The position numbers and the translations under genes were made by a program. Under the pieces are notes generated by a model, which was not told the DNA's origin, ran no database searches, and saw only the letters and a program-made list of their open reading frames with translations. 63,240 nt of DNA. It comes from Desulfobacterales bacterium (GTDB lineage Bacteria > Desulfobacterota > Desulfobacteria > Desulfobacterales > UBA5616). Where the stretch lies: assembly GCA_046483495.1 (NCBI GenBank), contig JAWODC010000060.1:1-63240 (forward strand), given 5' to 3'. Each line of letters begins with the position of its first letter. Within the stretch, counting starts at the first letter, position 1. This document shows, piece after piece, positions 1 through 63,240 of the stretch.

Positions 1-209
1 CCTTCAGGAGGATTTTCACCTGCAGTGGTGAGATTCTCAGAACTTCCTCCTCTCAAACGGTAAGTAGGCCGGGGCTGGAAGAGATAATAATCACTCTCAG
101 CCACCTTTTCATTTAGCTGATACAAAGGGGGACTCCATCCTTTGTGGACAAAGGAATCTGCTTATAGACACCTTTAGCACCTTCCAATGTAGAACTAGTC
201 ATTTCAACT

Positions 210-3200
210 CTATATGCCGCTTTCGCCCTCCATGCGGAGAACGGCCTTGTTGCTGTACACGTTGAAAGTGTTGCCGCCCTCGCCGCCGAAAGCCGTCAGC
301 GCATGGGTGATGCCCTGGCTCAGCCATCCGCGCGTAATGCGCAACAGTTCCATGTCGTCACTGTCAGCGGTAAGATCGATGTTCTGCGTGTCATCCGCTA
401 CGGTGCGGATGTCGTCGGGCCGATCGCCCTCGGGGTAGTCGTATCCGTTCGGGTTGGTGCCGAACACCTGGCCGATCTGGAAAAGATCCCTGCCCAGACC
501 CCCGTCAAGCGTGGTAATCGCACTGTTGTCGTCGACGTAGAACCGGTCGTCGCCGTCTCCCGCGCTCACCATCAGCCGGCCGTTGATCGAGGTGTCATAG
601 TTGATCCGCTGCACCGGCGTGAGGAACTCATTGGAGTCGGCATCATCCGGATCGTATACCGGATTCGGGGTCAGGTAAGCCACGAAATTGCGGCGCAGCA
701 GGAACACGTCATTCGTTCCCGGGTCCGTGCCGCTTTCTTGCGGATGGTTCCAGTCGAATGCATCCGTACCGACCGCGTCCAGGGTGTGCATGCGCAGGGT
801 GTCGCTGCCGTCATTCGGCGCACCGGAATCCTGCACGTTGACGAGATAGGCCGTGCCGCCGGCGCCGATGTTGACCACGTAATGGTCCGTGCCGCCGCAG
901 CCGTCCAGATCGATCGTGTCGAGCACCGCGCCGTCGCTGCCGTCGGTCAGCAGATGGCCGGGACGGTCGTGAGTGCCGGTGATGGACGGCAGGTGGTCGA
1001 GAACGAACCAGTCGGTGCCGCCGGCCGCATCCCCGATGTCTCCCAGCACCCGGGTGTGGCCGCTCAGCGATTCAGGATGCAGATAGAAGGTGTCGTCGTC
1101 GTGCTCACCGGTGATCAGCAGGCTCGTTGTCGAGATCGATCCCAGCAGATCGAATCGTGCTCCCGTGTGGTAGCCGTTTCCGTCGGCATCGACACCCGTG
1201 TTGTCGTCGGCGTCACCATGGTCGATCCGCAGGGTTATGCTGTCCGTGACGGCGGTGGTTCCATCCTCATCCGTGGTAATCGTGGAACCTGCATCGATCA
1301 GCATGTCGTCGCCGGCCAGAAGGGTTACGCTCGTCGCGGCCATGATGTCCGCGTTGTACTCTACAAGCAGGTCTTCGTCCGAATCCGAGCCGTCCAGGGC
1401 CGACACGGTCGTGCCGCCGTCCGGATGCGGCAGCAGCGTCATGGCAGCCGAGTCGATCGCCTGGAGCGTAATATCCGCCGTAGTGGACTCGACATCTTCC
1501 CGCACCCGCATGAAGCCGGTGGTCGTGACGCGAATGGTCTGCTGCGCGCGCAGGCCGTTGATTGCGGTGTTCAGCACGGGGTCGCCGACGAGTCCGATCT
1601 GCCCGACAATCAATCCGTTCCGATCATCCAAGTAGATGCCGCCGGTGCTGCTCTCCGCTTCGAGATAAGCGACGCCGGCCTCCAACGCGTTCGCGTTAAG
1701 ACCGATATTGCCGTAGGCCTGCAGTTGAGCCTTGGACGCGACAATCTCGAGGTGGCTGTCGCCGCTGTCCAGAATGGATCCGGCCGAAGCATCGATGTCG
1801 ACCTGGGTGGTCGTGCGGAGATGGCTCAAAGAAATGTCGCCGGTGGCGTCCATGTCAATGAACCCATCGGTCGCATCGACGTAGGAACCGTCCGCCATGG
1901 TGATCGCCCCACCGCCGGATTTGTCATTGTCGGCACGCACCGTAACCGTGGCGCCGCCCGATTCGGTGTCGATGGAACCGCTTGCGTTAAAGGTGATATC
2001 CCGGTCGGCCAGCAGGGTCACGGTGCCGCCGCCGCTCGTGATGGGCGCATGGACGTGAATGTCGTCCGTCGCATCCAGCAGGACCGGGCCGGCAGCGCTG
2101 TCGATGGCTTCGGACACGGTGATGGAACTGGCCGCCGAAATGTCCACGGTCGTGCCGGCGACAATGCCGACCTGGTCGCTGATTCCGCCGATGATCAGGT
2201 CGCCCGTATTGTCGAGCCAGATTCCGCCGGTGCCCGTATTTGCCTCGAGATTGGATATTTGGGTCTCCAGCCGCTTCAGAGCATCGGCAACCCCATCATC
2301 GGCATTGAGCACCGCGCCGAGTGCATGGATGTCGATATCGGCATCGGTGTCGGCCCCTTGGACATCGTTACAGTAATCGACGATCGCCCCGTCGACGTTA
2401 AGGGTAACGATGCCCTTCTCTGCATTGATCCGGTCGATGAAGGCGTCTCCGTCCACCTGGACGGTAATGTCGCCGTCCGTGGAAGTCATGTTCTCGACAT
2501 ACAGATCCCCGAAACTGTGAATGAACGTGTCGCCGATCGAATAGGAGGTCAGCTCGCCGTCGATGATCCAGATCTCCAGGAAATTGTCCGCCGTGCCGAT
2601 AGTCCCGCTCGCACCGGAATGCAGGTAGACGTTACCGATAATCGGGGTCACGACATTGCTGCTCGGCAGATCCTCGTCATCAAAGATATCCAACAGGGAC
2701 CCGTTCGGCGCCTGGAGGTCGATGTAAGTGTCGGAAGAGACCTTACCAACATACATGTCTCCGTCGAGAACCTTTATTTGAACGATGCCGCCTGCGTCGA
2801 TCTGAGCAATTCTCAGGTCATCGATGGTCTGGGTTTCGCCATAGATCGTGAGGGATCCCCCTACCTGGTTGATGACGATATCCCCTGCCGCCTGGGCACT
2901 CAACCGGCTCGAATCGGAAAGCTGAATCCGCAGCGGATCTGCTTCCGAACCGATGGAGCCCGTTTCGGACAGCAGGATCAGGTCGCCGAAGCCGCCGATC
3001 GCCGCGGTCGAATCGGTGTTGAGGTCGGTGATCGAGCCGTGGGCCTGGAGACGAACATTTCCACCCGCCCTGATCGAGTCGATGTTGAAGCCGCCCATGG
3101 TCTGAAGCGCCATGCCCGCCCCGGAGGCCGCGGAGAAGGCGCCGTAACCCGAGGGATCGGATTCATCGATTGCGTCCACATCGACATCGTCCCAGAGCTG

Positions 3201-6200
3201 CAGCGTGAGGTTTTCCATTTCGAACTTGTTCAGCACCAGGTCGCCGGTCGAAAGGTCCACAGCCCCGTCATCATCCGTTGCATGGTCCGCCCGCTGGCCC
3301 CGCTCGGTGGTGAGCCGTTCCCAGACAGTACCGTTGCTGTAGTCCTGCTGGACCAGGTCCATCGACCGTGCGCTTCCCGTATATCGATACAGGCCATAAC
3401 TGTCGGCGTTCAGCTGTACGAGGACCGTGTCGCCCGAAACGATGGAGACCGTCACAGGCACAGTTGGATCCGATCCGGTGGCGTGGTCCACATCGATCCG
3501 CCGCCAGGATGTGCCTGAGAAGAATGCCGCATCCTGGTCGTCGCTCTGGAACCGGCCGCTGTCCGGATCCCGCAAGTAGGTTTCAGGATCGATATCGGTG
3601 GCTTCCCATTTGTCACTTTGCGCATAATCGACGCCGCTGAGATCGAATAAGGTCGCCTCTCCCACATATCGATAAACGATGTTATCACTCAAGTTTTTGA
3701 CCAGAGTGCCTTTGGTCAGGGTAAAATAGACATCCGATAGGCCGCTTCCGATGTACTCGTAAAGGGCATAACCGATCCCGATGATATCCGCGGCCGTTGC
3801 GATCGACAGAACCTCCTTTTCCGGTGTGGACAGGGCGGCAAAATTGCCGGTCATGTCGATGGACATCATGTCGGACACGTGGCCGATTTCGCCCGTACTG
3901 CCGCCCGCGATGATCGTCACGTTGTTGCCGATGATGTTGGGCGACTCCGTGGCGGACATGGGAATGCGGCTGCCCAGAAATTCCGCGTGAGGGTAAAGAG
4001 TCTTGTAAAGGTCCGGTGAAAGCGGGTACATGAGCGCGTCGAGGGTAAATGTCCCGGCCGTGATCAATTCCTGCACCCTCGGGTCGAGATTTTCGATGTC
4101 AATGCTCTCGCTCGGCCGGAAAAGCTCGAGGAAGGCGTCGTAAATCGACCCGTCCACAGTTTCCAGGTAGACGTCGCCGCTTATGGAGTGAATGGAAGCC
4201 TCGACCTCCACGCTTTCCGGGAACGTCTCCGGTTCGATCAGGTTCAGATCGCCGTCAATCTCGGTGATGTAGATATCCCCTTCCGCCCTGACCGCCAACC
4301 CACCCATGCCGAAGGCCGCGCTGTCGATCTCAATGGGAAGTGCGGCGGTTCCCACGAAACCCCGCTTGCTGTAAATCTCGATCCGGTTCCCCTTGATCAG
4401 GGAATCGGCATCCAAGGCGAACACCCCGTCCGGGGCATGCAGGGTTACGTTGCCGCCGATGGAAATCACCTGGTCGACGATAATGCTGCTGGTCTGGTCT
4501 TCGGAAACCAGGATGACCTCGATGTCCTTGTCGGAGGTGATGTTCAGGCCGGTGGGATTGCCCCCCTGGCCGCCCTGAAGGTTGAAGTAAACCGAACCGC
4601 CGGCCGTCATAGTGGGGTTAGCCCCGAAGATGGCGGACGTCTCGGTCTGGATGATGTCGCCGTCGGCAGTGAGGGTGATTTTCCCTTCGATTTTGGGAGT
4701 GACGCCTAAGTCATGCGGTACGGCCAATTCACCCTGCAGGCGGATGTCCCCTCCGGAAGTAATCGTGATCTCGGGGCTGATCGGGCCCTGGATGAATTCG
4801 ATGTCGACCGGATAGTCGGCCTTGAGGGTGTGGGTGAAGTAATCCTTGATGCCCGTGGTCGTGGTGATGCGGGTGTAGTACGTCTTTTCTCTCATCCAGC
4901 CGCCGCCCCACTCGTCGTGAAACTCATCCACGGTGACATTTTCGAAATCGCTGTAGTACTGATCTTTGGCTGGATCCTGAAAAGTTTTATTAGCAACCTG
5001 AGCATTAAGAGTCAACAGGGTGCCCGAATCCTTAATTTGTTCCCAGGTCGGGTTGTCGCCCGTCGAAGCGGTGGCGTAATCGATGGTCGAGAGCTCTGCC
5101 TCGGCGCCGGACGGTCCGATATAGCGGTAGAAAGCGTTGTCCGGTGTCACACCATCCAACGTGGTGTCGGTCCACTTCACGATGGTACTATCAGGCGTCA
5201 AATCGATGATTTTGTCCGGAACCCGGTAGAATTCCACACTGTATGCCGAATCGGCCGCATACCAGGGAACATTGCCGCTGCTGCTGAGGTCGACGAATTC
5301 GGATTCCAGGAGCGGTGTTTCATCCCGGTCGTAAATATCCATATCGGTCCAGCTGTCATCCGCTGCCAGGGCATCCCAGTCGAATCCAAGCAGGTTGAAG
5401 CTCTTCTGCTCGTAATGGTACACTTCCACATGGGACTTTTCCTGGCCTTCGGTCCAGACGTACTGAAGACCGATGGTAGGGTAGTATGTAATAGTTTCAC
5501 CGAAATGGTAATCATCATAGGCGATCGCCGTGTAGTCGATCCTGGAGATGTCCGACGCCGTCGCCGGCACAAATACACCCGTGTATGTGGTCTCCTCGAT
5601 CTGATCACCCGCCACGCGATACTCGACCTTTACGAGGGCGGCCGTGTTGATGATGATGATCTCCCCCTCCCGGAACGTCGTCACATCGATTCTGCCCAGC
5701 ACCAGGTCGTAGTCGCTCTGGTTGTCGATCGTCACGTCGGTGTAGCCGTTGGCCACCCGAAGCGTGCCGTTGCCGGTGCTGAATATCTGGCCCGCCAGGG
5801 TGATGGAGCCGCCCGTAGGCACAATGTCCTCCACCACGATCGCCTGCTGGGCCGCGTCGTAATAACCGTCCACGGGAATGTTGTGGGCACCGAAACTGAT
5901 GCCGGGCAGCGGATTGCCGTCGTCGTCCAGCAAGCTTGTCGTGTAGGCACCCGGGTTGAAGTCCTCGGAAATATCGAGCGTCACGTGGTCGGTTCCGCTC
6001 TGGACCAGGCCGTTGATGTTGAGATATCGTGCCGTTATATTGATTCGGCCTTGCGCAACGATCGAAGAATAGTCGTTGTTGATCGCATTTTCCAATGCCA
6101 AGGCGGACAGGTTGCCGTCAGGCCCCGGAATTCCATCCGTATCGTTGAAAACCTCATAATCATAGGCACCCGTTATGTTATCGAAGACAAGGTTTCGAAG

Positions 6201-9200
6201 AGCGGTGTAGTCCACGTACTGCCGCGGATCCCGGTTGGTGTGGAGCCAGTCTTCCGTGCTGAGGTTGAAGTCCCCCTGGGCCCGGATCGTGACGTTTTCC
6301 GCCCGGATTTCGCCGGAGACATTGACGCCGCCCTCCAGATTTTCGATGGTCAAATCCCCGTTTTCATTGATGACCCGGCCTAAAATGTATAGATCCTGGG
6401 GCACATCCGGAATATCCAGGCCGCCAAGGTCGTAATCGCTTTCGAGATATGCATCCTGAAGGATCGTGATCTCCTTGACCCGTGTCACCGTGCCGAGGTC
6501 AAAATCCGGGGTGTACGTCTCATAACCGGTCGCGTCGAAATCGATGGTGAAGTAGTCCCCGCTGACCGATTTCACCTCGTAGACGCCGCTTAGCGCATTC
6601 CAGCCGCTCTGGGTGATCCCCTCGAAACGGACCGCATCACCGGCCGCAAAATCGTGGCCGGCCTTGTACACCCGGGTCTGGCCGCTGACCGGGGCCAATC
6701 CGTCGATGCCCATGTCGAGGTTGCTCAAGGACATGTTGTTGAAATAGACATTGCCCGGCGTCAGGACCACGAGCTCGTCGCCGGACACGGCGATGCGCCG
6801 GTTGTCCTTCACCATGGCGTCATTGACGGCCATGAGTAGGGGGGACTTGTTCAGGATATTGATGCCCGCATCGGCCCTGGCGTTCAACTGATCGCCCACC
6901 ATGGCCGCAAAACCGCTCTGCGCCCCGTCGTCGGCCCCGATAAAGACCGAACCCGGTGACGCGTAGACGTCGGGCAGTTCCACAAAAAGCATATCCAGCG
7001 CCTTCTTGACCACCAGTACGCCGTCGATCCATTCGGCCAATCCCTGGTCGACCAGTGTCGCCTCGAGCGCCTCCAACTGAACCTCATAGCGCGCGACCGC
7101 TTCCGGATCGGTGCCGTGGCTGATCATCCACTCGATCACGGTTTGCCGCTGCTCCATCAGCAGGTTGGTCACATTGACGCAGGAGATGGTAGGCGTATCC
7201 AGATTCAGCGGTTTGATGACGTAAAGTTTGCCGTCGAGCTGTGTCTTGAAGTTTTTCGTGACGTCGCTTTCATAAACCGTGTAAGCGTCCTGCTGCTCGG
7301 GGGTGAGTGACGCCCCCAGATCGGTCCACCGGGAGGTGACGGTGTAATCCTCGTTTTCAAGGACGATACTCTCGGAACCGCCGCCGGGAAGTTCGAACTG
7401 GTAGTAATGCCCCGCAATGCCGTTCCCGAACGAGTCCGTCACCAGGTGAATAATGATGCCGTCGGAAACGGTGAGAGGAATTTCACCCGCAGTCAGGTAG
7501 GCATATTCGTATTTGAGCGCCGGATCAAGCCCGAGGAGTTCTTTTTCATGGTGCGTCAACAGCAGGTGCTCGCCCGATGCCAGGCTGTCCAGCCGGCTCT
7601 TGACCGTTCCCAGCGACGTGTCTACGGAAGGCTGATCCGTCCCGTTGAGAGAGATCGGTTTGATATGAACCAGGGACTGATTATTGATACCGGCTTCGAC
7701 AAGGACGTTGTCACCGATGGAAACGGTATTGGTGCTGCTCACGTCGGCCCCGTCGGGCACCTCCATGCCGTAGGGAATCATGGACAGGGAAAGGGCAACC
7801 CCTTCCGTCCGGGCCCTGCCCTCCCCGCCGATTCCTTCCTGGGCCAGCAGGTTTACATCTTCGAGAGACTGGACGCGGGTGGCTCCGGTTATGGTGATGG
7901 TATTCGTCTCGTTGATGTCGGCATCGAGAACCGGTATCGTGATATTGGGCAGCAGCGATGCGGTGACGATTTCCGCATTAGCGATGGTGTAAAGGAAGTT
8001 CGGCTCCGAGAGCGCACTGGCGCTGGCGCGTCCCGCGTAAATGTACACGTCTTCGCCCTTGATCGTCGCATCGGTGATGTCGACCCGGTTTTCGGCATTT
8101 ATTAAGGACGAGGCATCCGCCGCGCCCACACCGGTCAGGCCGCTCACCACCATGAGGTTGGCGCTCGGATACAGGCTCACCGACGAGCGCGTGGTGAGAT
8201 ACACGTCTCCGGACTTGTTCTCCAGGGTCGCCCCGTCCACATCGATGTCGACGAGTGTTTCGGCATCGATGCGGGAAAGACCTGCCGCACCGCCGGCCAG
8301 GCCGGAGACCGCTTCGACCCGAACGCTGTCAACGGCCGTGATGTCGTTGTAGGCCTGAACAATCAGATTACCGCTGCTTCCGCTTACCCCTTCCACGGTA
8401 AGCGTGGTGCCGGCGCCGATAGTAATTTTGGTCTCGAGCGGATTTTCATCGGTCCCGATGTCCGTTCCGCTGGTGAGGATGGTCACGCCCCCGCCGATTG
8501 CAACGGAGCCGGCCCGCAGGTTGCTATCATCCGCCTCCAATTTCTGTTTGGTGAGGCGGTTCACGGCCGTAATGAAAATATTCTCGGCCGTAACTGTTGT
8601 GTTGTTTGTATCGATGTTGGCCTTACCGGTTATCGTGTTTTTCGCGACGGCGCCAGTGCCGGCGAGAAGACCGAGCGTATAGGCGTCCGCCCTGGAATCG
8701 ATATCCTGATTACGGATGGAAGAGAGTTCCAGTGTCTTCACATCGATGATGGAATTCCCCAGCGTCACCAGGGTCGCGTTATCATTCGAAACCCTTGAAT
8801 CAGCACCCGCGCCGGAAAGAACTCCGCCGCTTCCGGCTGCGCTGTCTGCAAACAGGTCGTCATCGCTGTTCGCAGAAATCCTCAGGGCTCCGGCCTCGAT
8901 ATTCGTGTGGTCGCCAACGGCTGATGCGACTTCGTAAATATCGTTGCCCTTGCCCAGGTTCACTTCCGCAATCATGGCGCCAACCGCCAGACCGCCAGCG
9001 CTGACGCCGATGCCTTCGGCAACGCCGGTGGCGTAAAGATTGGAGGCGACCACAATATCCCCGGTCACCTTTATATTTGAATCATTACCGATATACGCCC
9101 TGACTTCCGGCGCCATGTCCACAGTCGCGAAATTGATGCTTGCCGCGCCAATTCCCGCGGCCAGCCCGTAGGCCTCTGAATTGGCATTGATGTGGTGATT

Positions 9201-12200
9201 GGCTGTGACAGACAAGCCGTCCACCGTTCCGGTCTGGCCGAGGTCAACATAATCACCTATGTAAGCCTTGGTTAACCCGTCGACAGTGGACCAGGCCACG
9301 GAGGCGCCGGCTGCAGCGAGTCCGACACTCGCGCCGAGGCTCAGCGCTTCAAGATTTTGAGTTGAATCGGCAGTAATGGAAATCTGTTTGGCTCTAAGTA
9401 TCCTTGCTTTTGCAGAGGTGGATATGCCGGCGACATACGCCTGCACGTCGTTTGAAACCGTGTTGGTGATGACCGAGCCCCCGGCCCCGACAACGCCGCC
9501 GGCCAGGCTGAAGGTCAGGGAATCGATGGCGGTATCGTCCAGTGCCTTCAGATTGATGTTGCCTCCGGCCGACACGGAGGAAGCGCCTCGGATATCGGCG
9601 TGGATCGTGTTCGCGATGGCATTGGTGGATATGGAAGCGTTCGCTGCATAGGTGCCGGCACTGAAACCGGCGGAAAGCGTGGCGATCCTGGAATCCGAAT
9701 CGGCGGTCGCATTCACCTCGGACAAAACGGAGGTGACGGTGGAATCGACAATTTCGGCCTTGATGCTGTTGGCGATCGTGTTGGCGGCAATGGCGGCGCC
9801 CGCCGAAACCCCCGCGGAACCGGCGATGCTTCCGGCAAAGGACACGATATTGGCGCCGGAGTCGACCGTGTTCCCGTCAAGGGAATCGGTCAATTCCTCC
9901 ACCACCGCCAACGGGAGCAGCATGACCGGAACGCTGGAGGGTGCGGTCTCGACGGCGGAGAGGGCGACGCCGCCCCTCGCCCACACCGTGGACCCGGTGA
10001 TCCTGGCGTCCGTGACGTTGCCGATCTCGTTGATCGTCACGGTAGCCTGGCCAGAGAAAAATGTGGATACCGCCACACCCGCGGCGAAGGAACGGACGAC
10101 GTCCGAAGACTCGCTGGAAAGTCCAATACTACCGTACGAGCTGTCTACATCGGATTGGCTGATGGACGTGAGGACGCTGTTGTGGATGTGGTTTTCGGAT
10201 GCGGCAGCTCCCACCGCGCCGCCGCCGGCCGCCGAAAGACCCACGGCAATGGCGTCGATGGTGGATGTGTTGTCGGCCGAAAGGGTGACATTTCCGGTGG
10301 CCTTCACCTTGGCCCGCCGAATCACATCCTCGACCGTTTCGTTGACGATCGACGCGTCGATGATGTTACCTATGTCATTGTAGGCGAAGGACAACTGACC
10401 GGCTCCCATCCCCGAAGCAGCCACCCCGCCGACAAAGCTGAAGATGTCGGCATCGGACAGGGCGGCCAAATCGACGCCGCCCGTGAATGTCTCCACGGTG
10501 GAGCCCGCAATCTGGGCCCGGACCGTGTTGGCGATGCCGTTGTAGCCGATGATGCCGGAGATAGACACTCCACCGGAGCCGGCGATGCTGAGCCCAACAG
10601 AGGATATGGAGGACTGGTCCTCTGCCGAAAGGTCCACCAACCCTCCGGCCATTACGGTGGCGTCGCCCGCGATCCGCGCCTGCACGCTGTTGGTGATGAC
10701 ATTCCCGAAGCCGGTAAAATTCGCCGCGACAATCCCCGAAACGCCTACGCCGGCCGTCAGGGCGATGATTCGCGCATCCGACAGGGACGACATGGTAACA
10801 TCTGCGTCCCATTGAGTGATTTCAAAGTCGGTTATATCCAGATCGGTATCGTCGTAAGTGTCGGATGGCGTCGCTCCCGCCAGGACGGTCGAATTCTCGA
10901 TGCCTGTGGAAACAGTATTGGTCACTACATTTCCCATGAGCCCCACGTTGACCGCCACACCTCCTCCGGACACACTCACCATGACCGCCAGAATGTTGGC
11001 ATCCAGGTCGATGGGGGAATCTTCGAGTGCCCTGTTCAGCTCGTCAGCCGTCAATCCCATGATCTGATGATTCGTCCCGGTGGTCCCGCTCGAGCCGAGA
11101 TCGATGGCAATACCATTTTCCGCATTGTCCTTGGAGGCCGCCAGTTTCACCTTTGTCGGCTCACCATCGACGGCAATGATGTAATAGGTCTCCCCGGATT
11201 CTATGCCGTTAATATCCGTGCCTCCGCCGTTGTCGTATTTAACGGCATCCCCGGTTTTCCACGGGTTTTCACCGACGACTATCGTGTCTGCCGATGTATC
11301 GACTGCGGTGTCCGGGTCCAGGGTTGCACTGTGCAATGCCGGCCCTACCATCCATTCAGGAATGACACTGGGTGCGATATCCTGGGCCGAAAGGTCCACA
11401 TCGCCGTAAGCGTATACTTCGGAATCGAGGATCGTCGAAGTCACCGTGTTGGCCACCGCATTGCCCATGGCGCTCACTTGGACGGCGAATCCGCCGCCCG
11501 AAACCCCCAGGGATAGGGTGCGGATGATGGAGGCGGATTCCGCATCCAGGTCGAGGGATGCATCGGTTTCCAGGGTAGAGCTTTCAATGGCGGTGGTGAT
11601 CGTGTTGGTGATCACGCTGGTGCCCAGACCGACACCCACAGCCCCTGCCCCGGCGGACACGCCGATGGCCAGGGCGTCGATGGTTGAAGTGTCTTCCGCC
11701 GAAATGACGATCGCCCCTTCGGTGTCCAGATTGGAACCGTCGATGACGGCCTCTGTGGTGTTGGTGATCACATTGGCCGTGAGTGAAATGAGTCCCGCGC
11801 CCGCACCCACTGCCAGGCCGCCGCTGAATCCCATAATCTGCGCATCGGACTGAGCCGAAAGCCGCACGCCAAGGCCCGGAATAATCACAGTCGTTCCGTC
11901 ATCTGCCAGGAAATCTTCCTTGCCGGATTTCACCCTGGAGCCGATGATGCGGGCGGCCACGGAATTTGTAATCACGTTTGCACCGATGAGCGCCCCCACG
12001 GCAACCGTCGATCCGGCCACGCTGACCCCCGCGGATCGGATATCCGATTCGTCGCCGGCTTCCAGGTTCACCGATCCGCCGGCCTCCACATCGGAGCCGC
12101 CCTTGATGGCGGCCTCCAACGAGTTGGCAATGGCGTTGCCGAAGCCCGTTGCATTCACCGCCACCGCGCCCGAGCCTGCCACGCCGATGGTGAGGGCCAT

Positions 12201-15200
12201 GATGGCGGCACGCGATTTGGCATCGAGCACCACACCCGCACCCTCCTCGGTGATTGCATAATCGTCGGCATCGAGACCATCGGCAGAATTGTAAGCATCT
12301 GCATGTGTCGCACCCGCTAGTACGATAGAGTCGTCGATGGTCCCCGCAATGGTGTTGGTGATCACGTTGCCCGAAAAAGCCCCGTTCACCGCCACACCGC
12401 CCGACCCGGCCACGCTGACCATGACCGCCAGGATGTTGCCCTCCAGGTCGACGGGCGAGTCTTCCAGGTTTTCGTTCAGTTCATCGGCCCGGTCCTCCGG
12501 GACCATCCAGGCGGGAAGCAGGCTGGGCGCGAGGTCCGAGGCGTACAGTCTCACGTCTCCCATGGCCGCGATGATCGAATCGAGGATCGATGCCGTGACA
12601 CCGTTTGCGATCACGTTGCCCAGAGCCGTCACCTGAACGGCAAACCCGCCGGAGCCCGCTATTCCCAATGCCAGGGCCCTGATGACGGACGAAGATTCGG
12701 AAATCAGGCTCAGTGAACCGTCGGTTTCCAGCGAAGAACCCGTGATGGCGGTCCCTACCGTATTGGCGATGACGTTGGCCCCCGCGGCCACACCCACGGC
12801 CCCACCACCGCTTGCGGATACCCCAAAAGCCAGGGCATCGATGCTGGAGGTATCTTCTGCCGAAAGGGTGACGTCATCGGCGGCATCGACATGGGACGCA
12901 TTGGAATCGACAAGATTGCCGTCGTCATCGTAGATGTTCTCATTGATGATGGATGCTTCCGTGGTGTTCGTTACCACGTTGGCCGCCAGAGTGACCTGGA
13001 CCGCCGCCCCACCCGATGCGGCCACGCCGCCGGTAAAGCTGAAAATAGTCGACCGGGTGGCCGCGTCAATATCAAGGGTCGATCCGCTGAACACGGTGGA
13101 TGCGGCGATCTGGGCGATGACCGAGTTGGTGATGACATTGGCGCCCACGATGGCCGAGACGGCCGCGCTGCCTGAGGCGGCGATGCTGAGGCCGAAGGAG
13201 GTGATCTGGGACTGGTCGGCTGCCGTCAGGTCCACGAGTCCGCCGGAACGGACCGTCGACCCGCCCGTGATCGAGGCTTCCACGGCGTTGGTGATCACGT
13301 TGCCGAAGCCGGTGGCCTGCACGGCCACGTTGCCGGAAGCGCCCACGCCCACCGTGATGGCCATGATGGCGGCATCCGACAGCGACGTCAGCATGACGTC
13401 GGCATTCGAATTCAAAACGGCCCGAGTGGTCGCGTTGATACCTGCCAGGATCGTAGAGTCTTCGATGTTCGCCAGCACATCGTTGTTGACGACATTGCCC
13501 ATCAGGGAAACGCTCACCGCCACGTTGCCGGAACCGGCCACGCTGACCATGATGGCCAATATGTTGGCTTCCGGTTCGAGGGGCGATCCATCCAGCTTCT
13601 CGTCGAGCGTTTCCTGCTTGTCTTCGGGCAGCATCCACGAGGGAAGAATGCTCGGCGCGATGTCGGAGGCCGAAAGCGCCACCTCTCCGCCGGCCCAAAT
13701 GGTGGAGCCGCTGATCTGCGCGGTCACGTCGTTGGCAACGGCATTGCCAAGAGCGGAAACGGAAACGGCGAAGCTGCTGCCGCCCGAGGCGCCGATGGCC
13801 AGGGCGCGGATGATCGAGGAGGAAGTGGAATCCAGGATGACGTCGGCCGAAGCATTGGTAAGGGTGTCTCCGGCCGCGTTGACCCCGGCCCGGACGGTCG
13901 CCTCGCTGATGAACGTGCCGATGGCGTTGGTGATCACGTTGGCCGAAATGGCGCCACCCGCGGCACCTCCGCTGGGAGAACCTGCCCCGCCGAAGGCCAG
14001 GGCGTCGATGACGGAAGCATCCATGGCCGACAGTACGACATCATCATAGGCCTCGACGTTTGCACCGTTTTGGATCCCGGCTTCGATGGTATTGTTGATC
14101 ACATTTACCGAGATCCCGAAGCCGGCGGCAAAGCTCGAACCGCCGGCCCCGCCGAAGGTCACGTTGACCACCGAGGAGCTGCTGATTTCAGGCATGGTCA
14201 CCCCGGTCGTGCCGAGGCTGAGATCGGAGGGATCGGCTGTCCTGTCCGGCTGCCCGACCCCCGCCTCGAGGGTGACGCCGCCCAAGGTCGAGGTCACGGT
14301 TGAACCGTCGATCGTGGCGAGGATGTCGTTCTCGATGTAAATTGTAGAGGCCGCCACACCGACGGCCCCGCTGGAAAGCGATATGGCGAACCCGCCGGCA
14401 ACCACGACGGCCGTGGTCTTGTCACTGGCTGAAATGCCAATGTCGCCTGTGGCATCCAGGTCGCTTGCGCGGATGATGTCCGCATCGTTTTCATCCTGGC
14501 CGATGACTCCGCTTACAACTTTCGCCTCCACCGTGCTCATGACCACGTTCGCCGACACGGACCCGCCGAGAGCGAACTTCTGTCCGCCCGCGCCGCCCAT
14601 GGTGACGCTGACAAGGACCTCTTTCGCCAGGGCGTCGATGTCGATGGTCGCTGCGGATACGAGGGTCGACGCTTCGACGATGGCGGTAACCTCGTTGAAG
14701 ATCAAGTTGACCCCGATGGCGGCCCCAACGGCGCTGCTGCTCGTGGATATGGCGATGCCGCCGCCCAGGGCCACGCTGATTTCGCGGTCTTCCGCGGTTA
14801 GGGCGACGGCACCGGCGGTTATCGTGCTGTTGAAAATATGGGCGTCGATGTCGTTGTCGAAGAGATTGAGGCCGATGGATCCGGCGATGGCCAGTTTTTG
14901 CGACCCGGCCCCGGCAACGGCCAGGCTGACGATGGTGCCGCGCTCTTCTGCTTTCGCGTCAAACACGCCGGAGGTGGTGATCGTGGAGTTCTCGACAAAC
15001 GCCGCCGTCTCGTTCAGCAGCGTGTTGACGGCGATCGCACCCCCCAGCCCAGCCTTTTTCCCTGCCGCGAAGGCGCCGGCGAAGGTGTAGATGGACGTTT
15101 TGTCCAGGGCCGACAGGGTTACGTCCCCCGTCGCGTCGTTGATGGTCGTGTCCAGGATCTTCGCTTCCGTCGTGTTGTTCACGATGTTGATGGAAACGGT

Positions 15201-18200
15201 GCCCGCCCCGGCATAGCCGCCGGAACCGCCGCCGCCCGTGGCCACGCCCACCGACCCGGTGACCGAGATCACCAGGGCATCGGATGTGGCCATGACGTCC
15301 AGATCACCCGCGGGGGTGAAGTCGTCCAGGTTGAAAATCGTCGAGCTGACGGTGTTCTCGACATAGGAGAACCCGATGGCGATGCCCACGCCCGCCTTGC
15401 CGCCGAACCCGGCGGACCCGCCGATGGCGATGATGCGGGTTTTGTCGAGGGCGTTCAGGATCACGTCGCCGTCCACATCGACAAGGCCGTCCATGTTCAT
15501 GAGAGCTGCCGTGGTGTCACAGGTGATGACGTTGACGCCCACAGAGCCGCCCACGGCATAGGATTTCTGGCCCGATGCGGCCGCAAGCCCGGCCGCCAGG
15601 GAAACCGTCCAGCCGCGCCGCAGGGCCTCGATGGTCAGGGACTCGAGCTCCAGGCTCGCCGCATGGTCGATAAAGGCCTCGGTCTTGCCGTACTGGGCGT
15701 TGATGGTGAACCCGCCGGCAACGCCCACCGAAGTCTTGCCGGCACTCCCCTTGGCGTAAGCGCCCGCTCCGCCGATAGCGCCGACCGTGGTGGTGTTCGC
15801 GGCATGCAAGGACAACCCGTCCACCACGCCGTCAGCATCGCCGACAATGATGGGGCCGCTGTTAAGAATGTAGGCCCGCGTGTCGTCGTGAACCACGTTG
15901 ACCGCCACCGAACCCGAAATCCCCACGCCGGAACTGGACTGCTGCGTGCCGCCGACCGAGTCCTTGACGGATTTGGCGATGTCGCCGGCGATCTTGCCCT
16001 TCTCCACGCCTTCCGTCAGCACTGATGCCATCTTGCTTTGCCAGCTGGCCAGGTCGGCGTTGCTCTGCTTGGTCCCGTCGGACCCCTGGGTCCCCCCGGT
16101 GCCGGGGTTCTTCCAGGTGTCGCCGTCGGGATTATCAGGGGGGGCAGGATTGCTCGACACCTTCGCTCCCGCAACGGCGAGGGTGCCGATGAACCCGCCG
16201 CTTTCTGCGAGGATGTGAACATTTCCGTCTGAAGCGATTGAACCGTTGGCCGTTGTCGGATCGGCGCCGACGAGATCGCCGATAAAGGCCTGGGTGTTGC
16301 GGTCGACGACCGTGACGCCCACGCTGGCGCCCACGCCCACGCTCTGGGATGTGGCGACACTGCCGGTGAGGCTGATCACGTAGGAGTCGTCGTGGGCCGA
16401 GACGACAAGCGAACCGTTTTCAGCCGGGTCGAGGTCCTCATTGTCGAAAACGATGCCCGAATCGATGTCGATCACCGCCCCGTTCTCGATCTGCGCGATC
16501 GTCTTGTTGGCAATCACATTGAAAGTGACCACCCCGTTGACCGCCACCTTGCCCGAATCCCCGCCGGACGCCGCAAAATCTACGCTGAGCACCCCTGTCT
16601 CCGCATCGACCCAGAGGCTGTCGCCATGAATCATCGCCCCGTCTTCGATGGTCGCCAGGGCTTCGCTGATGCCGACGTAACCCATGATGGTGATACCGAC
16701 GGCGCCCTTTCCATCCTTGGCGTTCATGCCGAACTTCGGCAGCCATGTCTTGTCGGTGACCACGCTGCCTTTCACGGCCGACCCGAAGTCCTTGAACGTG
16801 GTCGAATCTGCCCCTATGCTGGGCAAATTGATATTGCCGCCGATGTGCACGGCCTTGCCGTGGCTGACGGCCTGGACCACCACATCCTGATCGGTTCCCG
16901 TGTTCGTCTTCTGGTTGATCCGGGCGCCGCTTTTGATCCGTGCGTCAGCAAGGTCGCTGAGGATCAGCAGGTCGACCGCCCCCGCAATGGCGAGCTTCTC
17001 CCCTGTCGCCGTAGCCTGGGCGCCGTCGTTGAGGATGAAGTAGCCCACGCCGAAATCGCCGGTGAGATAGTTCGAAAGAACGGTAACGAAATTCGTCGCC
17101 TTTCTGGATACGGGGTTGATGGCCTCCCATCGGTCTTCGTCGGTGAAGTCTTCGGTGGTCAGATTGACGACTTCAGGAGTTGTTCCCTTAAACCCGTACC
17201 AGGTCCCCACGTCACCGTTCGAATTGCCGGAACGCAGTTCGACCGTGTCGCCTGTCTCTTCGTCGAGAGCGGCAGGATTTATGGTCACTATCCTATCGGT
17301 TGTCTTGTAGGTGGGGTCTCCTACAGTAGTTTCGACGACGTCCCATTTCGTCGTGTCGCCAAAATCCTCAGTAACGAGATTCACGCCCGTCAAAGCACCC
17401 TTGGCTTCGTACCAGGTTCCCGCGATCCCGGTTCCCGTATGGTTGTATTCCACTTCCACCGTGTCGCCGGATTCGATGTCCACGGGAAACTCGGCGATGG
17501 TGGTGTCCGGGGCTCCCCAGATTGAAAGACCGCCATTAGGTTCCCCGTCATCGCTCGGGTCTTCCACCGTATACGTCGCCTGCTCTGTCAGGGCTTGCAC
17601 CAGATTGATGCCCCACGCCCAAGTGTAATCGCTCAGGGCCTGGGCCTGGATGGTGAGGGTCTCTGCCGCATCGACCACGGCGTTGGTGTTGATGTAGGCG
17701 TCCGCGATATTGTTCAGGATGCCCACGGATATCGCCATGGCGCCGCTGATCTCGCTCGTGTTCTGGGAACCGGCCGTGTCGGAATTGTTCTGCGCGGAAG
17801 CATTGGCGCTGACATAGGGCGCGGTCGCTGCCGTACTGAGCACCTCGATGAAACCGCCGGCGACGACATGGGGATGTTCGAACAGTTCCCAGCGGCTTGT
17901 GACGGTAAAATCCTCCGCACCGAGACTGACGTCTGACAGCGGTTCCGTGCCGATGTACCGATACCAGCTCCCTGCGACGCCGCCTGCCGTATGGGTTTCG
18001 GTCACCGCCACGAGGCCACCGGGATCAATGGCGACCGGCTCCGCGGCTTCCGTGGTGTGCGTCGGCGAAACCCCGATGCGTGAGATGGTGCGGTTATTGT
18101 CGACCAGGACGGCCACCGCGCCCGCGAGGTCGAATTTGGAACCGAAATCGGCCGGCGGTTCCGGGCCGTAGGTGGCGCCTGTGCCGGTAATCTTCTCTTG

Positions 18201-21200
18201 AGCCTTGGCAATAAAGGGAGCGAGGGCGTTCTTGAACTTAGTGATCACTGACCCGGTCGCCGTAGCTTTGGCATCGTCGAGAAAATCGCCTTTCGATGTG
18301 GCGCCCACACCAGCCTGGGCGGAGGTGCCGATCCCCAAAGAAGGAATCACGTACAATTTGCTGATCGGCAGATCGATGCCCAGCTGGTCGGCTTTGACCG
18401 TCACATTGCCGGCGACATTGGCCTCGCCGTCGAGGAATGCATTCGTGTCGCCGTCTTCGACGGTGACGGCGACGGCCAGGGCGACCGTCCCATCCTTGCC
18501 TGCCCCGGACCGTGCCATGGTCCGGTTCCGGTCGACCGTGTCGGCCGTCACGTAGAGGTCGCCGCCGATGTTCAGCAGGGCGGTGTCCGAAATGATCGTG
18601 TTGGCGTCGGAAACGATCACGCTCACCGCGATGGCCGCGGAAATGCCCTTGATGGCCGACGTATCGGCAACGACGTTCATCGAGTGGTCCGTGTGCGTCC
18701 GGAACTCGGCATTCCCGGTGGCGGTAATCGTGCCGGCGACATTCACCTCCGCGTCAGTCACGGCGACCCCGATTGACGGGGCAACCCCGAACTCCAGGAA
18801 GGGAACGGCCTTGACATCGGCGTAAACGCTGGCGTCGGCCTTGAAATTCCTGGCCGTGATCTCCGAGCCGGCGGCGATGTCTATGGAGGCGTCGCCCACC
18901 ACCACGGCGATCGCCCCGCCGATCGATGTGAGACTCTCGAAAAGGCTTCCGAGCAGATCGGCGGCGGTACCGGTCAGGGTGCCGTCCTCGGCATAGAGCC
19001 TGCGGTTGTCGGCGCTCGCCAGGATGGTGACGTCGCGGCCCCTGATGACGGCATCCGTCGATATGGTGACATCGACATTGGAAACATCCACATCCACCAG
19101 GGGCGTCACCAGGGCGCTCTCGTCCATGGCCTCGATGGTGATGTCGCCGGAGTGTTCAGTATCACTCCCTTCGGCCAGGAGACGGGCGCCCGTGCCGACG
19201 GTGATATGGAACCCGGTCAGATTGATGTCGCCGGCAGTGCCGGACGCGTAGCTCGTCGAAACGGTGACGCCGCTGTTGATGGTGATGTTTTCGGAGGTGA
19301 TGTCGAGCTGGTGCCCGGTGAGAGTCAGGTCGCCGAAGATCGTGACCGAGTCTTCGCCGTCGAGGTTCTTGTTGAGCGTGCCGGCATCGATGATCAGGTC
19401 GAAATTGAGGTTGCCCCATGCCCGTACATCGTTATCCGGATCTTCCCCAATGTGGATGTACTCCGTGGTATACGGCGCATTGTACCCGGTATTGATGGTG
19501 AGGGATCCGGTTGGATCTTTGATGGACGTGATGGTGGTTCCGATATCCGTTTCATCCACGATGGTGATGTTGTCGCTGTAATCCCGGAACACATGCACCC
19601 GGTTGGCAATGGAGGGGCGCGCATCGAACACCAGGTCCACCACCGATCCGGTCCCGTCCACCGTCTCCCAGTCCGCCCCGAACCGCAGACTGGCGTAGCT
19701 CCCGCTTCCGAGATGGAGGACGTCGTTGTCCGCGGTCGAATTTTCCGTGTCGTCCGCCAGGATAGTCAAGGATGGGGAAAAGCTGGTGGAACTGCCGACA
19801 TTCAATGTCAGCTCGTCAACGCCTTTTTTGGCATCGATGGTGAGCGAATCGATGGCGCTGTTGAACGTGACGGCCCCGAAGGTCCCGTTAGAACTGCTGA
19901 CGCTGTACCCACTGCCCGAGGGAGACAGGGATATTTGATCATTACCGTCCGTGGCTTTGACTACGAGATGGTTCGCCTCTTCCACATGGGCGTATGTGAA
20001 GGCCGTGCTCCCGTTGAAATTCGTGGTTCCCGTGGTTCCGGTGCCGAAGGATACTGATTTTGTCGACGAACCGGCCTGCACTTCGAAAACGATGCTGTCC
20101 GTGCCGTCTTTGCCGTCGATCGCCAACGCGGCCGTGATGGCAAACTGCTCGACGGTAATCGTGTCGTCTCCCTTGCCGGTGTTGACATACACGTGGCCGG
20201 AGGGCTCGGCAAAGCTAAAAGGGGTGAACTCCCCGTTTTCGGGTGTGATATTCAGCTTACCCGCACCATCTTCGCTGATCCGGAGGGAGACATCCGTGGT
20301 CGTCGGCGCCTCCACGGATGCGAAGCCTGTCACGGGCAGATCCGCAACCACTACCGGGGCTCCGCCGGTCGTTTTCGTGATCAGGATGGAGAGGTCCTGG
20401 ACGATCGTGAGGTAGTCCCCGGCCGCAATCTGGGACGCAAGGCCGGCCACGACATCCTCCAGGTCGTCGCTTTCCCCGGCGGTGTGGGTGTAACTGACGC
20501 CGTCCACCTCGATGCTCCAGGACTGGCCCGTTCCGACCCCCCCGCCGAGGGTGATCCTTGCCGTTGCATCGGCGGGATAGGTGAACGTGCGGTTCTCAGC
20601 CGCGGAATTGTCCACGACCGATTCGAAGCCGGCGAATCTGAGCTTGTCGCTGTCGCGTTCGATCACCCCCGCATCCGCGGATACAGCCGTGAATGTCACG
20701 TCCGTGTAGCTGCCGCCGGAGAAAGTGAGGGTATCCGTTCCTTCGGCCACGCCTGCGAGGCTCATGGGAATTTCCAAATGTGTCGCGCTGCTCACCAGCC
20801 CGTAAGCATTTCCGCTCAGTGTACCGCTCAAGCTCCCTGCCGCCGTTACCGTGAAGCTGTCGTCGAAATCCGCGGAGCCGGTAATGTTTTCTATCTCCGA
20901 GAACTCGAAAGTAGTATTCAATGTCCCGGAGTTTGGCCCATCAATGGACCAGACACTGTCCTGCTGGGGACCGATAAGAAGGTCATTCGCCGAAGAGCCG
21001 CCGATGATTCCGGTGATGTTGTTGGCGCCCTTGAGGCCCGTGGTATAGGCTACGCCATAGCTCTGGGTTAAAACTCCATTGACCAAACCTTCATAGAGAA
21101 CATCCATCGTGGAGAGATCGAGAAAGACGGTGGTCGTGTAAGCCGAGTAGTCGAGGATGTTGGTCCCCGCGCCTTCGATATACCCGTCCATGCCGCCCTG

Positions 21201-23864
21201 GTCCTCGAAAACGAAGGTATTGGTTGCCGAGCCGCCGATGATGTTCTCGATGCCGGCCGAGGCGCCAAGGGTGTTGGTGCCGTCCGTAACCGACACCGTG
21301 CCGTCTTCATGTAGAGTAAATGTCAGATCCATCCCGACCGCCGAAAAGTCGAGAATGTCCTCGTCGATCGTACCCCCGCTGATGATGGTGTAATTTCCCC
21401 AGCCGTCGTCGAAGACGAAGACATCGTCCGAGCTGCCGCCGATGACATTTTCGATCTTCGTCCCCGTGGCGGAATTCGTTCCCTCGGTGACGGTAACCGC
21501 TCCCGCCGCGAAGGTGAAGGTCATCGCTTTTGTCACCGCAGAGAAATCGAGGGTGTCGCTGTCGGTGTCGGATTCATCTGTGGCGGTATCCAAACCCCAG
21601 TTATTTACGAAATAGAATGTGTCGTCGAAATCGGTCCCCTCGAAAGTGTCCGATTCCGGACCGCCCAGGACACTCTCGATGTTGCCGATGTCGCCGGTCA
21701 CGTCAGTGGCGGTGGGGGTCGTGCTTCCAAGGGAAACCGCGACCCCGCCGCCCGTGTGATTGTCGTAGGCCAGGGTGTCGAATCCCGCGTCGGCCGCTTC
21801 CGTGATCGACTGGGTCCCACCGGTGACGACGTAAATGTCGTCTCCCGCCCCACCGGCCAGAGAGTCGCCTTCCCCGCCCCCGGCCAGGATATCATCGCCT
21901 TCCCCGCCGATAAGCGTGTCGGCGCCTAAGCCGCCGGCGAGCAGGTCATTCCCCGCTCCGCCGTCCAGGACATTTGCGTTCGCGTCGCCGCTAATCGCAT
22001 CGTTCCCGGAGCCGCCGGTGACGTTCACGAAATGGCTGATGCCCAGAGTCCCCGTGGCCGTCCCCGCCGAAAGGTCTACCGTAACCGGACTTGTATAGGC
22101 GGAGTAGTCCAGGGTGTTGGTGCCGCCCGTACCGCCGTCGATCGTTCCATCGATGCTTCCACCCTCTTCGAAGACAAACCGGTTGTCCCCGCTTCCGCCC
22201 TCGACCGCCTCGATGCCCCCCGTCTCTTCAAGCTGGTTCGTTCCGGACAAGACCGAAATCGAGGCGTTGGCATTGATGGTGAATGTCAGGTCGGCGGATA
22301 CGGCGGAAAAGTCGAGCGTGTCGGTGCCGGTCACGCCGCCATCCCAGATGCTGTCCTCTCCCCAGGCACCGGAAAAATGGAATGTATCCGACCCTTCCCC
22401 GCCGTCGAGGATGTCGTTGCCTCCGCCGCCGGTGATGTCATCATCGCCCGCGCCGCCGGTAAGCTCGTTGGCGTTTTCATCGCCCTTCAGCGTGTCCGCC
22501 CCTGCTCCGCCGATAACATTGCGGATATTGGAAATACCGCTGGTCCCCGGTGCCGTCCCGGACGATAGATCGACGGTTATCCCGCTCGTATAAGCGGAGT
22601 AGTCCAGGGTGTTGATGCCGCCCGTTCCCCCGTCGATGGTTCCCACGAAGACTGCCCCGTCCTCGAAAACGAAAGTGTTGTCCCCCTTGCCGCCTACAAT
22701 CCTTTCCATGCCCGCGGCGTTGTCCAGGGTGTTAACCCCGTCCGTCACGGAAACAGCACCGCCGACATGGATGGTATAGGTCAGGTTTGCCTCCACGGCG
22801 GAAAAGTCGAGAACGTCGCTGCCGCTCGAATCCGTGATGACATCCGAGCCCCAGCCATCCGAGAACAGGAATGTGTCGTTTCCCGAACCGCCGGTGATCG
22901 TGTCTTCGCCGGTGCCGCCCGCGATCGTGTCCGCTCCGGTCCCGCCTGAAATGACATTGTTGCCGGTACCGCCGGTCAGGGTGTCGTCACCGGCTCCGCC
23001 GACTATGTTATCGATGTTACTGATACCGGAGGTTCCCGTTGCCGTTCCCGCAAAGAGGTTTACTGATACGTCCGAGGTGTAATCCGAGTAATCCAGGGTG
23101 TCCGACCCGGCCGTCCCGCCGTCGATCGTTCCTACCAAGATTTCCCCGGTCCCAAAGTCAAAGAGGTCGCTACCCATGCCGCCAATGAGCGATTCCATTC
23201 CCGATGCCGAGATCGATCCGCCTACCCAGCCTGTCACCGAGATGGCTCCGCCTGCGCCAATGCTGAAGGTGAGATCCTCCGTGACAAACGCAAAGTCAAG
23301 GGTGTCGGTTCCACCGGAACCCCCGGTGATGCTCCCGGTCAAAGCACCGCCATCCAAAAAGACGAACTTATCCGAATTGTCCGCAGCGCCTGTGAGGTTT
23401 TCGATGCCGGAAAAGGAAACGTTACCCGTCTCGCCGGTATTGGGGCCGGTGATGTTCCACGTGCGGTCGCCGTCACCGGTGAATTCCAGAACGTCTCTGT
23501 CCGCTGTGGTATCCGTGAAGAACACGGGGATGTCGAACGGGTCGGTCATATCGATGGTGACGGCATCGTCGGATTCGGAACCGAAAATGCGGACCCCGGT
23601 CGTTTCGGAGAAGGCCTGGGCCGCCACAATCTGGGTGGTCGGGTCGGCATCATCGTTGTTGATCAGTTGAAGGGTATCCACGCCGTCGACCTGGTTTAGA
23701 GCCAGCGTCAGATCATTAACACCGCCGCCCATCGAATAGGACAGATCCGCTGAAAGCAATAACCGGGGTTCCAGCGGTTCGATTACGGCTTTTCGTCGGT
23801 ACACTTTAGCCGCGGCGGCTTGCTTTTTACGGGCCAATCGTCTTAAATTTCTGGCAAGACCCAT
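210..23864 (-). CDS. Giant LEPR-XLL domain, RTX-repeat surface/secreted protein (~7,884 aa), probably C-terminally truncated
   Basis: Single ORF. AGGAGG RBS precedes the ATG at 23864 (the ORF track extends to 23903). Basic N-terminus followed by IEPLEPRLLLSAD, many GGxGxDxL repeats, and long Gly/Ala/Ser/Val beta-repeat tracts. Ends abruptly at ...MEGESGI*. Confidence 0.9.
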   Translation of the reverse strand: MGLARNLRRLARKKQAAAAKVYRRKAVIEPLEPRLLLSADLSYSMGGGVNDLTLALNQVDGVDTLQLINNDDADPTTQIVAAQAFSETTGVRIFGSESDDAVTIDMTDPFDIPVFFTDTTADRDVLEFTGDGDRTWNITGPNTGETGNVSFSGIENLTGAADNSDKFVFLDGGALTGSITGGSGGTDTLDFAFVTEDLTFSIGAGGAISVTGWVGGSISASGMESLIGGMGSDLFDFGTGEILVGTIDGGTAGSDTLDYSDYTSDVSVNLFAGTATGTSGISNIDNIVGGAGDDTLTGGTGNNVISGGTGADTIAGGTGEDTITGGSGNDTFLFSDGWGSDVITDSSGSDVLDFSAVEANLTYTIHVGGAVSVTDGVNTLDNAAGMERIVGGKGDNTFVFEDGAVFVGTIDGGTGGINTLDYSAYTSGITVDLSSGTAPGTSGISNIRNVIGGAGADTLKGDENANELTGGAGDDDITGGGGNDILDGGEGSDTFHFSGAWGEDSIWDGGVTGTDTLDFSAVSADLTFTINANASISVLSGTNQLEETGGIEAVEGGSGDNRFVFEEGGSIDGTIDGGTGGTNTLDYSAYTSPVTVDLSAGTATGTLGISHFVNVTGGSGNDAISGDANANVLDGGAGNDLLAGGLGADTLIGGEGDDILAGGGEGDSLAGGAGDDIYVVTGGTQSITEAADAGFDTLAYDNHTGGGVAVSLGSTTPTATDVTGDIGNIESVLGGPESDTFEGTDFDDTFYFVNNWGLDTATDESDTDSDTLDFSAVTKAMTFTFAAGAVTVTEGTNSATGTKIENVIGGSSDDVFVFDDGWGNYTIISGGTIDEDILDFSAVGMDLTFTLHEDGTVSVTDGTNTLGASAGIENIIGGSATNTFVFEDQGGMDGYIEGAGTNILDYSAYTTTVFLDLSTMDVLYEGLVNGVLTQSYGVAYTTGLKGANNITGIIGGSSANDLLIGPQQDSVWSIDGPNSGTLNTTFEFSEIENITGSADFDDSFTVTAAGSLSGTLSGNAYGLVSSATHLEIPMSLAGVAEGTDTLTFSGGSYTDVTFTAVSADAGVIERDSDKLRFAGFESVVDNSAAENRTFTYPADATARITLGGGVGTGQSWSIEVDGVSYTHTAGESDDLEDVVAGLASQIAAGDYLTIVQDLSILITKTTGGAPVVVADLPVTGFASVEAPTTTDVSLRISEDGAGKLNITPENGEFTPFSFAEPSGHVYVNTGKGDDTITVEQFAITAALAIDGKDGTDSIVFEVQAGSSTKSVSFGTGTTGTTNFNGSTAFTYAHVEEANHLVVKATDGNDQISLSPSGSGYSVSSSNGTFGAVTFNSAIDSLTIDAKKGVDELTLNVGSSTSFSPSLTILADDTENSTADNDVLHLGSGSYASLRFGADWETVDGTGSVVDLVFDARPSIANRVHVFRDYSDNITIVDETDIGTTITSIKDPTGSLTINTGYNAPYTTEYIHIGEDPDNDVRAWGNLNFDLIIDAGTLNKNLDGEDSVTIFGDLTLTGHQLDITSENITINSGVTVSTSYASGTAGDINLTGFHITVGTGARLLAEGSDTEHSGDITIEAMDESALVTPLVDVDVSNVDVTISTDAVIRGRDVTILASADNRRLYAEDGTLTGTAADLLGSLFESLTSIGGAIAVVVGDASIDIAAGSEITARNFKADASVYADVKAVPFLEFGVAPSIGVAVTDAEVNVAGTITATGNAEFRTHTDHSMNVVADTSAIKGISAAIAVSVIVSDANTIISDTALLNIGGDLYVTADTVDRNRTMARSGAGKDGTVALAVAVTVEDGDTNAFLDGEANVAGNVTVKADQLGIDLPISKLYVIPSLGIGTSAQAGVGATSKGDFLDDAKATATGSVITKFKNALAPFIAKAQEKITGTGATYGPEPPADFGSKFDLAGAVAVLVDNNRTISRIGVSPTHTTEAAEPVAIDPGGLVAVTETHTAGGVAGSWYRYIGTEPLSDVSLGAEDFTVTSRWELFEHPHVVAGGFIEVLSTAATAPYVSANASAQNNSDTAGSQNTSEISGAMAISVGILNNIADAYINTNAVVDAAETLTIQAQALSDYTWAWGINLVQALTEQATYTVEDPSDDGEPNGGLSIWGAPDTTIAEFPVDIESGDTVEVEYNHTGTGIAGTWYEAKGALTGVNLVTEDFGDTTKWDVVETTVGDPTYKTTDRIVTINPAALDEETGDTVELRSGNSNGDVGTWYGFKGTTPEVVNLTTEDFTDEDRWEAINPVSRKATNFVTVLSNYLTGDFGVGYFILNDGAQATATGEKLAIAGAVDLLILSDLADARIKSGARINQKTNTGTDQDVVVQAVSHGKAVHIGGNINLPSIGADSTTFKDFGSAVKGSVVTDKTWLPKFGMNAKDGKGAVGITIMGYVGISEALATIEDGAMIHGDSLWVDAETGVLSVDFAASGGDSGKVAVNGVVTFNVIANKTIAQIENGAVIDIDSGIVFDNEDLDPAENGSLVVSAHDDSYVISLTGSVATSQSVGVGASVGVTVVDRNTQAFIGDLVGADPTTANGSIASDGNVHILAESGGFIGTLAVAGAKVSSNPAPPDNPDGDTWKNPGTGGTQGSDGTKQSNADLASWQSKMASVLTEGVEKGKIAGDIAKSVKDSVGGTQQSSSGVGISGSVAVNVVHDDTRAYILNSGPIIVGDADGVVDGLSLHAANTTTVGAIGGAGAYAKGSAGKTSVGVAGGFTINAQYGKTEAFIDHAASLELESLTIEALRRGWTVSLAAGLAAASGQKSYAVGGSVGVNVITCDTTAALMNMDGLVDVDGDVILNALDKTRIIAIGGSAGFGGKAGVGIAIGFSYVENTVSSTIFNLDDFTPAGDLDVMATSDALVISVTGSVGVATGGGGSGGYAGAGTVSINIVNNTTEAKILDTTINDATGDVTLSALDKTSIYTFAGAFAAGKKAGLGGAIAVNTLLNETAAFVENSTITTSGVFDAKAEERGTIVSLAVAGAGSQKLAIAGSIGLNLFDNDIDAHIFNSTITAGAVALTAEDREISVALGGGIAISTSSSAVGAAIGVNLIFNEVTAIVEASTLVSAATIDIDALAKEVLVSVTMGGAGGQKFALGGSVSANVVMSTVEAKVVSGVIGQDENDADIIRASDLDATGDIGISASDKTTAVVVAGGFAISLSSGAVGVAASTIYIENDILATIDGSTVTSTLGGVTLEAGVGQPDRTADPSDLSLGTTGVTMPEISSSSVVNVTFGGAGGSSFAAGFGISVNVINNTIEAGIQNGANVEAYDDVVLSAMDASVIDALAFGGAGSPSGGAAGGAISANVITNAIGTFISEATVRAGVNAAGDTLTNASADVILDSTSSSIIRALAIGASGGSSFAVSVSALGNAVANDVTAQISGSTIWAGGEVALSASDIAPSILPSWMLPEDKQETLDEKLDGSPLEPEANILAIMVSVAGSGNVAVSVSLMGNVVNNDVLANIEDSTILAGINATTRAVLNSNADVMLTSLSDAAIMAITVGVGASGNVAVQATGFGNVITNAVEASITGGSTVRSGGLVDLTAADQSQITSFGLSIAASGSAAVSAIVGANVITNSVIAQIAASTVFSGSTLDIDAATRSTIFSFTGGVAASGGAAVQVTLAANVVTNTTEASIINENIYDDDGNLVDSNASHVDAADDVTLSAEDTSSIDALAFGVSASGGGAVGVAAGANVIANTVGTAITGSSLETDGSLSLISESSSVIRALALGIAGSGGFAVQVTALGNVIANGVTASILDSIIAAMGDVRLYASDLAPSLLPAWMVPEDRADELNENLEDSPVDLEGNILAVMVSVAGSGGVAVNGAFSGNVITNTIAGTIDDSIVLAGATHADAYNSADGLDADDYAITEEGAGVVLDAKSRAAIMALTIGVAGSGAVAVNATGFGNAIANSLEAAIKGGSDVEAGGSVNLEAGDESDIRSAGVSVAGSTVAVGALIGANVITNSVAARIIGSRVKSGKEDFLADDGTTVIIPGLGVRLSAQSDAQIMGFSGGLAVGAGAGLISLTANVITNTTEAVIDGSNLDTEGAIVISAEDTSTIDALAIGVSAGAGAVGVGLGTSVITNTITTAIESSTLETDASLDLDAESASIIRTLSLGVSGGGFAVQVSAMGNAVANTVTSTILDSEVYAYGDVDLSAQDIAPSVIPEWMVGPALHSATLDPDTAVDTSADTIVVGENPWKTGDAVKYDNGGGTDINGIESGETYYIIAVDGEPTKVKLAASKDNAENGIAIDLGSSGTTGTNHQIMGLTADELNRALEDSPIDLDANILAVMVSVSGGGVAVNVGLMGNVVTNTVSTGIENSTVLAGATPSDTYDDTDLDITDFEITQWDADVTMSSLSDARIIALTAGVGVSGIVAANFTGFGNVITNSVQARIAGDATVMAGGLVDLSAEDQSSISSVGLSIAGSGGVSISGIIGYNGIANTVRAQIAGSTVETFTGGVDLAALSDADIFSFVGGVAASGMGAGQLSFAYNDIGNIIDASIVNETVEDVIRRAKVKATGNVTLSADNTSTIDAIAVGLSAAGGGAVGAAASENHIHNSVLTSISQSDVDSSYGSIGLSSESSDVVRSFAAGVAVSTFFSGQATVTINEIGNVTDARITGSTVWARGGVALSAVETAPSSVPVMLLPLAVVEELTDSLDGNTVDSGANIVSFAGSIAGSAGVSAGAAIAANTIANSIKAEIVDSTVTSVLSEVNATADSDSRIATLSAGFSAGTYAANASISTNAIANTIHADIRGASSVSAGGNINLKALDDTAIDSLTFSLAGGVVGAGGSVITNTVSNDVQAYVAGISTSAKARILRAKQISITADSTQNLEALSLGASVGLAAAGASVAWSTVDGLTKAYIGDYVDLGQTGTVDGLSVTANHHINANSEAYGLAAGIGAASINFATVDMAPEVRAYIGNDSNIKVTGDIVVASNLYATGVAEGIGVSAGGLAVGAMIAEVNLGKGNDIYEVASAVGDHTNIEAGALRISANSDDDLFADSAAGSGGVLSGAGADSRVSNDNATLVTLGNSIIDVKTLELSSIRNQDIDSRADAYTLGLLAGTGAVAKNTITGKANIDTNNTTVTAENIFITAVNRLTKQKLEADDSNLRAGSVAIGGGVTILTSGTDIGTDENPLETKITIGAGTTLTVEGVSGSSGNLIVQAYNDITAVDSVRVEAVSGLAGGAAGLSRIDAETLVDIDVDGATLENKSGDVYLTTRSSVSLYPSANLMVVSGLTGVGAADASSLINAENRVDITDATIKGEDVYIYAGRASASALSEPNFLYTIANAEIVTASLLPNITIPVLDADINETNTITITGATRVQSLEDVNLLAQEGIGGEGRARTEGVALSLSMIPYGMEVPDGADVSSTNTVSIGDNVLVEAGINNQSLVHIKPISLNGTDQPSVDTSLGTVKSRLDSLASGEHLLLTHHEKELLGLDPALKYEYAYLTAGEIPLTVSDGIIIHLVTDSFGNGIAGHYYQFELPGGGSESIVLENEDYTVTSRWTDLGASLTPEQQDAYTVYESDVTKNFKTQLDGKLYVIKPLNLDTPTISCVNVTNLLMEQRQTVIEWMISHGTDPEAVARYEVQLEALEATLVDQGLAEWIDGVLVVKKALDMLFVELPDVYASPGSVFIGADDGAQSGFAAMVGDQLNARADAGINILNKSPLLMAVNDAMVKDNRRIAVSGDELVVLTPGNVYFNNMSLSNLDMGIDGLAPVSGQTRVYKAGHDFAAGDAVRFEGITQSGWNALSGVYEVKSVSGDYFTIDFDATGYETYTPDFDLGTVTRVKEITILQDAYLESDYDLGGLDIPDVPQDLYILGRVINENGDLTIENLEGGVNVSGEIRAENVTIRAQGDFNLSTEDWLHTNRDPRQYVDYTALRNLVFDNITGAYDYEVFNDTDGIPGPDGNLSALALENAINNDYSSIVAQGRINITARYLNINGLVQSGTDHVTLDISEDFNPGAYTTSLLDDDGNPLPGISFGAHNIPVDGYYDAAQQAIVVEDIVPTGGSITLAGQIFSTGNGTLRVANGYTDVTIDNQSDYDLVLGRIDVTTFREGEIIIINTAALVKVEYRVAGDQIEETTYTGVFVPATASDISRIDYTAIAYDDYHFGETITYYPTIGLQYVWTEGQEKSHVEVYHYEQKSFNLLGFDWDALAADDSWTDMDIYDRDETPLLESEFVDLSSSGNVPWYAADSAYSVEFYRVPDKIIDLTPDSTIVKWTDTTLDGVTPDNAFYRYIGPSGAEAELSTIDYATASTGDNPTWEQIKDSGTLLTLNAQVANKTFQDPAKDQYYSDFENVTVDEFHDEWGGGWMREKTYYTRITTTTGIKDYFTHTLKADYPVDIEFIQGPISPEITITSGGDIRLQGELAVPHDLGVTPKIEGKITLTADGDIIQTETSAIFGANPTMTAGGSVYFNLQGGQGGNPTGLNITSDKDIEVILVSEDQTSSIIVDQVISIGGNVTLHAPDGVFALDADSLIKGNRIEIYSKRGFVGTAALPIEIDSAAFGMGGLAVRAEGDIYITEIDGDLNLIEPETFPESVEVEASIHSISGDVYLETVDGSIYDAFLELFRPSESIDIENLDPRVQELITAGTFTLDALMYPLSPDLYKTLYPHAEFLGSRIPMSATESPNIIGNNVTIIAGGSTGEIGHVSDMMSIDMTGNFAALSTPEKEVLSIATAADIIGIGYALYEYIGSGLSDVYFTLTKGTLVKNLSDNIVYRYVGEATLFDLSGVDYAQSDKWEATDIDPETYLRDPDSGRFQSDDQDAAFFSGTSWRRIDVDHATGSDPTVPVTVSIVSGDTVLVQLNADSYGLYRYTGSARSMDLVQQDYSNGTVWERLTTERGQRADHATDDDGAVDLSTGDLVLNKFEMENLTLQLWDDVDVDAIDESDPSGYGAFSAASGAGMALQTMGGFNIDSIRAGGNVRLQAHGSITDLNTDSTAAIGGFGDLILLSETGSIGSEADPLRIQLSDSSRLSAQAAGDIVINQVGGSLTIYGETQTIDDLRIAQIDAGGIVQIKVLDGDMYVGKVSSDTYIDLQAPNGSLLDIFDDEDLPSSNVVTPIIGNVYLHSGASGTIGTADNFLEIWIIDGELTSYSIGDTFIHSFGDLYVENMTSTDGDITVQVDGDAFIDRINAEKGIVTLNVDGAIVDYCNDVQGADTDADIDIHALGAVLNADDGVADALKRLETQISNLEANTGTGGIWLDNTGDLIIGGISDQVGIVAGTTVDISAASSITVSEAIDSAAGPVLLDATDDIHVHAPITSGGGTVTLLADRDITFNASGSIDTESGGATVTVRADNDKSGGGAITMADGSYVDATDGFIDMDATGDISLSHLRTTTQVDIDASAGSILDSGDSHLEIVASKAQLQAYGNIGLNANALEAGVAYLEAESSTGGIYLDDRNGLIVGQIGLVGDPVLNTAINGLRAQQTIRVTTTGFMRVREDVESTTADITLQAIDSAAMTLLPHPDGGTTVSALDGSDSDEDLLVEYNADIMAATSVTLLAGDDMLIDAGSTITTDEDGTTAVTDSITLRIDHGDADDNTGVDADGNGYHTGARFDLLGSISTTSLLITGEHDDDTFYLHPESLSGHTRVLGDIGDAAGGTDWFVLDHLPSITGTHDRPGHLLTDGSDGAVLDTIDLDGCGGTDHYVVNIGAGGTAYLVNVQDSGAPNDGSDTLRMHTLDAVGTDAFDWNHPQESGTDPGTNDVFLLRRNFVAYLTPNPVYDPDDADSNEFLTPVQRINYDTSINGRLMVSAGDGDDRFYVDDNSAITTLDGGLGRDLFQIGQVFGTNPNGYDYPEGDRPDDIRTVADDTQNIDLTADSDDMELLRITRGWLSQGITHALTAFGGEGGNTFNVYSNKAVLRMEGESGI

Positions 23865-24827
23865 ACCTACCTCCTGAATGACAACGACAAGGTGTTGGCT
23901 CATCGTTGCCTGTCATCACACCCTTAAATAGGCAACCTATAGATTATAAACGTATTTAGATCATTTTCGCTGTTCCGCCTACATCCGGAAGACGGAAAAA
24001 ATCCCATTATTGCAGGTATCTTTTATACCTGTTCAATTCTTTTTTGATATTGTACCTTGGTACGAGACCGGCTTTTTCAAGCCTGTGACGAAAAGACCTC
24101 ACCGTATCGGCTGCACCCGATGAACCCCCAGCAATCCGGGCGGCCGAATCGGCACATGCGGTAGAGCCCCATGAAACAGCAAATCAACACTCATGCAACT
24201 TTTTTCAATGCCACTTTCTGACAAAATGCGTCGAACACGTTAAAAGACTTTAGCGTTTGGTGAAACTTTTCAAAAATGAAGCGGGTGATGCGAAGATCTC
24301 ATTGCGATAAAAAAGGTTGGAATTTCTGGTTCTTGACACCGTAAGGGCGTCCTGGAGATGAACGGCAGGTCGAGTTTTCAAATAAACCGGCGATTGCCGA
24401 TGATGCGGCGAAGGTGAACTTTCAATTTTTGGAGAAGCCGTTGACAGCATCGTGAACTCTTTTGATGAACCCTCGAAAAAAAGATTTTATAGATAGTATA
24501 CGTTTAACAGGAACAAAGGATATCGTCAAGAAAATATTATTAATTATTACGAATGGTTTTGTACTTTTAAAGCGGTTTAAAAGTGGGCATGAACCGCGGG
24601 TTCAGCAAGGACCAGGCCCCGAATCGCTTATGCTACAATGGTTGGGATGGCGTGCTTCGGATAATGTCTTATTTTTCATGGGACGGTGCGGATTGCTTGC
24701 GGAAAAGTATTGTGTTTTATGGGCTCCGGACATCCAACGATTTCGTTTTTGCATTCCATGGACATCCGAAACCATCAACACCGCGTTGCCTGTTTTTTTT
24801 ATTTAGAGGCTGCGAAGACCCTTTTTT

Positions 24828-26159
24828 TCAATACGTGCCGACCGCCCGCTGCAAAAAGGCATGGGCCAGGTGATAGTCGTACAACGCCCGGTAATAATTG
24901 ACCCGGGCGCGGGTCAACAGGGTCTGGGCGTCCAGAACTTCAGTAATGGTCGTCATTTGTGCCTTGTAGGATTCTTCGTTTACCCTCAGGTTCTCTTCCC
25001 CCTGTTCAACGGCCTTGCGCGTCACCGGAATGTTCTCCTCGGCCGTTTCGAGGCCGAGCATCGCCTCCTTTACATTGAGGATGATGTTGTCCTGCACGGC
25101 GTTCCGGGTTTTTTCAAGCTCTGTTTTCGTGCTCTTTTGCTCCTGCACGGCATAGTAGGTCTTTCCCCACTCCCAGACGCTCCAGGACGCCACCGCCATG
25201 GCTTCCCACCGGTCGCCGTCATGATACAGGCTGCCGGACACATCCGGTTTGTCGCCTTCTTTGATGAAGCTGTAGTTCATGCTGATTTCAGGATAATACC
25301 CGCTTCTTGCATACCGGATCTGCTGCTCCGACTGTTCTATGCTGTTGTCGATCAGGGCCATTTCGGGGCGGTTGGCAAGGGCCACCTCGATCATTTTCTC
25401 GAACACGACATCGGCGTTCACCCGGACGAGGATATCCTCCACCTCAGCAGGGGCATCCACCGGACGCGAGAGAAGGGTGTTGAATTCCGACCGCGCCAGC
25501 CTGGCATCGTTCACCGCCTGGACCAGGATATTGCGGGCATTGGCCAACTCCAGTTCCGCTTTGAGCAGATCGTTGATCGGTATCATTCCCGCCCGATGGA
25601 AATTTTTGGTGACCTCCACGTTCGACAACAGTGACGCCACTTCCTTTCGGACGACCTCCACGGCTTTATCCACAATCAGGATGCCGAAATAGGCATTTTT
25701 AACCTCAAGCGCCAAATCCAGCCGGGCCAACTCGATTTCCATCTTCGACCTGTCGACTCCCAGCCTTGCGATATCATATGCGCTTAGCAGGGCAAAACCG
25801 GTAAACACAGGCTGCGTGAGGGTCGCCCGCCACTGGTAATTGTCCTTTGAGCTTGTTGGAATTTCCTGCGTCAACCCATAACGGTAGGTCGTCTCATCGT
25901 CGAACCGCGTGTAGGCATAGTCCGTATTGACCCGAAACAACAGATCCGACCGCCTCTGGCTTCGCTCATACCGGGCCTGCACCAGCCGTTCTTTTTGCGC
26001 CCTAAACGACCAGTTCTTCGCAAACGCTTCATGGATGCTGTCTTCCAGGGTAAACACTACTTCATCCTGGGCGTACAGCCGATGCGAAAAAGCCGCTAGT
26101 AGCAGCATCATTGCCCCAATGAAAATCGTAACTCCCGGTGCCACTGTATTTCTTCTCAT
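24828..26159 (-). CDS. TolC-family outer membrane efflux protein
   Basis: 443 aa. Signal-peptide-like N-terminus, two OEP-like halves (LTQPVFTGF; YYPEISM...VWEWG), C-terminal EVLDAQ...L.RAVG pattern. Confidence 0.9.
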   Translation of the reverse strand: MRRNTVAPGVTIFIGAMMLLLAAFSHRLYAQDEVVFTLEDSIHEAFAKNWSFRAQKERLVQARYERSQRRSDLLFRVNTDYAYTRFDDETTYRYGLTQEIPTSSKDNYQWRATLTQPVFTGFALLSAYDIARLGVDRSKMEIELARLDLALEVKNAYFGILIVDKAVEVVRKEVASLLSNVEVTKNFHRAGMIPINDLLKAELELANARNILVQAVNDARLARSEFNTLLSRPVDAPAEVEDILVRVNADVVFEKMIEVALANRPEMALIDNSIEQSEQQIRYARSGYYPEISMNYSFIKEGDKPDVSGSLYHDGDRWEAMAVASWSVWEWGKTYYAVQEQKSTKTELEKTRNAVQDNIILNVKEAMLGLETAEENIPVTRKAVEQGEENLRVNEESYKAQMTTITEVLDAQTLLTRARVNYYRALYDYHLAHAFLQRAVGTY

Positions 26160-26239
26160 TTCATTTCCTCTTCAGGCCGGTTCAGGTCAACCCAATTCAC
26201 CCCGCTGTGATAGAAGGCCATTAAAGCGCCATGTCCCCC

Positions 26240-27073
26240 TTACGACGTCTCGTGAAACTCAACCCTGCACTTCAGCCCCGGTGGGAGTTCGAAGCCGGGG
26301 TTCGGTATCTCCAGGCGGACGCCGAAGGTGCCGCTCGCCGCATCGATGACTTTGTCCACGATCGTTACCTCGGCTTCATAAGCGCCGCCCACCGGCGGTT
26401 CAGGCTTTACGGTGCCGCTCATGCCGACCTGAACCGAACCGTACGCCGAAACAGGCAAAATGACTTCCACGTTCAGCGGATCGATCTGGGCGATTTTGAG
26501 AATCGGTTTGTCTTCAACATATTCCCCTTTTGCCAGGTACCGTTCCATGATCACGCCGGAAATCGGACTGGTGATCGTCTTCCGCTTCACGGCTTCATCG
26601 GCCTGGTGAAATTCCAGTTCATGCAGCCGCTTCTGATCCAGGGCCGCGGCCAGTTCGGTTTCCGCCAGAATTCGCTGGGTATCCACCTCGTCCCACTTCT
26701 GCATAGGCAAAGCGTTTACTTCGTAAAGGTCGCTGATCCGCTTGCTGTTTCGTCGGGCATATTCCAGGGCGGCCTTCTTCGCCTTGATGTTCGATTCCAT
26801 ATCCGCGCGGGCCCGCGCCAGCGCCAGGGTCGCCTTTTCGACACCGGACCGCAGCCGGGCCACAACCTGGCCGGCGGACACAACATTCCCTCGATCCACG
26901 TTCACGGCTTCGAGAACCCCGGGAACCTCACTCCCGAGCTCCACCACCAGGTGAGGTTCGATCAAGCCGTTGTATTCCACTGTTCCCGTAGTCACGGGAA
27001 CCGGTTCGGCACACAAAAGCGGCATCCCTATCCAAAAGGCCAAAACAAATGAGAAAACAATTAGACGTTTCAT
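26240..27073 (-). CDS. Small HlyD/RND-type periplasmic adaptor (membrane fusion protein)
   Basis: 277 aa. Signal peptide, lipoyl-like halves (VDRGNVVSAGQVVARL; ITSPISGVI), coiled-coil hairpin, IDAASGTFGVRLEIPNP...LPPG. Confidence 0.88.
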   Translation of the reverse strand: MKRLIVFSFVLAFWIGMPLLCAEPVPVTTGTVEYNGLIEPHLVVELGSEVPGVLEAVNVDRGNVVSAGQVVARLRSGVEKATLALARARADMESNIKAKKAALEYARRNSKRISDLYEVNALPMQKWDEVDTQRILAETELAAALDQKRLHELEFHQADEAVKRKTITSPISGVIMERYLAKGEYVEDKPILKIAQIDPLNVEVILPVSAYGSVQVGMSGTVKPEPPVGGAYEAEVTIVDKVIDAASGTFGVRLEIPNPGFELPPGLKCRVEFHETS

Positions 27074-27088
27074 ACCTTTCTCCCGGCA

Positions 27089-29083
27089 TCATTCAAACCG
27101 GCCTGAAGAAGCCAGTGAATCACTCAATTGTTCATCTATTTTCAAGAGGTTCCGGCGCATGCGGGAATGCAGCCGCTCCGCACGCCACTGCGCCATCCGG
27201 AACACCATTGTTCCGGCCCATGACGCCGGCCGGAAATTTTCCTTCTCCAGGATCATTCCCGCCAGCCACCGAAACGGTTTTCCGATGAATACACGAATCA
27301 ATTCATCGTCCAGGGAAACCAGTGCCAGGCAGGTGCCGGGGTCCCCCTGCCGGGCGCACCGTCCGAAAAGCTGCCGGTCGATGCGCCGGGATTCGTGCCG
27401 TTCGGTCGCCAGGACAAAGAGTCCGCCCTTTTCGGCAACGCCCGAGGCCAGGCGGATATCGGTGCCCCTTCCCGCCATATTTGTGGCCACGGTGATCCGG
27501 CCAATGCCGCCGGCCATGGCGATGACATCGGCCTCCTCCCGGTCCTGCCGAGCGTTGAGCACGCGGTGCGGCAGGCATTCTCTCTGCAATAGTCCGCTCA
27601 GGTGTTCGGAGGCCTCGACCGACCGGGTGCCGATCAAAACGGGCCGCCCCCGACCCTGCATTTCACGAATCTTCTCGATGACGGCCGTCCATTTCCGCCC
27701 GGTGCTCGAGTAAACGCGGTCCGGGCGGTATTCCCGCCGAGTCGGGAAATTTGTCGACATGGATACCACCCGCAGTCGGTAAACCGACCATAATTCCTGT
27801 GCCACCTCCCGGGCCGTTCCCGTCATCCCCGCAAGGGCCAGATAGCGCCGAAAAAACCGCTGATAGCTGATGCGCGCGCGCGTTTGCTTGGGCACGGTCA
27901 CCTCGCACCCCTCCTTGACCTCTATGAGCTGGTGAAGCCCCATCTCCCAGGACCGGTCCGCCATAATTCGGCCGGTGTATTCGTCGATAATCTGTACTTT
28001 TCCGTCTTTTACCAGGTAATGCCTGTCCGGCTTAAACAGATGGTGAGCGACGATGCTCCGGCGCACCAGCTCTTCACGCTCCTCCTGCCTGATGGGGATC
28101 GGTACGTTCTCCCAGTCGGAAGTGCACGCCGATGATTTGCCGGATTGGGTCAGCGCCACATCCCGCATGTCTTCCAAAAGGATAAAGTCGCGGTTGGGCG
28201 TTAGGGACCCGGCAATCTTCATCGCATGACGGTAAACTTCAGGGTCATACTGGTGATCGGCCTGTGAAGAAATGATCAAGGGTGTACGCGCCTCGTCGAT
28301 TAGAATGCTGTCCGCTTCATCGACAATAGCGTAATGCAGCCCCCGCATGACCAGCTGTTCGATGCGCGAGTTTTCCCCGAAGAGCCGTTCGACCTTCAAA
28401 CGCATCTGCGTGGGCCTGTCCCATAAAATGATTCTGTCCCTCAAGTAGTCAAAGGCGATTTCCTTGTTGGTGCAGTATGTGACATCACAGGCATAGGCAT
28501 TGCGCCGGGCCGCTGCGTCCATCCCGTGAACCACGGTCCCGACGGTAAGACCCATGGTTTCATAAATCGGCCGCATCCAATCGGCATCCCGTTTGGCAAG
28601 GTAATCGTTTACCGTGATAATGTGGACAGGCACCCCGGCCAGGGCCATAACACATGCCGGCAGGGTCGCCACCAGGGTTTTGCCCTCACCGGTTTCCATT
28701 TCCGCCACCATGGCATTGAGCAGAACCCATCCGCCGATCAGCTGGACATCATAATGCGGCATTCCCAAACGGCGATCCGCGACCTCACGGACAAGGGCAA
28801 ACACCCGTGATACGAGTTCACGGGCAAATCCCTCCCGTTTGAGCCGCCCCCCCAGCTCAATGCAATCCGCCGCAATTTGAGCATCGGTCATCGTTCGTAC
28901 GGATTGGCGCAACGCATTGACCGCATCGGGCAGAAACCTGAATGCACCGTGTTTCGGCCGAAAAAATGAGACGAGAAACCCTTTGATGTCCCCCGACAAT
29001 CGGTCGAGTTTGCCCGGCGCCTCTTCCTCTTTTTCCGGATAAATCCCGCCGGTATGATATGGATACGTGAATGGGTTATACAT
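27089..29083 (-). CDS. SecA-like DEAD-motor ATPase, short paralogue (664 aa)
   Basis: EMETGEGKT, HIITVNDYLAKRD, IVDEADSILIDEARTPLIIS, GMTGTA, ATNMAGRGTDI and HESRRIDRQLFGRCARQGDPG are all present. Ends shortly after the start of the helical scaffold. Confidence 0.92.
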   Translation of the reverse strand: MYNPFTYPYHTGGIYPEKEEEAPGKLDRLSGDIKGFLVSFFRPKHGAFRFLPDAVNALRQSVRTMTDAQIAADCIELGGRLKREGFARELVSRVFALVREVADRRLGMPHYDVQLIGGWVLLNAMVAEMETGEGKTLVATLPACVMALAGVPVHIITVNDYLAKRDADWMRPIYETMGLTVGTVVHGMDAAARRNAYACDVTYCTNKEIAFDYLRDRIILWDRPTQMRLKVERLFGENSRIEQLVMRGLHYAIVDEADSILIDEARTPLIISSQADHQYDPEVYRHAMKIAGSLTPNRDFILLEDMRDVALTQSGKSSACTSDWENVPIPIRQEEREELVRRSIVAHHLFKPDRHYLVKDGKVQIIDEYTGRIMADRSWEMGLHQLIEVKEGCEVTVPKQTRARISYQRFFRRYLALAGMTGTAREVAQELWSVYRLRVVSMSTNFPTRREYRPDRVYSSTGRKWTAVIEKIREMQGRGRPVLIGTRSVEASEHLSGLLQRECLPHRVLNARQDREEADVIAMAGGIGRITVATNMAGRGTDIRLASGVAEKGGLFVLATERHESRRIDRQLFGRCARQGDPGTCLALVSLDDELIRVFIGKPFRWLAGMILEKENFRPASWAGTMVFRMAQWRAERLHSRMRRNLLKIDEQLSDSLASSGRFE

Positions 29084-31223
29084 TGAATTTTCTTAAGAAC
29101 AATTGTCTCAATCCACGATACCATCGGTGAATGAGCGGCTCCGACCCATGGTCAAAGCGAACGTATACACGGCCGCCCACATGATAAAGGCTCTCACAAG
29201 CAGGCATCTCTATGTCCAATAAAAAAATCTTCTTAAAAGCCTTGTCGCCCATCATGTCCCTGGGATCGGTCGCGATTTCGCCGCCGCCTTCCTTGCCGAG
29301 GGCCCTCCCGGGGAGTTGATCCGTTGCCGCGGGAATTTCCCGTTTCAGTACGGCCGGCACGGTTCGGCGGATTTCTTCCGAAAATCGAACATCCACGAAA
29401 CGGGTCCGCTGCCTGACCTTATCGACATCGTTTTGTGAGACGACAACCCGGGCGATTCTCCCGGACCCTTCCAGCACATAGCCCAAAAGCTGCCCCCGTC
29501 TGACAAACATCGACGGCATGTCCTGAACCATCGGAACGATGAACACCCCGTCGGCGGCGCTGTAAACCGTCAATTCCGCTACACGCTCCCGGGCGTCTTC
29601 CAGTTTGGCGGAAAGGTGCTCCATCTCCTTCAACGTATTCTCGGCTTTTACCCTGTCGCTGATAATCTCGGTGTCATATATAACCCGTGCTTCGCGAAGT
29701 TGGGCCTCGAGAAGCGTGATTTGGGCGGGCAGGAGCGGATCGATGCATTGAATAAGGGGGGCTCCCTTCCGGACGAACGCACCCGGTTCGGCAAGGATGC
29801 GATCAACGAACCCATTTGTTCCGGCACGGACAAATGATCTCTCCGGCACCCACATGATGCCCTCCGTCAGGGTAGCCAATGGAACGGGAACCAGGCCGAC
29901 GACCGAAAAAAGCAGGAAAACGACGACCGCGACGGCAGCCGTAGCCCGTCCTCGCCGGTGGTCCAGCTGTGGAGACGTAAAAAGAAACCGCAGGCCTTTG
30001 ATGGCCGGCAGTATGAACATACTGAATACGCCCCATATTGCGAAGAGCACCCCGATAAAGAAAAACTTGCCGGCAACGAACAGAATAATGGCCGCATAGA
30101 CCACCATCCGGTACAAAAATGAGGCAATCGTATAGGCAACAAACCAGAAGCGTTCCCCCTTAGACGCCATGGGCTCCTCGACATCCTTGATGCGCAAGAT
30201 GTACCGCTGAATCAGGTAAAAAAAGTAGCGGCTTCCACGCTGGGCGAGATTGGGAATCTCCAGCACATCGGCCAGCATATAATACGCATCATACCGGAGC
30301 AGCGGATTCCCATTGAAAAACAGGGACGAAACGCCCGCAATAAATATGATGTTGTATGTCAAGGATCGCACCGGTCCGGGTTCCATGTTGATCCAGAAAA
30401 AAAGCGCCAGTGCAGCAATGAAGAGCTCAACCGCCATGCCGGCGCCGCCTACGAGGATGCGTTCCCGTCTCTTGTGAAACGCCGATGCAGCAGAGGCATC
30501 CACGTAGGGAATGGGCGTAAACACCAGCATCATGATGCCCATCTCGTGCACTTCTCCGCCGTTTATCTTGACGGTAAACGCATGGGCAAACTCATGGAAT
30601 GTTTTTAGAAACGGAAATGTCAGCCAGAGAATCGCCAGGTTCTTCGGGGATAGAATACGGTCAGCGATATTATGCGTCAGTTCGGACCAGTGGGTCCATG
30701 CCATAAAAATCGCCAGGCACATCATCACCAGCCAGACGAGAGCACCGGCACGACTGAAAATCGGCCTGACGAACGGCTGCAGTCGTTTTAATACGGTTTC
30801 CGGGTCCAGCAGTGAAAACCGCATGAAAAGAGGGCTTCGCAGGTTTTGCTTCAATTTTCCAAACCGCAGTTTTTCAAACCGTTTCAACAGTTCCCGAGTG
30901 TCGGGAACCACGTCGGCCTGAAGCGCATCGATGGCATGGAGCCGGCTGAGCAGGCGAATGAAATCTTCCTGGGTCGGCGCGTCCTCCTCCAGGCGGGAAC
31001 GGGCCGTATCCCAAATTTCCTGCACCGTCCGCTCCCCGTCCATCAGCCCGATGAGCTGATAGGCCACCGGAGTGAATCGCTGAAACCGACCGGAAGTATG
31101 GTCCTGAAGAATGTACCAGAGCTCATTGCGATAATAATGCCGATGGATTTCCATATGGCCGCGAAGCCGGGGCTTCAGACCGGCCACCCGGTACCAGGAA
31201 GGGCTGTACATGGAACTTTTCAT
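29076..31223 (-). CDS. PqqD-like N-domain + M50 (site-2) metallopeptidase + HlyD-like adaptor fusion
   Basis: 715 aa. N-terminal LQDHTSGRFQRF...LMDGERTVQEIW (PqqD-like), multiple TM segments, FHEFAHA (HExxH), NGNPLLRYD, and a C-terminal lipoyl/coiled-coil adaptor. Confidence 0.85.
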   Translation of the reverse strand: MKSSMYSPSWYRVAGLKPRLRGHMEIHRHYYRNELWYILQDHTSGRFQRFTPVAYQLIGLMDGERTVQEIWDTARSRLEEDAPTQEDFIRLLSRLHAIDALQADVVPDTRELLKRFEKLRFGKLKQNLRSPLFMRFSLLDPETVLKRLQPFVRPIFSRAGALVWLVMMCLAIFMAWTHWSELTHNIADRILSPKNLAILWLTFPFLKTFHEFAHAFTVKINGGEVHEMGIMMLVFTPIPYVDASAASAFHKRRERILVGGAGMAVELFIAALALFFWINMEPGPVRSLTYNIIFIAGVSSLFFNGNPLLRYDAYYMLADVLEIPNLAQRGSRYFFYLIQRYILRIKDVEEPMASKGERFWFVAYTIASFLYRMVVYAAIILFVAGKFFFIGVLFAIWGVFSMFILPAIKGLRFLFTSPQLDHRRGRATAAVAVVVFLLFSVVGLVPVPLATLTEGIMWVPERSFVRAGTNGFVDRILAEPGAFVRKGAPLIQCIDPLLPAQITLLEAQLREARVIYDTEIISDRVKAENTLKEMEHLSAKLEDARERVAELTVYSAADGVFIVPMVQDMPSMFVRRGQLLGYVLEGSGRIARVVVSQNDVDKVRQRTRFVDVRFSEEIRRTVPAVLKREIPAATDQLPGRALGKEGGGEIATDPRDMMGDKAFKKIFLLDIEMPACESLYHVGGRVYVRFDHGSEPLIHRWYRGLRQLFLRKFNV

Positions 31224-31283
31224 AACGCGCGCGCTTCTCCAGGACCTGTTTGGTGTCCTATTACGGGCGTGCCGTCTTTCGGT

Positions 31284-33164
31284 TTACGGTATCCAGCGCC
31301 AGATTTGAAGCCGCAGCCAATCCGCAGCTCGATGCGTCCATATCCAAATCAACTTGCGCCGATCGACAGTGATCTTGCCGATGCCCTCCATTCCCGGGCG
31401 CAGGCGGGCCGATGCCGTTTCAATTCGGCCCTCCACCCGAAAAAAGTTTCGGCCTTCCTCGGCGGTTGTCACCGGAGTGATCTTGCTGATGGTAAACGGG
31501 AAGGACTTTCCCGGTATGGAAGAAAAAATGAGTTCGCTCTTCTGCCCCACCGCGATTTTTGATATGTCGCGTTCGTCCACCTCGATAATGACACGATAGG
31601 CATCCAGGGGCGCCAACTCAAACAAAACGTCACCCCGTTCAACCGGGGCGCCGAGGGATTGTGTCAGGTCCCCGCTCATCACAACGGCATCGAACGGCGC
31701 CCGGAGCTGCGTGCGGGAAAGCTGCTCATCGATAAGGGCGATCTGGGCTTCGGCCTGCTCCATTTTCGCCTTCGTGATCTGTATCCTGGAGCGCTCGTGA
31801 TTGGCCATGGCCTCGTTGAACTGGTTTTCCAGCTGATTTCGTTCAGTCAGCCACTTGAACCGTTCCAATTTGAGGTCCCGGTCATCCAGAAGGCATATAA
31901 GGTCTCCTTCACCCACGGTGTCGCCGGCACGAACAGACGCCTCTTTGACATATCCGTCAAATGGAGCCGCCACGGCGCGTTTTATACGGCCTTCGATCAT
32001 GCCGGTCGCCGTTATCCGATAGTCGGTGCTGTACAATGAAAAAAACAATACGAGTACCATCAGACCGGCGGCAATCAGTTTTCGAAGCGGATAGCCGGGT
32101 CCCAAAAAACGTTTCAGTTGAACAGCGGCGGCATCTATCGCCTTCGAGCCGATCCAACGTTCCTCCATCCGTTTGGCATTCAGAATCGCTCCGACAATTC
32201 CGGCGGCGGTGTCGCACAGCTCCACTTCGGCCTGACCGAACGGGTTTTTCGCAGGACGCTCCAGAAGAAGCCCTCCGTAACAGCGGCCCTCAGCCTGCAA
32301 CGGAATGGTCAATATCGTTTCCGACCCGTGCTTTCGTGCAAGTTCCTCATTGGTGCGGGTAACCACCCCCGTCTCGGCGTTGTCGGCGGGAAGCTTCACT
32401 ATGGCTTTCTGATCGACCGCCTCATCCATGGCAAGGCCGATGGCCCGCATCAGGTTCATCTGCTTTGAAAAGTCGGCACTGTGTGACAGTACGCTGACCT
32501 GAATTCTGTTCTTCTTGATAAACCCGAGACTGACGCGGTCGCATTTCAGGAGGATGGAGAGCTTGGTGACAAAGGACATGGCGGCTGTATAGAAGCGTCC
32601 GTTTTCGACGCCGCTGACGATCAGATCGAGCAGCTTTTCAAGCCGGTCATGGGATTCTTTTGTACGGGCGGCGTCCGTCCGGCGAATCAGCACTTCCAGC
32701 CATGCGGCACCCCAGTGGAGCTGCCGCATGGCGGATTGCGCTTCGAAACGACTCTCCTGTTCAACCTCCAGAACGACGACCCCGTGAATTTTTTCCGACA
32801 CCAGTATCGGGTAGGCGATATGCCGCGTACCCGGTGATGCACCGTCGACAAGAAACCCCCGGCGCTCCCGAACAGCCTTTTCCGCGGTTCCCGTTAGATG
32901 AGTCATGCCGAGTTTTGCGTCCGGCCATACCGCCACCGGGGCATAGGGCCCTTGATCCGGTTCGCCCATTAACACCATGGCACACCGAATGCCTTCCACC
33001 ATGCGGCACTGCAGCGGCAGCCAGCTTTGGCAAAATGCTTTCGGGCTGGACGCTTCGGCAAACCGGCGCCAGAAAGGGCGATCCGGATCGATATCGCGGG
33101 GGTCCGCTCCCGTTCGCTTTCCCCCGGCAGCTCCGAGATCCAGATCTGCCCGGTCTTTTTCCAT
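31284..33164 (-). CDS. GAF-domain-containing HlyD-family adaptor
   Basis: 626 aa. GAF-like N-terminal region (ILTIPL...YGGLLLER), one TM helix, then AVAAPFDGYV...VRAGDTVGEGD, coiled coil, LRAPFDAVV and LRPGMEG. Confidence 0.85.
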   Translation of the reverse strand: MEKDRADLDLGAAGGKRTGADPRDIDPDRPFWRRFAEASSPKAFCQSWLPLQCRMVEGIRCAMVLMGEPDQGPYAPVAVWPDAKLGMTHLTGTAEKAVRERRGFLVDGASPGTRHIAYPILVSEKIHGVVVLEVEQESRFEAQSAMRQLHWGAAWLEVLIRRTDAARTKESHDRLEKLLDLIVSGVENGRFYTAAMSFVTKLSILLKCDRVSLGFIKKNRIQVSVLSHSADFSKQMNLMRAIGLAMDEAVDQKAIVKLPADNAETGVVTRTNEELARKHGSETILTIPLQAEGRCYGGLLLERPAKNPFGQAEVELCDTAAGIVGAILNAKRMEERWIGSKAIDAAAVQLKRFLGPGYPLRKLIAAGLMVLVLFFSLYSTDYRITATGMIEGRIKRAVAAPFDGYVKEASVRAGDTVGEGDLICLLDDRDLKLERFKWLTERNQLENQFNEAMANHERSRIQITKAKMEQAEAQIALIDEQLSRTQLRAPFDAVVMSGDLTQSLGAPVERGDVLFELAPLDAYRVIIEVDERDISKIAVGQKSELIFSSIPGKSFPFTISKITPVTTAEEGRNFFRVEGRIETASARLRPGMEGIGKITVDRRKLIWIWTHRAADWLRLQIWRWIP

Positions 33165-33186
33165 TTATGGAAATGTCCCTAAAGTG

Positions 33187-33525
33187 TTATTGAACGGATG
33201 TCGATGGAGGAGCCTGGGGTGTACCGATATCCAGCTTCCCGAACTGCTGCTCATAGTTCTGAACGATATTGTTCAGCAGGACCGACAGGCGTTTTGCCGC
33301 AAAAGGGCTTAAGACGATTCGGTCCGTCAACTGGACCTTCACTTCTTTCTGGCCCGCATGCCATGCCTGGTTCATGCCGAAAAGAAGTACGATTTCCTCC
33401 CGGCCCGCGGCCACGTTGGAAACATTGGCGTAAACACTGCGCATGTTCGAATCATCCCATACAATCCTCTGCTGACCTGTTTGAGCTTCTGGTGTTTCAG
33501 CATTCTTTTTTTGTTCCGCCGGCAT
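33187..33525 (-). CDS. DUF3467-family small protein
   Basis: 112 aa from the ATG at 33525 (AAGGAGG RBS). Motif WDDSNMRSVYAN...EEIVLLFG...RIVLSPFAAKRL...YEQQFG. Confidence 0.8.
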   Translation of the reverse strand: MPAEQKKNAETPEAQTGQQRIVWDDSNMRSVYANVSNVAAGREEIVLLFGMNQAWHAGQKEVKVQLTDRIVLSPFAAKRLSVLLNNIVQNYEQQFGKLDIGTPQAPPSTSVQ

Positions 33526-33542
33526 TGTGTCCTCCTTGTTTG

Positions 33543-33679
33543 GTGTCCATCCGGAAATGGCCGCTTGGTTCAGAGCAAGGCCTGAACGTTTTTGAAATCG
33601 CAGTATTTGGTGGTGAACCAATCGATTTGTCTAATGTACGCAGCTCCGGGCCAAAAAGATTCCATTTATGGATGGGCGA
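33543..33679. repeat. Degenerate palindromic MITE/ERIC-like repeat
   Basis: Ends GTGTCCATCCGGAAATGG and CCATTTATGGATGGGCGA are imperfect inverted repeats (13/18) and resemble the ends at 40321-40463 and 56444-56588. Confidence 0.55.
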
Positions 33680-33816
33680 AAGAATGATCCGTTAATGATA
33701 TGGTTTTGATAGTTCACCGCCAAAATTCGGTTTACACTCCTATATCGTTTTACAGATATTGTCAAGCAGACGGTTTTTCGCGTTCGTCTCATTGTGACAG
33801 CAAGTCCCCGGATGAC

Positions 33817-34791
33817 CTATTCACCGGCCCGATGACAGGCGGCCATGTGTGACCCGCTGTCCATCGGACGAAGAACGGGCTCTTCATAACGGCATCGCTC
33901 GATCGCAATGGGGCATCGGGTATGGAATCGGCAGCCTTTCGGCGGATGCCTCGGCGTCGGAACATCACCGGAAAGCGGGGTCTTTGACTGCTTCGCCAGG
34001 GGATCAGGGATGGGAATCGCAGATAACAGGGCACGGGTGTACGGATGCCGGGGATGTTCGTAAATATCCTGCGCCTCGGCCGTTTCCACGATTTTACCCA
34101 GGTACATTACCGCGATCCTGTCCGAGACATGCTTGACAACGGCGAGGTCATGGGCGATGAACACATAGGACAGGTTCAATTTCTGCTGCAGATCGATCAA
34201 CACGTTGAGGATCTGCGACTGAATGGACACATCCAGGGCGGAAACGGGCTCATCGCAGATGATCAGTTCGGGATGTAAGGCTATGGCGCGGGCGATGCCG
34301 ATACGCTGGCGCTGGCCGCCGCTGAACTCGTGAGGAAACCGGTGTATGGATTGCGGCTGCATGCCCACCTGACGAAGCAGCTCCGCCACCCGTTCCCTTC
34401 TTTCCTGCGCCGGAAAGTTCTCATGAATCACGAAAGGCTCCTCGAGAATCGTGCCGATCGTATGCCGCGAGTTCAGCGATTCGAAGGGATCCTGAAAAAT
34501 CATCTGCAAGTCACGGCGAACCTTGCGGATTTCCGTTTTAGACATTTCGGAAATTTTGCGGTCCCTGAAATAAACCTCTCCGTCCGTCGGTCTGTATAAC
34601 CGGATAATCCCCCGGCCCACCGTCGTTTTGCCGCACCCGGATTCCCCCACAAGACCCAGGGTTTCTCCGGGCCGGACAACAAACGACACCCCGTCAACAG
34701 CATAGACGTCTCCGATTTTCCGTCTCAATATGCCGCCGTGGACGGGAAAATATATTTTCAGGTCTTTGACTTCCAACAAATATTCAGACAT
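33817..34791 (-). CDS. Oligopeptide ABC transporter ATP-binding subunit (OppF/DppF-like)
   Basis: [31 protein letters not shown] and a C-terminal Cys cluster. Confidence 0.93.
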
Positions 34792-34854
34792 CGTTCATAT
34801 GCAAGCACTCGATATAATGACGGATTCAAAAAACATCACAGTTCCGCCGTCGTT

Positions 34855-35886
34855 TCATTGCGCTTTACCGGTGTGTTGTTTATCGTTTGCAGGATACAGG
34901 TAACACCATGCCGTATGCCCTTCCCCCACCTGCCGGGCTTCGGGAAAAACCGAGGCGCAAACCGGCCTGCGATCAGGGCAGCGGTTGTAAAACCGGCAGC
35001 CCTCCGGCAATTCATACAGGCTCGGGACCAGCCCTTCGATCACACTGAGCTTTTCTTTTCTGGTATTTTCCAGCCGGGGGATGGACGCCAGCAGCCCCCG
35101 GGTATAGGGATGCTTGGGATGATAGAAAAGATCCACCACGGAAGCGGTTTCGGCCAGTTTGCCGGCATACATCACGACCACGTCATCGCACATTTCGGCG
35201 ATCACGCCCAAATCGTGGGTGATGAAAATCACGGCCATGCCCGTCTCTTTTTGAAGATCCTTGATCAGATCCAGTATCTGGGCCTGTATGGTGACATCCA
35301 GGGCCGTGGTCGGCTCATCGGCAATCAACACCTCGGGATTGCCGGCCAGGGCCATTGCGATCATCACCCGCTGACGCATACCGCCGGACATCTGGTGCGG
35401 ATATTCCATCAGCCGCTGTTCGGGGTCCGGTATGCCCACCCGTTTAAACAGGGCCACGGACCGCCGCCATATCTCTTTCTCCCGCATTTCGGAAAAATGG
35501 AGCTCAAACACCTCTCGAAGCTGCTTGCCGGTCCTGTGGACGGGGTTTAACGCCGTCATGGGCTCCTGAAAAATCATGGAAATCCGTTTGCCTCGAATCC
35601 GGTGCATATCCCGGGCATCGAGACCGGCCAGATCGATCCCGTCGAGCCATATTCGGCCTGCTTCGATAAACCCGGAAGGTCGGGGTAGCAGGCGCATGAT
35701 GGACAGCGCCGTAACGCTTTTGCCGCACCCGGACTCCCCTACGATTCCCAGGGTCCGCCCTTTTCTGACCTCGAAGCCCACATCATCCACCGCCCTGATT
35801 CGTCCGGCCTCGGTGGAAAAAGAAGCCACCAGCCCTTCAACGGACAGGATGACATCGTTCATTCGTTCAGAAGTCGTATTCGTCAT
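34855..35886 (-). CDS. Oligopeptide ABC transporter ATP-binding subunit (OppD/DppD-like)
   Basis: GESGCGKS, MSGGMRQR, IADEPTTALD, HPYT. Start is uncertain (35886 or 35862). Confidence 0.92.
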   Translation of the reverse strand: MTNTTSERMNDVILSVEGLVASFSTEAGRIRAVDDVGFEVRKGRTLGIVGESGCGKSVTALSIMRLLPRPSGFIEAGRIWLDGIDLAGLDARDMHRIRGKRISMIFQEPMTALNPVHRTGKQLREVFELHFSEMREKEIWRRSVALFKRVGIPDPEQRLMEYPHQMSGGMRQRVMIAMALAGNPEVLIADEPTTALDVTIQAQILDLIKDLQKETGMAVIFITHDLGVIAEMCDDVVVMYAGKLAETASVVDLFYHPKHPYTRGLLASIPRLENTRKEKLSVIEGLVPSLYELPEGCRFYNRCPDRRPVCASVFPEARQVGEGHTAWCYLYPANDKQHTGKAQ

Positions 35887-35890
35887 CGAA

Positions 35891-37780
35891 TCAGGAAGCG
35901 GGCTTGTAGGTTTCATCGATAATCGTCACCGGTTCGAAGGTTTCTCCGGACGCCATGGCCGCTTCGGTTTCCTCCCTAAGGGCCTCATCGTACCAGAACA
36001 GTCCACCGGTAGCACTGCTGAACGGGTCGAAAAGCCCCTGGGTCTGTTTGGTGCCCGGGACCTCCGGAAGCCGCCACCAGCGCCAGCAAGCCTCACGCAC
36101 ATACGGCACCATGAACGTGGGGACGAACGGACAGATCTCGTGTATTTTTTCCTGGATGCCGAGGGACAGCGAAATGCGCTCCGCTTCATCCAGGGACTCC
36201 CGGTAGGCTTCGATCAGGCGGTCCATTTCGGGATCATCCGTGTTGGTGATGTTGTTGGTCTGGGGCCGATGCGCATTCACCGAGTGAAAGTGCTCCCAGT
36301 ACTGGGGCCTCAGGGATGTGCTCCAGCCCATCCATGCCACATCATGCTTCTTTTCGAGAACATTCTTGAATGCCGAGGAAGCATCCAGCTTCTGCAGCCT
36401 GAGCTCTATACCCGCTTTTTTGGCCTCTTCCTTGAGCACCACCAGGCGCGGGGTGTCTTCATCAAAATGGTAGGTCACTTCAACGGAAAACCGCATCCGG
36501 CCGTTTGTCCAGATGCCGTCGCCCCCCCGATGCCAGCCGGCCTTTTTCATATAGTGATCCACCTTCTCCAGATCGAACCGCCGTGCCCGAATCGTTTCGT
36601 TCGTGTAGGGGCCGTACCCCATGAATCCCTGTTCCAGCCGAAAATAATCATTGCGGAGCACCTGGCTGATCACTTTTTCGACGTTCATGGCATGGGCGAA
36701 CGCATAGCGCACGTGCTTATTCTTGAAGATTTCCTTATCCTGGTTCAACCACAACCCCCTGGCAGACCGCTGCGTATCGTTGAAAAACCAGATGCGGTGA
36801 ATGTATCCGTCAGTCACTTGGGACACATTTGATTTGACATGCCAGTATTTCGGGATCGTGATGGAAAAGGCGTCGATTTCGCCTTTTTTAAAGTATTCCC
36901 ACATGATGTTGAAATCCCGAATCACGTCGTAGACGACATAATCCACGTTGTAGCGGTTTTTAAAATATTGTAGATCTCCGGCCCACCAATCCTTTTTCCG
37001 CTTCAGTTTGACGTATCTTCCTTTTTTAAAATCGCTGATCTGATAGGGACCGGTGTTTGGTGCGATTTTCCAGTTGTATTTTCGAATAAAATCCTCGGTC
37101 AGCTCACCGTAATAATGGCGGGGGGTCGGACTGATCCCGAGTTTCAGGTGAAGATCCGGCTCCGGTTTGGTGCCGACCACGGCGATGGTATGGTCATCAT
37201 AAACGATCACCTTCTCGATTTCCTTGGTATAATAATCGTTGTACCAGGGAGCGATGATGTGGGGAGAACGCATGAACTCCAGGGTATAGGTGAAATCATG
37301 CGCCGCCACCGGATGCCCGTCCGACCATCTCGCCTCCGGGTTCAGCTTGAAGTACATGGTTTTCCTGTCCTTGCCGAAAGCCCAGTGCGTAGCGATTTCC
37401 GGGATGATGTTCAGTGTGTTGGGATGAATACCGATAAGCCCGAAGGAGTTGCTGCGCAAGACACCGGCAAAACTGCTGTTTGAATCCGGGCCCACCATTC
37501 GAAAAGTCATGGGAAAGCTCAGAATGGCGTCATGAAAAACACCGCCCTTTTCGGCCTCCTCGGATGCAAAAACGGAGTCCGTATCATTGGTCAGCCATTC
37601 GATGCCCTCCGGAAGCGGTTGACGCACTTCCGGTTCGGTGCTTTCCACTGCGGCTTCGGCAATGGATTTCATTTTCACTGTTTTTTCTTCTTCGGCCTTG
37701 GGGCCGCACCCGAAAAGAACACCTATCAGAACGAGCATGAAAATGAACGCATAAACGCTTTTCTTTTCACTAATCGTCAT
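35891..37780 (-). CDS. Family-5 extracellular solute-binding lipoprotein (YejA-like)
   Basis: 629 aa. Lipobox LFGC, FKLNPEARWSDGHPV, TGPY, VRYAFAHA. Confidence 0.88.
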   Translation of the reverse strand: MTISEKKSVYAFIFMLVLIGVLFGCGPKAEEEKTVKMKSIAEAAVESTEPEVRQPLPEGIEWLTNDTDSVFASEEAEKGGVFHDAILSFPMTFRMVGPDSNSSFAGVLRSNSFGLIGIHPNTLNIIPEIATHWAFGKDRKTMYFKLNPEARWSDGHPVAAHDFTYTLEFMRSPHIIAPWYNDYYTKEIEKVIVYDDHTIAVVGTKPEPDLHLKLGISPTPRHYYGELTEDFIRKYNWKIAPNTGPYQISDFKKGRYVKLKRKKDWWAGDLQYFKNRYNVDYVVYDVIRDFNIMWEYFKKGEIDAFSITIPKYWHVKSNVSQVTDGYIHRIWFFNDTQRSARGLWLNQDKEIFKNKHVRYAFAHAMNVEKVISQVLRNDYFRLEQGFMGYGPYTNETIRARRFDLEKVDHYMKKAGWHRGGDGIWTNGRMRFSVEVTYHFDEDTPRLVVLKEEAKKAGIELRLQKLDASSAFKNVLEKKHDVAWMGWSTSLRPQYWEHFHSVNAHRPQTNNITNTDDPEMDRLIEAYRESLDEAERISLSLGIQEKIHEICPFVPTFMVPYVREACWRWWRLPEVPGTKQTQGLFDPFSSATGGLFWYDEALREETEAAMASGETFEPVTIIDETYKPAS

Positions 37781-37881
37781 TTTTTCAGCTCCTTAAATCG
37801 TTGTTTGTGATGTCGCATCCCGTCCGATGCCGGTGACTCCCGGCCGGGACACGCACATCGCTTCTTTTATCGTCTATTTTT

Positions 37882-38931
37882 TTATTCATAAATCGTATGC
37901 ATTTTTGGATCGAAGGCCTCCCGAACCGCCTCTCCGATAAACGTTACCGTGACGAGCGTCACCGTCATGGCCAGGACGACGGAACCGGCGATCCAATACG
38001 CATCCATGTTGGCCCATCCCTGCTGCAGCAATTCACCCCAGCTCGGTGTGGGCGGCGGAAGGCCGAACCCCAGGTAATCCAGGGATGTCAGCGCTACAAT
38101 GCCGCTCGATACGGCAAACGGCGCGTATGTCACGATGACGGATATCGTGTTGGGTATCACATGCCGAAAAATGATCCGCGAGTTCGTGGCGCCCAGAGCC
38201 CTTGCAGCCAGCACATATTCCCTTTCTTTTTCTTTGTAGGTGACGGTCCGCATGACCCAGGTAATGGATATCCAGCCGAAAAACGCCATAATTACGATCA
38301 GCAGGAAAAAATTCGGCACTACGATGGCGGAAACGATGATCACCACATACAGAAATGGGACATTGGACCATATCTCGATTATCCGCTGAAAGAACAGGTC
38401 GAACCTTCCTCCGAAAAAGCCCATGGCGCATCCGATGCTGACGCCGATGGCATAATTGATCGCCAGGAGCGCCAGCGAGAAAAAAATGGCGATCCGAAAT
38501 CCGTAAACCAGCCGGGCGGCCACATCCCGTCCAACCGTATCGGTTCCCAAAAGATGGCGGTCTGCAATCGACGGCGGAAACGGCGGATATTCATTGGGCC
38601 TCAAATCGTTTTCATAGGCGTTGTACGGAATGATCGGCATCAGCACCCAATTGTCATCATCGCCGACTGCTTCGAACCGCTGCTTCAGTTGAAGGTAATT
38701 GGTTTCATACCGGTAATCCAATCCAAATACACGCCCCGGAATCATATCACCGTAGGTGGGGAAATAATAGTCTCCCTCATACTTCACCACAACGGCCCGG
38801 TTGTTGACGAGCAGTTCCGCACCGAGCGAACCGGCGATCAAAGCAATGAGGACGATAAAGGAAACATATCCCCGCTTAATGGATGTAAAACGCCGAATTT
38901 TTTTCCGGGTCAAGGGGTTCAGACGCATCAT
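37882..38931 (-). CDS. Peptide ABC transporter permease (YejE/OppC-like)
   Basis: HLLGTDTVGRD, EYVLAARALGA, LDYLGFGLPPPTPSWGELL. ATGA overlap with the upstream gene. Confidence 0.92.
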   Translation of the reverse strand: MMRLNPLTRKKIRRFTSIKRGYVSFIVLIALIAGSLGAELLVNNRAVVVKYEGDYYFPTYGDMIPGRVFGLDYRYETNYLQLKQRFEAVGDDDNWVLMPIIPYNAYENDLRPNEYPPFPPSIADRHLLGTDTVGRDVAARLVYGFRIAIFFSLALLAINYAIGVSIGCAMGFFGGRFDLFFQRIIEIWSNVPFLYVVIIVSAIVVPNFFLLIVIMAFFGWISITWVMRTVTYKEKEREYVLAARALGATNSRIIFRHVIPNTISVIVTYAPFAVSSGIVALTSLDYLGFGLPPPTPSWGELLQQGWANMDAYWIAGSVVLAMTVTLVTVTFIGEAVREAFDPKMHTIYE

Positions 38932-39959
38932 TCGAACCTCACCCGGGGATCGACAACGGCCACGCACATGTCGGACAAAATGTTGCCGATCATCAGCAGG
39001 AGCGAAGATATCACCAGAATTCCCAGCACCACCGGGTAATCCCGCTCTACGATGGATTCATAGCCGAGAAGCCCCATTCCGTTGATGTTGAAGACCTTTT
39101 CGATGAGAAACGATCCCATCAATATGATCGAAATGTTATTCCCAAAGCTCGTGGCAATGGGAATGAGACTGTTTCGAAGGGCATGGTTGAAAACAGCTTT
39201 CTTAAAAGACAACCCTTTGGCCATGGCCGTTCGCACGTAGTCCGAAGCCAGATTGTCCAGCAGCGTATTCTTCATGAGAAACGTCATTACGGTAAACGAG
39301 CCGGCGACATATGCAATTACCGGCAGCACGGAATGACGCGCCAGGTCTTTTATTTTATCCGGCCAGGCCATATCGTAAAATTCATCGCTGACCAGTCCTC
39401 CGAGGGGAAAGACGTCCCAATGGGAGGCAAACAGCACCAGCATCAATATGCCGATCACCCATCCGGGAATGGCATACCCGATAAACACGACAATGGAAGA
39501 GGCATTGTCAAACACGCTCTTGTGCCGGACGGCCTTTGCAATGCCGAGAGGAATGCAGACGCTGTAAATGAGGACCAGTGAAATGACGCCGAAGTACAAT
39601 GAAATGGGGATCCGTTCACGAATCATATGCCATACCGGATCATAATACCGGGTTGACGTTCCCAGATCCCCTGACAGGACCTTTTTCAGCCATATAAAAT
39701 AGCTGACCAGCACCGGTTTATCAAATCCGTAGTACTTTTCCAGCTGTTCGATCTGCTCATCCGAAAGCGGCTGGCTCTGACGCTCCCCCACCACGCCGGC
39801 TCCGGACCGCCCTTCGGCAAACTGCATCTGCTGGGCCTGTGCGATCATGCGCTCGATGGGTCCCCCGGGGACAAATCGAGTGATGACGAACACCATCACC
39901 GTGACGCCGATAAACGTCGGAATGATCAATATCAATCTGCGAAAAAAATAAGCCGCCAT
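38928..39959 (-). CDS. Peptide ABC transporter permease (YejB/OppB-like)
   Basis: YFFRRL...VPGGP, YGFDKP, DYVRTAMAKGLS, VDPRVRF. Confidence 0.92.
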   Translation of the reverse strand: MAAYFFRRLILIIPTFIGVTVMVFVITRFVPGGPIERMIAQAQQMQFAEGRSGAGVVGERQSQPLSDEQIEQLEKYYGFDKPVLVSYFIWLKKVLSGDLGTSTRYYDPVWHMIRERIPISLYFGVISLVLIYSVCIPLGIAKAVRHKSVFDNASSIVVFIGYAIPGWVIGILMLVLFASHWDVFPLGGLVSDEFYDMAWPDKIKDLARHSVLPVIAYVAGSFTVMTFLMKNTLLDNLASDYVRTAMAKGLSFKKAVFNHALRNSLIPIATSFGNNISIILMGSFLIEKVFNINGMGLLGYESIVERDYPVVLGILVISSLLLMIGNILSDMCVAVVDPRVRFE

Positions 39960-40114
39960 GCACTTTTCCGGTGTGAAACCGCCACCCGCTCAGCAGTCGG
40001 TTAATACCATCTGTTCTGAAAACGGAGAACCAAGCCGCATCCGTCTCCCGGTCCTTTTATTTGCCGCCGGGCCGACGAACCCCTCATGGGTAAAGCAATT
40101 AAAATTAATCAACT

Positions 40115-40260
40115 AGAAGTGGTTTCAAAACCTTCAATCAGGTCAAAGATCAAGGCGGGAAGAAGGATTCAAGCGCAGGAATACATTACGTATTTTGAGC
40201 ATTGAATCCTTCATCCCAACGCCGATATTGGGCCTGAGGGGAGGTTTTGAAACCACTTCT
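40115..40260. repeat. 146-bp palindromic MITE/ERIC-like element
   Basis: Perfect 19-bp terminal inverted repeat AGAAGTGGTTTCAAAACCT (40115-40133 / 40242-40260) with nested internal stems. Confidence 0.85.
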
Positions 40261-40320
40261 TAGAATATCGAAAAGACATACCGTGGGCAAGTGAAAAGAA
40301 TGTGAACAACCCGCTTTAGA

Positions 40321-40463
40321 TCGTGTCCATCCCGAAATGGAGTGACAGCCGTTTCCGGACGGGCATAGGACAGGAAACACGCCCCGCTGTAAGCCCCGGC
40401 AAGGCACCGAAACAGGATCCATCCGGAAGTAAGAAAAATCACTCCATTTCCGGGTGGATACGA
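40321..40463. repeat. Pair of inverted short palindromic repeats (REP/MITE-like)
   Basis: 40321-40345 matches the reverse complement of 40439-40463 at 22/25. Each half can also fold as its own hairpin. Confidence 0.7.
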
Positions 40464-40504
40464 AAAAAAAGGAGGGAGTGGCCGAACAAAAGCCCATTCC
40501 CTCC
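40463..40504 (-). terminator. Intrinsic terminator of rplM-rpsI
   Basis: On the minus strand, a GGAGGGAATGG...CCACTCCCTCC stem-loop followed by T8, just after the rpsI stop. Confidence 0.8.
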
Positions 40505-40527
40505 CAAACAACCAAAGATCCCTTGAA

Positions 40528-40923
40528 TTATCGCTTCGAGAACTGGAATCGTGCCCGAGCACCTCTCTGTCCGTACTTTTTGCGTTCCTTGACCCTGGGG
40601 TCCCGACGAACAAATCCTGCACGCTTCAGCGGCACACGGAACTCGGAATTCGCAAGGATCAATGCCTTGGTGATGCCGTGCCGAATGGCGCCGGCCTGTC
40701 CCGAAATACCGCCGCCTACGACTCGGATCTTCACATCGAAATCTTCGAGTGTATGGGTCATTGCCATGGGTTGAGTGAGGATTGTCTTGGCAGAATCCAC
40801 CTTGAAATATTCATTCACAGGCCGGTCATTTACGGTGATCTGACCGTTTCCGGGCATAAGCCATGTCCTGGCAATAGCGGACTTCCGTCTTCCGGTCGCG
40901 TAAAACACATTGTCTTTATCCAT
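40528..40923 (-). CDS. rpsI: 30S ribosomal protein S9
   Basis: YATGRRKSAIAR, GGGISGQAGAIRHG, ERKKYG...QFSKR. ATG at 40923 with GGAG RBS. Confidence 0.98.
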   Translation of the reverse strand: MDKDNVFYATGRRKSAIARTWLMPGNGQITVNDRPVNEYFKVDSAKTILTQPMAMTHTLEDFDVKIRVVGGGISGQAGAIRHGITKALILANSEFRVPLKRAGFVRRDPRVKERKKYGQRGARARFQFSKR

Positions 40924-40964
40924 ATTATTCTCCAACTTCGCCGGTCATATGGACCGTATCCGTA

Positions 40965-41399
40965 TTAGATCTCCATCACTTCAGGCTGCTGAGCCTCATG
41001 AGGATGCTCATTGCCCGCATATACCTTCAGCTTCTTGAACTGCTTTCGCCCCAAACTGTTTTTCGGCAGCATACCCTTGACCGCGAACCGTATCACATCC
41101 TCGGGTTTTTTTTCCAGCAATTCCGAGGCGGTGATGGTTTTCAGCCCTCCCATGTACCCGCTGTGCCGATAATATTTTTTCTGTTGTTTTTTGTCTCCCG
41201 TCAACGACACTTTTTCCGCATTGATGACGATGACCCCATCACCGCAATCCATATGCGGCGTGAACAGCGGGTTGTGTTTCCCTCTGAGGACCGATGCCAC
41301 GTAAGAGGCCAATCTCCCGAGAACTTTGTCCTCGGCATCGACGATCCACCATCTTTCGGGGCAATCCCCGGCTTTTGCACTGTATGTATATTTTTTCAC
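40965..41399 (-). CDS. rplM: 50S ribosomal protein L13
   Basis: WWIVDA...LGRLAS...[25 protein letters not shown] start at 41399 with GAGGAG RBS. Confidence 0.98.
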
Positions 41400-41510
41400 A
41401 GCATACACTCCTCTGTTAAAGAATCTGTGATTATTAATGAAAATTGATGGTCGTGTCAAGTAAAAATTCCCTGTTTGACACCCTCCGGAAAAATCTGATA
41501 GTCACATGGC

Positions 41511-42146
41511 ATGGAGGCTCAACTTGAAATCGAAGTTAAATTTTATGTGACGGATATTCAGCCGGCCCGGCAGGCCGCCATGGCATTGCGAGCTGAGAGC
41601 CTCGGGAGGTTTTTCGAAACCAATATACTATTGGACGACCGGGAAAACAGCCTCTTTAAAAACAATTGTCTTCTCCGGCTTCGAAGGGACCAAAAATGCC
41701 GGGTGACCTTCAAAGCCCCCGTGACTTCGACCGACCCCGATCATCATGAGCAGCATGCGTTCAAGATACTCAATGAAATTGAAATCGAGGTCGATGATTT
41801 CGAAAGAACCCGGGAACTGTTCGCCTCGCTGGGGTTTTCCCCGGTAAGGCGCTACGAGAAATACCGGGAATCGCTGATCCTGAAAAACACCCGGATATGC
41901 ATCGATACCATGCCTTTTGGAAACTTTATAGAAATAGAAGGTGAAAAAAAGGATATTCGCACCATTGCAAAACATTTGGGATTTTCATGGGAAAATCGCA
42001 TTACCGCCAATTACGTTGAAATTTTCGAGGCGATAAAGAACAAAGCGCATCTGACGTTCAGCGACATTACCTTTAAAGCATTCCATCAAGAGGTGAAAAA
42101 CCGGATTCACCCGATTTTAAACGATATGTTCGGCACGGGGCAATGA
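41511..42146 (+). CDS. CYTH domain protein (class IV adenylate cyclase-like)
   Basis: EIEVKF (ExExK), LLRLR, EIEIEV, YEKYRE, FIEIEG. Confidence 0.88.
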   Translation: MEAQLEIEVKFYVTDIQPARQAAMALRAESLGRFFETNILLDDRENSLFKNNCLLRLRRDQKCRVTFKAPVTSTDPDHHEQHAFKILNEIEIEVDDFERTRELFASLGFSPVRRYEKYRESLILKNTRICIDTMPFGNFIEIEGEKKDIRTIAKHLGFSWENRITANYVEIFEAIKNKAHLTFSDITFKAFHQEVKNRIHPILNDMFGTGQ

Positions 42147-42907
42147 AACGGATGTTTTCGGTAGTGACCATGAATTTGCGGTTCGGAATGGCCGAGGACG
42201 GCACCCACAGCTGGCGGTTTCGGAAAACGGTGTTTCCCGAACTGCTGAATCGCCTGCCGGCGGATTTTTATTGCTTTCAGGAAGCCAATAACTTTCAGAT
42301 CGATTTTTTAAATGAGGTTTTGGGCGATTATCACCTGATCGGTCGGCGCAGTCCGGCACCCGAATTCTGGCAGCACAACATCATTTTTTACCATCCCCGA
42401 TGGAAATGCATGGCTTCCGATCACTTTTACCTAAGCCCCACGCCTTCGATTCCCAGCCGTTTTAGAAAAAGCAAATGGCCCAGGCAGTGCACCCTTGGTG
42501 AGTTTTACAGCCGGTCACGCGAAGTGGTGTGCATCAATACGCATTTTGATTTCGATCCCGGGGTTCAAGCGGACAGTGCAAAATTGATTCTCAGTCGGAT
42601 TGACGCCTTTCCGAAAGAAAATCCGGTGATTGCCTGTGGTGACTTTAACAGCAGTCCTCAAGGACCCGCCTATAAGCTGTTTACGGAATCCGGCTCTCGG
42701 CCCCCATTCAAAAATGTATTTTCAGCTCCATTTCCGGCAACCCATCACGGTTTTACCGGTGAACGTGACGGCAATTATATTGACTGGATTTTGTATCGGG
42801 GCAATATTCAGAAAAAGCATGCCGCGGTCATTTCCACCGCAATCAACGGCATCTATCCGTCGGATCATTTCCCTGTAACAGCAACTTTTTCCCGTCTCGG
42901 CGCGTAG
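42143..42907 (+). CDS. Endonuclease/exonuclease/phosphatase family protein
   Basis: TMNLR, CFQE, NTHFD, GDFN, IDWI, SDHFPV. Confidence 0.9.
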   Translation: MKRMFSVVTMNLRFGMAEDGTHSWRFRKTVFPELLNRLPADFYCFQEANNFQIDFLNEVLGDYHLIGRRSPAPEFWQHNIIFYHPRWKCMASDHFYLSPTPSIPSRFRKSKWPRQCTLGEFYSRSREVVCINTHFDFDPGVQADSAKLILSRIDAFPKENPVIACGDFNSSPQGPAYKLFTESGSRPPFKNVFSAPFPATHHGFTGERDGNYIDWILYRGNIQKKHAAVISTAINGIYPSDHFPVTATFSRLGA

Positions 42908-43260
42908 TTGATGATGGCGTTAACGTCCGCAAGCCCATTTTCCAGCGGTTGGGCAACGGTTGCATTCAAGTTCCCGCCGGGGTCCAGGATCAGGTGCATG
43001 CATTTGATATCACCGATGCATATTCCGGATTCGGCAATCGTAACATCCCCGGCGAGAATTTCGCCCCTGAATCGGCCGGCGATGGTGACGCGGTGAGCCC
43101 GAATCCCGGCAACGACATTCCCGCTTTTGGAAATGACGACCTCGGACGCCGAAAGCGTGCCGTTCAATGTACCGCCGATAACCATCTTCCCATCGACGGC
43201 GACATTGCCCTTTACGGCCATATTCTGTTGAATGATGGAGAAATGCCTTTTCTTTTTCAT
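42865..43260 (-). CDS. Bactofilin (polymer-forming cytoskeletal protein)
   Basis: SII...VKGNV...IGGTLNG...VTIAGRFRGEI beta-helix pattern. Confidence 0.82.
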   Translation of the reverse strand: MKKKRHFSIIQQNMAVKGNVAVDGKMVIGGTLNGTLSASEVVISKSGNVVAGIRAHRVTIAGRFRGEILAGDVTIAESGICIGDIKCMHLILDPGGNLNATVAQPLENGLADVNAIINYAPRREKVAVTGK

Positions 43261-43994
43261 GCTCCGGACGCTTCCGTCGGTTCTTCGATGGCTATTTCCT
43301 TTTCCAGCAAAAGAACGCCTGCGGTATCATAAACATATACCGCAGCACTCGTGTACGATTCGAGAGGAACAGCCGCCGTCGTTGACAGCTTTATAGGTTT
43401 GAAGTTTTCGATTGAAAAGGCGTGTCCCCGCGCGTAGTCGCCCGAATCCCCACCCGCCTTTGCACCGGCGGGAAGGACGATCCGGTTCAGTCGATTGTCG
43501 GACCCATCCCTCAAGAGAACGGACGTGTAACCGGCCACGGCCTTTTTTTCTTCTCCGATTTTGGAAAGTGTATATTGAATGTGGATGCGGTGATGCTGCG
43601 TGTCGGAAGTGATAAAAAACCCATCGACGGCGACATCGCCGGTATCGGTCGGCGTTTTGGCGGCAGCTTTATCGGTGACGGATTCTTTCTTTACCAGCCT
43701 CAACAGCAAATTCCGATTTTCACTTTCCAGTTTTTCAATCCGATGTTCGAAATGTTTCAGCTGTTCGGCCATTTGCCTGTTTTCCCGCGCCCAATCCAAA
43801 GAAAACGCGACGTACAGACCGGCTGAAATCAGAAAGACCGGAGTGACGATTGCAAGTGAAACAGCGAGTTCTTTCAGATGCAAAAAAGAAACCACACGGC
43901 CCGCGTCATCCACGAAGAGAAGAGACCATTTTCGGGCTTTTCTGAATCGTCTTTTCGGCAATTCGCGTACACCGTTTTGATCGGGGATCGCCAA
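43257..43994 (-). CDS. Hypothetical membrane-anchored coiled-coil protein
   Basis: One TM helix followed by a coiled coil. Coupled to the neighbouring genes; TTG start. Confidence 0.65.
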   Translation of the reverse strand: MAIPDQNGVRELPKRRFRKARKWSLLFVDDAGRVVSFLHLKELAVSLAIVTPVFLISAGLYVAFSLDWARENRQMAEQLKHFEHRIEKLESENRNLLLRLVKKESVTDKAAAKTPTDTGDVAVDGFFITSDTQHHRIHIQYTLSKIGEEKKAVAGYTSVLLRDGSDNRLNRIVLPAGAKAGGDSGDYARGHAFSIENFKPIKLSTTAAVPLESYTSAAVYVYDTAGVLLLEKEIAIEEPTEASGA

Positions 43995-43995
43995 T

Positions 43996-44796
43996 TTACA
44001 TCACCACCTTTACACGATCGCCTTTTCTCGCCTCGAAGTAATTCGCGGCGCTGCCGAAGTTGACTGAAATTTCCAAATATCCCCTGCTGCCGATGACGGA
44101 CAGAGGAGCGCCTTTCTTTACAGAGCCGTAAGTGGTTGAAAGGCCGTTTATTTCCCGACCGTTCAGACTGACGGCAACAGCGGCGGGGTTGATGTGATCA
44201 AGCAATTCGCCTCCGATATTTGTCAACAGGTTTCCAAAGCGGTCGGTCGCAATGACGACGCCGTTTATCGTATGGTCGTTTTCGATCCGGGCCCGTTTTA
44301 CGGCTAGTTTTGCCAGGTCCGCCGGCCGCAGCATCCGTCCCAGGCGCTTTATAGAGAGCCCTGCGGATACATGGGCGGCAACCGGCGCAAATATATCACG
44401 GCCGTGAAAGGTGGTGCTCACATGTGACAGGAAATAGGCATCATTATCGATGGAAACAGCGGATGCATTACGCCCGCCCTCCAGCAGCAGGCCCAGAACG
44501 CCGTTGTCCGGGGCGACAAAGGTATGCCCGTCGATCTGAACGGCGACTGCCATGCGTTCCCCCCCCACCCCCGGATCCACAACGATGACATGGACCGTTC
44601 CTTCAGGAAAGTACCGATATGCCGCTTCAATAATAAAAGAAGCCTGGACAATGTCCTGCGGATCGATGGCATGCGTAATGTCGATGATGCGCACATCGGG
44701 ACTGATCGAAAGGATGACGCCTTTTACCACGCCCACATATTCATCCTTCAGCCCGAAATCCGTTAAAAGCGATATCACGCGGGTTCCTTCAGCCAT
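43996..44796 (-). CDS. SAM hydroxide adenosyltransferase (chlorinase/fluorinase family)
   Basis: ISLLTDFG, VVDPGVG, APDNG, STTFHGRDIFAP, DRFGNLLTN. Confidence 0.92.
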   Translation of the reverse strand: MAEGTRVISLLTDFGLKDEYVGVVKGVILSISPDVRIIDITHAIDPQDIVQASFIIEAAYRYFPEGTVHVIVVDPGVGGERMAVAVQIDGHTFVAPDNGVLGLLLEGGRNASAVSIDNDAYFLSHVSTTFHGRDIFAPVAAHVSAGLSIKRLGRMLRPADLAKLAVKRARIENDHTINGVVIATDRFGNLLTNIGGELLDHINPAAVAVSLNGREINGLSTTYGSVKKGAPLSVIGSRGYLEISVNFGSAANYFEARKGDRVKVVM

Positions 44797-44867
44797 TATT
44801 ATTTGCCCGATGTGATCGATAGCATACCACGGCCCGTCGATTCAAAAAACACCTGGTTGGTGCCTTT

Positions 44868-45908
44868 CTAAAAAAGGCGGGCCCGGACCTTATAGCCGAG
44901 ATGGCGGTAAGCCGAATCAGAAGCCTTTCGTCCGGAAGACGTTCGGATCACAAAACCGATTTTCAACAAAAAAGGCTCCACCACGTCCACCAGGGTGTCC
45001 GTCTCCTCCTGAAGCGTGGCGGAAATCGCTTCGATGCCCACCGGTCCGCCATGATAATAGTCGATAATCGTTTTCAAATACCTGCGATCGAGTTGGGTCA
45101 GCCCTTTTGCATCAACGCCTTCGAGCTTCAGTCCATCCTCGACCACCTGTTTGTTTATGTACCCGTCCGCCCTGACCTGTGCATAATCTCTAACCCGTTT
45201 CAACAGCCGGTTTGCGATGCGCGGTGTTCCACGCGACCGTCCGGCCAATTCCGCCGCGCCTGCATCATCGATGGTTACATCCAGCAGAAGAGCCGATCGC
45301 CGGATAATCCGAACCAGATCGGTTGCGTTGTAGAAATCCAGGCTGCGCATGATCCCGAACCGGTCACGAAGGGGTGCGGACAGCAAACCGACACGGGTTG
45401 TGGCTCCCGCGAGAACGAACCGATTCAAGCGGTAACGGTGGCTTCGAGCGTGCACTCCCTTGTCGAATACAAAATCGATGGCAAAATCCTCCATTGCAGA
45501 ATACATGAACTCTTCAACGATTTTCGGCGTTCGGTGGATTTCATCGACAAAGAGCACGTCGCCGTCCTCCATATGGGTCAAAATTCCCACCAGGTCGCCG
45601 CCTTTTTCCAGGGCCGGTCCGGAAGTGACGGTCAGATTGGTTTCCATTTCTTTGGCGATAATGTGCGCCAGCGTGGTTTTACCCAACCCCGGCGGCCCAT
45701 GAAAAAGCACATGGTCGAGCGGTTCGCCGCGCTGCTTGGCCGCCTGTATGGCAATTTTCAGCGTTTCGACAATTTCCACCTGACCGACATAGTCATCCAG
45801 GCATTCGGGCCGCAAAGACAGGATGTCGGGTTCCTGATCTTCCGGACGGCATTCACTCGAAACGATATGGCTCCGAATGGTATGGTGCTTCAGAATATCA
45901 TCCGTCAT
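44868..45908 (-). CDS. ruvB: Holliday junction helicase RuvB
   Basis: LRP...[35 protein letters not shown]. Confidence 0.97.
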
Positions 45909-46519
45909 TGATTTTTCTCTCCGCGATACACTTCGTCGAAAAGAGCTTCAGGTGTCGAAATCGTGCTGTTTCGTGCCAGCGCTTCTTTGATCATGCGCCG
46001 CGCATCGAGACTTTTATGCCCCAGCTGCATCACGAGGACCTCGTAGATGGGTTTTGTGAAATCCTCGATCACCTCGGGTGCCGCCTCTTCTTTTCGAATG
46101 AGGGCATATTTGTCCATTTTGCCCTGCAGCGCGGCAACGATTTTTTTGGCCGTTCGTTCCCCGATTCCTTTCAGCCGCGACAAGCTTGCGACATCCCTGG
46201 ATTCTATGGCCCGGGCGATTTCTCGAATGGGGATGGTCAGTGCCTTGACGGCTTTAAGCGGTCCGATGGCTTCAACGGAAATGAACTGCTGAAAAAATTC
46301 TTTTTCAGCTTCGAGATGAAAACCGATAAGAATGGGCCGGGGCTGCCGCTCCGTTTGGTGATAATATATCGTCAATGACAGGTTTTCACCGATAGCCTTG
46401 TGCCTGATCGTCTCCATCACGAATGCGGGCAACATGACCTCATATCCCACCTGGTTGGCCAGAAGCAGAATCCGGTCGTTTTCCTTTTTGAGTAATTTTC
46501 CTTCCAGATACCCGATCAA
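45905..46519 (-). CDS. ruvA: Holliday junction binding protein RuvA
   Basis: MIGYLEG, VGYEV, HhH motifs ([14 protein letters not shown]); lies between ruvC and ruvB. Confidence 0.94.
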
Positions 46520-46623
46520 TCAATGTCCTTCCGAAATATGGCCCCAAACAATCTCCTATCGCCGAAGCAGGAGGCGTTGTTCACGTCTACCACCGGTCCA
46601 TCATCCATTATCATCAAAGGTCA

Positions 46624-47118
46624 TCACATTTCAATCCGGTTCCGGCCGTTTCGATAGAATCCAATAAGCGCCAGCCCAAGGGCATCGGATGCATGAAAGG
46701 GCCTTATGGCTTTTGTTTGATTTAAAAGACTGCGAACAGCGATTTCAAACTGCGTCTTGGTGGACCTGCCGTTGCCGGTAATCACCTGTTTTGCCTCCCT
46801 GACCGGGATTTCCAAAACCGGCAAACCGGCACGGCATCCGGCCAAAAGAATGACGCCGACGACTTTTCCCAGTAGTATTCCCGATTTTGGATAATTTTCC
46901 AGACTGAATACGTCCTCGACAACCATCAGGTCCGGTGCTTCATCCGCAATGACCTTTTTCAGCCGTGAATAGATATAATCCAACCGCTGCGGCGCGTTCA
47001 TTTTTTTGGATGTGTAAATGCCGCCGTAGGAATAGCTGCTGATCTTCACCCCGGCACCCGCGACAACAGCAACTCCTGTAGCGGCGAGCCCGGGGTCTAT
47101 CCCGATGATTTTTATCAT
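46624..47118 (-). CDS. ruvC: Holliday junction resolvase RuvC
   Basis: IIGIDPG, VEDVF, KQVITGNG, DALGLA. Confidence 0.94.
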   Translation of the reverse strand: MIKIIGIDPGLAATGVAVVAGAGVKISSYSYGGIYTSKKMNAPQRLDYIYSRLKKVIADEAPDLMVVEDVFSLENYPKSGILLGKVVGVILLAGCRAGLPVLEIPVREAKQVITGNGRSTKTQFEIAVRSLLNQTKAIRPFHASDALGLALIGFYRNGRNRIEM

Positions 47119-47162
47119 GTTATCGTGGCGTGGATATGTTGGAAAACGGGGGTGCGGCGAAC

Positions 47163-47999
47163 CTAAAGATCCTTCAACTTGGCCCGGGCGATTTCAGCCT
47201 CGGAGGATTTTGGATATTTATCGGTGAGTTCATTCAGTATGAGGCGGGCATTCGCCTTGTCCCCAAGGTTCAAAAACGAAAGGCCCTGCTTCAGCAAAGC
47301 CGCCTGCACCTTGTTGCCCTTGGCGTAGTTTTCGATCACTTTCTGGTACTCCAGGATCGCCTTTTCATACCATTTTTCCCGATAGTAAATTTCACCGATC
47401 CAGAATTGAGCGTTGTCGGCATTCTGTGACTTTGGATACCGCTTAATCAATTTTTCAAAACCTTCACGTGCGGTTTCCAAATCGTTTTGATCGAACGCTT
47501 TTTTCGCTGCGAAATACAGTTGCTCTTCGGATAATTCCGCCATTGAAGCGTCATTTTCCGGTTTTGGCACCTCGGCATTTTTTTTCATCTCTGCGGGTTC
47601 GAGGTTCAGGTATTCTTCCAGCCGAATGATGCGTTCATTATTCAACCGGATGTCCTGATTCGTTCGATCATACTTCTTATCCCGTTCCGACATGTACTGG
47701 CCGAGCCTATGCTCGAGTTGGTCCAGCCTGCCGGTCAGATTCTGAAGGTCGCTTTGCACACCGGTCAGTTCAACTCTCATATCGGCAAAACGGTCTCTAA
47801 GGCTTTTCTCGCTTTCCTCACCCGATGCCTGCTCGGCTTCGAGTTTGGATTCGATTTCCGAAAGTCGATTTTCCGCCGCTATGATGTGGTGTTCGATCGT
47901 CGCCAGCTGGTCCTGACTCGTCATGCACCCCACTGCCACCAAAAGGGTGCAAACGGAACAAATCAATAATATCTTTTTCATGAGCGTCATTTTCTTCAA
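47163..47999 (-). CDS. cpoB: Tol-Pal system protein CpoB/YbgF
   Basis: Lipobox-like AVGC, coiled coil, TPRs (YPKSQNADNAQFWIGE). Follows pal. The true start may be a few codons downstream. Confidence 0.9.
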   Translation of the reverse strand: MKKMTLMKKILLICSVCTLLVAVGCMTSQDQLATIEHHIIAAENRLSEIESKLEAEQASGEESEKSLRDRFADMRVELTGVQSDLQNLTGRLDQLEHRLGQYMSERDKKYDRTNQDIRLNNERIIRLEEYLNLEPAEMKKNAEVPKPENDASMAELSEEQLYFAAKKAFDQNDLETAREGFEKLIKRYPKSQNADNAQFWIGEIYYREKWYEKAILEYQKVIENYAKGNKVQAALLKQGLSFLNLGDKANARLILNELTDKYPKSSEAEIARAKLKDL

Positions 48000-48076
48000 T
48001 TTCAGTTTATAAAAGGACTCCGGCTTTCAATGGTATGAACCGGCGTTTCGGATTGCAAGGCATAATGTATGAATAT

Positions 48077-48114
48077 GGTAAGGCGTTGAAACGTTTTCGT
48101 TAAAACGCCTTACC
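48077..48114. terminator. Stem-loop between pal and cpoB (attenuator or mRNA stabiliser)
   Basis: 11-bp inverted repeat GGTAAGGCGTT/AACGCCTTACC without a clear U-tract. Confidence 0.45.
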
Positions 48115-48163
48115 GTTCACCGCAAAGCATTGACATCCGATTTCAGCCGGCAGAGACCATGGG

Positions 48164-48724
48164 TCACTTAATCTGAAAATGGGCTCTCCTGTTTTTTTGC
48201 CAGGCCGATTCATTATGACCGGGGTCGACGGGCATTTCTTCTCCGTAACTGATCGTGGAAAGCCGATCCGGCGAAATTCCGAGATCCACCAGAAAAATTT
48301 TTGCGCTTTGGGCACGCCTTTCTCCTAAGGCGATGTTGTATTCATTGGTGCCCCTTTCGTCGCAATGGCCCTCAATGATGACATCGACCTCGGGATTTTC
48401 TCTCAACCACGCGGCCTTTTCTTTTAAAACGGCCTGCGCTTCCGGGCTTAGATCGGCTTTGTCGAAATTAAAGTAAATGTCCTGATTGACAAATTGCTCC
48501 CGCTCCGTCGCCGCTATTCTCTCGGCTTCCTCCGCAGCCAATTCCTCCTCTGTCGGACCCGTAATCATGTCCTCCTCCTCTGTCTGTGTGACAGAGGTCT
48601 CACCCGCCGCATCCCCCATGCCCACCGGTGAAAGGGTGCTCGTTTTCCGGGCACAGGAACATAAAAACAGCAACCCTGGAATCACCAAGATGAGCGCCGC
48701 ACTGATAACGAATTTTCTACGCAT
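48164..48724 (-). CDS. pal: Peptidoglycan-associated lipoprotein
   Basis: Lipoprotein signal, [35 protein letters not shown] at 48724 with GGAGG upstream. Confidence 0.96.
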
Positions 48725-48807
48725 ATCCTTCCTTCCTCCTTTCACATCCAATTAACAGCCGATTTCCAAGTTTATGAGATATATGCAAATAAACGGATCA
48801 CCGCAGG

Positions 48808-50160
48808 TCAATCTTTGATGTATCCCGGTGACCATTTCGGGTTGGTCTGCTGGCCGGGCATGTTCAAGAGGCGCCGCTGATCCGTGCCAAAAGCCGTCAT
48901 CACGTATATTTTCGATTTCGAAAGGCCTTCCCGGGAAGAACTAAAAACGATGAGGCTCCCATCGGGCGACCAGGAAGGTGATTCATTATTTCCTGAGTTC
49001 CAGGTCAGTTGAACGTGACCGGACCCGTCCTCTCCAATCACATGGATATTATGATTTCCGTTATCCATGGAGGAAAAAGCGATTTTTCCGCCATACGGCG
49101 ACCAGCTCGGCTGGGTATTATAGCGTCCTTGAAATGTCAATCGCCTGATATTGCCGGTCGCCAGATTCTTAATGTAGATCTGGGGCGTCCCGGAGCGTTC
49201 GGAAACGAATGCCATCTCTTTTCCGTCCGGAGAAAAAGAGGGCGAAGAATCGATTCCCCGCTGGTTCGTAAGCCTTTTAATGATTTTTCCGTTGCCGGTC
49301 AACCGGTATATTTCCGGGTCGCCCGAGAATGACAATGTCGCCCCCAGCTCGAACACGCCGGGAATCCAGCACGGTGAACTGTTGATCCCTTCCCGGGACA
49401 CGATGGTACCCCTGTTTTCTTCGATATGCCGGATGAAAAGCTCGGGGGTTTTATTTTTATAAGACGTATAGGCCATCCATTTTCCGTCGGAAGACCATGC
49501 CGGGAAAAGCGTAATGGCCCGGTTGTCCGTAAACTGTTTTGGATTGTACCCGTCGAAATCACATACAAAAATCTCCTTGTTCCCCGTGCCGTTCGAAATG
49601 AAGGCGATTTTACTGTTGAAAATACCTTCTCTCCCCGTCAGGGTAAGGATGACATCATTGCAAAACCGTCTTACCATTTCCCGATAATTCTCGGGTTTTC
49701 CGTGGTACCGTTTACCGATCAGCATGCGCGACTTGAAGGTGTCGATCAATCGGAGCTCCATTTGAACGATGCCGTTCTGAATGGCGACACCCCCTGTCAC
49801 AAGAAGTTCCGCTCCGATGACGGTCCAGTTTTTGTAATTGATGTTCTGAGTAACGATGCTGTCTTTTTGCGGGTCAAATAAAAAGGACCTTCGATCAAGA
49901 ATATTGAAGTAACTGGTAAACTCGAGGCTTTCCGCCAACAGGTCGGATGACTTCCTACAGAGGTCCCCCTCTGTTTTCAGGTCGGATTCGGCCTTGAATA
50001 CGGGAATGGCGATCGGAATTTTTCTCAAAAACGGATTCGTAATGTTGATATAATCGTATTCCGTCCCCATTGCCGGGGGGAGACGTAACATGCACCATGC
50101 GCAAATGAAAAACAGCCCGATGGTGCAGCGTCGTATAAACATAATGTTCTTCCTGTTCAT
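48808..50160 (-). CDS. tolB: Tol-Pal beta-propeller protein TolB
   Basis: IPIAIP N-domain and repeated P.WSPDG (PD40) blades. Confidence 0.95.
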   Translation of the reverse strand: MNRKNIMFIRRCTIGLFFICAWCMLRLPPAMGTEYDYINITNPFLRKIPIAIPVFKAESDLKTEGDLCRKSSDLLAESLEFTSYFNILDRRSFLFDPQKDSIVTQNINYKNWTVIGAELLVTGGVAIQNGIVQMELRLIDTFKSRMLIGKRYHGKPENYREMVRRFCNDVILTLTGREGIFNSKIAFISNGTGNKEIFVCDFDGYNPKQFTDNRAITLFPAWSSDGKWMAYTSYKNKTPELFIRHIEENRGTIVSREGINSSPCWIPGVFELGATLSFSGDPEIYRLTGNGKIIKRLTNQRGIDSSPSFSPDGKEMAFVSERSGTPQIYIKNLATGNIRRLTFQGRYNTQPSWSPYGGKIAFSSMDNGNHNIHVIGEDGSGHVQLTWNSGNNESPSWSPDGSLIVFSSSREGLSKSKIYVMTAFGTDQRRLLNMPGQQTNPKWSPGYIKD

Positions 50161-50191
50161 GCAAATCCTTTTTTAAGCAACCCGCGCAATG

Positions 50192-51118
50192 CTACTGAAT
50201 CCCGGAAGGCGTAAACACCATACCCAGCATAAAATCCGAGCGGTTGTAACCGGGAGGCAGCGGCGGCAGGGGATTGGACTTCAATACGGCCCGATAGGCG
50301 GAATCATCCAGGTGGGGATTCCCTGATTTTTCTTCGAACCAGATATCTTTTATTTCACCGTCAGGCATGATTCTGATCACGAGCAGGGTTTTCATCTTCG
50401 ACTGATTGCCGGCCAGCTGATCCGAATACGCCCAGTTTTTCTGAATGCGATATTTTATTTCCTGCTTATACAAATCCGTTTCGTCGAAATGCCTGTTGCC
50501 GGGTTGGCCGCCTCCGGGCCCCGATGTCGTTCCAGCGTCCCCTCCGGCTTTGTCCGGATTTTCGTCCACCGTTTCACGCAGGCGGGCGATCGCCCTCTCG
50601 ATTGCTTCTGATTTTTCTTCTTGTCCCGTTTTCTGTTCGGCTTTCTCCCGTATCCGGTCGATCGCCTTTTTGATGGCGTCGGGCCGATTCTCGACCACCT
50701 GTTTTTCGATTTCCTTTACGGCCCGTTCGACCACCTTCCCGGTTTTAAATGTTTTGCTCTTGAGCGAATGTTTCACCTCCGGCTCTCTTTTTGCCGGGGC
50801 TTTCGCCGCCTGTACCGGTTCGGGTTTGGGAGCGGGTTCGGCAACCACCACGGCCGGTTTTTCCGGCACCGGCGGTTCGGGTGTGATACGGGTCGGTGCC
50901 GGCTTTGGTGCCTGCCGTAAGGGCGGGCCCGGGTCCGGAAGCGATACGAGACTCACGGACATCGCCTCAGGCGTAATCCTGGGGTTGGGTTTGAAACCGG
51001 GCGCGAGCAAAACAGCGGCGGCCAAGGCGATATGCAATATCGTAGAGAGGATCAGGCTCGGGTAAACGGCTTGATATTCGCTGCCTGAACGGCCCCAGAA
51101 ATAATTACGAGCAGTCAT
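50192..51118 (-). CDS. tolA: TolA/TonB-family energy transducer
   Basis: TM helix with S...H, Pro/Lys/Glu-rich linker, C-terminal IQKNW...SGNPHLDDSA...PLPP. Lies between tolR and tolB. Confidence 0.85.
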   Translation of the reverse strand: MTARNYFWGRSGSEYQAVYPSLILSTILHIALAAAVLLAPGFKPNPRITPEAMSVSLVSLPDPGPPLRQAPKPAPTRITPEPPVPEKPAVVVAEPAPKPEPVQAAKAPAKREPEVKHSLKSKTFKTGKVVERAVKEIEKQVVENRPDAIKKAIDRIREKAEQKTGQEEKSEAIERAIARLRETVDENPDKAGGDAGTTSGPGGGQPGNRHFDETDLYKQEIKYRIQKNWAYSDQLAGNQSKMKTLLVIRIMPDGEIKDIWFEEKSGNPHLDDSAYRAVLKSNPLPPLPPGYNRSDFMLGMVFTPSGIQ

Positions 51119-51126
51119 GTTTTCCT

Positions 51127-51570
51127 TTATTTGTTATGCCCGCGATTGCTCGTTTTTTTGCCGGCGTCATCGTCCGGAGAAGTCACGATGCCCAGGTTGT
51201 CGACGCCTGCACTTTTTATCTCGCTCATGACAAGCACCACAACGCCGTAAGGGACGTTTTTATCCGCCCTCAGGTAAACGTCTTGTCCTTTTCCTCCGGC
51301 CATTATGCTTTCGATCTTATCTCTCAGATAATCGATGGATACGGCATAATCATTGATAAACACCCGCTGCTGTTCGTCGATACTGATCAGCAGCTGCTCA
51401 TCCTCAGACGTCAACGGCTGTGATCCGGCTTCCGGCAAATCGATGTCCACTCCCTGGATCATCATCGGGGCGGTTACCATGAATATGATGAGCAGAACCA
51501 GCATGACATCCACGAACGGCGTGACATTGATGTCCGCCATTAATCTGTCCCCGTTGCTTCCGGTTACCAT
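51127..51570 (-). CDS. tolR: TolR
   Basis: INVTPFVDVMLVLLIIFMVTAP, LRADKNVPYG. Confidence 0.94.
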   Translation of the reverse strand: MVTGSNGDRLMADINVTPFVDVMLVLLIIFMVTAPMMIQGVDIDLPEAGSQPLTSEDEQLLISIDEQQRVFINDYAVSIDYLRDKIESIMAGGKGQDVYLRADKNVPYGVVVLVMSEIKSAGVDNLGIVTSPDDDAGKKTSNRGHNK

Positions 51571-51571
51571 T

Positions 51572-52306
51572 CTACTTTCCTCTTACCGGCAGAATATCAC
51601 GCTCGATAACATTTAACAAATCCGTTGAAAAACTCCTCACGTCGGACTCGAGGACCCTTATCTTCTGAATAAAATAGTTGTAAAAAATAACAGCGGGAAT
51701 AGCGGTAGCCAAACCTGCCGCGGTGGCGATCAATGCTTCGGAAATACCCGGGGCGACAACGCCCAAACTGGCGGAACCGCGAAGGCCGATTCCGTGGAAG
51801 GAATTCATGATGCCCCAAACTGTTCCGAAAAGGCCGATAAACGGCGTCGCATTTCCGGTGGTGGCCAGAAAGGGGATGAGTTGAATCATTCGAGTGGTTT
51901 CCGTGTCGACCGTTTTTTCCAGCACCCGCTTGACATTATCCGACGCGCTGAACTTGAGTTTTAACGCCTCGGCTTCCTCGTCGGTAGTCGGCGTTTTGCG
52001 TCCCCCGGATTTGCTGAGCCTCTTGAGTTCGACATAGGCGACCCGGAAAACACGGGCCGCGGGACTGTGCTGCAGTTGTTTGCTCTTTGAGAATGCCTCG
52101 GAGAAATCCTTGCTTTTCCAGAAAAAATCGGTGAACGCCGCAGATTCCCTGAAGGCTTTTCCAATGGAGCGATACTTAATGATGATGATGGCCCACGAGA
52201 AAACGGAAAACAACAGCAAAAGAAGCAGAACGAACTGGACCATGAGGCCGGCGTTTAGAATCATGGAGATAATGCCAATGTCATGTGTTCCCATAAACGA
52301 TTCCAA
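51572..52306 (-). CDS. tolQ: TolQ
   Basis: TPFIGLFGTVWGIM, VAPGISEALIATAAGL. Confidence 0.95.
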   Translation of the reverse strand: MESFMGTHDIGIISMILNAGLMVQFVLLLLLLFSVFSWAIIIIKYRSIGKAFRESAAFTDFFWKSKDFSEAFSKSKQLQHSPAARVFRVAYVELKRLSKSGGRKTPTTDEEAEALKLKFSASDNVKRVLEKTVDTETTRMIQLIPFLATTGNATPFIGLFGTVWGIMNSFHGIGLRGSASLGVVAPGISEALIATAAGLATAIPAVIFYNYFIQKIRVLESDVRSFSTDLLNVIERDILPVRGK

Positions 52307-52433
52307 TTATATTTTTTGACAACTTTCTGTCAATGGGTTTATGTTCGCGAATAACAGCTCCGCGTCGAGTTCGCGTAAATCTATAAGAACTCGCGGTTGG
52401 TGTCAAGCAATTTGGCGGGAGGCGTCATATACG

Positions 52434-52982
52434 ATGAAACCTTTAATAAACCTGCTGTTCGAGGCCCGAAAACTGAAGCATATTCCCCGCTCAGGGTACC
52501 AGTTTCTCGAGGCGGGAAAGGAAACCGTAGCAGAGCACTGTTTTCTGGCGACTTTCATCGGCTATATCATGGCCCGAATGAATCCGGAAGTGGACGCCGA
52601 CAGGGTTATCCGCCTGTGCCTGCTTCACGATCTGCCCGAATCCAGAATCGGCGATCTGAATTATGTGCAAAAGCGATATCTGGCCGCGGATGAAGCCCGG
52701 GCGATGGAAGATGCTGCTTCGAACGTGCCGTTCGGCGGGGAAATCACGGCGCTTCTCGCTGAATTCAATGCGGCGGAAACCCCGGAAGCCGAACTGGCAA
52801 GGGATGCGGATCAGATCGCCTTCATCCTCGATCTAAAAGCCCTGATCGATTCAGGGAATGTAAATGCCGAAAAGTGGATGAGGCACGTGGCCGGCCGTCT
52901 TCGAACCCAAACGGCCAAAGAGCTCTGCAACGCCATTGCCGATACCGACAGCGACGCCTGGTGGAGGACCTTCGTCGGATAA
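52434..52982 (+). CDS. HD-domain hydrolase (YfbR/HDDC2-like 5'-nucleotidase)
   Basis: LKHIPRSG, ETVAEH, LLHDLPE.RIGD, DAD. Start placed at the ATG at 52434 after GGAGG. Confidence 0.88.
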   Translation: MKPLINLLFEARKLKHIPRSGYQFLEAGKETVAEHCFLATFIGYIMARMNPEVDADRVIRLCLLHDLPESRIGDLNYVQKRYLAADEARAMEDAASNVPFGGEITALLAEFNAAETPEAELARDADQIAFILDLKALIDSGNVNAEKWMRHVAGRLRTQTAKELCNAIADTDSDAWWRTFVG

Positions 52983-53106
52983 ATTTGTTGACACGCCGGG
53001 CAAAAAAAACTAAAGATTTTTCCCTTGAATTTTTTAGGTTTTCGCGTGTTTTCGATTTTTTTGAGTTAAGTATGTTTTATTTACGGTGATATCGTGGAGG
53101 TGACGA

Positions 53107-53748
53107 ATGAACTGGTTGTTGAATACCCTCGGAACATCGATCGGCAAAAAATTGATGATGGCCGTTACCGGGCTCTCTTTCATCGGGTTTTTGGTGGTCC
53201 ATCTTGCCGGAAATATGACACTTTACGGTGGGGAAAGCATGTTTAACGGATACGCCGAGCATATTCACGGGTACGGTCCTTTAATCAATGCGGCGGAATT
53301 CGTTTTGCTTACGTTGGCCCTGATTCACATCACCGTCGGAATGGTGCTGTTCTATCAAAATCTGACCTCGCGGCCGTCACGCTACCAGGCATCCCGGTGG
53401 GCGGGCGGGCGGACGGTCGGTTCGGCGACCATGCCGTATACCGGCATTTTAATCCTGGCATTTTTGATTCTGCACCTGTTGAGCTTCCGCTTCATCGATC
53501 TCGAGCATACCACGATATACGACGTCGTTGTCTCGGTGTTCGCCGACCCGCTGTATGTGGTTATTTATATAGCCGCCATGGCGATCGTCGCCCTGCACAT
53601 CAGTCACGGGTTCTGGAGTCTTTTTCAGACCCTCGGCGCCAATCACCCCAAATATATGCCGACCATCCAGGTTGTCGGCCTGGCCGTCAGCCTGATTTTC
53701 GGTATCGGCTTTGGATTCATTCCGGTTTATATTTCGTTTATGGCATAA
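53107..53748 (+). CDS. sdhC: Succinate dehydrogenase/fumarate reductase cytochrome b subunit
   Basis: [15 protein letters not shown] helices with His ligands, [11 protein letters not shown]. Confidence 0.92.
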
Positions 53749-53761
53749 GGAGGTACGCTAC

Positions 53762-55675
53762 ATGCAGCTTGATGGGAAAATCCCAGGTGGTCCGGTCCAG
53801 GAAAAATGGGACAGACACCGTTTCGAACTCAAACTGGTCAACCCCGCCAACAAAAGAAAATTCGACATCATCGTGGTCGGGACCGGCCTTGCCGGCAGTT
53901 CCGCTTCCGCAACGCTGGCGGAACTCGGCTATAATGTGAAAACATTTTGCATACAGGACAGCCCCCGGCGCGCCCACAGCATTGCGGCCCAGGGCGGCAT
54001 CAATGCCGCCAAAAACTATCAAAATGATGGTGACAGCATATGGCGGCTCTTTTATGACACGGTAAAGGGAGGGGATTTTCGGGCCAGAGAAGCCAATATC
54101 TATCGTCTGGCGCAGGCAAGCATCGATATTATCGACCATTGCGTGGCTCAGGGTGTTCCGTTTGCCCGTGAATACGGCGGTCTGCTGGCAAACCGCTCTT
54201 TCGGCGGCGCTCAGGTCTCACGAACATTCTATGCACGGGGACAGACCGGCCAGCAGCTGCTGCTCGGCGCCTACAGCTCTCTATGCCGCCAGATTGCCGC
54301 CGGAAAAGTCACGATGTACCCGCGAAGGGAAATGCGCGAACTCGTTGTCATTAACGATCAGGCCAGAGGCATTATCGCAAGGAACCTGATCAATGGAGAA
54401 CTGGAATGCCACCAGGCCGATGCCGTTGTTTTGGCAACCGGCGGGTACGGCAACGTCTTCTATCTTTCCACCAACGCCGTATCATCCAACGTCAGTGCGG
54501 CTTTCCAAGCATACCGGAAAGGCGCTTTTTTTGCCAACCCCTGTTTCACCCAGATTCATCCCACCTGTATTCCGCAGTCCGGTGAATACCAGTCAAAGCT
54601 CACGTTGATGAGTGAAAGCCTCAGAAACGACGGGCGCGTGTGGGTGCCGAAAAAGCGGGGCGACGACAGGAACCCCAACGATATCCCGGAATCGGAACGG
54701 TATTATTACCTGGAAGAAAAATACCCCAGTTTCGGGAACCTGGTTCCCCGGGATGTGGCCTCGCGCAATGCCAAGGAGCAGTGTGACGCCGGCTTCGGCG
54801 TGGGCCCGAGCGGATATGCGGTGTACCTCGATTTTGCCGATGCGATAAAGCGCGACGGCAAGGAGGTCATCAAAAAGAAATACGGCAACCTTTTCGACAT
54901 GTATGAAAACATCACCGGTGACAATCCTTATGAGACCCCTATGATGATTTACCCGGCCTCGCATTATACCATGGGAGGCCTTTGGGTCGATTACAACCTG
55001 ATGAGCACCATCCCGGGGCTTTTCGTCATCGGCGAAGCCAATTTCTCCGACCACGGTGCAAACCGCCTGGGCGCCAGCGCCCTTATGCAGGGATTGGCGG
55101 ACGGCTATTTCGTACTGCCGTATACCATCGGGGGCTATCTCGCCGGCACCGCTTTTCAAGAGGTCCGACCGGACCAAGCCGCGTTTAAGGAAGCCCTTTC
55201 CGGAGTTAAAGCGCATATCGAATCGCTGATGAAAATTAAAGGCAGCCGAACGGCTGACGATTTTCACCGGGAATTGGGGAAAATCATGTGGAATTACTGC
55301 GGCATGGCCAGAAACGACGACGGCCTGACAAAGGCGATCAAGATGATTCGAAGCCTGCGGGATGAATTTTGGCAGAACCTGCTGGTTCCCGGAACGGATA
55401 CGGATTACAACATCAACCTGCAGAAGGCCGGCCGGGTTGCGGACTATATGGAATTCGGAGAACTGCTTGCCCTTGATGCACTGGCGCGAAGAGAATCCGC
55501 CGGCGGTCATTTTAACGAAGCGTTTCAGACGGAAGAGGGGGAAGCCAAACGCGACGATGAACATTATTGTCATGTTTCGGCATGGGAATACAAAGGCAAA
55601 AAAGAGGAACCCAAGTTTCACAAGGAACCGCTGGTTTTTGAAAATGTCCAATTAACACAAAGGAGTTACAAGTGA
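53762..55675 (+). CDS. sdhA: Succinate dehydrogenase/fumarate reductase flavoprotein
   Basis: [46 protein letters not shown] at 53762 after AAGGAGG. Confidence 0.96.
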
Positions 55676-56445
55676 TACAGGATGCAAAAACCATCAATAT
55701 CACATTGAAAGTGTGGCGCCAGAAGGGTCCGGGAATCAAAGGCAAACTCGAGACCATTCAGGTGAATCATATTTCTACGCATATGTCTTTTCTGGAAATG
55801 CTGGACGTGGTCAACGAAGACCTGGCGAAAAAAGGGAAAGAGACCATCGAATTCGACAATGACTGTCGAGAAGGGATCTGCGGCACGTGCGGGGCGATGA
55901 TCAACGGGGTTGCCCATGGACCTGAAAAAGCGATGACCCTGTGCCAGCTCCACATGCGCAAATTTAAAGACGGCGATACCATTGTGGTCGAACCATGGCG
56001 GGCCAGGGCTTTTCCCATTATCAAGGATCTCATCGTGGACCGCAGCGCCCTGGACAAAATCATTCAGGCGGGCGGTTTTATTTCGGTCAATGCCGGCGGA
56101 GCACCGGATGGAAATACCATCCCGATTCCACAGGAAATCGCCGAAAAGGCAATGGATGCGGCGGCCTGCATCGCGTGCGGCGCATGTGTGGCCCAATGCC
56201 CAAACGCATCGGCCATGCTTTTTGTCGGTGCAAAGGTGTCCCAGTTCGCCCTGCTTCCCCAGGGAAGACCGGAAGCGGCCAAACGGGCCTTAGAGATGCT
56301 GCGGCGCATGGATGCCTGCGGATTCGGCAACTGCTCCAATGAAAGAGAATGTGAAGCCGTATGCCCCAAAGAAATTTCCATTGCGAACATAGCCAGGCTG
56401 AATCGGGAATATTTTAAAGCCGGTCTGGCTTCCGACCATAAATAG
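55672..56445 (+). CDS. sdhB: Succinate dehydrogenase/fumarate reductase iron-sulfur subunit
   Basis: [29 protein letters not shown]. Confidence 0.95.
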
Positions 56446-56588
56446 CGCCCATCCAGAAATGGCCGATTCGCTCCATTTCGGTGTTGGCCGGGAAATTTTA
56501 ATCCTCAAAATACTCAATGTATTCCTGCGGTTAAAATTTCCAGGCCGCCTTGAATGGAATCGAATTATCTCATTTCTGGATGGACACT
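56444..56588. repeat. 145-bp palindromic MITE/ERIC-like element abutting the sdhB stop codon
   Basis: Terminal inverted repeat 16/18 (AGCGCCCATCCAGAAATG / CATTTCTGGATGGACACT). The core is the reverse complement of the core at 40115-40260. Confidence 0.85.
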
Positions 56589-56640
56589 GGATTGAATCGG
56601 GGGTCGGAGGCATTTTGCATCCGGATCCCGGTCCCCCGGT

Positions 56641-57426
56641 TTATACGTGTGCCTGCTTCAAGGTCACGTTTCTTCGAAGAATGTATTTCGCCGTCTTCTC
56701 GAACTGGGATGTCACGTCAGAAACATACAAATCAAACACCCCGCCCTTGTCGAGGCTTTCATCCAAATCCGGGTGATTCAGCAGATATTGACGGACCTTT
56801 TCAGAAATCGCAATCGACGAATCGATAATGTTTGCCCGCTTTCCGATCTTCCGACGGATATTCCGACTCAAGATGGGATAATGGGTGCACCCCAGGATCA
56901 GGGCTGTGATTTGGCGCATTTTCAATGGATGAAGGTATTTTTTCAGGATCATGCGGGTCTCCGGCTTATCCAGCCATCCCTCTTCGACAAGCGGCACCAG
57001 GAGCGGACAGGGAACGGAATACACCTTTGCATTCGGTCTTTTTTCCATTATCTTACGTTCATAGATGCCGCTGTTGATGGTGGCCCTGGTTCCGATAACG
57101 CCGATTTTCAAGTCCCCGGGCTCTGCAACCGCCGTTTCAACAGCCGGCGTAATCACTTCAAATATCGGCAGGGAAAACCGGGCCGTAATATGGTGTGTTG
57201 CGACACTGGAGACGGAATTGCAGGCGATGACGATCATCTTCGCCCCCTTTTTGATGAGAAATTCCGTATCTTCCAGAGCGTAGGACCTTACGGTTTCAAA
57301 ACTCTTGCTGCCGTAAGGCGTTCTGGCCGTATCGCCGAAATAAACGATATTATATCCGGGCATTAAGTCCATCAATGCCCGGGCGACGGTCAGCCCGCCG
57401 ATACCTGAATCGAAAATACCGATCAT
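56641..57426 (-). CDS. murI: Glutamate racemase
   Basis: IGIFDSGIGG, PYGSKS, IACNS, LGCTHYP. Confidence 0.96.
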   Translation of the reverse strand: MIGIFDSGIGGLTVARALMDLMPGYNIVYFGDTARTPYGSKSFETVRSYALEDTEFLIKKGAKMIVIACNSVSSVATHHITARFSLPIFEVITPAVETAVAEPGDLKIGVIGTRATINSGIYERKIMEKRPNAKVYSVPCPLLVPLVEEGWLDKPETRMILKKYLHPLKMRQITALILGCTHYPILSRNIRRKIGKRANIIDSSIAISEKVRQYLLNHPDLDESLDKGGVFDLYVSDVTSQFEKTAKYILRRNVTLKQAHV

Positions 57427-57524
57427 AGACTCACCTCAAAAACGGGTTTGACCATCCGGCAAAACCCGTCTACACTTCATCGTGGAAAATGAATCATGCA
57501 TAACACAAACCAACGGGTGATCCC

Positions 57525-57827
57525 ATGATAAAAGAACAGGGGCCTCAGAAACCGTCTTTGAACACAACCCCTTCCATGAGCCAAAAAATATTCGATCTTG
57601 AGCTTCCGGTTGAAACCGTCTCGCTCTATCTTCTCATCAGCGGTTTGACGGATGAAGGACAACCGGTTTTTCCGGAAACCATCCGGCCCGTCTGGAACGG
57701 CAGCGAGCAGGAACTGGAATCCGGATTGCAGGATCTCGAAAAAAGGAACATCATCCGTAAGGTTACCGAGGATGATGGCGAACGCAAGTTATACCGGCTG
57801 GTTGATCCCGATCAGTGGCGCGTTTGA
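57525..57827 (+). CDS. Small hypothetical protein (possible winged helix)
   Basis: Fills the gap divergent from murI. SLYLLI...L.DLEKRNII pattern. Start may be 57576. Confidence 0.6.
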   Translation: MIKEQGPQKPSLNTTPSMSQKIFDLELPVETVSLYLLISGLTDEGQPVFPETIRPVWNGSEQELESGLQDLEKRNIIRKVTEDDGERKLYRLVDPDQWRV

Positions 57828-57867
57828 CAATCCGATCGGCTCACGTAAGGCATCCGTCCGCGCCATG

Positions 57868-58299
57868 TCATGGGGTGTGACTTGCCTCTCGATCCAAATC
57901 CCGGCTCGTTATGACTTTTCGAACGCATTCACGAATCACATGATCGGGATAATTCGTACGAATGCCCGGGCACACCCCCGCCATGATGTGCCAGTTTTCA
58001 ATGTCGATCACGACCGATTCGATGAAGGGCCAGGCCTTGCACATCTCGGGTTTTACCGGGTGAATCGTGCAGACTTCATCCCAGAAAACACAAAACCCGT
58101 TTTCCTGAACGGCAATAACCGGCCGCCCGCCGGACATCTGGCAGTACCTTGCCATAAATTCATCCGCACTCACCCGAATATAGTCCGAAATGGCCAGGAT
58201 ATCCTCCCGGGATACATAGGTGCCGCCGTATCCCCGACAGCAATCGCCGCATTTCTGACACACGAAAAGGTCTTTCGGAGAGACGGATTTAAACGGCAT
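57868..58299 (-). CDS. YkgJ-family cysteine cluster protein
   Basis: CQKCGDCC, CVFW...CTIHPVKPEMCKAWPF, CPG. Confidence 0.9.
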   Translation of the reverse strand: MPFKSVSPKDLFVCQKCGDCCRGYGGTYVSREDILAISDYIRVSADEFMARYCQMSGGRPVIAVQENGFCVFWDEVCTIHPVKPEMCKAWPFIESVVIDIENWHIMAGVCPGIRTNYPDHVIRECVRKVITSRDLDREASHTP

Positions 58300-58897
58300 A
58301 CCGTCCCTCCACGGCCCTTTTCAACGTAACTTCATCCACATACTTCAAGTCACCGCCCATAGGTACGCCGGTGGCAATCCTCGTCACTTTTACCGGAAGG
58401 CCCTTCAATTTTTCGGCAATGAACGCGGCGGTGGCCTCCCCTTCCACACTGGTGCTTGTCGCAAGAATAATCTCTTCGACGGCTTCATCGGCTATCCGGG
58501 CCATCAGTTCACGGATTCGTATATTTTCCGGGCCGACACCGTCGATCGGGGACAAAACCCCCTGCAGGATATGAAATTTTCCTCTGTAAGCCCCTGATTT
58601 TTCGACAGCTACCATATCCGCGGGATGTTCCACCACACACAGAATGCCGGCGATTCGGGACGCGTCTCGACAAATATGGCACACCTCCTGATCGCTTAAG
58701 CCAAAACACCTGGAGCAAAACCGGATCTTTTCCTTTACTTCCAGAATGCTTCCAGCCAACTGCTCCGCATCCAAAGTCGAAGAGCGGAGAATGTGCAACG
58801 CCAGACGTTCGGCTGTTTTTTTTCCGATTCCGGGCAGTTTGGAAATCCGGTCGATCAATTTTACAATGGGGGTCGGATAATAATGCATGTGCCTCAA
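58289..58897 (-). CDS. recR: Recombination mediator RecR
   Basis: LPGIGKKTAERLA, C4 zinc finger, Toprim (EIILAT...EGEATA). Confidence 0.96.
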   Translation of the reverse strand: MRHMHYYPTPIVKLIDRISKLPGIGKKTAERLALHILRSSTLDAEQLAGSILEVKEKIRFCSRCFGLSDQEVCHICRDASRIAGILCVVEHPADMVAVEKSGAYRGKFHILQGVLSPIDGVGPENIRIRELMARIADEAVEEIILATSTSVEGEATAAFIAEKLKGLPVKVTRIATGVPMGGDLKYVDEVTLKRAVEGRYAV

Positions 58898-59045
58898 TGC
58901 CTTTTTACAATATACCGGAGCTTAATCTCTCGAATGCCGCGATAAAAGCCAAAAGTCTTTTTGCAAGACCGGCGATGCCGTAAAGGCGGCGAAAACGCTG
59001 TTTCGGGCCGAACACCGAAATGGAAATGAACCGGATGTTGCGGTA

Positions 59046-59357
59046 TCAAGCAAGACCCGGAATATTTAATCCGCCGGTCAGTTTGTTCATCTCCGTTGTC
59101 ACCATTTCCTGTGATTTGGCCAGTGCTTCATTGACAGCGGCGGTGATCAGATCCTGCAGCATTTCCACGTCATCCGGATCCACCACTTCCTTTTCTATCT
59201 CAATGGAAACGATCTGCTGTTTGCCGTCGGCTACAACCTTCACCATTCCGCCGCCTGCACTCGCTTCGACGGTTTTCGACCCCAGTTCCTCCTGGAGCTT
59301 CATCATCTTCGATTGCAGCTTTTGAGCCTGCTTCATCATGTTTCCCATTTTTTTCAT
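59046..59357 (-). CDS. ybaB: YbaB/EbfC nucleoid-associated protein
   Basis: [36 protein letters not shown] before 59357. Confidence 0.95.
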
Positions 59358-59395
59358 GTTATGCCTCCATGAACGGGGGCGCCCGTTCGTTTGGA

Positions 59396-61102
59396 TCACG
59401 TGTCCTGTATCAATTCGATGTCGAGAATCCGGCCGTTGAAAATCGCCAGTGCATCCGATGTCAATGGGTGATTCAGCGCTTCCTGCTTTAAATGATTTTC
59501 AGCGGCGTTTTTTTCCTTGAAGGAACCGGGCTTTTTTCCCCTGTGAATGATCAGCTTCATTTTTTTTTTTAAAACAGCATCGCAAATTTCCTGCAATAGA
59601 GCCAATGATTTTTCGCGTTTCACCATATTCAGGTTAAATGCACTGCCGTTGACATCAATCTCGATGGTGTCTTCGGACATCCGGCGAACTCCTGCCTCCG
59701 CAAGATTCGCCGCCAGCGCCGGGGAATTTTCCGTGATGCCTCGGACTACACGTTCCCATGCTTTGGCCGGTTCTCGAACGATTTCATCATCCGGAGTAAT
59801 TTCATCGTTGGATGATGGACCCGCAGTCGCCGGCAGCGCATGTTCCACGGTACCCGGCGGCGGATTCGATGGTTCGGCAGCCGTTTTCAAATGGGCTGTG
59901 CGTCCGGTGGATGAAGGTTTCGGCGGTTGTCTATTACCTGTATTATCGAATTGCCCGGCCAATTCATCGATTTTTTGGATCAGCGCATCGATCGGAAGCG
60001 CAGGCTTGACCTGCATCAACTTGATAAATGCCAGTTCCAGAGCGATTTTCGGATGATCCGAATACCGGATGGAGGGTTCTGCATTCAATAAAAAATCCAG
60101 CACCTGATTCAGGTGGGTCAACGGAACCGTTTTAATCTGCTCGCGAATCCGGTTAATTTCATATGCAGGCAGGTCCACGATTTTTTCAGCCTGTGTTGCC
60201 ATTTTGATGACCGCCATGTTTCGAAAATGGGCAAGTATGTCTGAGAAAAGCTTTTTTACATCGTGGCCCCGATCATACAGCCGATCCAGAATTTCCAAGA
60301 TAGCCGGAATTTTTCCTTTCAATACGGCATCGGATATATCGATCAACCGGTGTCTGTCGACAATGCCGAGCGCATCGACCAGTTGGCTGTAGGAAATGTT
60401 CCCTTCAAAGCAGGATATCACCTGGTCCAGGAGACTCAGTGCATCCCGCAGACTCCCACCGGCTTCCCGCGCAACCGCAACAAGGCTTTCCCTGTCGATG
60501 TGAATCGCCTCTTTCCGACATAGTTCTTCGAGGTGACCGATTATGGAATCGATGTCGATCCGTCTGAAATCGTGGCGCTGACATCGGGATAAAATGGTCA
60601 AAGGTATCTTTTGCGGTTCGGTGGTGGCGAAAAGAAAAATAACATGGGACGGCGGTTCTTCCAGTGTTTTCAACAGTGCGTTGAAGGCCGCGGTGCTGAG
60701 CATGTGAACTTCGTCGATGATATAGATCTTGTACCGGCTGTGCGAAGGCATGTACTTGATATTTTCCCGCAATTCCCGAACCTGGTCGACGCTGTTGTTG
60801 GATGCACCGTCTATTTCGAACACATCTACAGCATTGCCGCGGGTGATTTCCACACAGGACCGGCAGGTGTTGCAGGGCATTTTTGCAGGCCCGTTTTCGC
60901 AGTTCACGGCCTTGGCCAGTATTCTGGCAACAGTGGTTTTTCCGGTTCCCCGGGGTCCCGAGAACAAAACCGCATGAGGCACACGGTTCATAGCGATGGC
61001 ATTGGACAATGTCCGGGTGACATGGTGTTGGCCCACCACCTCTTCAAAGGTCTGTGGGCGATATTTTCGGGCAAGCACGAGATACGGCATAGGCTGATTC
61101 AT
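59396..61102 (-). CDS. dnaX: DNA polymerase III subunit gamma/tau
   Basis: [45 protein letters not shown]. Confidence 0.97.
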
Positions 61103-61164
61103 AGCATCTGTTTATCTGTTTTCACGGAATAAAACTACAGGATGGACCCGTCAAACCGAAAGGA

Positions 61165-61258
61165 TGGCGGAGAGAGAGGGATTCGAACCCTCGGTGCAGC
61201 TATAAACTGCACACACGATTTCCAGTCGTGCACCTTCAGCCAACTCGGTCATCTCTCC
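61165..61258 (-). tRNA. tRNA-Ser(GGA)
   Basis: GGAGAGA acceptor stem, anticodon arm CACGA-CTGGAAA-TCGTG, long variable arm, GGTTCGAATCC, encoded CCA. Confidence 0.96.
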
Positions 61259-61325
61259 GCGTGATTAGAAGCGGTATCTTTGTGTATGGTTTGTCATCAG
61301 CGCATATATGCATGCTCGATAAACA

Positions 61326-61354
61326 TGGCGGAGAGAGTGGGATTCGAACCCACG
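61326..61354 (-). mobile_element. Orphan 3' end of a tRNA-Ser-like gene; probable att site of an integrated element extending rightwards
   Basis: CGTGGGTTCGAATCCCACTCTCTCCGCCA (T-arm, acceptor 3' strand, CCA) with no anticodon or D-arm. Abrupt switch to AT-rich DNA after 61354. Confidence 0.78.
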
Positions 61355-61476
61355 ATCATCCACGCAAAGTCTTTAATTAACTTGAAATTTTAACTTTAAA
61401 AAATTCTGTTCAGCTTTCGTTCATCAAAACGATAGGGTTTTATTTCACACTTCAGAAAAGGAATCAAGGCTTTTCA

Positions 61477-61872
61477 TCATGAATAAATATTCAATGCACA
61501 TACATCGGCAATTTTGTCAAAGTCGGCATCATTGTGAAGCAGATAGAGGTCATGTTCAATAACCGTCTGGGCAATAATACAATCGGCAGTCTTTCGAATG
61601 GTAATCCCCTGGCGTCGACAAGCCCTGTATATCTGGGCCGCCCGGACATAAGGATCAGGTCCGGATAATCCATAAATCGGAAAATTCAGAAGTTGGCGGC
61701 GAGCATTTAAAAAATGATTTTCATTCCTGAATCCCTGCAGGACTTCAGTCAAAATATACTCCGACAAGCAGACATCTTCCTCTTCTGAAATAAGGCTTTC
61801 AAGCAAGCTCACTTGTCGAGTTTCATTTCCGTTAAAGAAATCAATCCAAACGGACGTATCAATCAGTATCAT
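61477..61872 (-). CDS. vapC: VapC PIN-domain toxin
   Basis: ILIDTSVWIDF, EVLQG, DCIIA, LLHNDADF. Confidence 0.93.
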   Translation of the reverse strand: MILIDTSVWIDFFNGNETRQVSLLESLISEEEDVCLSEYILTEVLQGFRNENHFLNARRQLLNFPIYGLSGPDPYVRAAQIYRACRRQGITIRKTADCIIAQTVIEHDLYLLHNDADFDKIADVCALNIYS

Positions 61873-62068
61873 GAAAGCGTTGTCCTCTCATTTCTTCAAG
61901 ATCACCATCCCACTTCAACTTACCTTTTAGTTTTAAGATTTCTTTCCTTTTTCTTCGGCTGATCAGATCCCGCAATGCGAAATCAACAAGCTTTGTTTTT
62001 GTTTTGAGGCCTGTATACCTCATCCCCTCTTTAATTAGTTTGTCATCAATAATAATGTTAGTTCGCAT
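61859..62068 (-). CDS. vapB: VapB-family antitoxin
   Basis: MRTNIIIDDKLI...KTKLVDFAL...W.GDL..MR. Overlaps vapC; GGAGG RBS. Confidence 0.9.
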   Translation of the reverse strand: MRTNIIIDDKLIKEGMRYTGLKTKTKLVDFALRDLISRRKRKEILKLKGKLKWDGDLEEMRGQRFHDTD

Positions 62069-62082
62069 AGTTATACCTCCAA

Positions 62083-62117
62083 ATACACCTTTTACCATCC
62101 AACAACGTGTATGTCAA
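62083..62117 (-). promoter_or_regulatory. Putative sigma70 promoter and operator of vapBC
   Basis: TTGACA (62117-62112), 17-bp spacer, TAAAAG (62094-62089). Overlapped by the inverted repeat ATACAC-N18-GTGTAT. Confidence 0.55.
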
Positions 62118-62286
62118 GATGTAGCCAAAAAGCAACTGAATTTATTTGGGCCTTATTTAGTTACGAAGTTTCCAAATATCTTTCCAGGGCCTTGTCCACA
62201 TTTTTCAATTAAAAGTACGCTTCATTTTGAAGAACCTGTTTTAATACTCCATATCCCTCCTCGAATTAATCTCAGTTTGAATCCGG

Positions 62287-63240
62287 CGGTTCATCCCCAC
62301 GGATGTGGGGAACTCTTTCTGCAGGCCCGGCACTACCAGTGCTGCAGCGGTTCATCCCCACGGATGTGGGGAACTCCACTTGGCACTCGTATAAATTGTA
62401 ATACAGGACGGTTCATCCCCACGGATGTGGGGAACTCTTGACGATGGACTGGATGTTGTAGGATATCGCCGGTTCATCCCCACGGATGTGGGGAACTCTT
62501 GTATAATGCAATAGGAATCGTTTGATGCTTCGGTTCATCCCCACGGATGTGGGGAACTCTGGTAGAAGCAAATTATACAGCTCAATCTAAACGGTTCATC
62601 CCCACGGATGTGGGGAACTCTGGGCCTGCTCCATCTGTAACTGTTCGGGACTCGGTTCATCCCCACGGATGTGGGGAACTCATAATATCGCCGGAGAAAA
62701 AGACACAGAGACGCGGTTCATCCCCACGGATGTGGGGAACTCTTCTGGACGCCCTCGTATTCAATGATATTGTCCGGTTCATCCCCACGGATGTGGGGAA
62801 CTCGCGCGATACGCCTCTCCTCATCAGGCCGGATCCGGTTCATCCCCACGGATGTGGGGAACTCTTTTCTTGTCCGGCGATTCTTTAGCCATACGGCGGT
62901 TCATCCCCACGGATGTGGGGAACTCCTAAGTATTCCCCGTTCCATGTCTTGTAAAATCGGTTCATCCCCACGGATGTGGGGAACTCTCGATGCCGATGTC
63001 TTCTTTTTTGAGGGCGCTCGGTTCATCCCCACGGATGTGGGGAACTCGATAATTTGATCATCCACCTTGTTTGCGGTCACCGGTTCATCCCCACGGATGT
63101 GGGGAACTCAAGTGGTCCACCAGCCGGTCCACCAGCCATTTCGGTTCATCCCCACGGATGTGGGGAACTCCGCCGTTCTTCCGCCCGATCATGGACTGTC
63201 TGCGGTTCATCCCCACGGATGTGGGGAACTCAGGGATTAG
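62287..63240 (-). CRISPR. CRISPR array with type I-E-like repeat; 16 repeats and 15 complete spacers visible, continues beyond the window
   Basis: Identical 29-bp repeat CGGTTCATCCCCACGGATGTGGGGAACTC at a 61-bp period (one 62). The reverse complement GAGTTCCCC...GGGGATGAACCG resembles the E. coli I-E repeat, so the leader is probably to the right. Confidence 0.98.

Follow-up and report, generated by a model that had tools for sequence, protein, structure and literature searches.

We lean towards the view that a six-gene module carried on the window (the whole stretch of DNA analysed here, 63,240 nucleotides, which is the entire contig G000:C40) exports the adjacent giant LEPR-XLL protein in one step and without an ABC pump. 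An RRE domain would bind the leader of the giant, a protease would trim it, membrane domains would form the entry, adaptors would lead on to TolC and a short SecA would feed the chain. The constant core of the module is a fusion of a PqqD-like domain, an M50 protease and a periplasmic adaptor.

Organization of the module

Six tightly spaced, co-oriented genes had been described in the original prediction, a description borne out by their minus-strand coordinates and domain matches. The spacings are 22, 60, -8, 15 and 80 bp, the negative value marking an 8-bp overlap of the SecA-like gene with the M50-fusion gene. The features of the locus are as follows.

33187..33525, minus strand: DUF3467 protein, 112 aa (PF11950, E 1e-22; start set by the ribosome-binding site)
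31284..33164, minus strand: GAF-adaptor, 626 aa (PF01590, E 2e-9; HlyD_3, E 6e-18; TIGR01730 above cut-off)
29076..31223, minus strand: PqqD/RRE-like domain, site-2 (M50) protease and adaptor in one fusion, 715 aa (NF041824 match and motif conservation)
27089..29083, minus strand: short SecA paralogue, 664 aa (SecA_DEAD, PP_bind and P-loop domains; no SecA_SW)
26240..27073, minus strand: small periplasmic adaptor, 277 aa (TIGR01730 above cut-off; N-terminal hydrophobic segment 4-22)
24828..26159, minus strand: TolC-family outer-membrane channel, 443 aa (PF02321, E 2e-55)
23745..23864, minus strand: basic N-terminus and LEPR leader (IEPLEPRLLLSAD), a predicted export tag (NF012209, 27 bits, cut-off 17)
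210..23864, minus strand: giant LEPR-XLL repeat protein, N-terminal 7,884 aa (NF012209, NF012206 repeats, PF00353; 3' end cut)
1..214, no strand: foreign tail supplying a false stop (multi-copy element end or chimeric contig end)
G000:C72:67015-55349: likely continuation of the giant, 3,889 aa (Calx-beta and RTX domains; the ORF runs off the end of C72)

The GAF-adaptor consists of a GAF-like cytoplasmic domain, one membrane helix (360-378) and a periplasmic adaptor. The five genes upstream of the module encode a family-5 binding protein, two permeases and two oligo_HPY ATPases; because of this anatomy the neighbouring ABC system is a peptide importer, as originally predicted, and it was ruled out as an exporter. 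No HlyB-type ABC exporter was found in the window, and SapC, cluster 4 of a published locus discussed below, is absent from it. Signalling genes and SapC were rejected as constant parts of the module, being patchy across loci; response-regulator, kinase and EAL genes lie beside several loci.

The giant gene and its false end

The ~7,900-aa RTX-repeat gene that had been placed directly after tolC is a real giant ORF, but it lies ~960 bp away, its 3' end is cut and its RTX-type repeats are mostly N-terminal (13 of the window's 14 fall within the first 670 residues). Its likeliest start is 23864, which has a strong ribosome-binding site and puts the LEPR motif at residues 31-37. The gap after tolC is AT-richer, so the giant may be a separate transcript; a promoter and terminator scan of this gap returned 4 sites against 1.8 +/- 1.2 in shuffles, which is not above chance.

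The stop at 210 is not the native end of the giant, and the DNA is foreign from about position 214. The stop codon (210-212) sits in a 214-bp tail of 44% GC that has no other copy in the assembly, and the 120 bases preceding this tail are, with one mismatch, the start of the 3,889-aa ORF on C72; overall, the window and C72 are 76% identical over 312 columns, the sequences diverging upstream of the 120-base match. In public runs, bases 128-213 occur at a depth of up to 631 and between other flanking sequences, the pattern expected of a mobile or repeated element. Among the contigs listed in four public runs (X1-X4), none bridges window-specific giant sequence to C72, and a read-through contig in X2 carries the C72 letter at 272 and so shows only that the C72 form exists. 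A length of 7,897 aa was rejected as the true one; the likeliest start is 23864, and the stop lies in the foreign tail. Since the assembly holds a single LEPR N-terminus and no giant frame besides those of the window and C72, one gene of at least 11,700 aa is the simplest reading, and the giant is probably either of this length or interrupted by a mobile element. The 3,889-aa frame on C72 is followed by a DUF3467 fusion and has ~1,190 aa between its final repeat and its end; the true end of the giant is outside the window.

Distribution of the module and its link to giant LEPR-XLL proteins

At E<=1e-30, 3,962 representatives of clusters at 50% identity match the M50 fusion, and M50-adaptor proteins occur in 68 of 301 genomes of the window's class and 88 of 301 genomes of another phylum. 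Within the class, the 41 of 68 genomes scoring below 1e-100 were termed the near clade, a line drawn after the scores were seen, and the remainder divergent. We examined 40 of 46 near-clade and 20 of 42 divergent places, with preference for long contigs, along with a cross-phylum set made up of the best 80 of 598 loci listed by an alignment-based scan of genome contigs (a single-sequence scan of genome contigs gave no matches) and a further 20 hand-picked divergent-type loci from a second phylum. The predicted co-occurrence of these genes across genomes was upheld, as M50, adaptor and SecA genes recur across phyla. The GAF-adaptor is present in all 39 cross-phylum loci flanked on either side by at least 8 kb. 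DUF3467, found in 30 of the 80, is an optional partner and a putative chaperone. TolC is linked at 21 of the 40 loci from the window's own class, at only 7 of the 80 cross-phylum loci and at 3 of the 39 well-flanked ones.

The occurrence of giant LEPR-XLL genes follows that of the module much more closely than that of type I HlyD, in agreement with the original prediction. Of the 301 class genomes, 37 contain LEPR (NF012209) and 84 contain type I HlyD; 30 of the 37 LEPR genomes have the near clade and 33 have any M50-adaptor, against 16 with type I HlyD. The corresponding odds ratios for LEPR (99, 54 and 2.2) ignore kinship and are overstated, since related genomes are not independent. Where type I HlyD occurs without M50, LEPR is found in 1 of 58 genomes. 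Four LEPR genomes have no M50-adaptor; in two of these the match lies in a frame of 23 or 61 aa, and one genome, G260, has short-SecA fragments. Conversely, 11 of the 41 near-clade genomes gave no LEPR match, and 10 of these 11 are in at least 130 contigs. LEPR and the near-clade gene lie within 80 kb of each other in 18 of the 30 genomes having both and on separate contigs in the other 12. The one-contig genome G047 encodes the module and a 12,757-aa LEPR frame, and no type I ABC above cut-off or type I HlyD was found in it. In raw numbers, uncorrected for how often long frames occur by chance, 32 of the 39 well-flanked loci among the best 80 cross-phylum loci have within 10 kb either a LEPR leader or a frame, on whichever strand, of at least 1,500 aa; in the window's own class, a giant falls inside a 20-kb cut at only 12 of 23 well-flanked loci.

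A probable leader-reading protease at the core of the module

The best NCBIfam match of the M50 fusion is the daptide RRE-protease NF041824 (E 9.5e-42, residues 19-395), whose cut-off of 300 is not reached by the score of 143.5 bits. The Pfam matches to M50 and PqqD are also below cut-off (E 3e-4 and 7e-4), so the M50 assignment draws on motif conservation. The fusion has the HExxH motif, the distal NPxxxxD ligand and the multi-pass membrane domain of a site-2 protease, with H210, E211, H214 and D312 invariant among 35 aligned M50 fusions, and its protease motifs are intact in 160 of 160 loci (140/140 and 20/20), a pattern that argues for catalysis beyond a mere pore. The fusion gave a match to MJ0392 (E 5e-4); a search of solved structures returned no match for its N-terminal part or for the full protein. 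Residues 10-125 match PqqD clusters at 0.96 (Atlas); PF05402 is below cut-off in the window's fusion and matches 16 of the 35 aligned members at E<=0.05, and a profile of the N-terminal region recovers 16 of 20 divergent proteins at E<0.02 vs 0 of 20 reversed controls. The M50 domain had been cast as an inner-membrane portal; its site, however, is an intact protease site, and the PqqD-like domain of the fusion suggests leader recognition over a passive portal. The fusion likely reads and cuts the LEPR leader. No site-2 protease is known to pass large proteins. An M50 protease, EpeP, is thought to both cleave and export its peptide, according to the accessible text of a review (PMC10885120).

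In the 19 near-clade leaders, E-x-L-E-x-R and S are invariant or nearly so. A hydrophobic-E-x-[LMV]-E motif is present in 19 of 19 vs 39 of 2,170 background frames, a count that is partly circular because 11 of the 19 are in the search profile and NF012209 was built on the same motif. The motif continues with x-R and then LLSAD-like residues. None of nine divergent leaders matches it; these read LExRxxLD[AG]A, often before DUF4347. Two near-clade loci without SecA (L152 and L153) keep a near-type leader, and leader type therefore follows M50 and not SecA, although the match of leader to clade is a single contrast between two clades. The core of the LEPR leader resembles in sequence the leader motif of daptides, whose precursors carry ELExMEAP; the Leu and Met of this motif are needed for recognition by the RRE of MpaB, which is a different RRE of the daptide pathway from that of the protease, according to the available part of the daptide preprint (bioRxiv 10.1101/2023.03.08.531785). 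By the daptide register, a cut just after the Arg of LEPR is predicted.

The short SecA as a probable clade-specific helper

The short SecA retains both nucleotide-binding domains and the preprotein-binding domain, with Walker A, Walker B and motif VI present, and is ~45% identical to the housekeeping SecA, with ~200 C-terminal residues missing. Aligned with the canonical SecA of the same genome (on C7), it stops ~30-60 residues into the scaffold helix and has no scaffold remainder, wing or C-tail; ending this early, it also has no two-helix finger, the element that pushes the chain in canonical SecA. In 39 of 40 near-clade loci its gene is next to that of the M50 fusion (one copy is split in two frames, and the sole miss is at a contig end), and the same holds for 56 of the 61 cross-phylum loci that extend 3 kb or more downstream. 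In the sister (divergent) clade it is found at 0 of 40 loci, with a giant or leader nearby at 30. Half of these loci are the 20 divergent loci of the class, which keep both other adaptors in 20 of 20, TolC in 12 and a giant or leader in 14, and half are the 20 hand-picked loci of the second phylum, with giants at 16 and TolC at 12. Among the 27 genomes in which the divergent clade is the sole one, 25 have one canonical-length SecA, one gave a cut match and one has an extra short copy. Eight near-clade loci also lack SecA; two of their genomes have a short SecA elsewhere and six do not (several assemblies are incomplete). In an unrooted FastTree phylogeny of 139 M50 proteins, all SecA-linked loci are on the same side of a 100% branch; 6-7 changes on this tree are required to explain the SecA-less label. 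The SecA-less loci show no evident energy source.

Because sister systems do without it, SecA probably serves as a helper specific to this clade and not as the defining motor, and a universal motor was rejected on the 40 sister-clade loci and the genomes that have only that clade. The original claim that SecA supplies the push is weakened by the missing finger and by the sister clade. We consider it unlikely that the short SecA is an essential motor replacing the ABC ATPase and pushing the chain through an M50 pore into TolC. Its adjacency to M50, the kept motifs and the overlapping genes would all suit such a motor, as would the recently acquired secA reported, in the accessible preprint text, to be co-expressed with the LEPRxLL giants of Chlorobium (bioRxiv 10.64898/2026.03.19.712371), whose parallel to the short type is only a candidate one; the lost finger and wing region and the SecA-less loci of both clades speak against it.

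In the pump-less export that we favour, the cytoplasmic PqqD/RRE-like domain of the M50 fusion would bind the N-terminal LEPR leader, the site-2 protease would cut at the predicted position, the M50 and GAF fusions would form the inner-membrane entry with their membrane parts and the three adaptors would build a mixed tunnel to TolC. In this clade, the short SecA would act as an ATP-driven clamp that holds and feeds the unfolded chain. Candidate driving forces would be the folding of Ca-binding repeats outside the cell, the proton-motive force and the housekeeping SecA.

Type I export and regulatory alternatives

No HlyB-type exporter is consistently linked to the module, as the original prediction required. 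A scan for ABC motifs flagged ORFs in 8 of 160 loci, none of which recurs (six of 227-279 aa, one of 556 aa and one 810-aa Lon-type-like ATPase), and no RND pump recurred in clustering of the first 60 loci. Like a type I locus, the module has a membrane-fusion protein and TolC; its adaptors are scored as RND_mfp and do not reach the type_I_hlyD cut-off. A canonical type I system is present elsewhere in the genome, on C37, with a LapB/LssB-type ABC, a HlyD and an adjoining repeat gene, a layout that we take to be Lap-like.

This system makes conceivable, if decidedly unlikely, an arrangement in which the module merely trims, anchors or releases a giant exported by canonical type I or another route, to which the RTX-type repeats of the giant and the intact protease site would lend themselves. 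The C37 system, however, has its own candidate cargo adjoining, 16 genomes with LEPR and the module, including G047, gave no type I HlyD match (5 candidates scored per genome), and trimming alone would hardly account for three adaptors, often with TolC. Less likely still is a sensing or small-substrate device (a GAF sensor with regulated intramembrane proteolysis, or short-peptide export) travelling with adhesin islands, since no small precursor or sigma/anti-sigma family recurs among ORFs of at least 80 aa at the loci and the recurring partner is a giant whose leader type follows the M50 clade, despite the GAF domain, the signalling genes flanking some loci and a regulatory role suggested for the GAF protein in earlier work (PMC4452313).

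Relation to published work

The system had been called undescribed, which proved incorrect: Kamneva, Poudel and Ward reported in 2015, in the text accessible to us, a locus of short SecA, M50-HlyD, small HlyD and GAF-HlyD, sometimes with an OEP and with no ABC, and proposed SecA_DEAD as ATPase and M50 as pore, replacing an ABC transporter (PMC4452313). The window conforms to their description, with a SecA_DEAD protein that has no SecA_SW, a separate canonical SecA, adjacent M50-HlyD, small HlyD and GAF-HlyD (clusters 1-3) and no ABC transporter in the locus. Their cluster 5 hypothetical protein may be DUF3467, to judge from its position next after the GAF gene in their S2 Table (PMC4452313). 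The accessible text is silent on cargo, a PqqD/RRE domain, a leader motif and a sister clade without SecA, and RTX, adhesin and DUF3467 go unmentioned; their Fig 3 draws proteins of >1,000 aa, so giants may appear there (PMC4452313). In Chlorobium chlorochromatii, the LEPRxLL giants Cag_663 and Cag_665 reportedly leave the cell, and the available preprint text assigns their export to SapC, TolC and a HlyD, C-terminus first (bioRxiv 10.64898/2026.03.19.712371). In the literature covered, mostly outside subscription journals, we found no paper tying the module to giants, and no printed account of the cargo link, of a protease that reads the leader or of a sister clade without SecA.

LEPR-XLL proteins are among the largest bacterial ORFs, with frames of up to 23,093 aa in the genomes surveyed here and a largest reported member of 36,806 aa (bioRxiv 10.64898/2026.03.19.712371, as far as accessible). 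Given the occurrence of M50-adaptor proteins in the two genome sets, the export route would be common. If a short N-terminal tag suffices for pump-less export through TolC, an orphan motif would gain a function and TolC export a new way of being energised or gated, with a definite predicted cut site.

Comparison with known systems

The module is a member of the 2015 locus family; having no ABC, it is not a type I system, and with its truncated motor it is not a Sec translocase. It shares with type I systems (HlyB-HlyD-TolC; LapBCE) TolC, adaptors and a giant repeat cargo without an N-terminal hydrophobic segment, and differs in having no ABC exporter and three different adaptors; type I systems use an uncleaved C-terminal signal placed after RTX repeats, whereas the cargo of the module has a conserved N-terminal tag. 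Peptidase-containing ABC transporters, with a leader peptidase fused to the transporter, offer a functional parallel to the M50 fusion, but their peptidase is of the C39 type and that of the module a zinc intramembrane protease. Daptide MpaP (NF041824) has in common with the module an RRE fused N-terminally to a site-2 protease, and the daptide leader core ELExME is akin to the hydrophobic-E-x-L-E of LEPR leaders. In the module, by contrast, a periplasmic adaptor is part of the protease fusion as well, and the substrate is probably a protein of 10,000 aa rather than a short peptide. Motor and preprotein-binding domains are shared with canonical SecA and SecA2; unlike in SecA2/SecY2, the partners are adaptors and TolC, and no SecY family recurred at the loci. 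The 2015 locus, in its accessible description, includes SapC (PMC4452313), whereas this window does not. Like the giant of the window, the Chlorobium giants have an N-terminal LEPRxLL and a TolC nearby, along with SapC; they differ in the route by SapC, TolC and a HlyD that their authors assign, in passages that name no M50 fusion (bioRxiv 10.64898/2026.03.19.712371, accessible text). Overall, the module probably resembles in its mode of action a type I system whose tag is N-terminal and cleaved. Tentatively, and somewhat short of an even chance, it may represent a separate class of Gram-negative secretion, in which a fusion of RRE, site-2 protease and adaptor serves as receptor and gate, cuts the LEPR tag and passes proteins of 10,000-36,000 residues through adaptors and TolC without ABC or RND pumps, a SecA booster having been added later in one clade.

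Probable C-terminal half of the giant and the gene that follows it

Two features lie at or just past the end of the giant LEPR-XLL protein's likely C-terminal half, on contig C72 of the same genome (G000):

G000:C72:55349-55700, metzincin-like HExxH motif in the likely C-terminal domain (Peptidase_M10, E 0.009)
G000:C72:54106-55263 (= L171:7007-8164), minus strand, directly after this half, DUF3467 domain fused to ~270 further residues

The third His of the metzincin-like motif is replaced by another residue, and the domain may serve as a protease or in self-processing. The ~270 residues beyond the DUF3467 domain had no Pfam match; comparable long DUF3467 fusions (399–681 aa) are located after the giants at loci L033, L034 and L043.

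Gene neighborhoods of module loci

Two genomes, G261 and G266, each carry three separate modules (the proposed six-gene exporter), every one of them close to a LEPR giant of its own. In one subclade (L056, L057, L060, L061 and L063), a hybrid histidine kinase gene and a response-regulator/GGDEF/EAL gene lie upstream of the module, hinting at control by c-di-GMP. In another (L052, L053, L058, L064 and L070), TolC is preceded by a PKD-domain protein (~1,000 aa) and a ~200-aa protein without a Pfam match. Genes for a TPR-sulfotransferase and a sulfotransferase adjoin L081 and L087, M50-adaptor loci lacking the short SecA, whose giants may be modified.

Remainder of the window and the canonical type I system

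Window 40528-62441, housekeeping genes (rpsI/rplM, ruvCAB, tol-pal, succinate dehydrogenase, recR, dnaX)
Window 61477-61872, PIN-domain gene
G000:C37:34257-45609, canonical type I secretion system with an ABC protein of the LssB/LapB type and a HlyD, both above cut-off

No Pfam match was obtained for the ORFs at window 43257-43994 and 62004-62441. At the opposite end, window 128-213 (86 bp) reached a depth of up to 631 with differing flanks in three public runs, and may mark one terminus of a mobile element. On contig C37, a repeat-protein gene stands at the contig end near the type I system, whose neighbors we take to resemble TolC, LapG and LapD.

Follow-up and report, generated by a model that had tools for sequence, protein, structure and literature searches.

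The window, by which we mean the whole stretch of DNA that was analyzed (63,240 nucleotides from a Desulfobacterales bacterium), contains a gene cassette in which a short SecA-like ATPase is encoded together with a DUF3467 protein, a TolC-family channel and three HlyD-type adaptors, one of them fused to an M50-type protease, and next to it lies the gene for a giant LEPR-XLL protein (Table 1). The short adaptor begins with a signal-like hydrophobic segment, and the TolC-family protein matches the type_I_sec_TolC model at 128 bits, which is under the cut-off of that model. A profile search of the window's genes found no ABC, RND or MFS exporter in the operon, and the cassette holds no known pore-forming transporter. 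The adaptors and TolC of Type I secretion are present and a co-encoded ABC transporter is absent, and we do not count the locus among Type I systems. Scanning 23700-34000 for promoters and terminators turned up nothing usable above shuffled background. Contigs from RNA libraries (four runs of one study, at least 99% identity) fall on parts of every gene with gaps in coverage, are deepest at the DUF3467 gene and in one case bridge the junction of the M50-HlyD and SecA-like genes; strand and level are not readable from these contigs, DNA carry-over is possible and holes in their coverage prove nothing.

Table 1. Features of the cassette, the neighbouring giant gene and the nearest ABC genes (positions in the window)
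Feature	Position	Strand	Description
Giant protein, predicted cargo	210..23903	-	7,897 aa; LEPR-XLL leader, RTX repeats, 21 LktA_tand_53 repeats
LEPR-XLL motif ..EPLEPRLLLSAD..	23727..23786	-	near the N-terminus of the giant protein; NF012209
TolC-family outer-membrane channel	24828..26159	-	443 aa; OEP 188 bits
Short HlyD/RND-type periplasmic adaptor	26240..27073	-	277 aa; RND_mfp 114.4 bits, cut-off 94.9
SecA-like ATPase	27089..29083	-	664 aa; NBD1, PPXD, NBD2, first scaffold helix 618-660
M50-HlyD fusion	29076..31223	-	715 aa; PqqD/RRE-like 37-97, M50-type metalloprotease, C-terminal HlyD adaptor
GAF-HlyD adaptor	31284..33164	-	626 aa; cytoplasmic GAF 198-326, membrane helix ~360-378, periplasmic HlyD domain
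DUF3467 protein, first cassette gene	33187..33525	-	PF11950 at 80 bits
ABC genes	33817-39959		Opp/Dpp-type importer parts; nearest ABC genes to the operon

In the SecA-like protein Pfam places SecA_DEAD at residues 52-432 (353 bits), SecA_PP_bind at 282-388 and P-loop_SecA from residue 447, and it finds neither SecA_SW (PF07516) nor SEC-C in the 664 residues. On TIGR00963, residues 55-653 cover model positions 1-617 of 787, and of B. subtilis SecA (1m6n) positions 19-601 of 802 align; since the alignments stop at these points, the protein terminates early in the scaffold helix. Its reading frame ends in ...AQWRAERLHSRMRRNLLKIDEQLSDSLASSGRFE* (translation of 27089..29083). The two-helix finger and the wing domain are missing, and the C-terminal tail is conserved in the family. 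Across 36 aligned family members G132, G134 and K135 of Walker A and D255, E256 and D258 of Walker B are invariant, as are R539-D542 and R567, R570, Q571, G574 and R575. The AlphaFold2 model (pLDDT 82, pTM 0.81) closes with a single helix at 618-660, and a Foldseek search of the PDB with this model returned SecA structures, the best being 6itc_A (TM by query 0.81, rmsd 3.4), with the SecA-N68 laboratory truncation 5k9t and with 3bxz also among the matches. Over residues 54-602 the protein shares 45% identity with the housekeeping SecA of its genome, and an N-terminal extension, a ~19-residue NBD1 insert and a conserved tail at the C-terminus are features of its own family. It is a true SecA paralogue, trimmed to the motor with only the opening helix of the scaffold attached. 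Pfam, TIGR00963, 1m6n and AlphaFold2 thereby agree with an earlier sequence-only reading, in which the motor motifs were intact and the stop at 664 aa lay near the scaffold start. That reading had also allowed for a frameshifted continuation, and we found none: a 15-base gap follows the stop, and then the gene for the short adaptor. The 8-base overlap with the M50-HlyD gene is real by the coordinates in Table 1, and, together with the fixed gene order described below, it makes translational coupling of the two genes plausible.

The short form is not peculiar to this genome. All 120 relatives listed (the best matches, query included) are 557-679 aa long, and PF07516 is found in none of them, with proteins of up to 1162 aa having been eligible; on these comparisons the truncation is a trait of the whole SecA-like family. 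A tree of 37 sequences, drawn only from 26 SecA-like proteins and 11 housekeeping SecAs, separates the two sets on one branch (support 100/100). The genome has, on contig C7, a full-length SecA of 872 aa with SecA_SW at 597-808 and SEC-C, and when all six frames of the complete genome sequence set were searched for SecA_SW, this housekeeping copy alone came up. SecY gave a single match in the genome, which is 96.7% complete, in keeping with the earlier remark that no secY paralogue is to be seen. A continuation downstream, full-length homologues or a sole secA had been named as grounds for giving up the reduced paralogue; what we found instead is a full secA elsewhere, no continuation and short homologues, and so the proposal stands.

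A decaying or mis-assembled secA fragment with no function of its own would be expected to look similar in two respects: no housekeeping SecA is as short as this protein, which also falls under the cut-off of every SecA and SecA2 model. It scores 615.5 bits on TIGR00963 (cut-off 800) and 638.6 on PRK12904 (814) among housekeeping models, and 498.1 on TIGR03714 (930), 455.5 on TIGR04221 (725), 567.2 on TIGR04397 (1085) and 415.3 on NF012136 (1100) among SecA2 models. We nevertheless give a fragment next to no credence and regard this explanation as already refuted by conservation, given that: (i) length and end point are kept in 120/120 listed relatives; (ii) the catalytic residues are invariant and the family-specific C-terminal tail is conserved; (iii) the gene order is the same in three taxonomic groups and (iv) the predicted fold is a confident one.

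Among known proteins, SecA-N68 (5k9t) and the isolated E. coli DEAD motor (3bxz) have the same NBD1, PPXD and NBD2 and lack the C-terminal third. These are laboratory truncations with deregulated ATPase and no known translocation activity, whereas the SecA-like protein is natural, retains a scaffold helix of 43 residues and a conserved tail and, unlike them, has its own N-terminal extension and NBD1 insert. The accessory SecA2 proteins, known from mycobacteria and, with SecY2, from Gram-positives, are likewise second, specialized paralogues that serve a subset of cargo, and among solved structures C. difficile SecA2 (6t4h) comes closest in sequence (468 bits). However, the alignment to 6t4h is confined to 21-611 of 781 and the listed SecA2 chains have ~780 residues; all four SecA2 models are under cut-off, there is no secY2, and here we are dealing with a Gram-negative host and a TolC/HlyD neighbourhood.

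The closest precedent is a computer analysis by Kamneva, Poudel & Ward (2015, PLoS One, PMC4452313), who described secondary SecA_DEAD proteins with a type-I-secretion-related locus. According to the main text of that study, a second SecA copy in Gram-negatives lacks all or most of SecA_SW, its gene neighbours encode GAF-, Peptidase_M50- and HlyD-domain proteins and sometimes OEP/TolC, the SecA_DEAD protein is proposed to supply the ATPase where an ABC transporter would otherwise do so, the M50 protein possibly being the pore, and horizontal transfer of the locus is reported. Here, too, SecA_DEAD, PPXD and NBD2 are present and SecA_SW is absent, the protein is a second copy beside the canonical 872-aa SecA of a Gram-negative genome, and the GAF/Peptidase_M50/HlyD (sometimes OEP) neighbourhood recurs at this locus and in relatives. 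As far as that main text goes, the basic idea of a SecA_DEAD ATPase at a type-I-like locus was already published in 2015, and this locus is a further example of it. The same text names no cargo, calls the role 'completely unknown' and does not contain the terms giant, LEPR, PqqD, DUF3467 or 'large protein'; what the present analysis contributes beyond it is the link to a predicted cargo and its leader, the RRE-like domain, DUF3467 and cassettes that lack the SecA-like gene. We found no literature description of the link between cassette and LEPR-XLL proteins; the supplements of the bioRxiv preprints and of PMC4452313, which lay outside the search, may name Chlorobi species and neighbouring large genes. 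A second precedent comes from West-Roberts et al. (2023, bioRxiv 10.1101/2023.11.21.568195), whose preprint text reports SecA_DEAD domains inside giant proteins of Omnitrophota. There, likewise, a SecA motor and preprotein-binding domains occur without scaffold or wing and are proposed to aid export of the giants, but the motor lies inside the giant in a type-II-like context, whereas the motor in the present locus is a 664-aa protein in its own right, encoded within an HlyD/M50/TolC cassette.

The protease encoded immediately before the SecA-like protein matches PF02163 at 20.5 bits, under the cut-off of 27.2, and its active-site motifs, HExxH at 210-214 and NxxPxxxxD at 304-312, are invariant (H210, E211, H214, N304, P307 and D312 in 22 sequences). 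Its hydrophobic segments lie within 159-447. The first ~400 residues match models of RRE-carrying RiPP leader peptidases (19-395 on positions 2-354 of 379), at 143.5 bits for daptide_HExxH NF041824 (cut-off 300) and 33.6 bits for YydH/LiaK NF058609 (cut-off 225). The fusion shares the HExxH motif with these peptidases, and differs from them in the attached HlyD domain and in a presumed substrate of thousands of residues rather than a short peptide.

The giant protein, which probably starts at Met14 (23864), matches NF012209 (LEPR-8K) at 33.7 bits in the genome search and 28 bits by hmmscan, against a cut-off of 17, and this is the only LEPR-8K match in its genome. The leader of LEPR-XLL proteins is short, basic and N-terminal, with the motif ..E.LEPRxLLSAD; E45, R47 and S51 are invariant in an alignment of 24 leaders, which excludes L040, L043, L046, L049, L055, L058 and L062 as missed by the motif pattern. 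Within the giant's first 200 residues, no stretch reaches even a lax hydropathy threshold for a Sec-type hydrophobic signal. The protein is acidic and cysteine-poor, with only 4 Cys, and its RTX repeats lie at residues 241-684, where 14/15 of its GGxGxD motifs are found. We considered N-terminal RTX repeats as a general ratchet for export N-terminus first and dropped the argument because this position is not general among LEPR giants, others of which have RTX motifs in the C-terminal part or none in the portions examined. Type I systems for giant RTX proteins (HlyB-HlyD-TolC, LapEBC) likewise combine HlyD adaptors and TolC with very large, acidic, Cys-poor RTX cargo, and leader cleavage by peptidase-containing ABC exporters resembles what we propose for M50-HlyD. 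Type I systems, however, have an ABC transporter and a C-terminal signal, whereas here there is no ABC transporter, there are three adaptors and the conserved feature is N-terminal.

The cassette is conserved, and it is linked to LEPR-XLL proteins at the level of genomes. The genes for GAF-HlyD, M50-HlyD, the SecA-like protein and the short HlyD adaptor follow one another in the same order in 15/15 related loci, within contig reach, from Desulfobacterales, Gammaproteobacteria and Burkholderiales. Across 151 genomes of the order, a short-frame SecA-like gene comes directly after 30 of the 33 close M50-HlyD genes, and LEPR-8K occurs in 20/30 genomes with a close M50-HlyD versus 6/121 without; in 151 gammaproteobacterial genomes the corresponding figures are 10/14 and 4/137. 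Many assemblies in both samples are incomplete and related genomes are not independent, and there are exceptions in both directions: 10 of the 30 M50-HlyD genomes of the order lack LEPR-8K and 6 LEPR-8K genomes lack a close M50-HlyD, with 4 of each kind in the gammaproteobacterial sample. LEPR-8K was also found in 5/5 genomes reached via related loci and in 0/14 control genomes. In related genomes the giant gene frequently adjoins the cassette; at L005 and L006 it is not adjacent, the genome's LEPR genes being on another contig. In two genomes (G064 and G074) the locus has the giant gene, TolC, the short HlyD, an HlyD and M50-HlyD but no SecA-like gene; the genomes have one SecA-type match each at E<=1e-60, and a histidine kinase and a sigma-54 regulator follow the cassette. 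These SecA-less cassettes indicate that a machine of this sort need not include the SecA-like ATPase; in them either the motor is dispensable or another ATPase substitutes for it.

M50 proteases classically perform regulated intramembrane proteolysis, and it is conceivable that the cassette is a proteolytic signalling device of this sort, or a RiPP-like system that processes and effluxes small peptides, with the giants being neighbours for some other reason. Such a role would suit the GAF sensor domain, an RRE-like domain of the type found in RiPP enzymes, the 10/30 genomes with a close M50-HlyD and no detectable LEPR-8K, and the kinase and regulator that follow the SecA-less versions. We consider it quite improbable, as M50-HlyD and LEPR-8K co-occur, often adjacently, in two separate taxonomic samples, no small precursor-peptide gene is seen between the operon genes (gaps of 15-80 bases), and threading polypeptides is what a clamp motor of the SecA type is made for.

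A reading that we hold to be probable is that the SecA-like protein is the cytoplasmic ATPase of an ABC-less, TolC-linked machine that exports and processes the LEPR-XLL giant independently of SecYEG. A non-SecY conduit, as the sequence-only reading had supposed, fits the conserved HlyD/M50/TolC context of the motor. Our working model is as follows: (i) the RRE-like domain of M50-HlyD would recognize the basic N-terminal leader with its ..E.LEPRxLLSAD motif; (ii) the M50 active site would cut the leader off; (iii) the SecA-like motor would clamp the unfolded chain in its PPXD and drive it N-terminus first through a conduit; (iv) this conduit would be formed by the membrane domain of M50-HlyD, the three HlyD-type adaptors and TolC and (v) the N-terminal extension, the ~19-residue NBD1 insert and the conserved C-terminal tail would provide docking in place of the lost SecY-contacting elements. 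GAF-HlyD may gate the machine, and the use of the M50 membrane domain as a channel is conjecture. The more far-reaching claim, that this is a distinct system for the largest bacterial proteins, in which an RRE reads the leader, an M50 protease cuts it and a SecA-derived motor threads the chain N-first into an HlyD/TolC duct with neither SecYEG nor an ABC transporter, is one that we advance more tentatively, as a serious possibility.

The inner membrane could also be crossed by the ordinary route. In such a two-step scheme the SecA-like protein would serve this cargo as its own chaperone, unfoldase or targeting factor and pass the giant on to the housekeeping SecA and SecYEG, M50-HlyD would be a leader peptidase only, and HlyD and TolC would take the giant out of the periplasm and through the outer membrane. 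Housekeeping SecA and SecY are both present and complete in the genome, mycobacterial SecA2, a smaller SecA paralogue, works with the canonical SecY, and the existence of SecA-less cassettes (G064, G074) means that crossing of the inner membrane may not depend on the SecA-like protein. On the other hand, SecA engages SecY by its scaffold, two-helix finger and wing region, and this SecY-facing part is absent from the SecA-like protein; the LEPR leader has no Sec-type hydrophobic core, and in 30/33 cases the SecA-like and M50-HlyD genes go together. With these points in view we regard a hand-over to SecYEG as unlikely, albeit worth keeping in mind.

If the SecYEG-independent route is correct, the cassette answers how LEPR-XLL giants, which can be thousands to tens of thousands of residues long (the longest LEPR-XLL frames that we saw reach 23,093 aa), cross two membranes, and a SecA motor has been reused outside the Sec pathway. 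The same route would then account for the exit of the LEPR-tagged giant symbiosis proteins of Chlorochromatium, where a 2026 preprint describes proteins of 20,647 and 36,806 aa that are said to have no known transport signals. The leader, the protease active site and Walker A K135 offer three clean points for mutation, and since the text of PMC4452313 places the cassette in the culturable Methylobacterium extorquens AM1, at genes META1p2399-2402, the question is directly testable. The Chlorochromatium preprint also mentions a SapC-like gene; ORFs of at least 40 aa in the 924-base gap between the TolC and giant genes suggested none here.

The sequence-only reading of this DNA was made without the LEPR-XLL giant as predicted cargo, the RRE-like domain, DUF3467 or the prior publication. 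The DUF3467 frame comprises 144 aa, with a likely start at Met33 that gives 112 aa. Its AlphaFold2 model is poor (pLDDT 50.6, pTM 0.28), no solved structure matched it in sequence at E<=10, its protein atlas matches are to DUF3467 clusters only, and our literature search found DUF3467 mentioned only in an unrelated context. Perhaps the protein is a cargo-handling factor, and it might be SecB-like; SecB (PF02556) itself was not found in the genome. L015 and L016 were left out of the DUF3467 alignment as tblastn ranges with stop codons. A DUF3467 gene lies directly upstream of GAF-HlyD in L005, L006, L013 and L012 as well.

In the reading we favor, the SecA-like protein would supply the ATPase activity of a TolC-linked machine that exports and matures a neighbouring giant protein of the LEPR-XLL kind, a putative role that we consider likely; the domain content, paralogy, cassette and genomic association are direct observations. 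The sequence-only reading had described the protein as a motor that retains no more than the start of the scaffold helix, and this description is correct because domain search, alignments, fold model and invariant ATPase residues agree. Pfam places SecA_DEAD at residues 52-432 and the preprotein cross-linking domain at 282-388; the SecA P-loop domain starts at 447, and neither SecA_SW nor SEC-C is found. Residues 55-653 correspond to positions 1-617 of 787 in the housekeeping SecA model TIGR00963, and the alignments cover positions 19-601 of 802 in B. subtilis SecA (1m6n) and 21-611 of 781 in C. difficile SecA2; no housekeeping SecA or SecA2 model scores the protein above its cut-off. An AlphaFold2 model built from 36 family members (pLDDT 82, pTM 0.81) ends in a single helix (618-660), and the structures closest to it are SecA chains (top 6itc_A, TM 0.81 by query, rmsd 3.4, 610 columns), among them the laboratory truncation SecA-N68 (5k9t) and an isolated DEAD motor (3bxz). 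Invariant in all 36 sequences are G132, G134, K135, D255, E256, D258, R539-D542, R567, R570, Q571, G574 and R575.

The short form is not an artefact of the window. Consistent with the earlier reading, we found that: (i) the gene has no downstream continuation, an HlyD-type adaptor gene beginning after 15 bases; (ii) all 120 listed proteins of the family, query included, are 557-679 aa long and none carries PF07516, with proteins up to 1162 aa eligible for listing; (iii) a separate, full 872-aa SecA with SecA_SW (597-808) and SEC-C lies on contig C7, which holds the only SecA_SW copy when the whole genome is searched in all six frames, and is 45% identical to the SecA-like protein over residues 54-602; (iv) the 96.7%-complete genome gives a single SecY match, in line with the reported lack of a secY paralogue; and (v) the coordinates bear out that the gene overlaps the one upstream, for the M50-HlyD fusion, by 8 bases. 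The earlier interpretation as a whole, an ATPase repurposed for a channel other than SecY, is partly supported. Relative to the genome's own SecA, the SecA-like protein has an NBD1 insert of ~19 residues (~217-240, low confidence in the model) and a different N-terminal ~50 residues (1-50) with a weakly conserved G.YPE motif; it also has a conserved C-terminal tail (consensus ..LLK.D...LAFSG..E). These three regions are candidate docking surfaces. Two clusters of relatives (P0082 and P0101) are named 'prepilin peptidase' in a public source, which looks like a mis-annotation.

Features of the window
Feature	Position	Strand	Remark
DUF3467 gene	33187-33525	-	first in minus-strand order; 22 bases upstream of GAF-HlyD
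GAF-HlyD adaptor	31284-33164	-	second
PqqD/RRE-like domain, M50-type membrane protease and HlyD adaptor fusion (M50-HlyD)	29076-31223	-	third
SecA-like gene	27089-29083	-	fourth; open frame, 664 codons, ending ...AQWRAERLHSRMRRNLLKIDEQLSDSLASSGRFE
Short HlyD/RND-type adaptor	26240-27073	-	fifth
TolC-family channel	24828-26159	-	sixth
Giant gene	210-23903	-	seventh; 7,897 codons; 924 bases past TolC gene
Opp/Dpp-type ABC importer: two ATPases, family-5 solute-binding protein, two permeases	33817-39959	-	directly upstream of cassette
SAM hydroxide adenosyltransferase	43996-44796
RuvB	44868-45908
Tol-Pal-type genes: MotA/TolQ family, TolA/TonB C-terminal domain, TolB, TPR/YfiO-like lipoprotein	47163-52306	-
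Fumarate reductase/succinate dehydrogenase subunits	53711-56445
DnaX	59396-61102

The giant protein, which has only 4 cysteines, carries the LEPR-XLL motif (NCBIfam model LEPR-8K) at residues 40-59, RTX repeats and 21 LktA_tand_53 repeats; a hydrophobic signal of the Sec type was not found in it. The system differs from type I secretion in the ABC transporter that defines the latter: no ABC, RND or MFS exporter was found within the operon, and no link between the Opp/Dpp-type importer and the cassette is evident. G+C is 0.57-0.64 in the giant gene and 0.55-0.58 in the cassette, against 0.47-0.54 in the remaining window (a step between 1-24000 and 38000-63240), which fits horizontal acquisition of both. 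Metatranscriptome contigs at least 99% alike, from four runs of one study, lie on parts of every locus gene; one piece (29045-29239) bridges the junction of the M50-HlyD and SecA-like genes, and depth is greatest over DUF3467 (deepest in all four runs) and the 5' end of the giant gene. This cover is compatible with transcription of the locus and no more, as contigs give neither strand nor level and DNA carry-over is possible. A second DUF3467 match in the genome (L084, G000:C72:54973-55212, minus strand) may be fused to another part, since it sits within a 386-codon open frame.

Fifteen related loci, spread over Desulfobacterales, Gammaproteobacteria (some of them Chromatiaceae) and Burkholderiales, keep the order GAF-HlyD, M50-HlyD, SecA-like, short HlyD as far as their contigs reach. 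DUF3467 is kept directly upstream of GAF-HlyD in L005, L006, L012 and L013. The HExxH and NxxPxxxxD motifs of M50-HlyD are invariant in the alignment. Among 151 genomes from the window's order, 30 hold 33 close M50-HlyD genes (identity at least 33%); a short-frame SecA-like gene directly adjoins 30 of the 33, and the genomes of the other three hold a second SecA-type match whose location is not listed. In a tree of 37 sequences, made up solely of this family and housekeeping SecAs from the phyla sampled, one branch with support 100/100 parts 26 SecA-like proteins from 11 housekeeping SecAs. Gammaproteobacterial and Desulfobacterales sequences are intermixed on the SecA-like side, pointing to horizontal spread. 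Two loci (L022, G074:C7:428000-447000, and L024, G064:C61:30000-48000) represent a version comprising giant gene, TolC, short HlyD, (GAF-)HlyD and M50-HlyD, then a histidine kinase and a sigma-54 response regulator. The SecA-like gene is absent from both loci, and each genome gives one SecA-type match (E<=1e-60). Within the wider M50-HlyD/TolC family the motor thus belongs to one branch, and the family as a whole can do without it.

The proposed cargo is tied to the cassette by its distribution. LEPR-8K matches exactly one protein in the window's own genome, the giant neighbour, and none in 14 control genomes. In the order sample it occurs in 26 genomes: 20 of the 30 with close M50-HlyD (the other 10 giving no match) versus 6 of the 121 others, of which three have a distant M50-HlyD (G064, G074, G076) and three have none (G041, G133, G142). 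In a second sample, 151 genomes from the class of a gammaproteobacterial carrier, M50-HlyD and LEPR-8K occur in 14 each and together in 10; all five genomes reached via related loci have LEPR-8K. These counts are an association and fall short of proof, because related genomes are non-independent and many are incomplete. The giant gene often adjoins the cassette: in one genome (G145) a 23,093-codon frame begins right after the SecA-like gene, and in three loci (L008, L009, L019) the next gene starts ..MEE[LM]ERRLL[LM]SAD... In an alignment of 24 leaders, E.LEPRxLLSAD comes after a short basic segment; E45, R47 and S51 are invariant, and the alignment suggests that the true start of the giant protein is Met14.

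On this model, the RRE-like domain of M50-HlyD would recognise the leader of the giant protein, the M50 site would remove it, and the SecA clamp would thread the chain into a conduit that the adaptors and TolC would form together with the membrane domain of the M50 protein. The SecA-like protein may dock there through the three candidate surfaces described above, at its N-terminal extension, in the NBD1 insert and at the conserved C-terminal tail.

The family and its locus have been known by computation since 2015. The available text of Kamneva, Poudel & Ward 2015 (PMC4452313) describes a conserved locus of a SecA_DEAD protein with GAF, Peptidase_M50, HlyD and sometimes OEP proteins, proposes that the former supplies ATPase activity and the M50 protein a possible pore, and describes the biological role as 'completely unknown'; its main text contains none of the terms giant, LEPR, PqqD, DUF3467 and 'large protein'. 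Our literature search found neither a follow-up paper nor one tying LEPR-XLL proteins to the SecA-like/M50-HlyD cassette, and as far as it reaches the cargo link appears to be new to print; the window itself adds one further member, of putative function, to a known kind. There is related precedent in what is accessible of two preprints: Chlorochromatium giant proteins with LEPRxLL N-termini and no known transport signal (2026), and Omnitrophota giant proteins with internal SecA motor domains that lack scaffold and wing (West-Roberts et al. 2023, bioRxiv 10.1101/2023.11.21.568195). In a Comamonadaceae relative (L016, 12445-20769, plus strand) the cassette is followed by frames of 669 and 2,105 codons, which by eye look like a two-partner-secretion pair.
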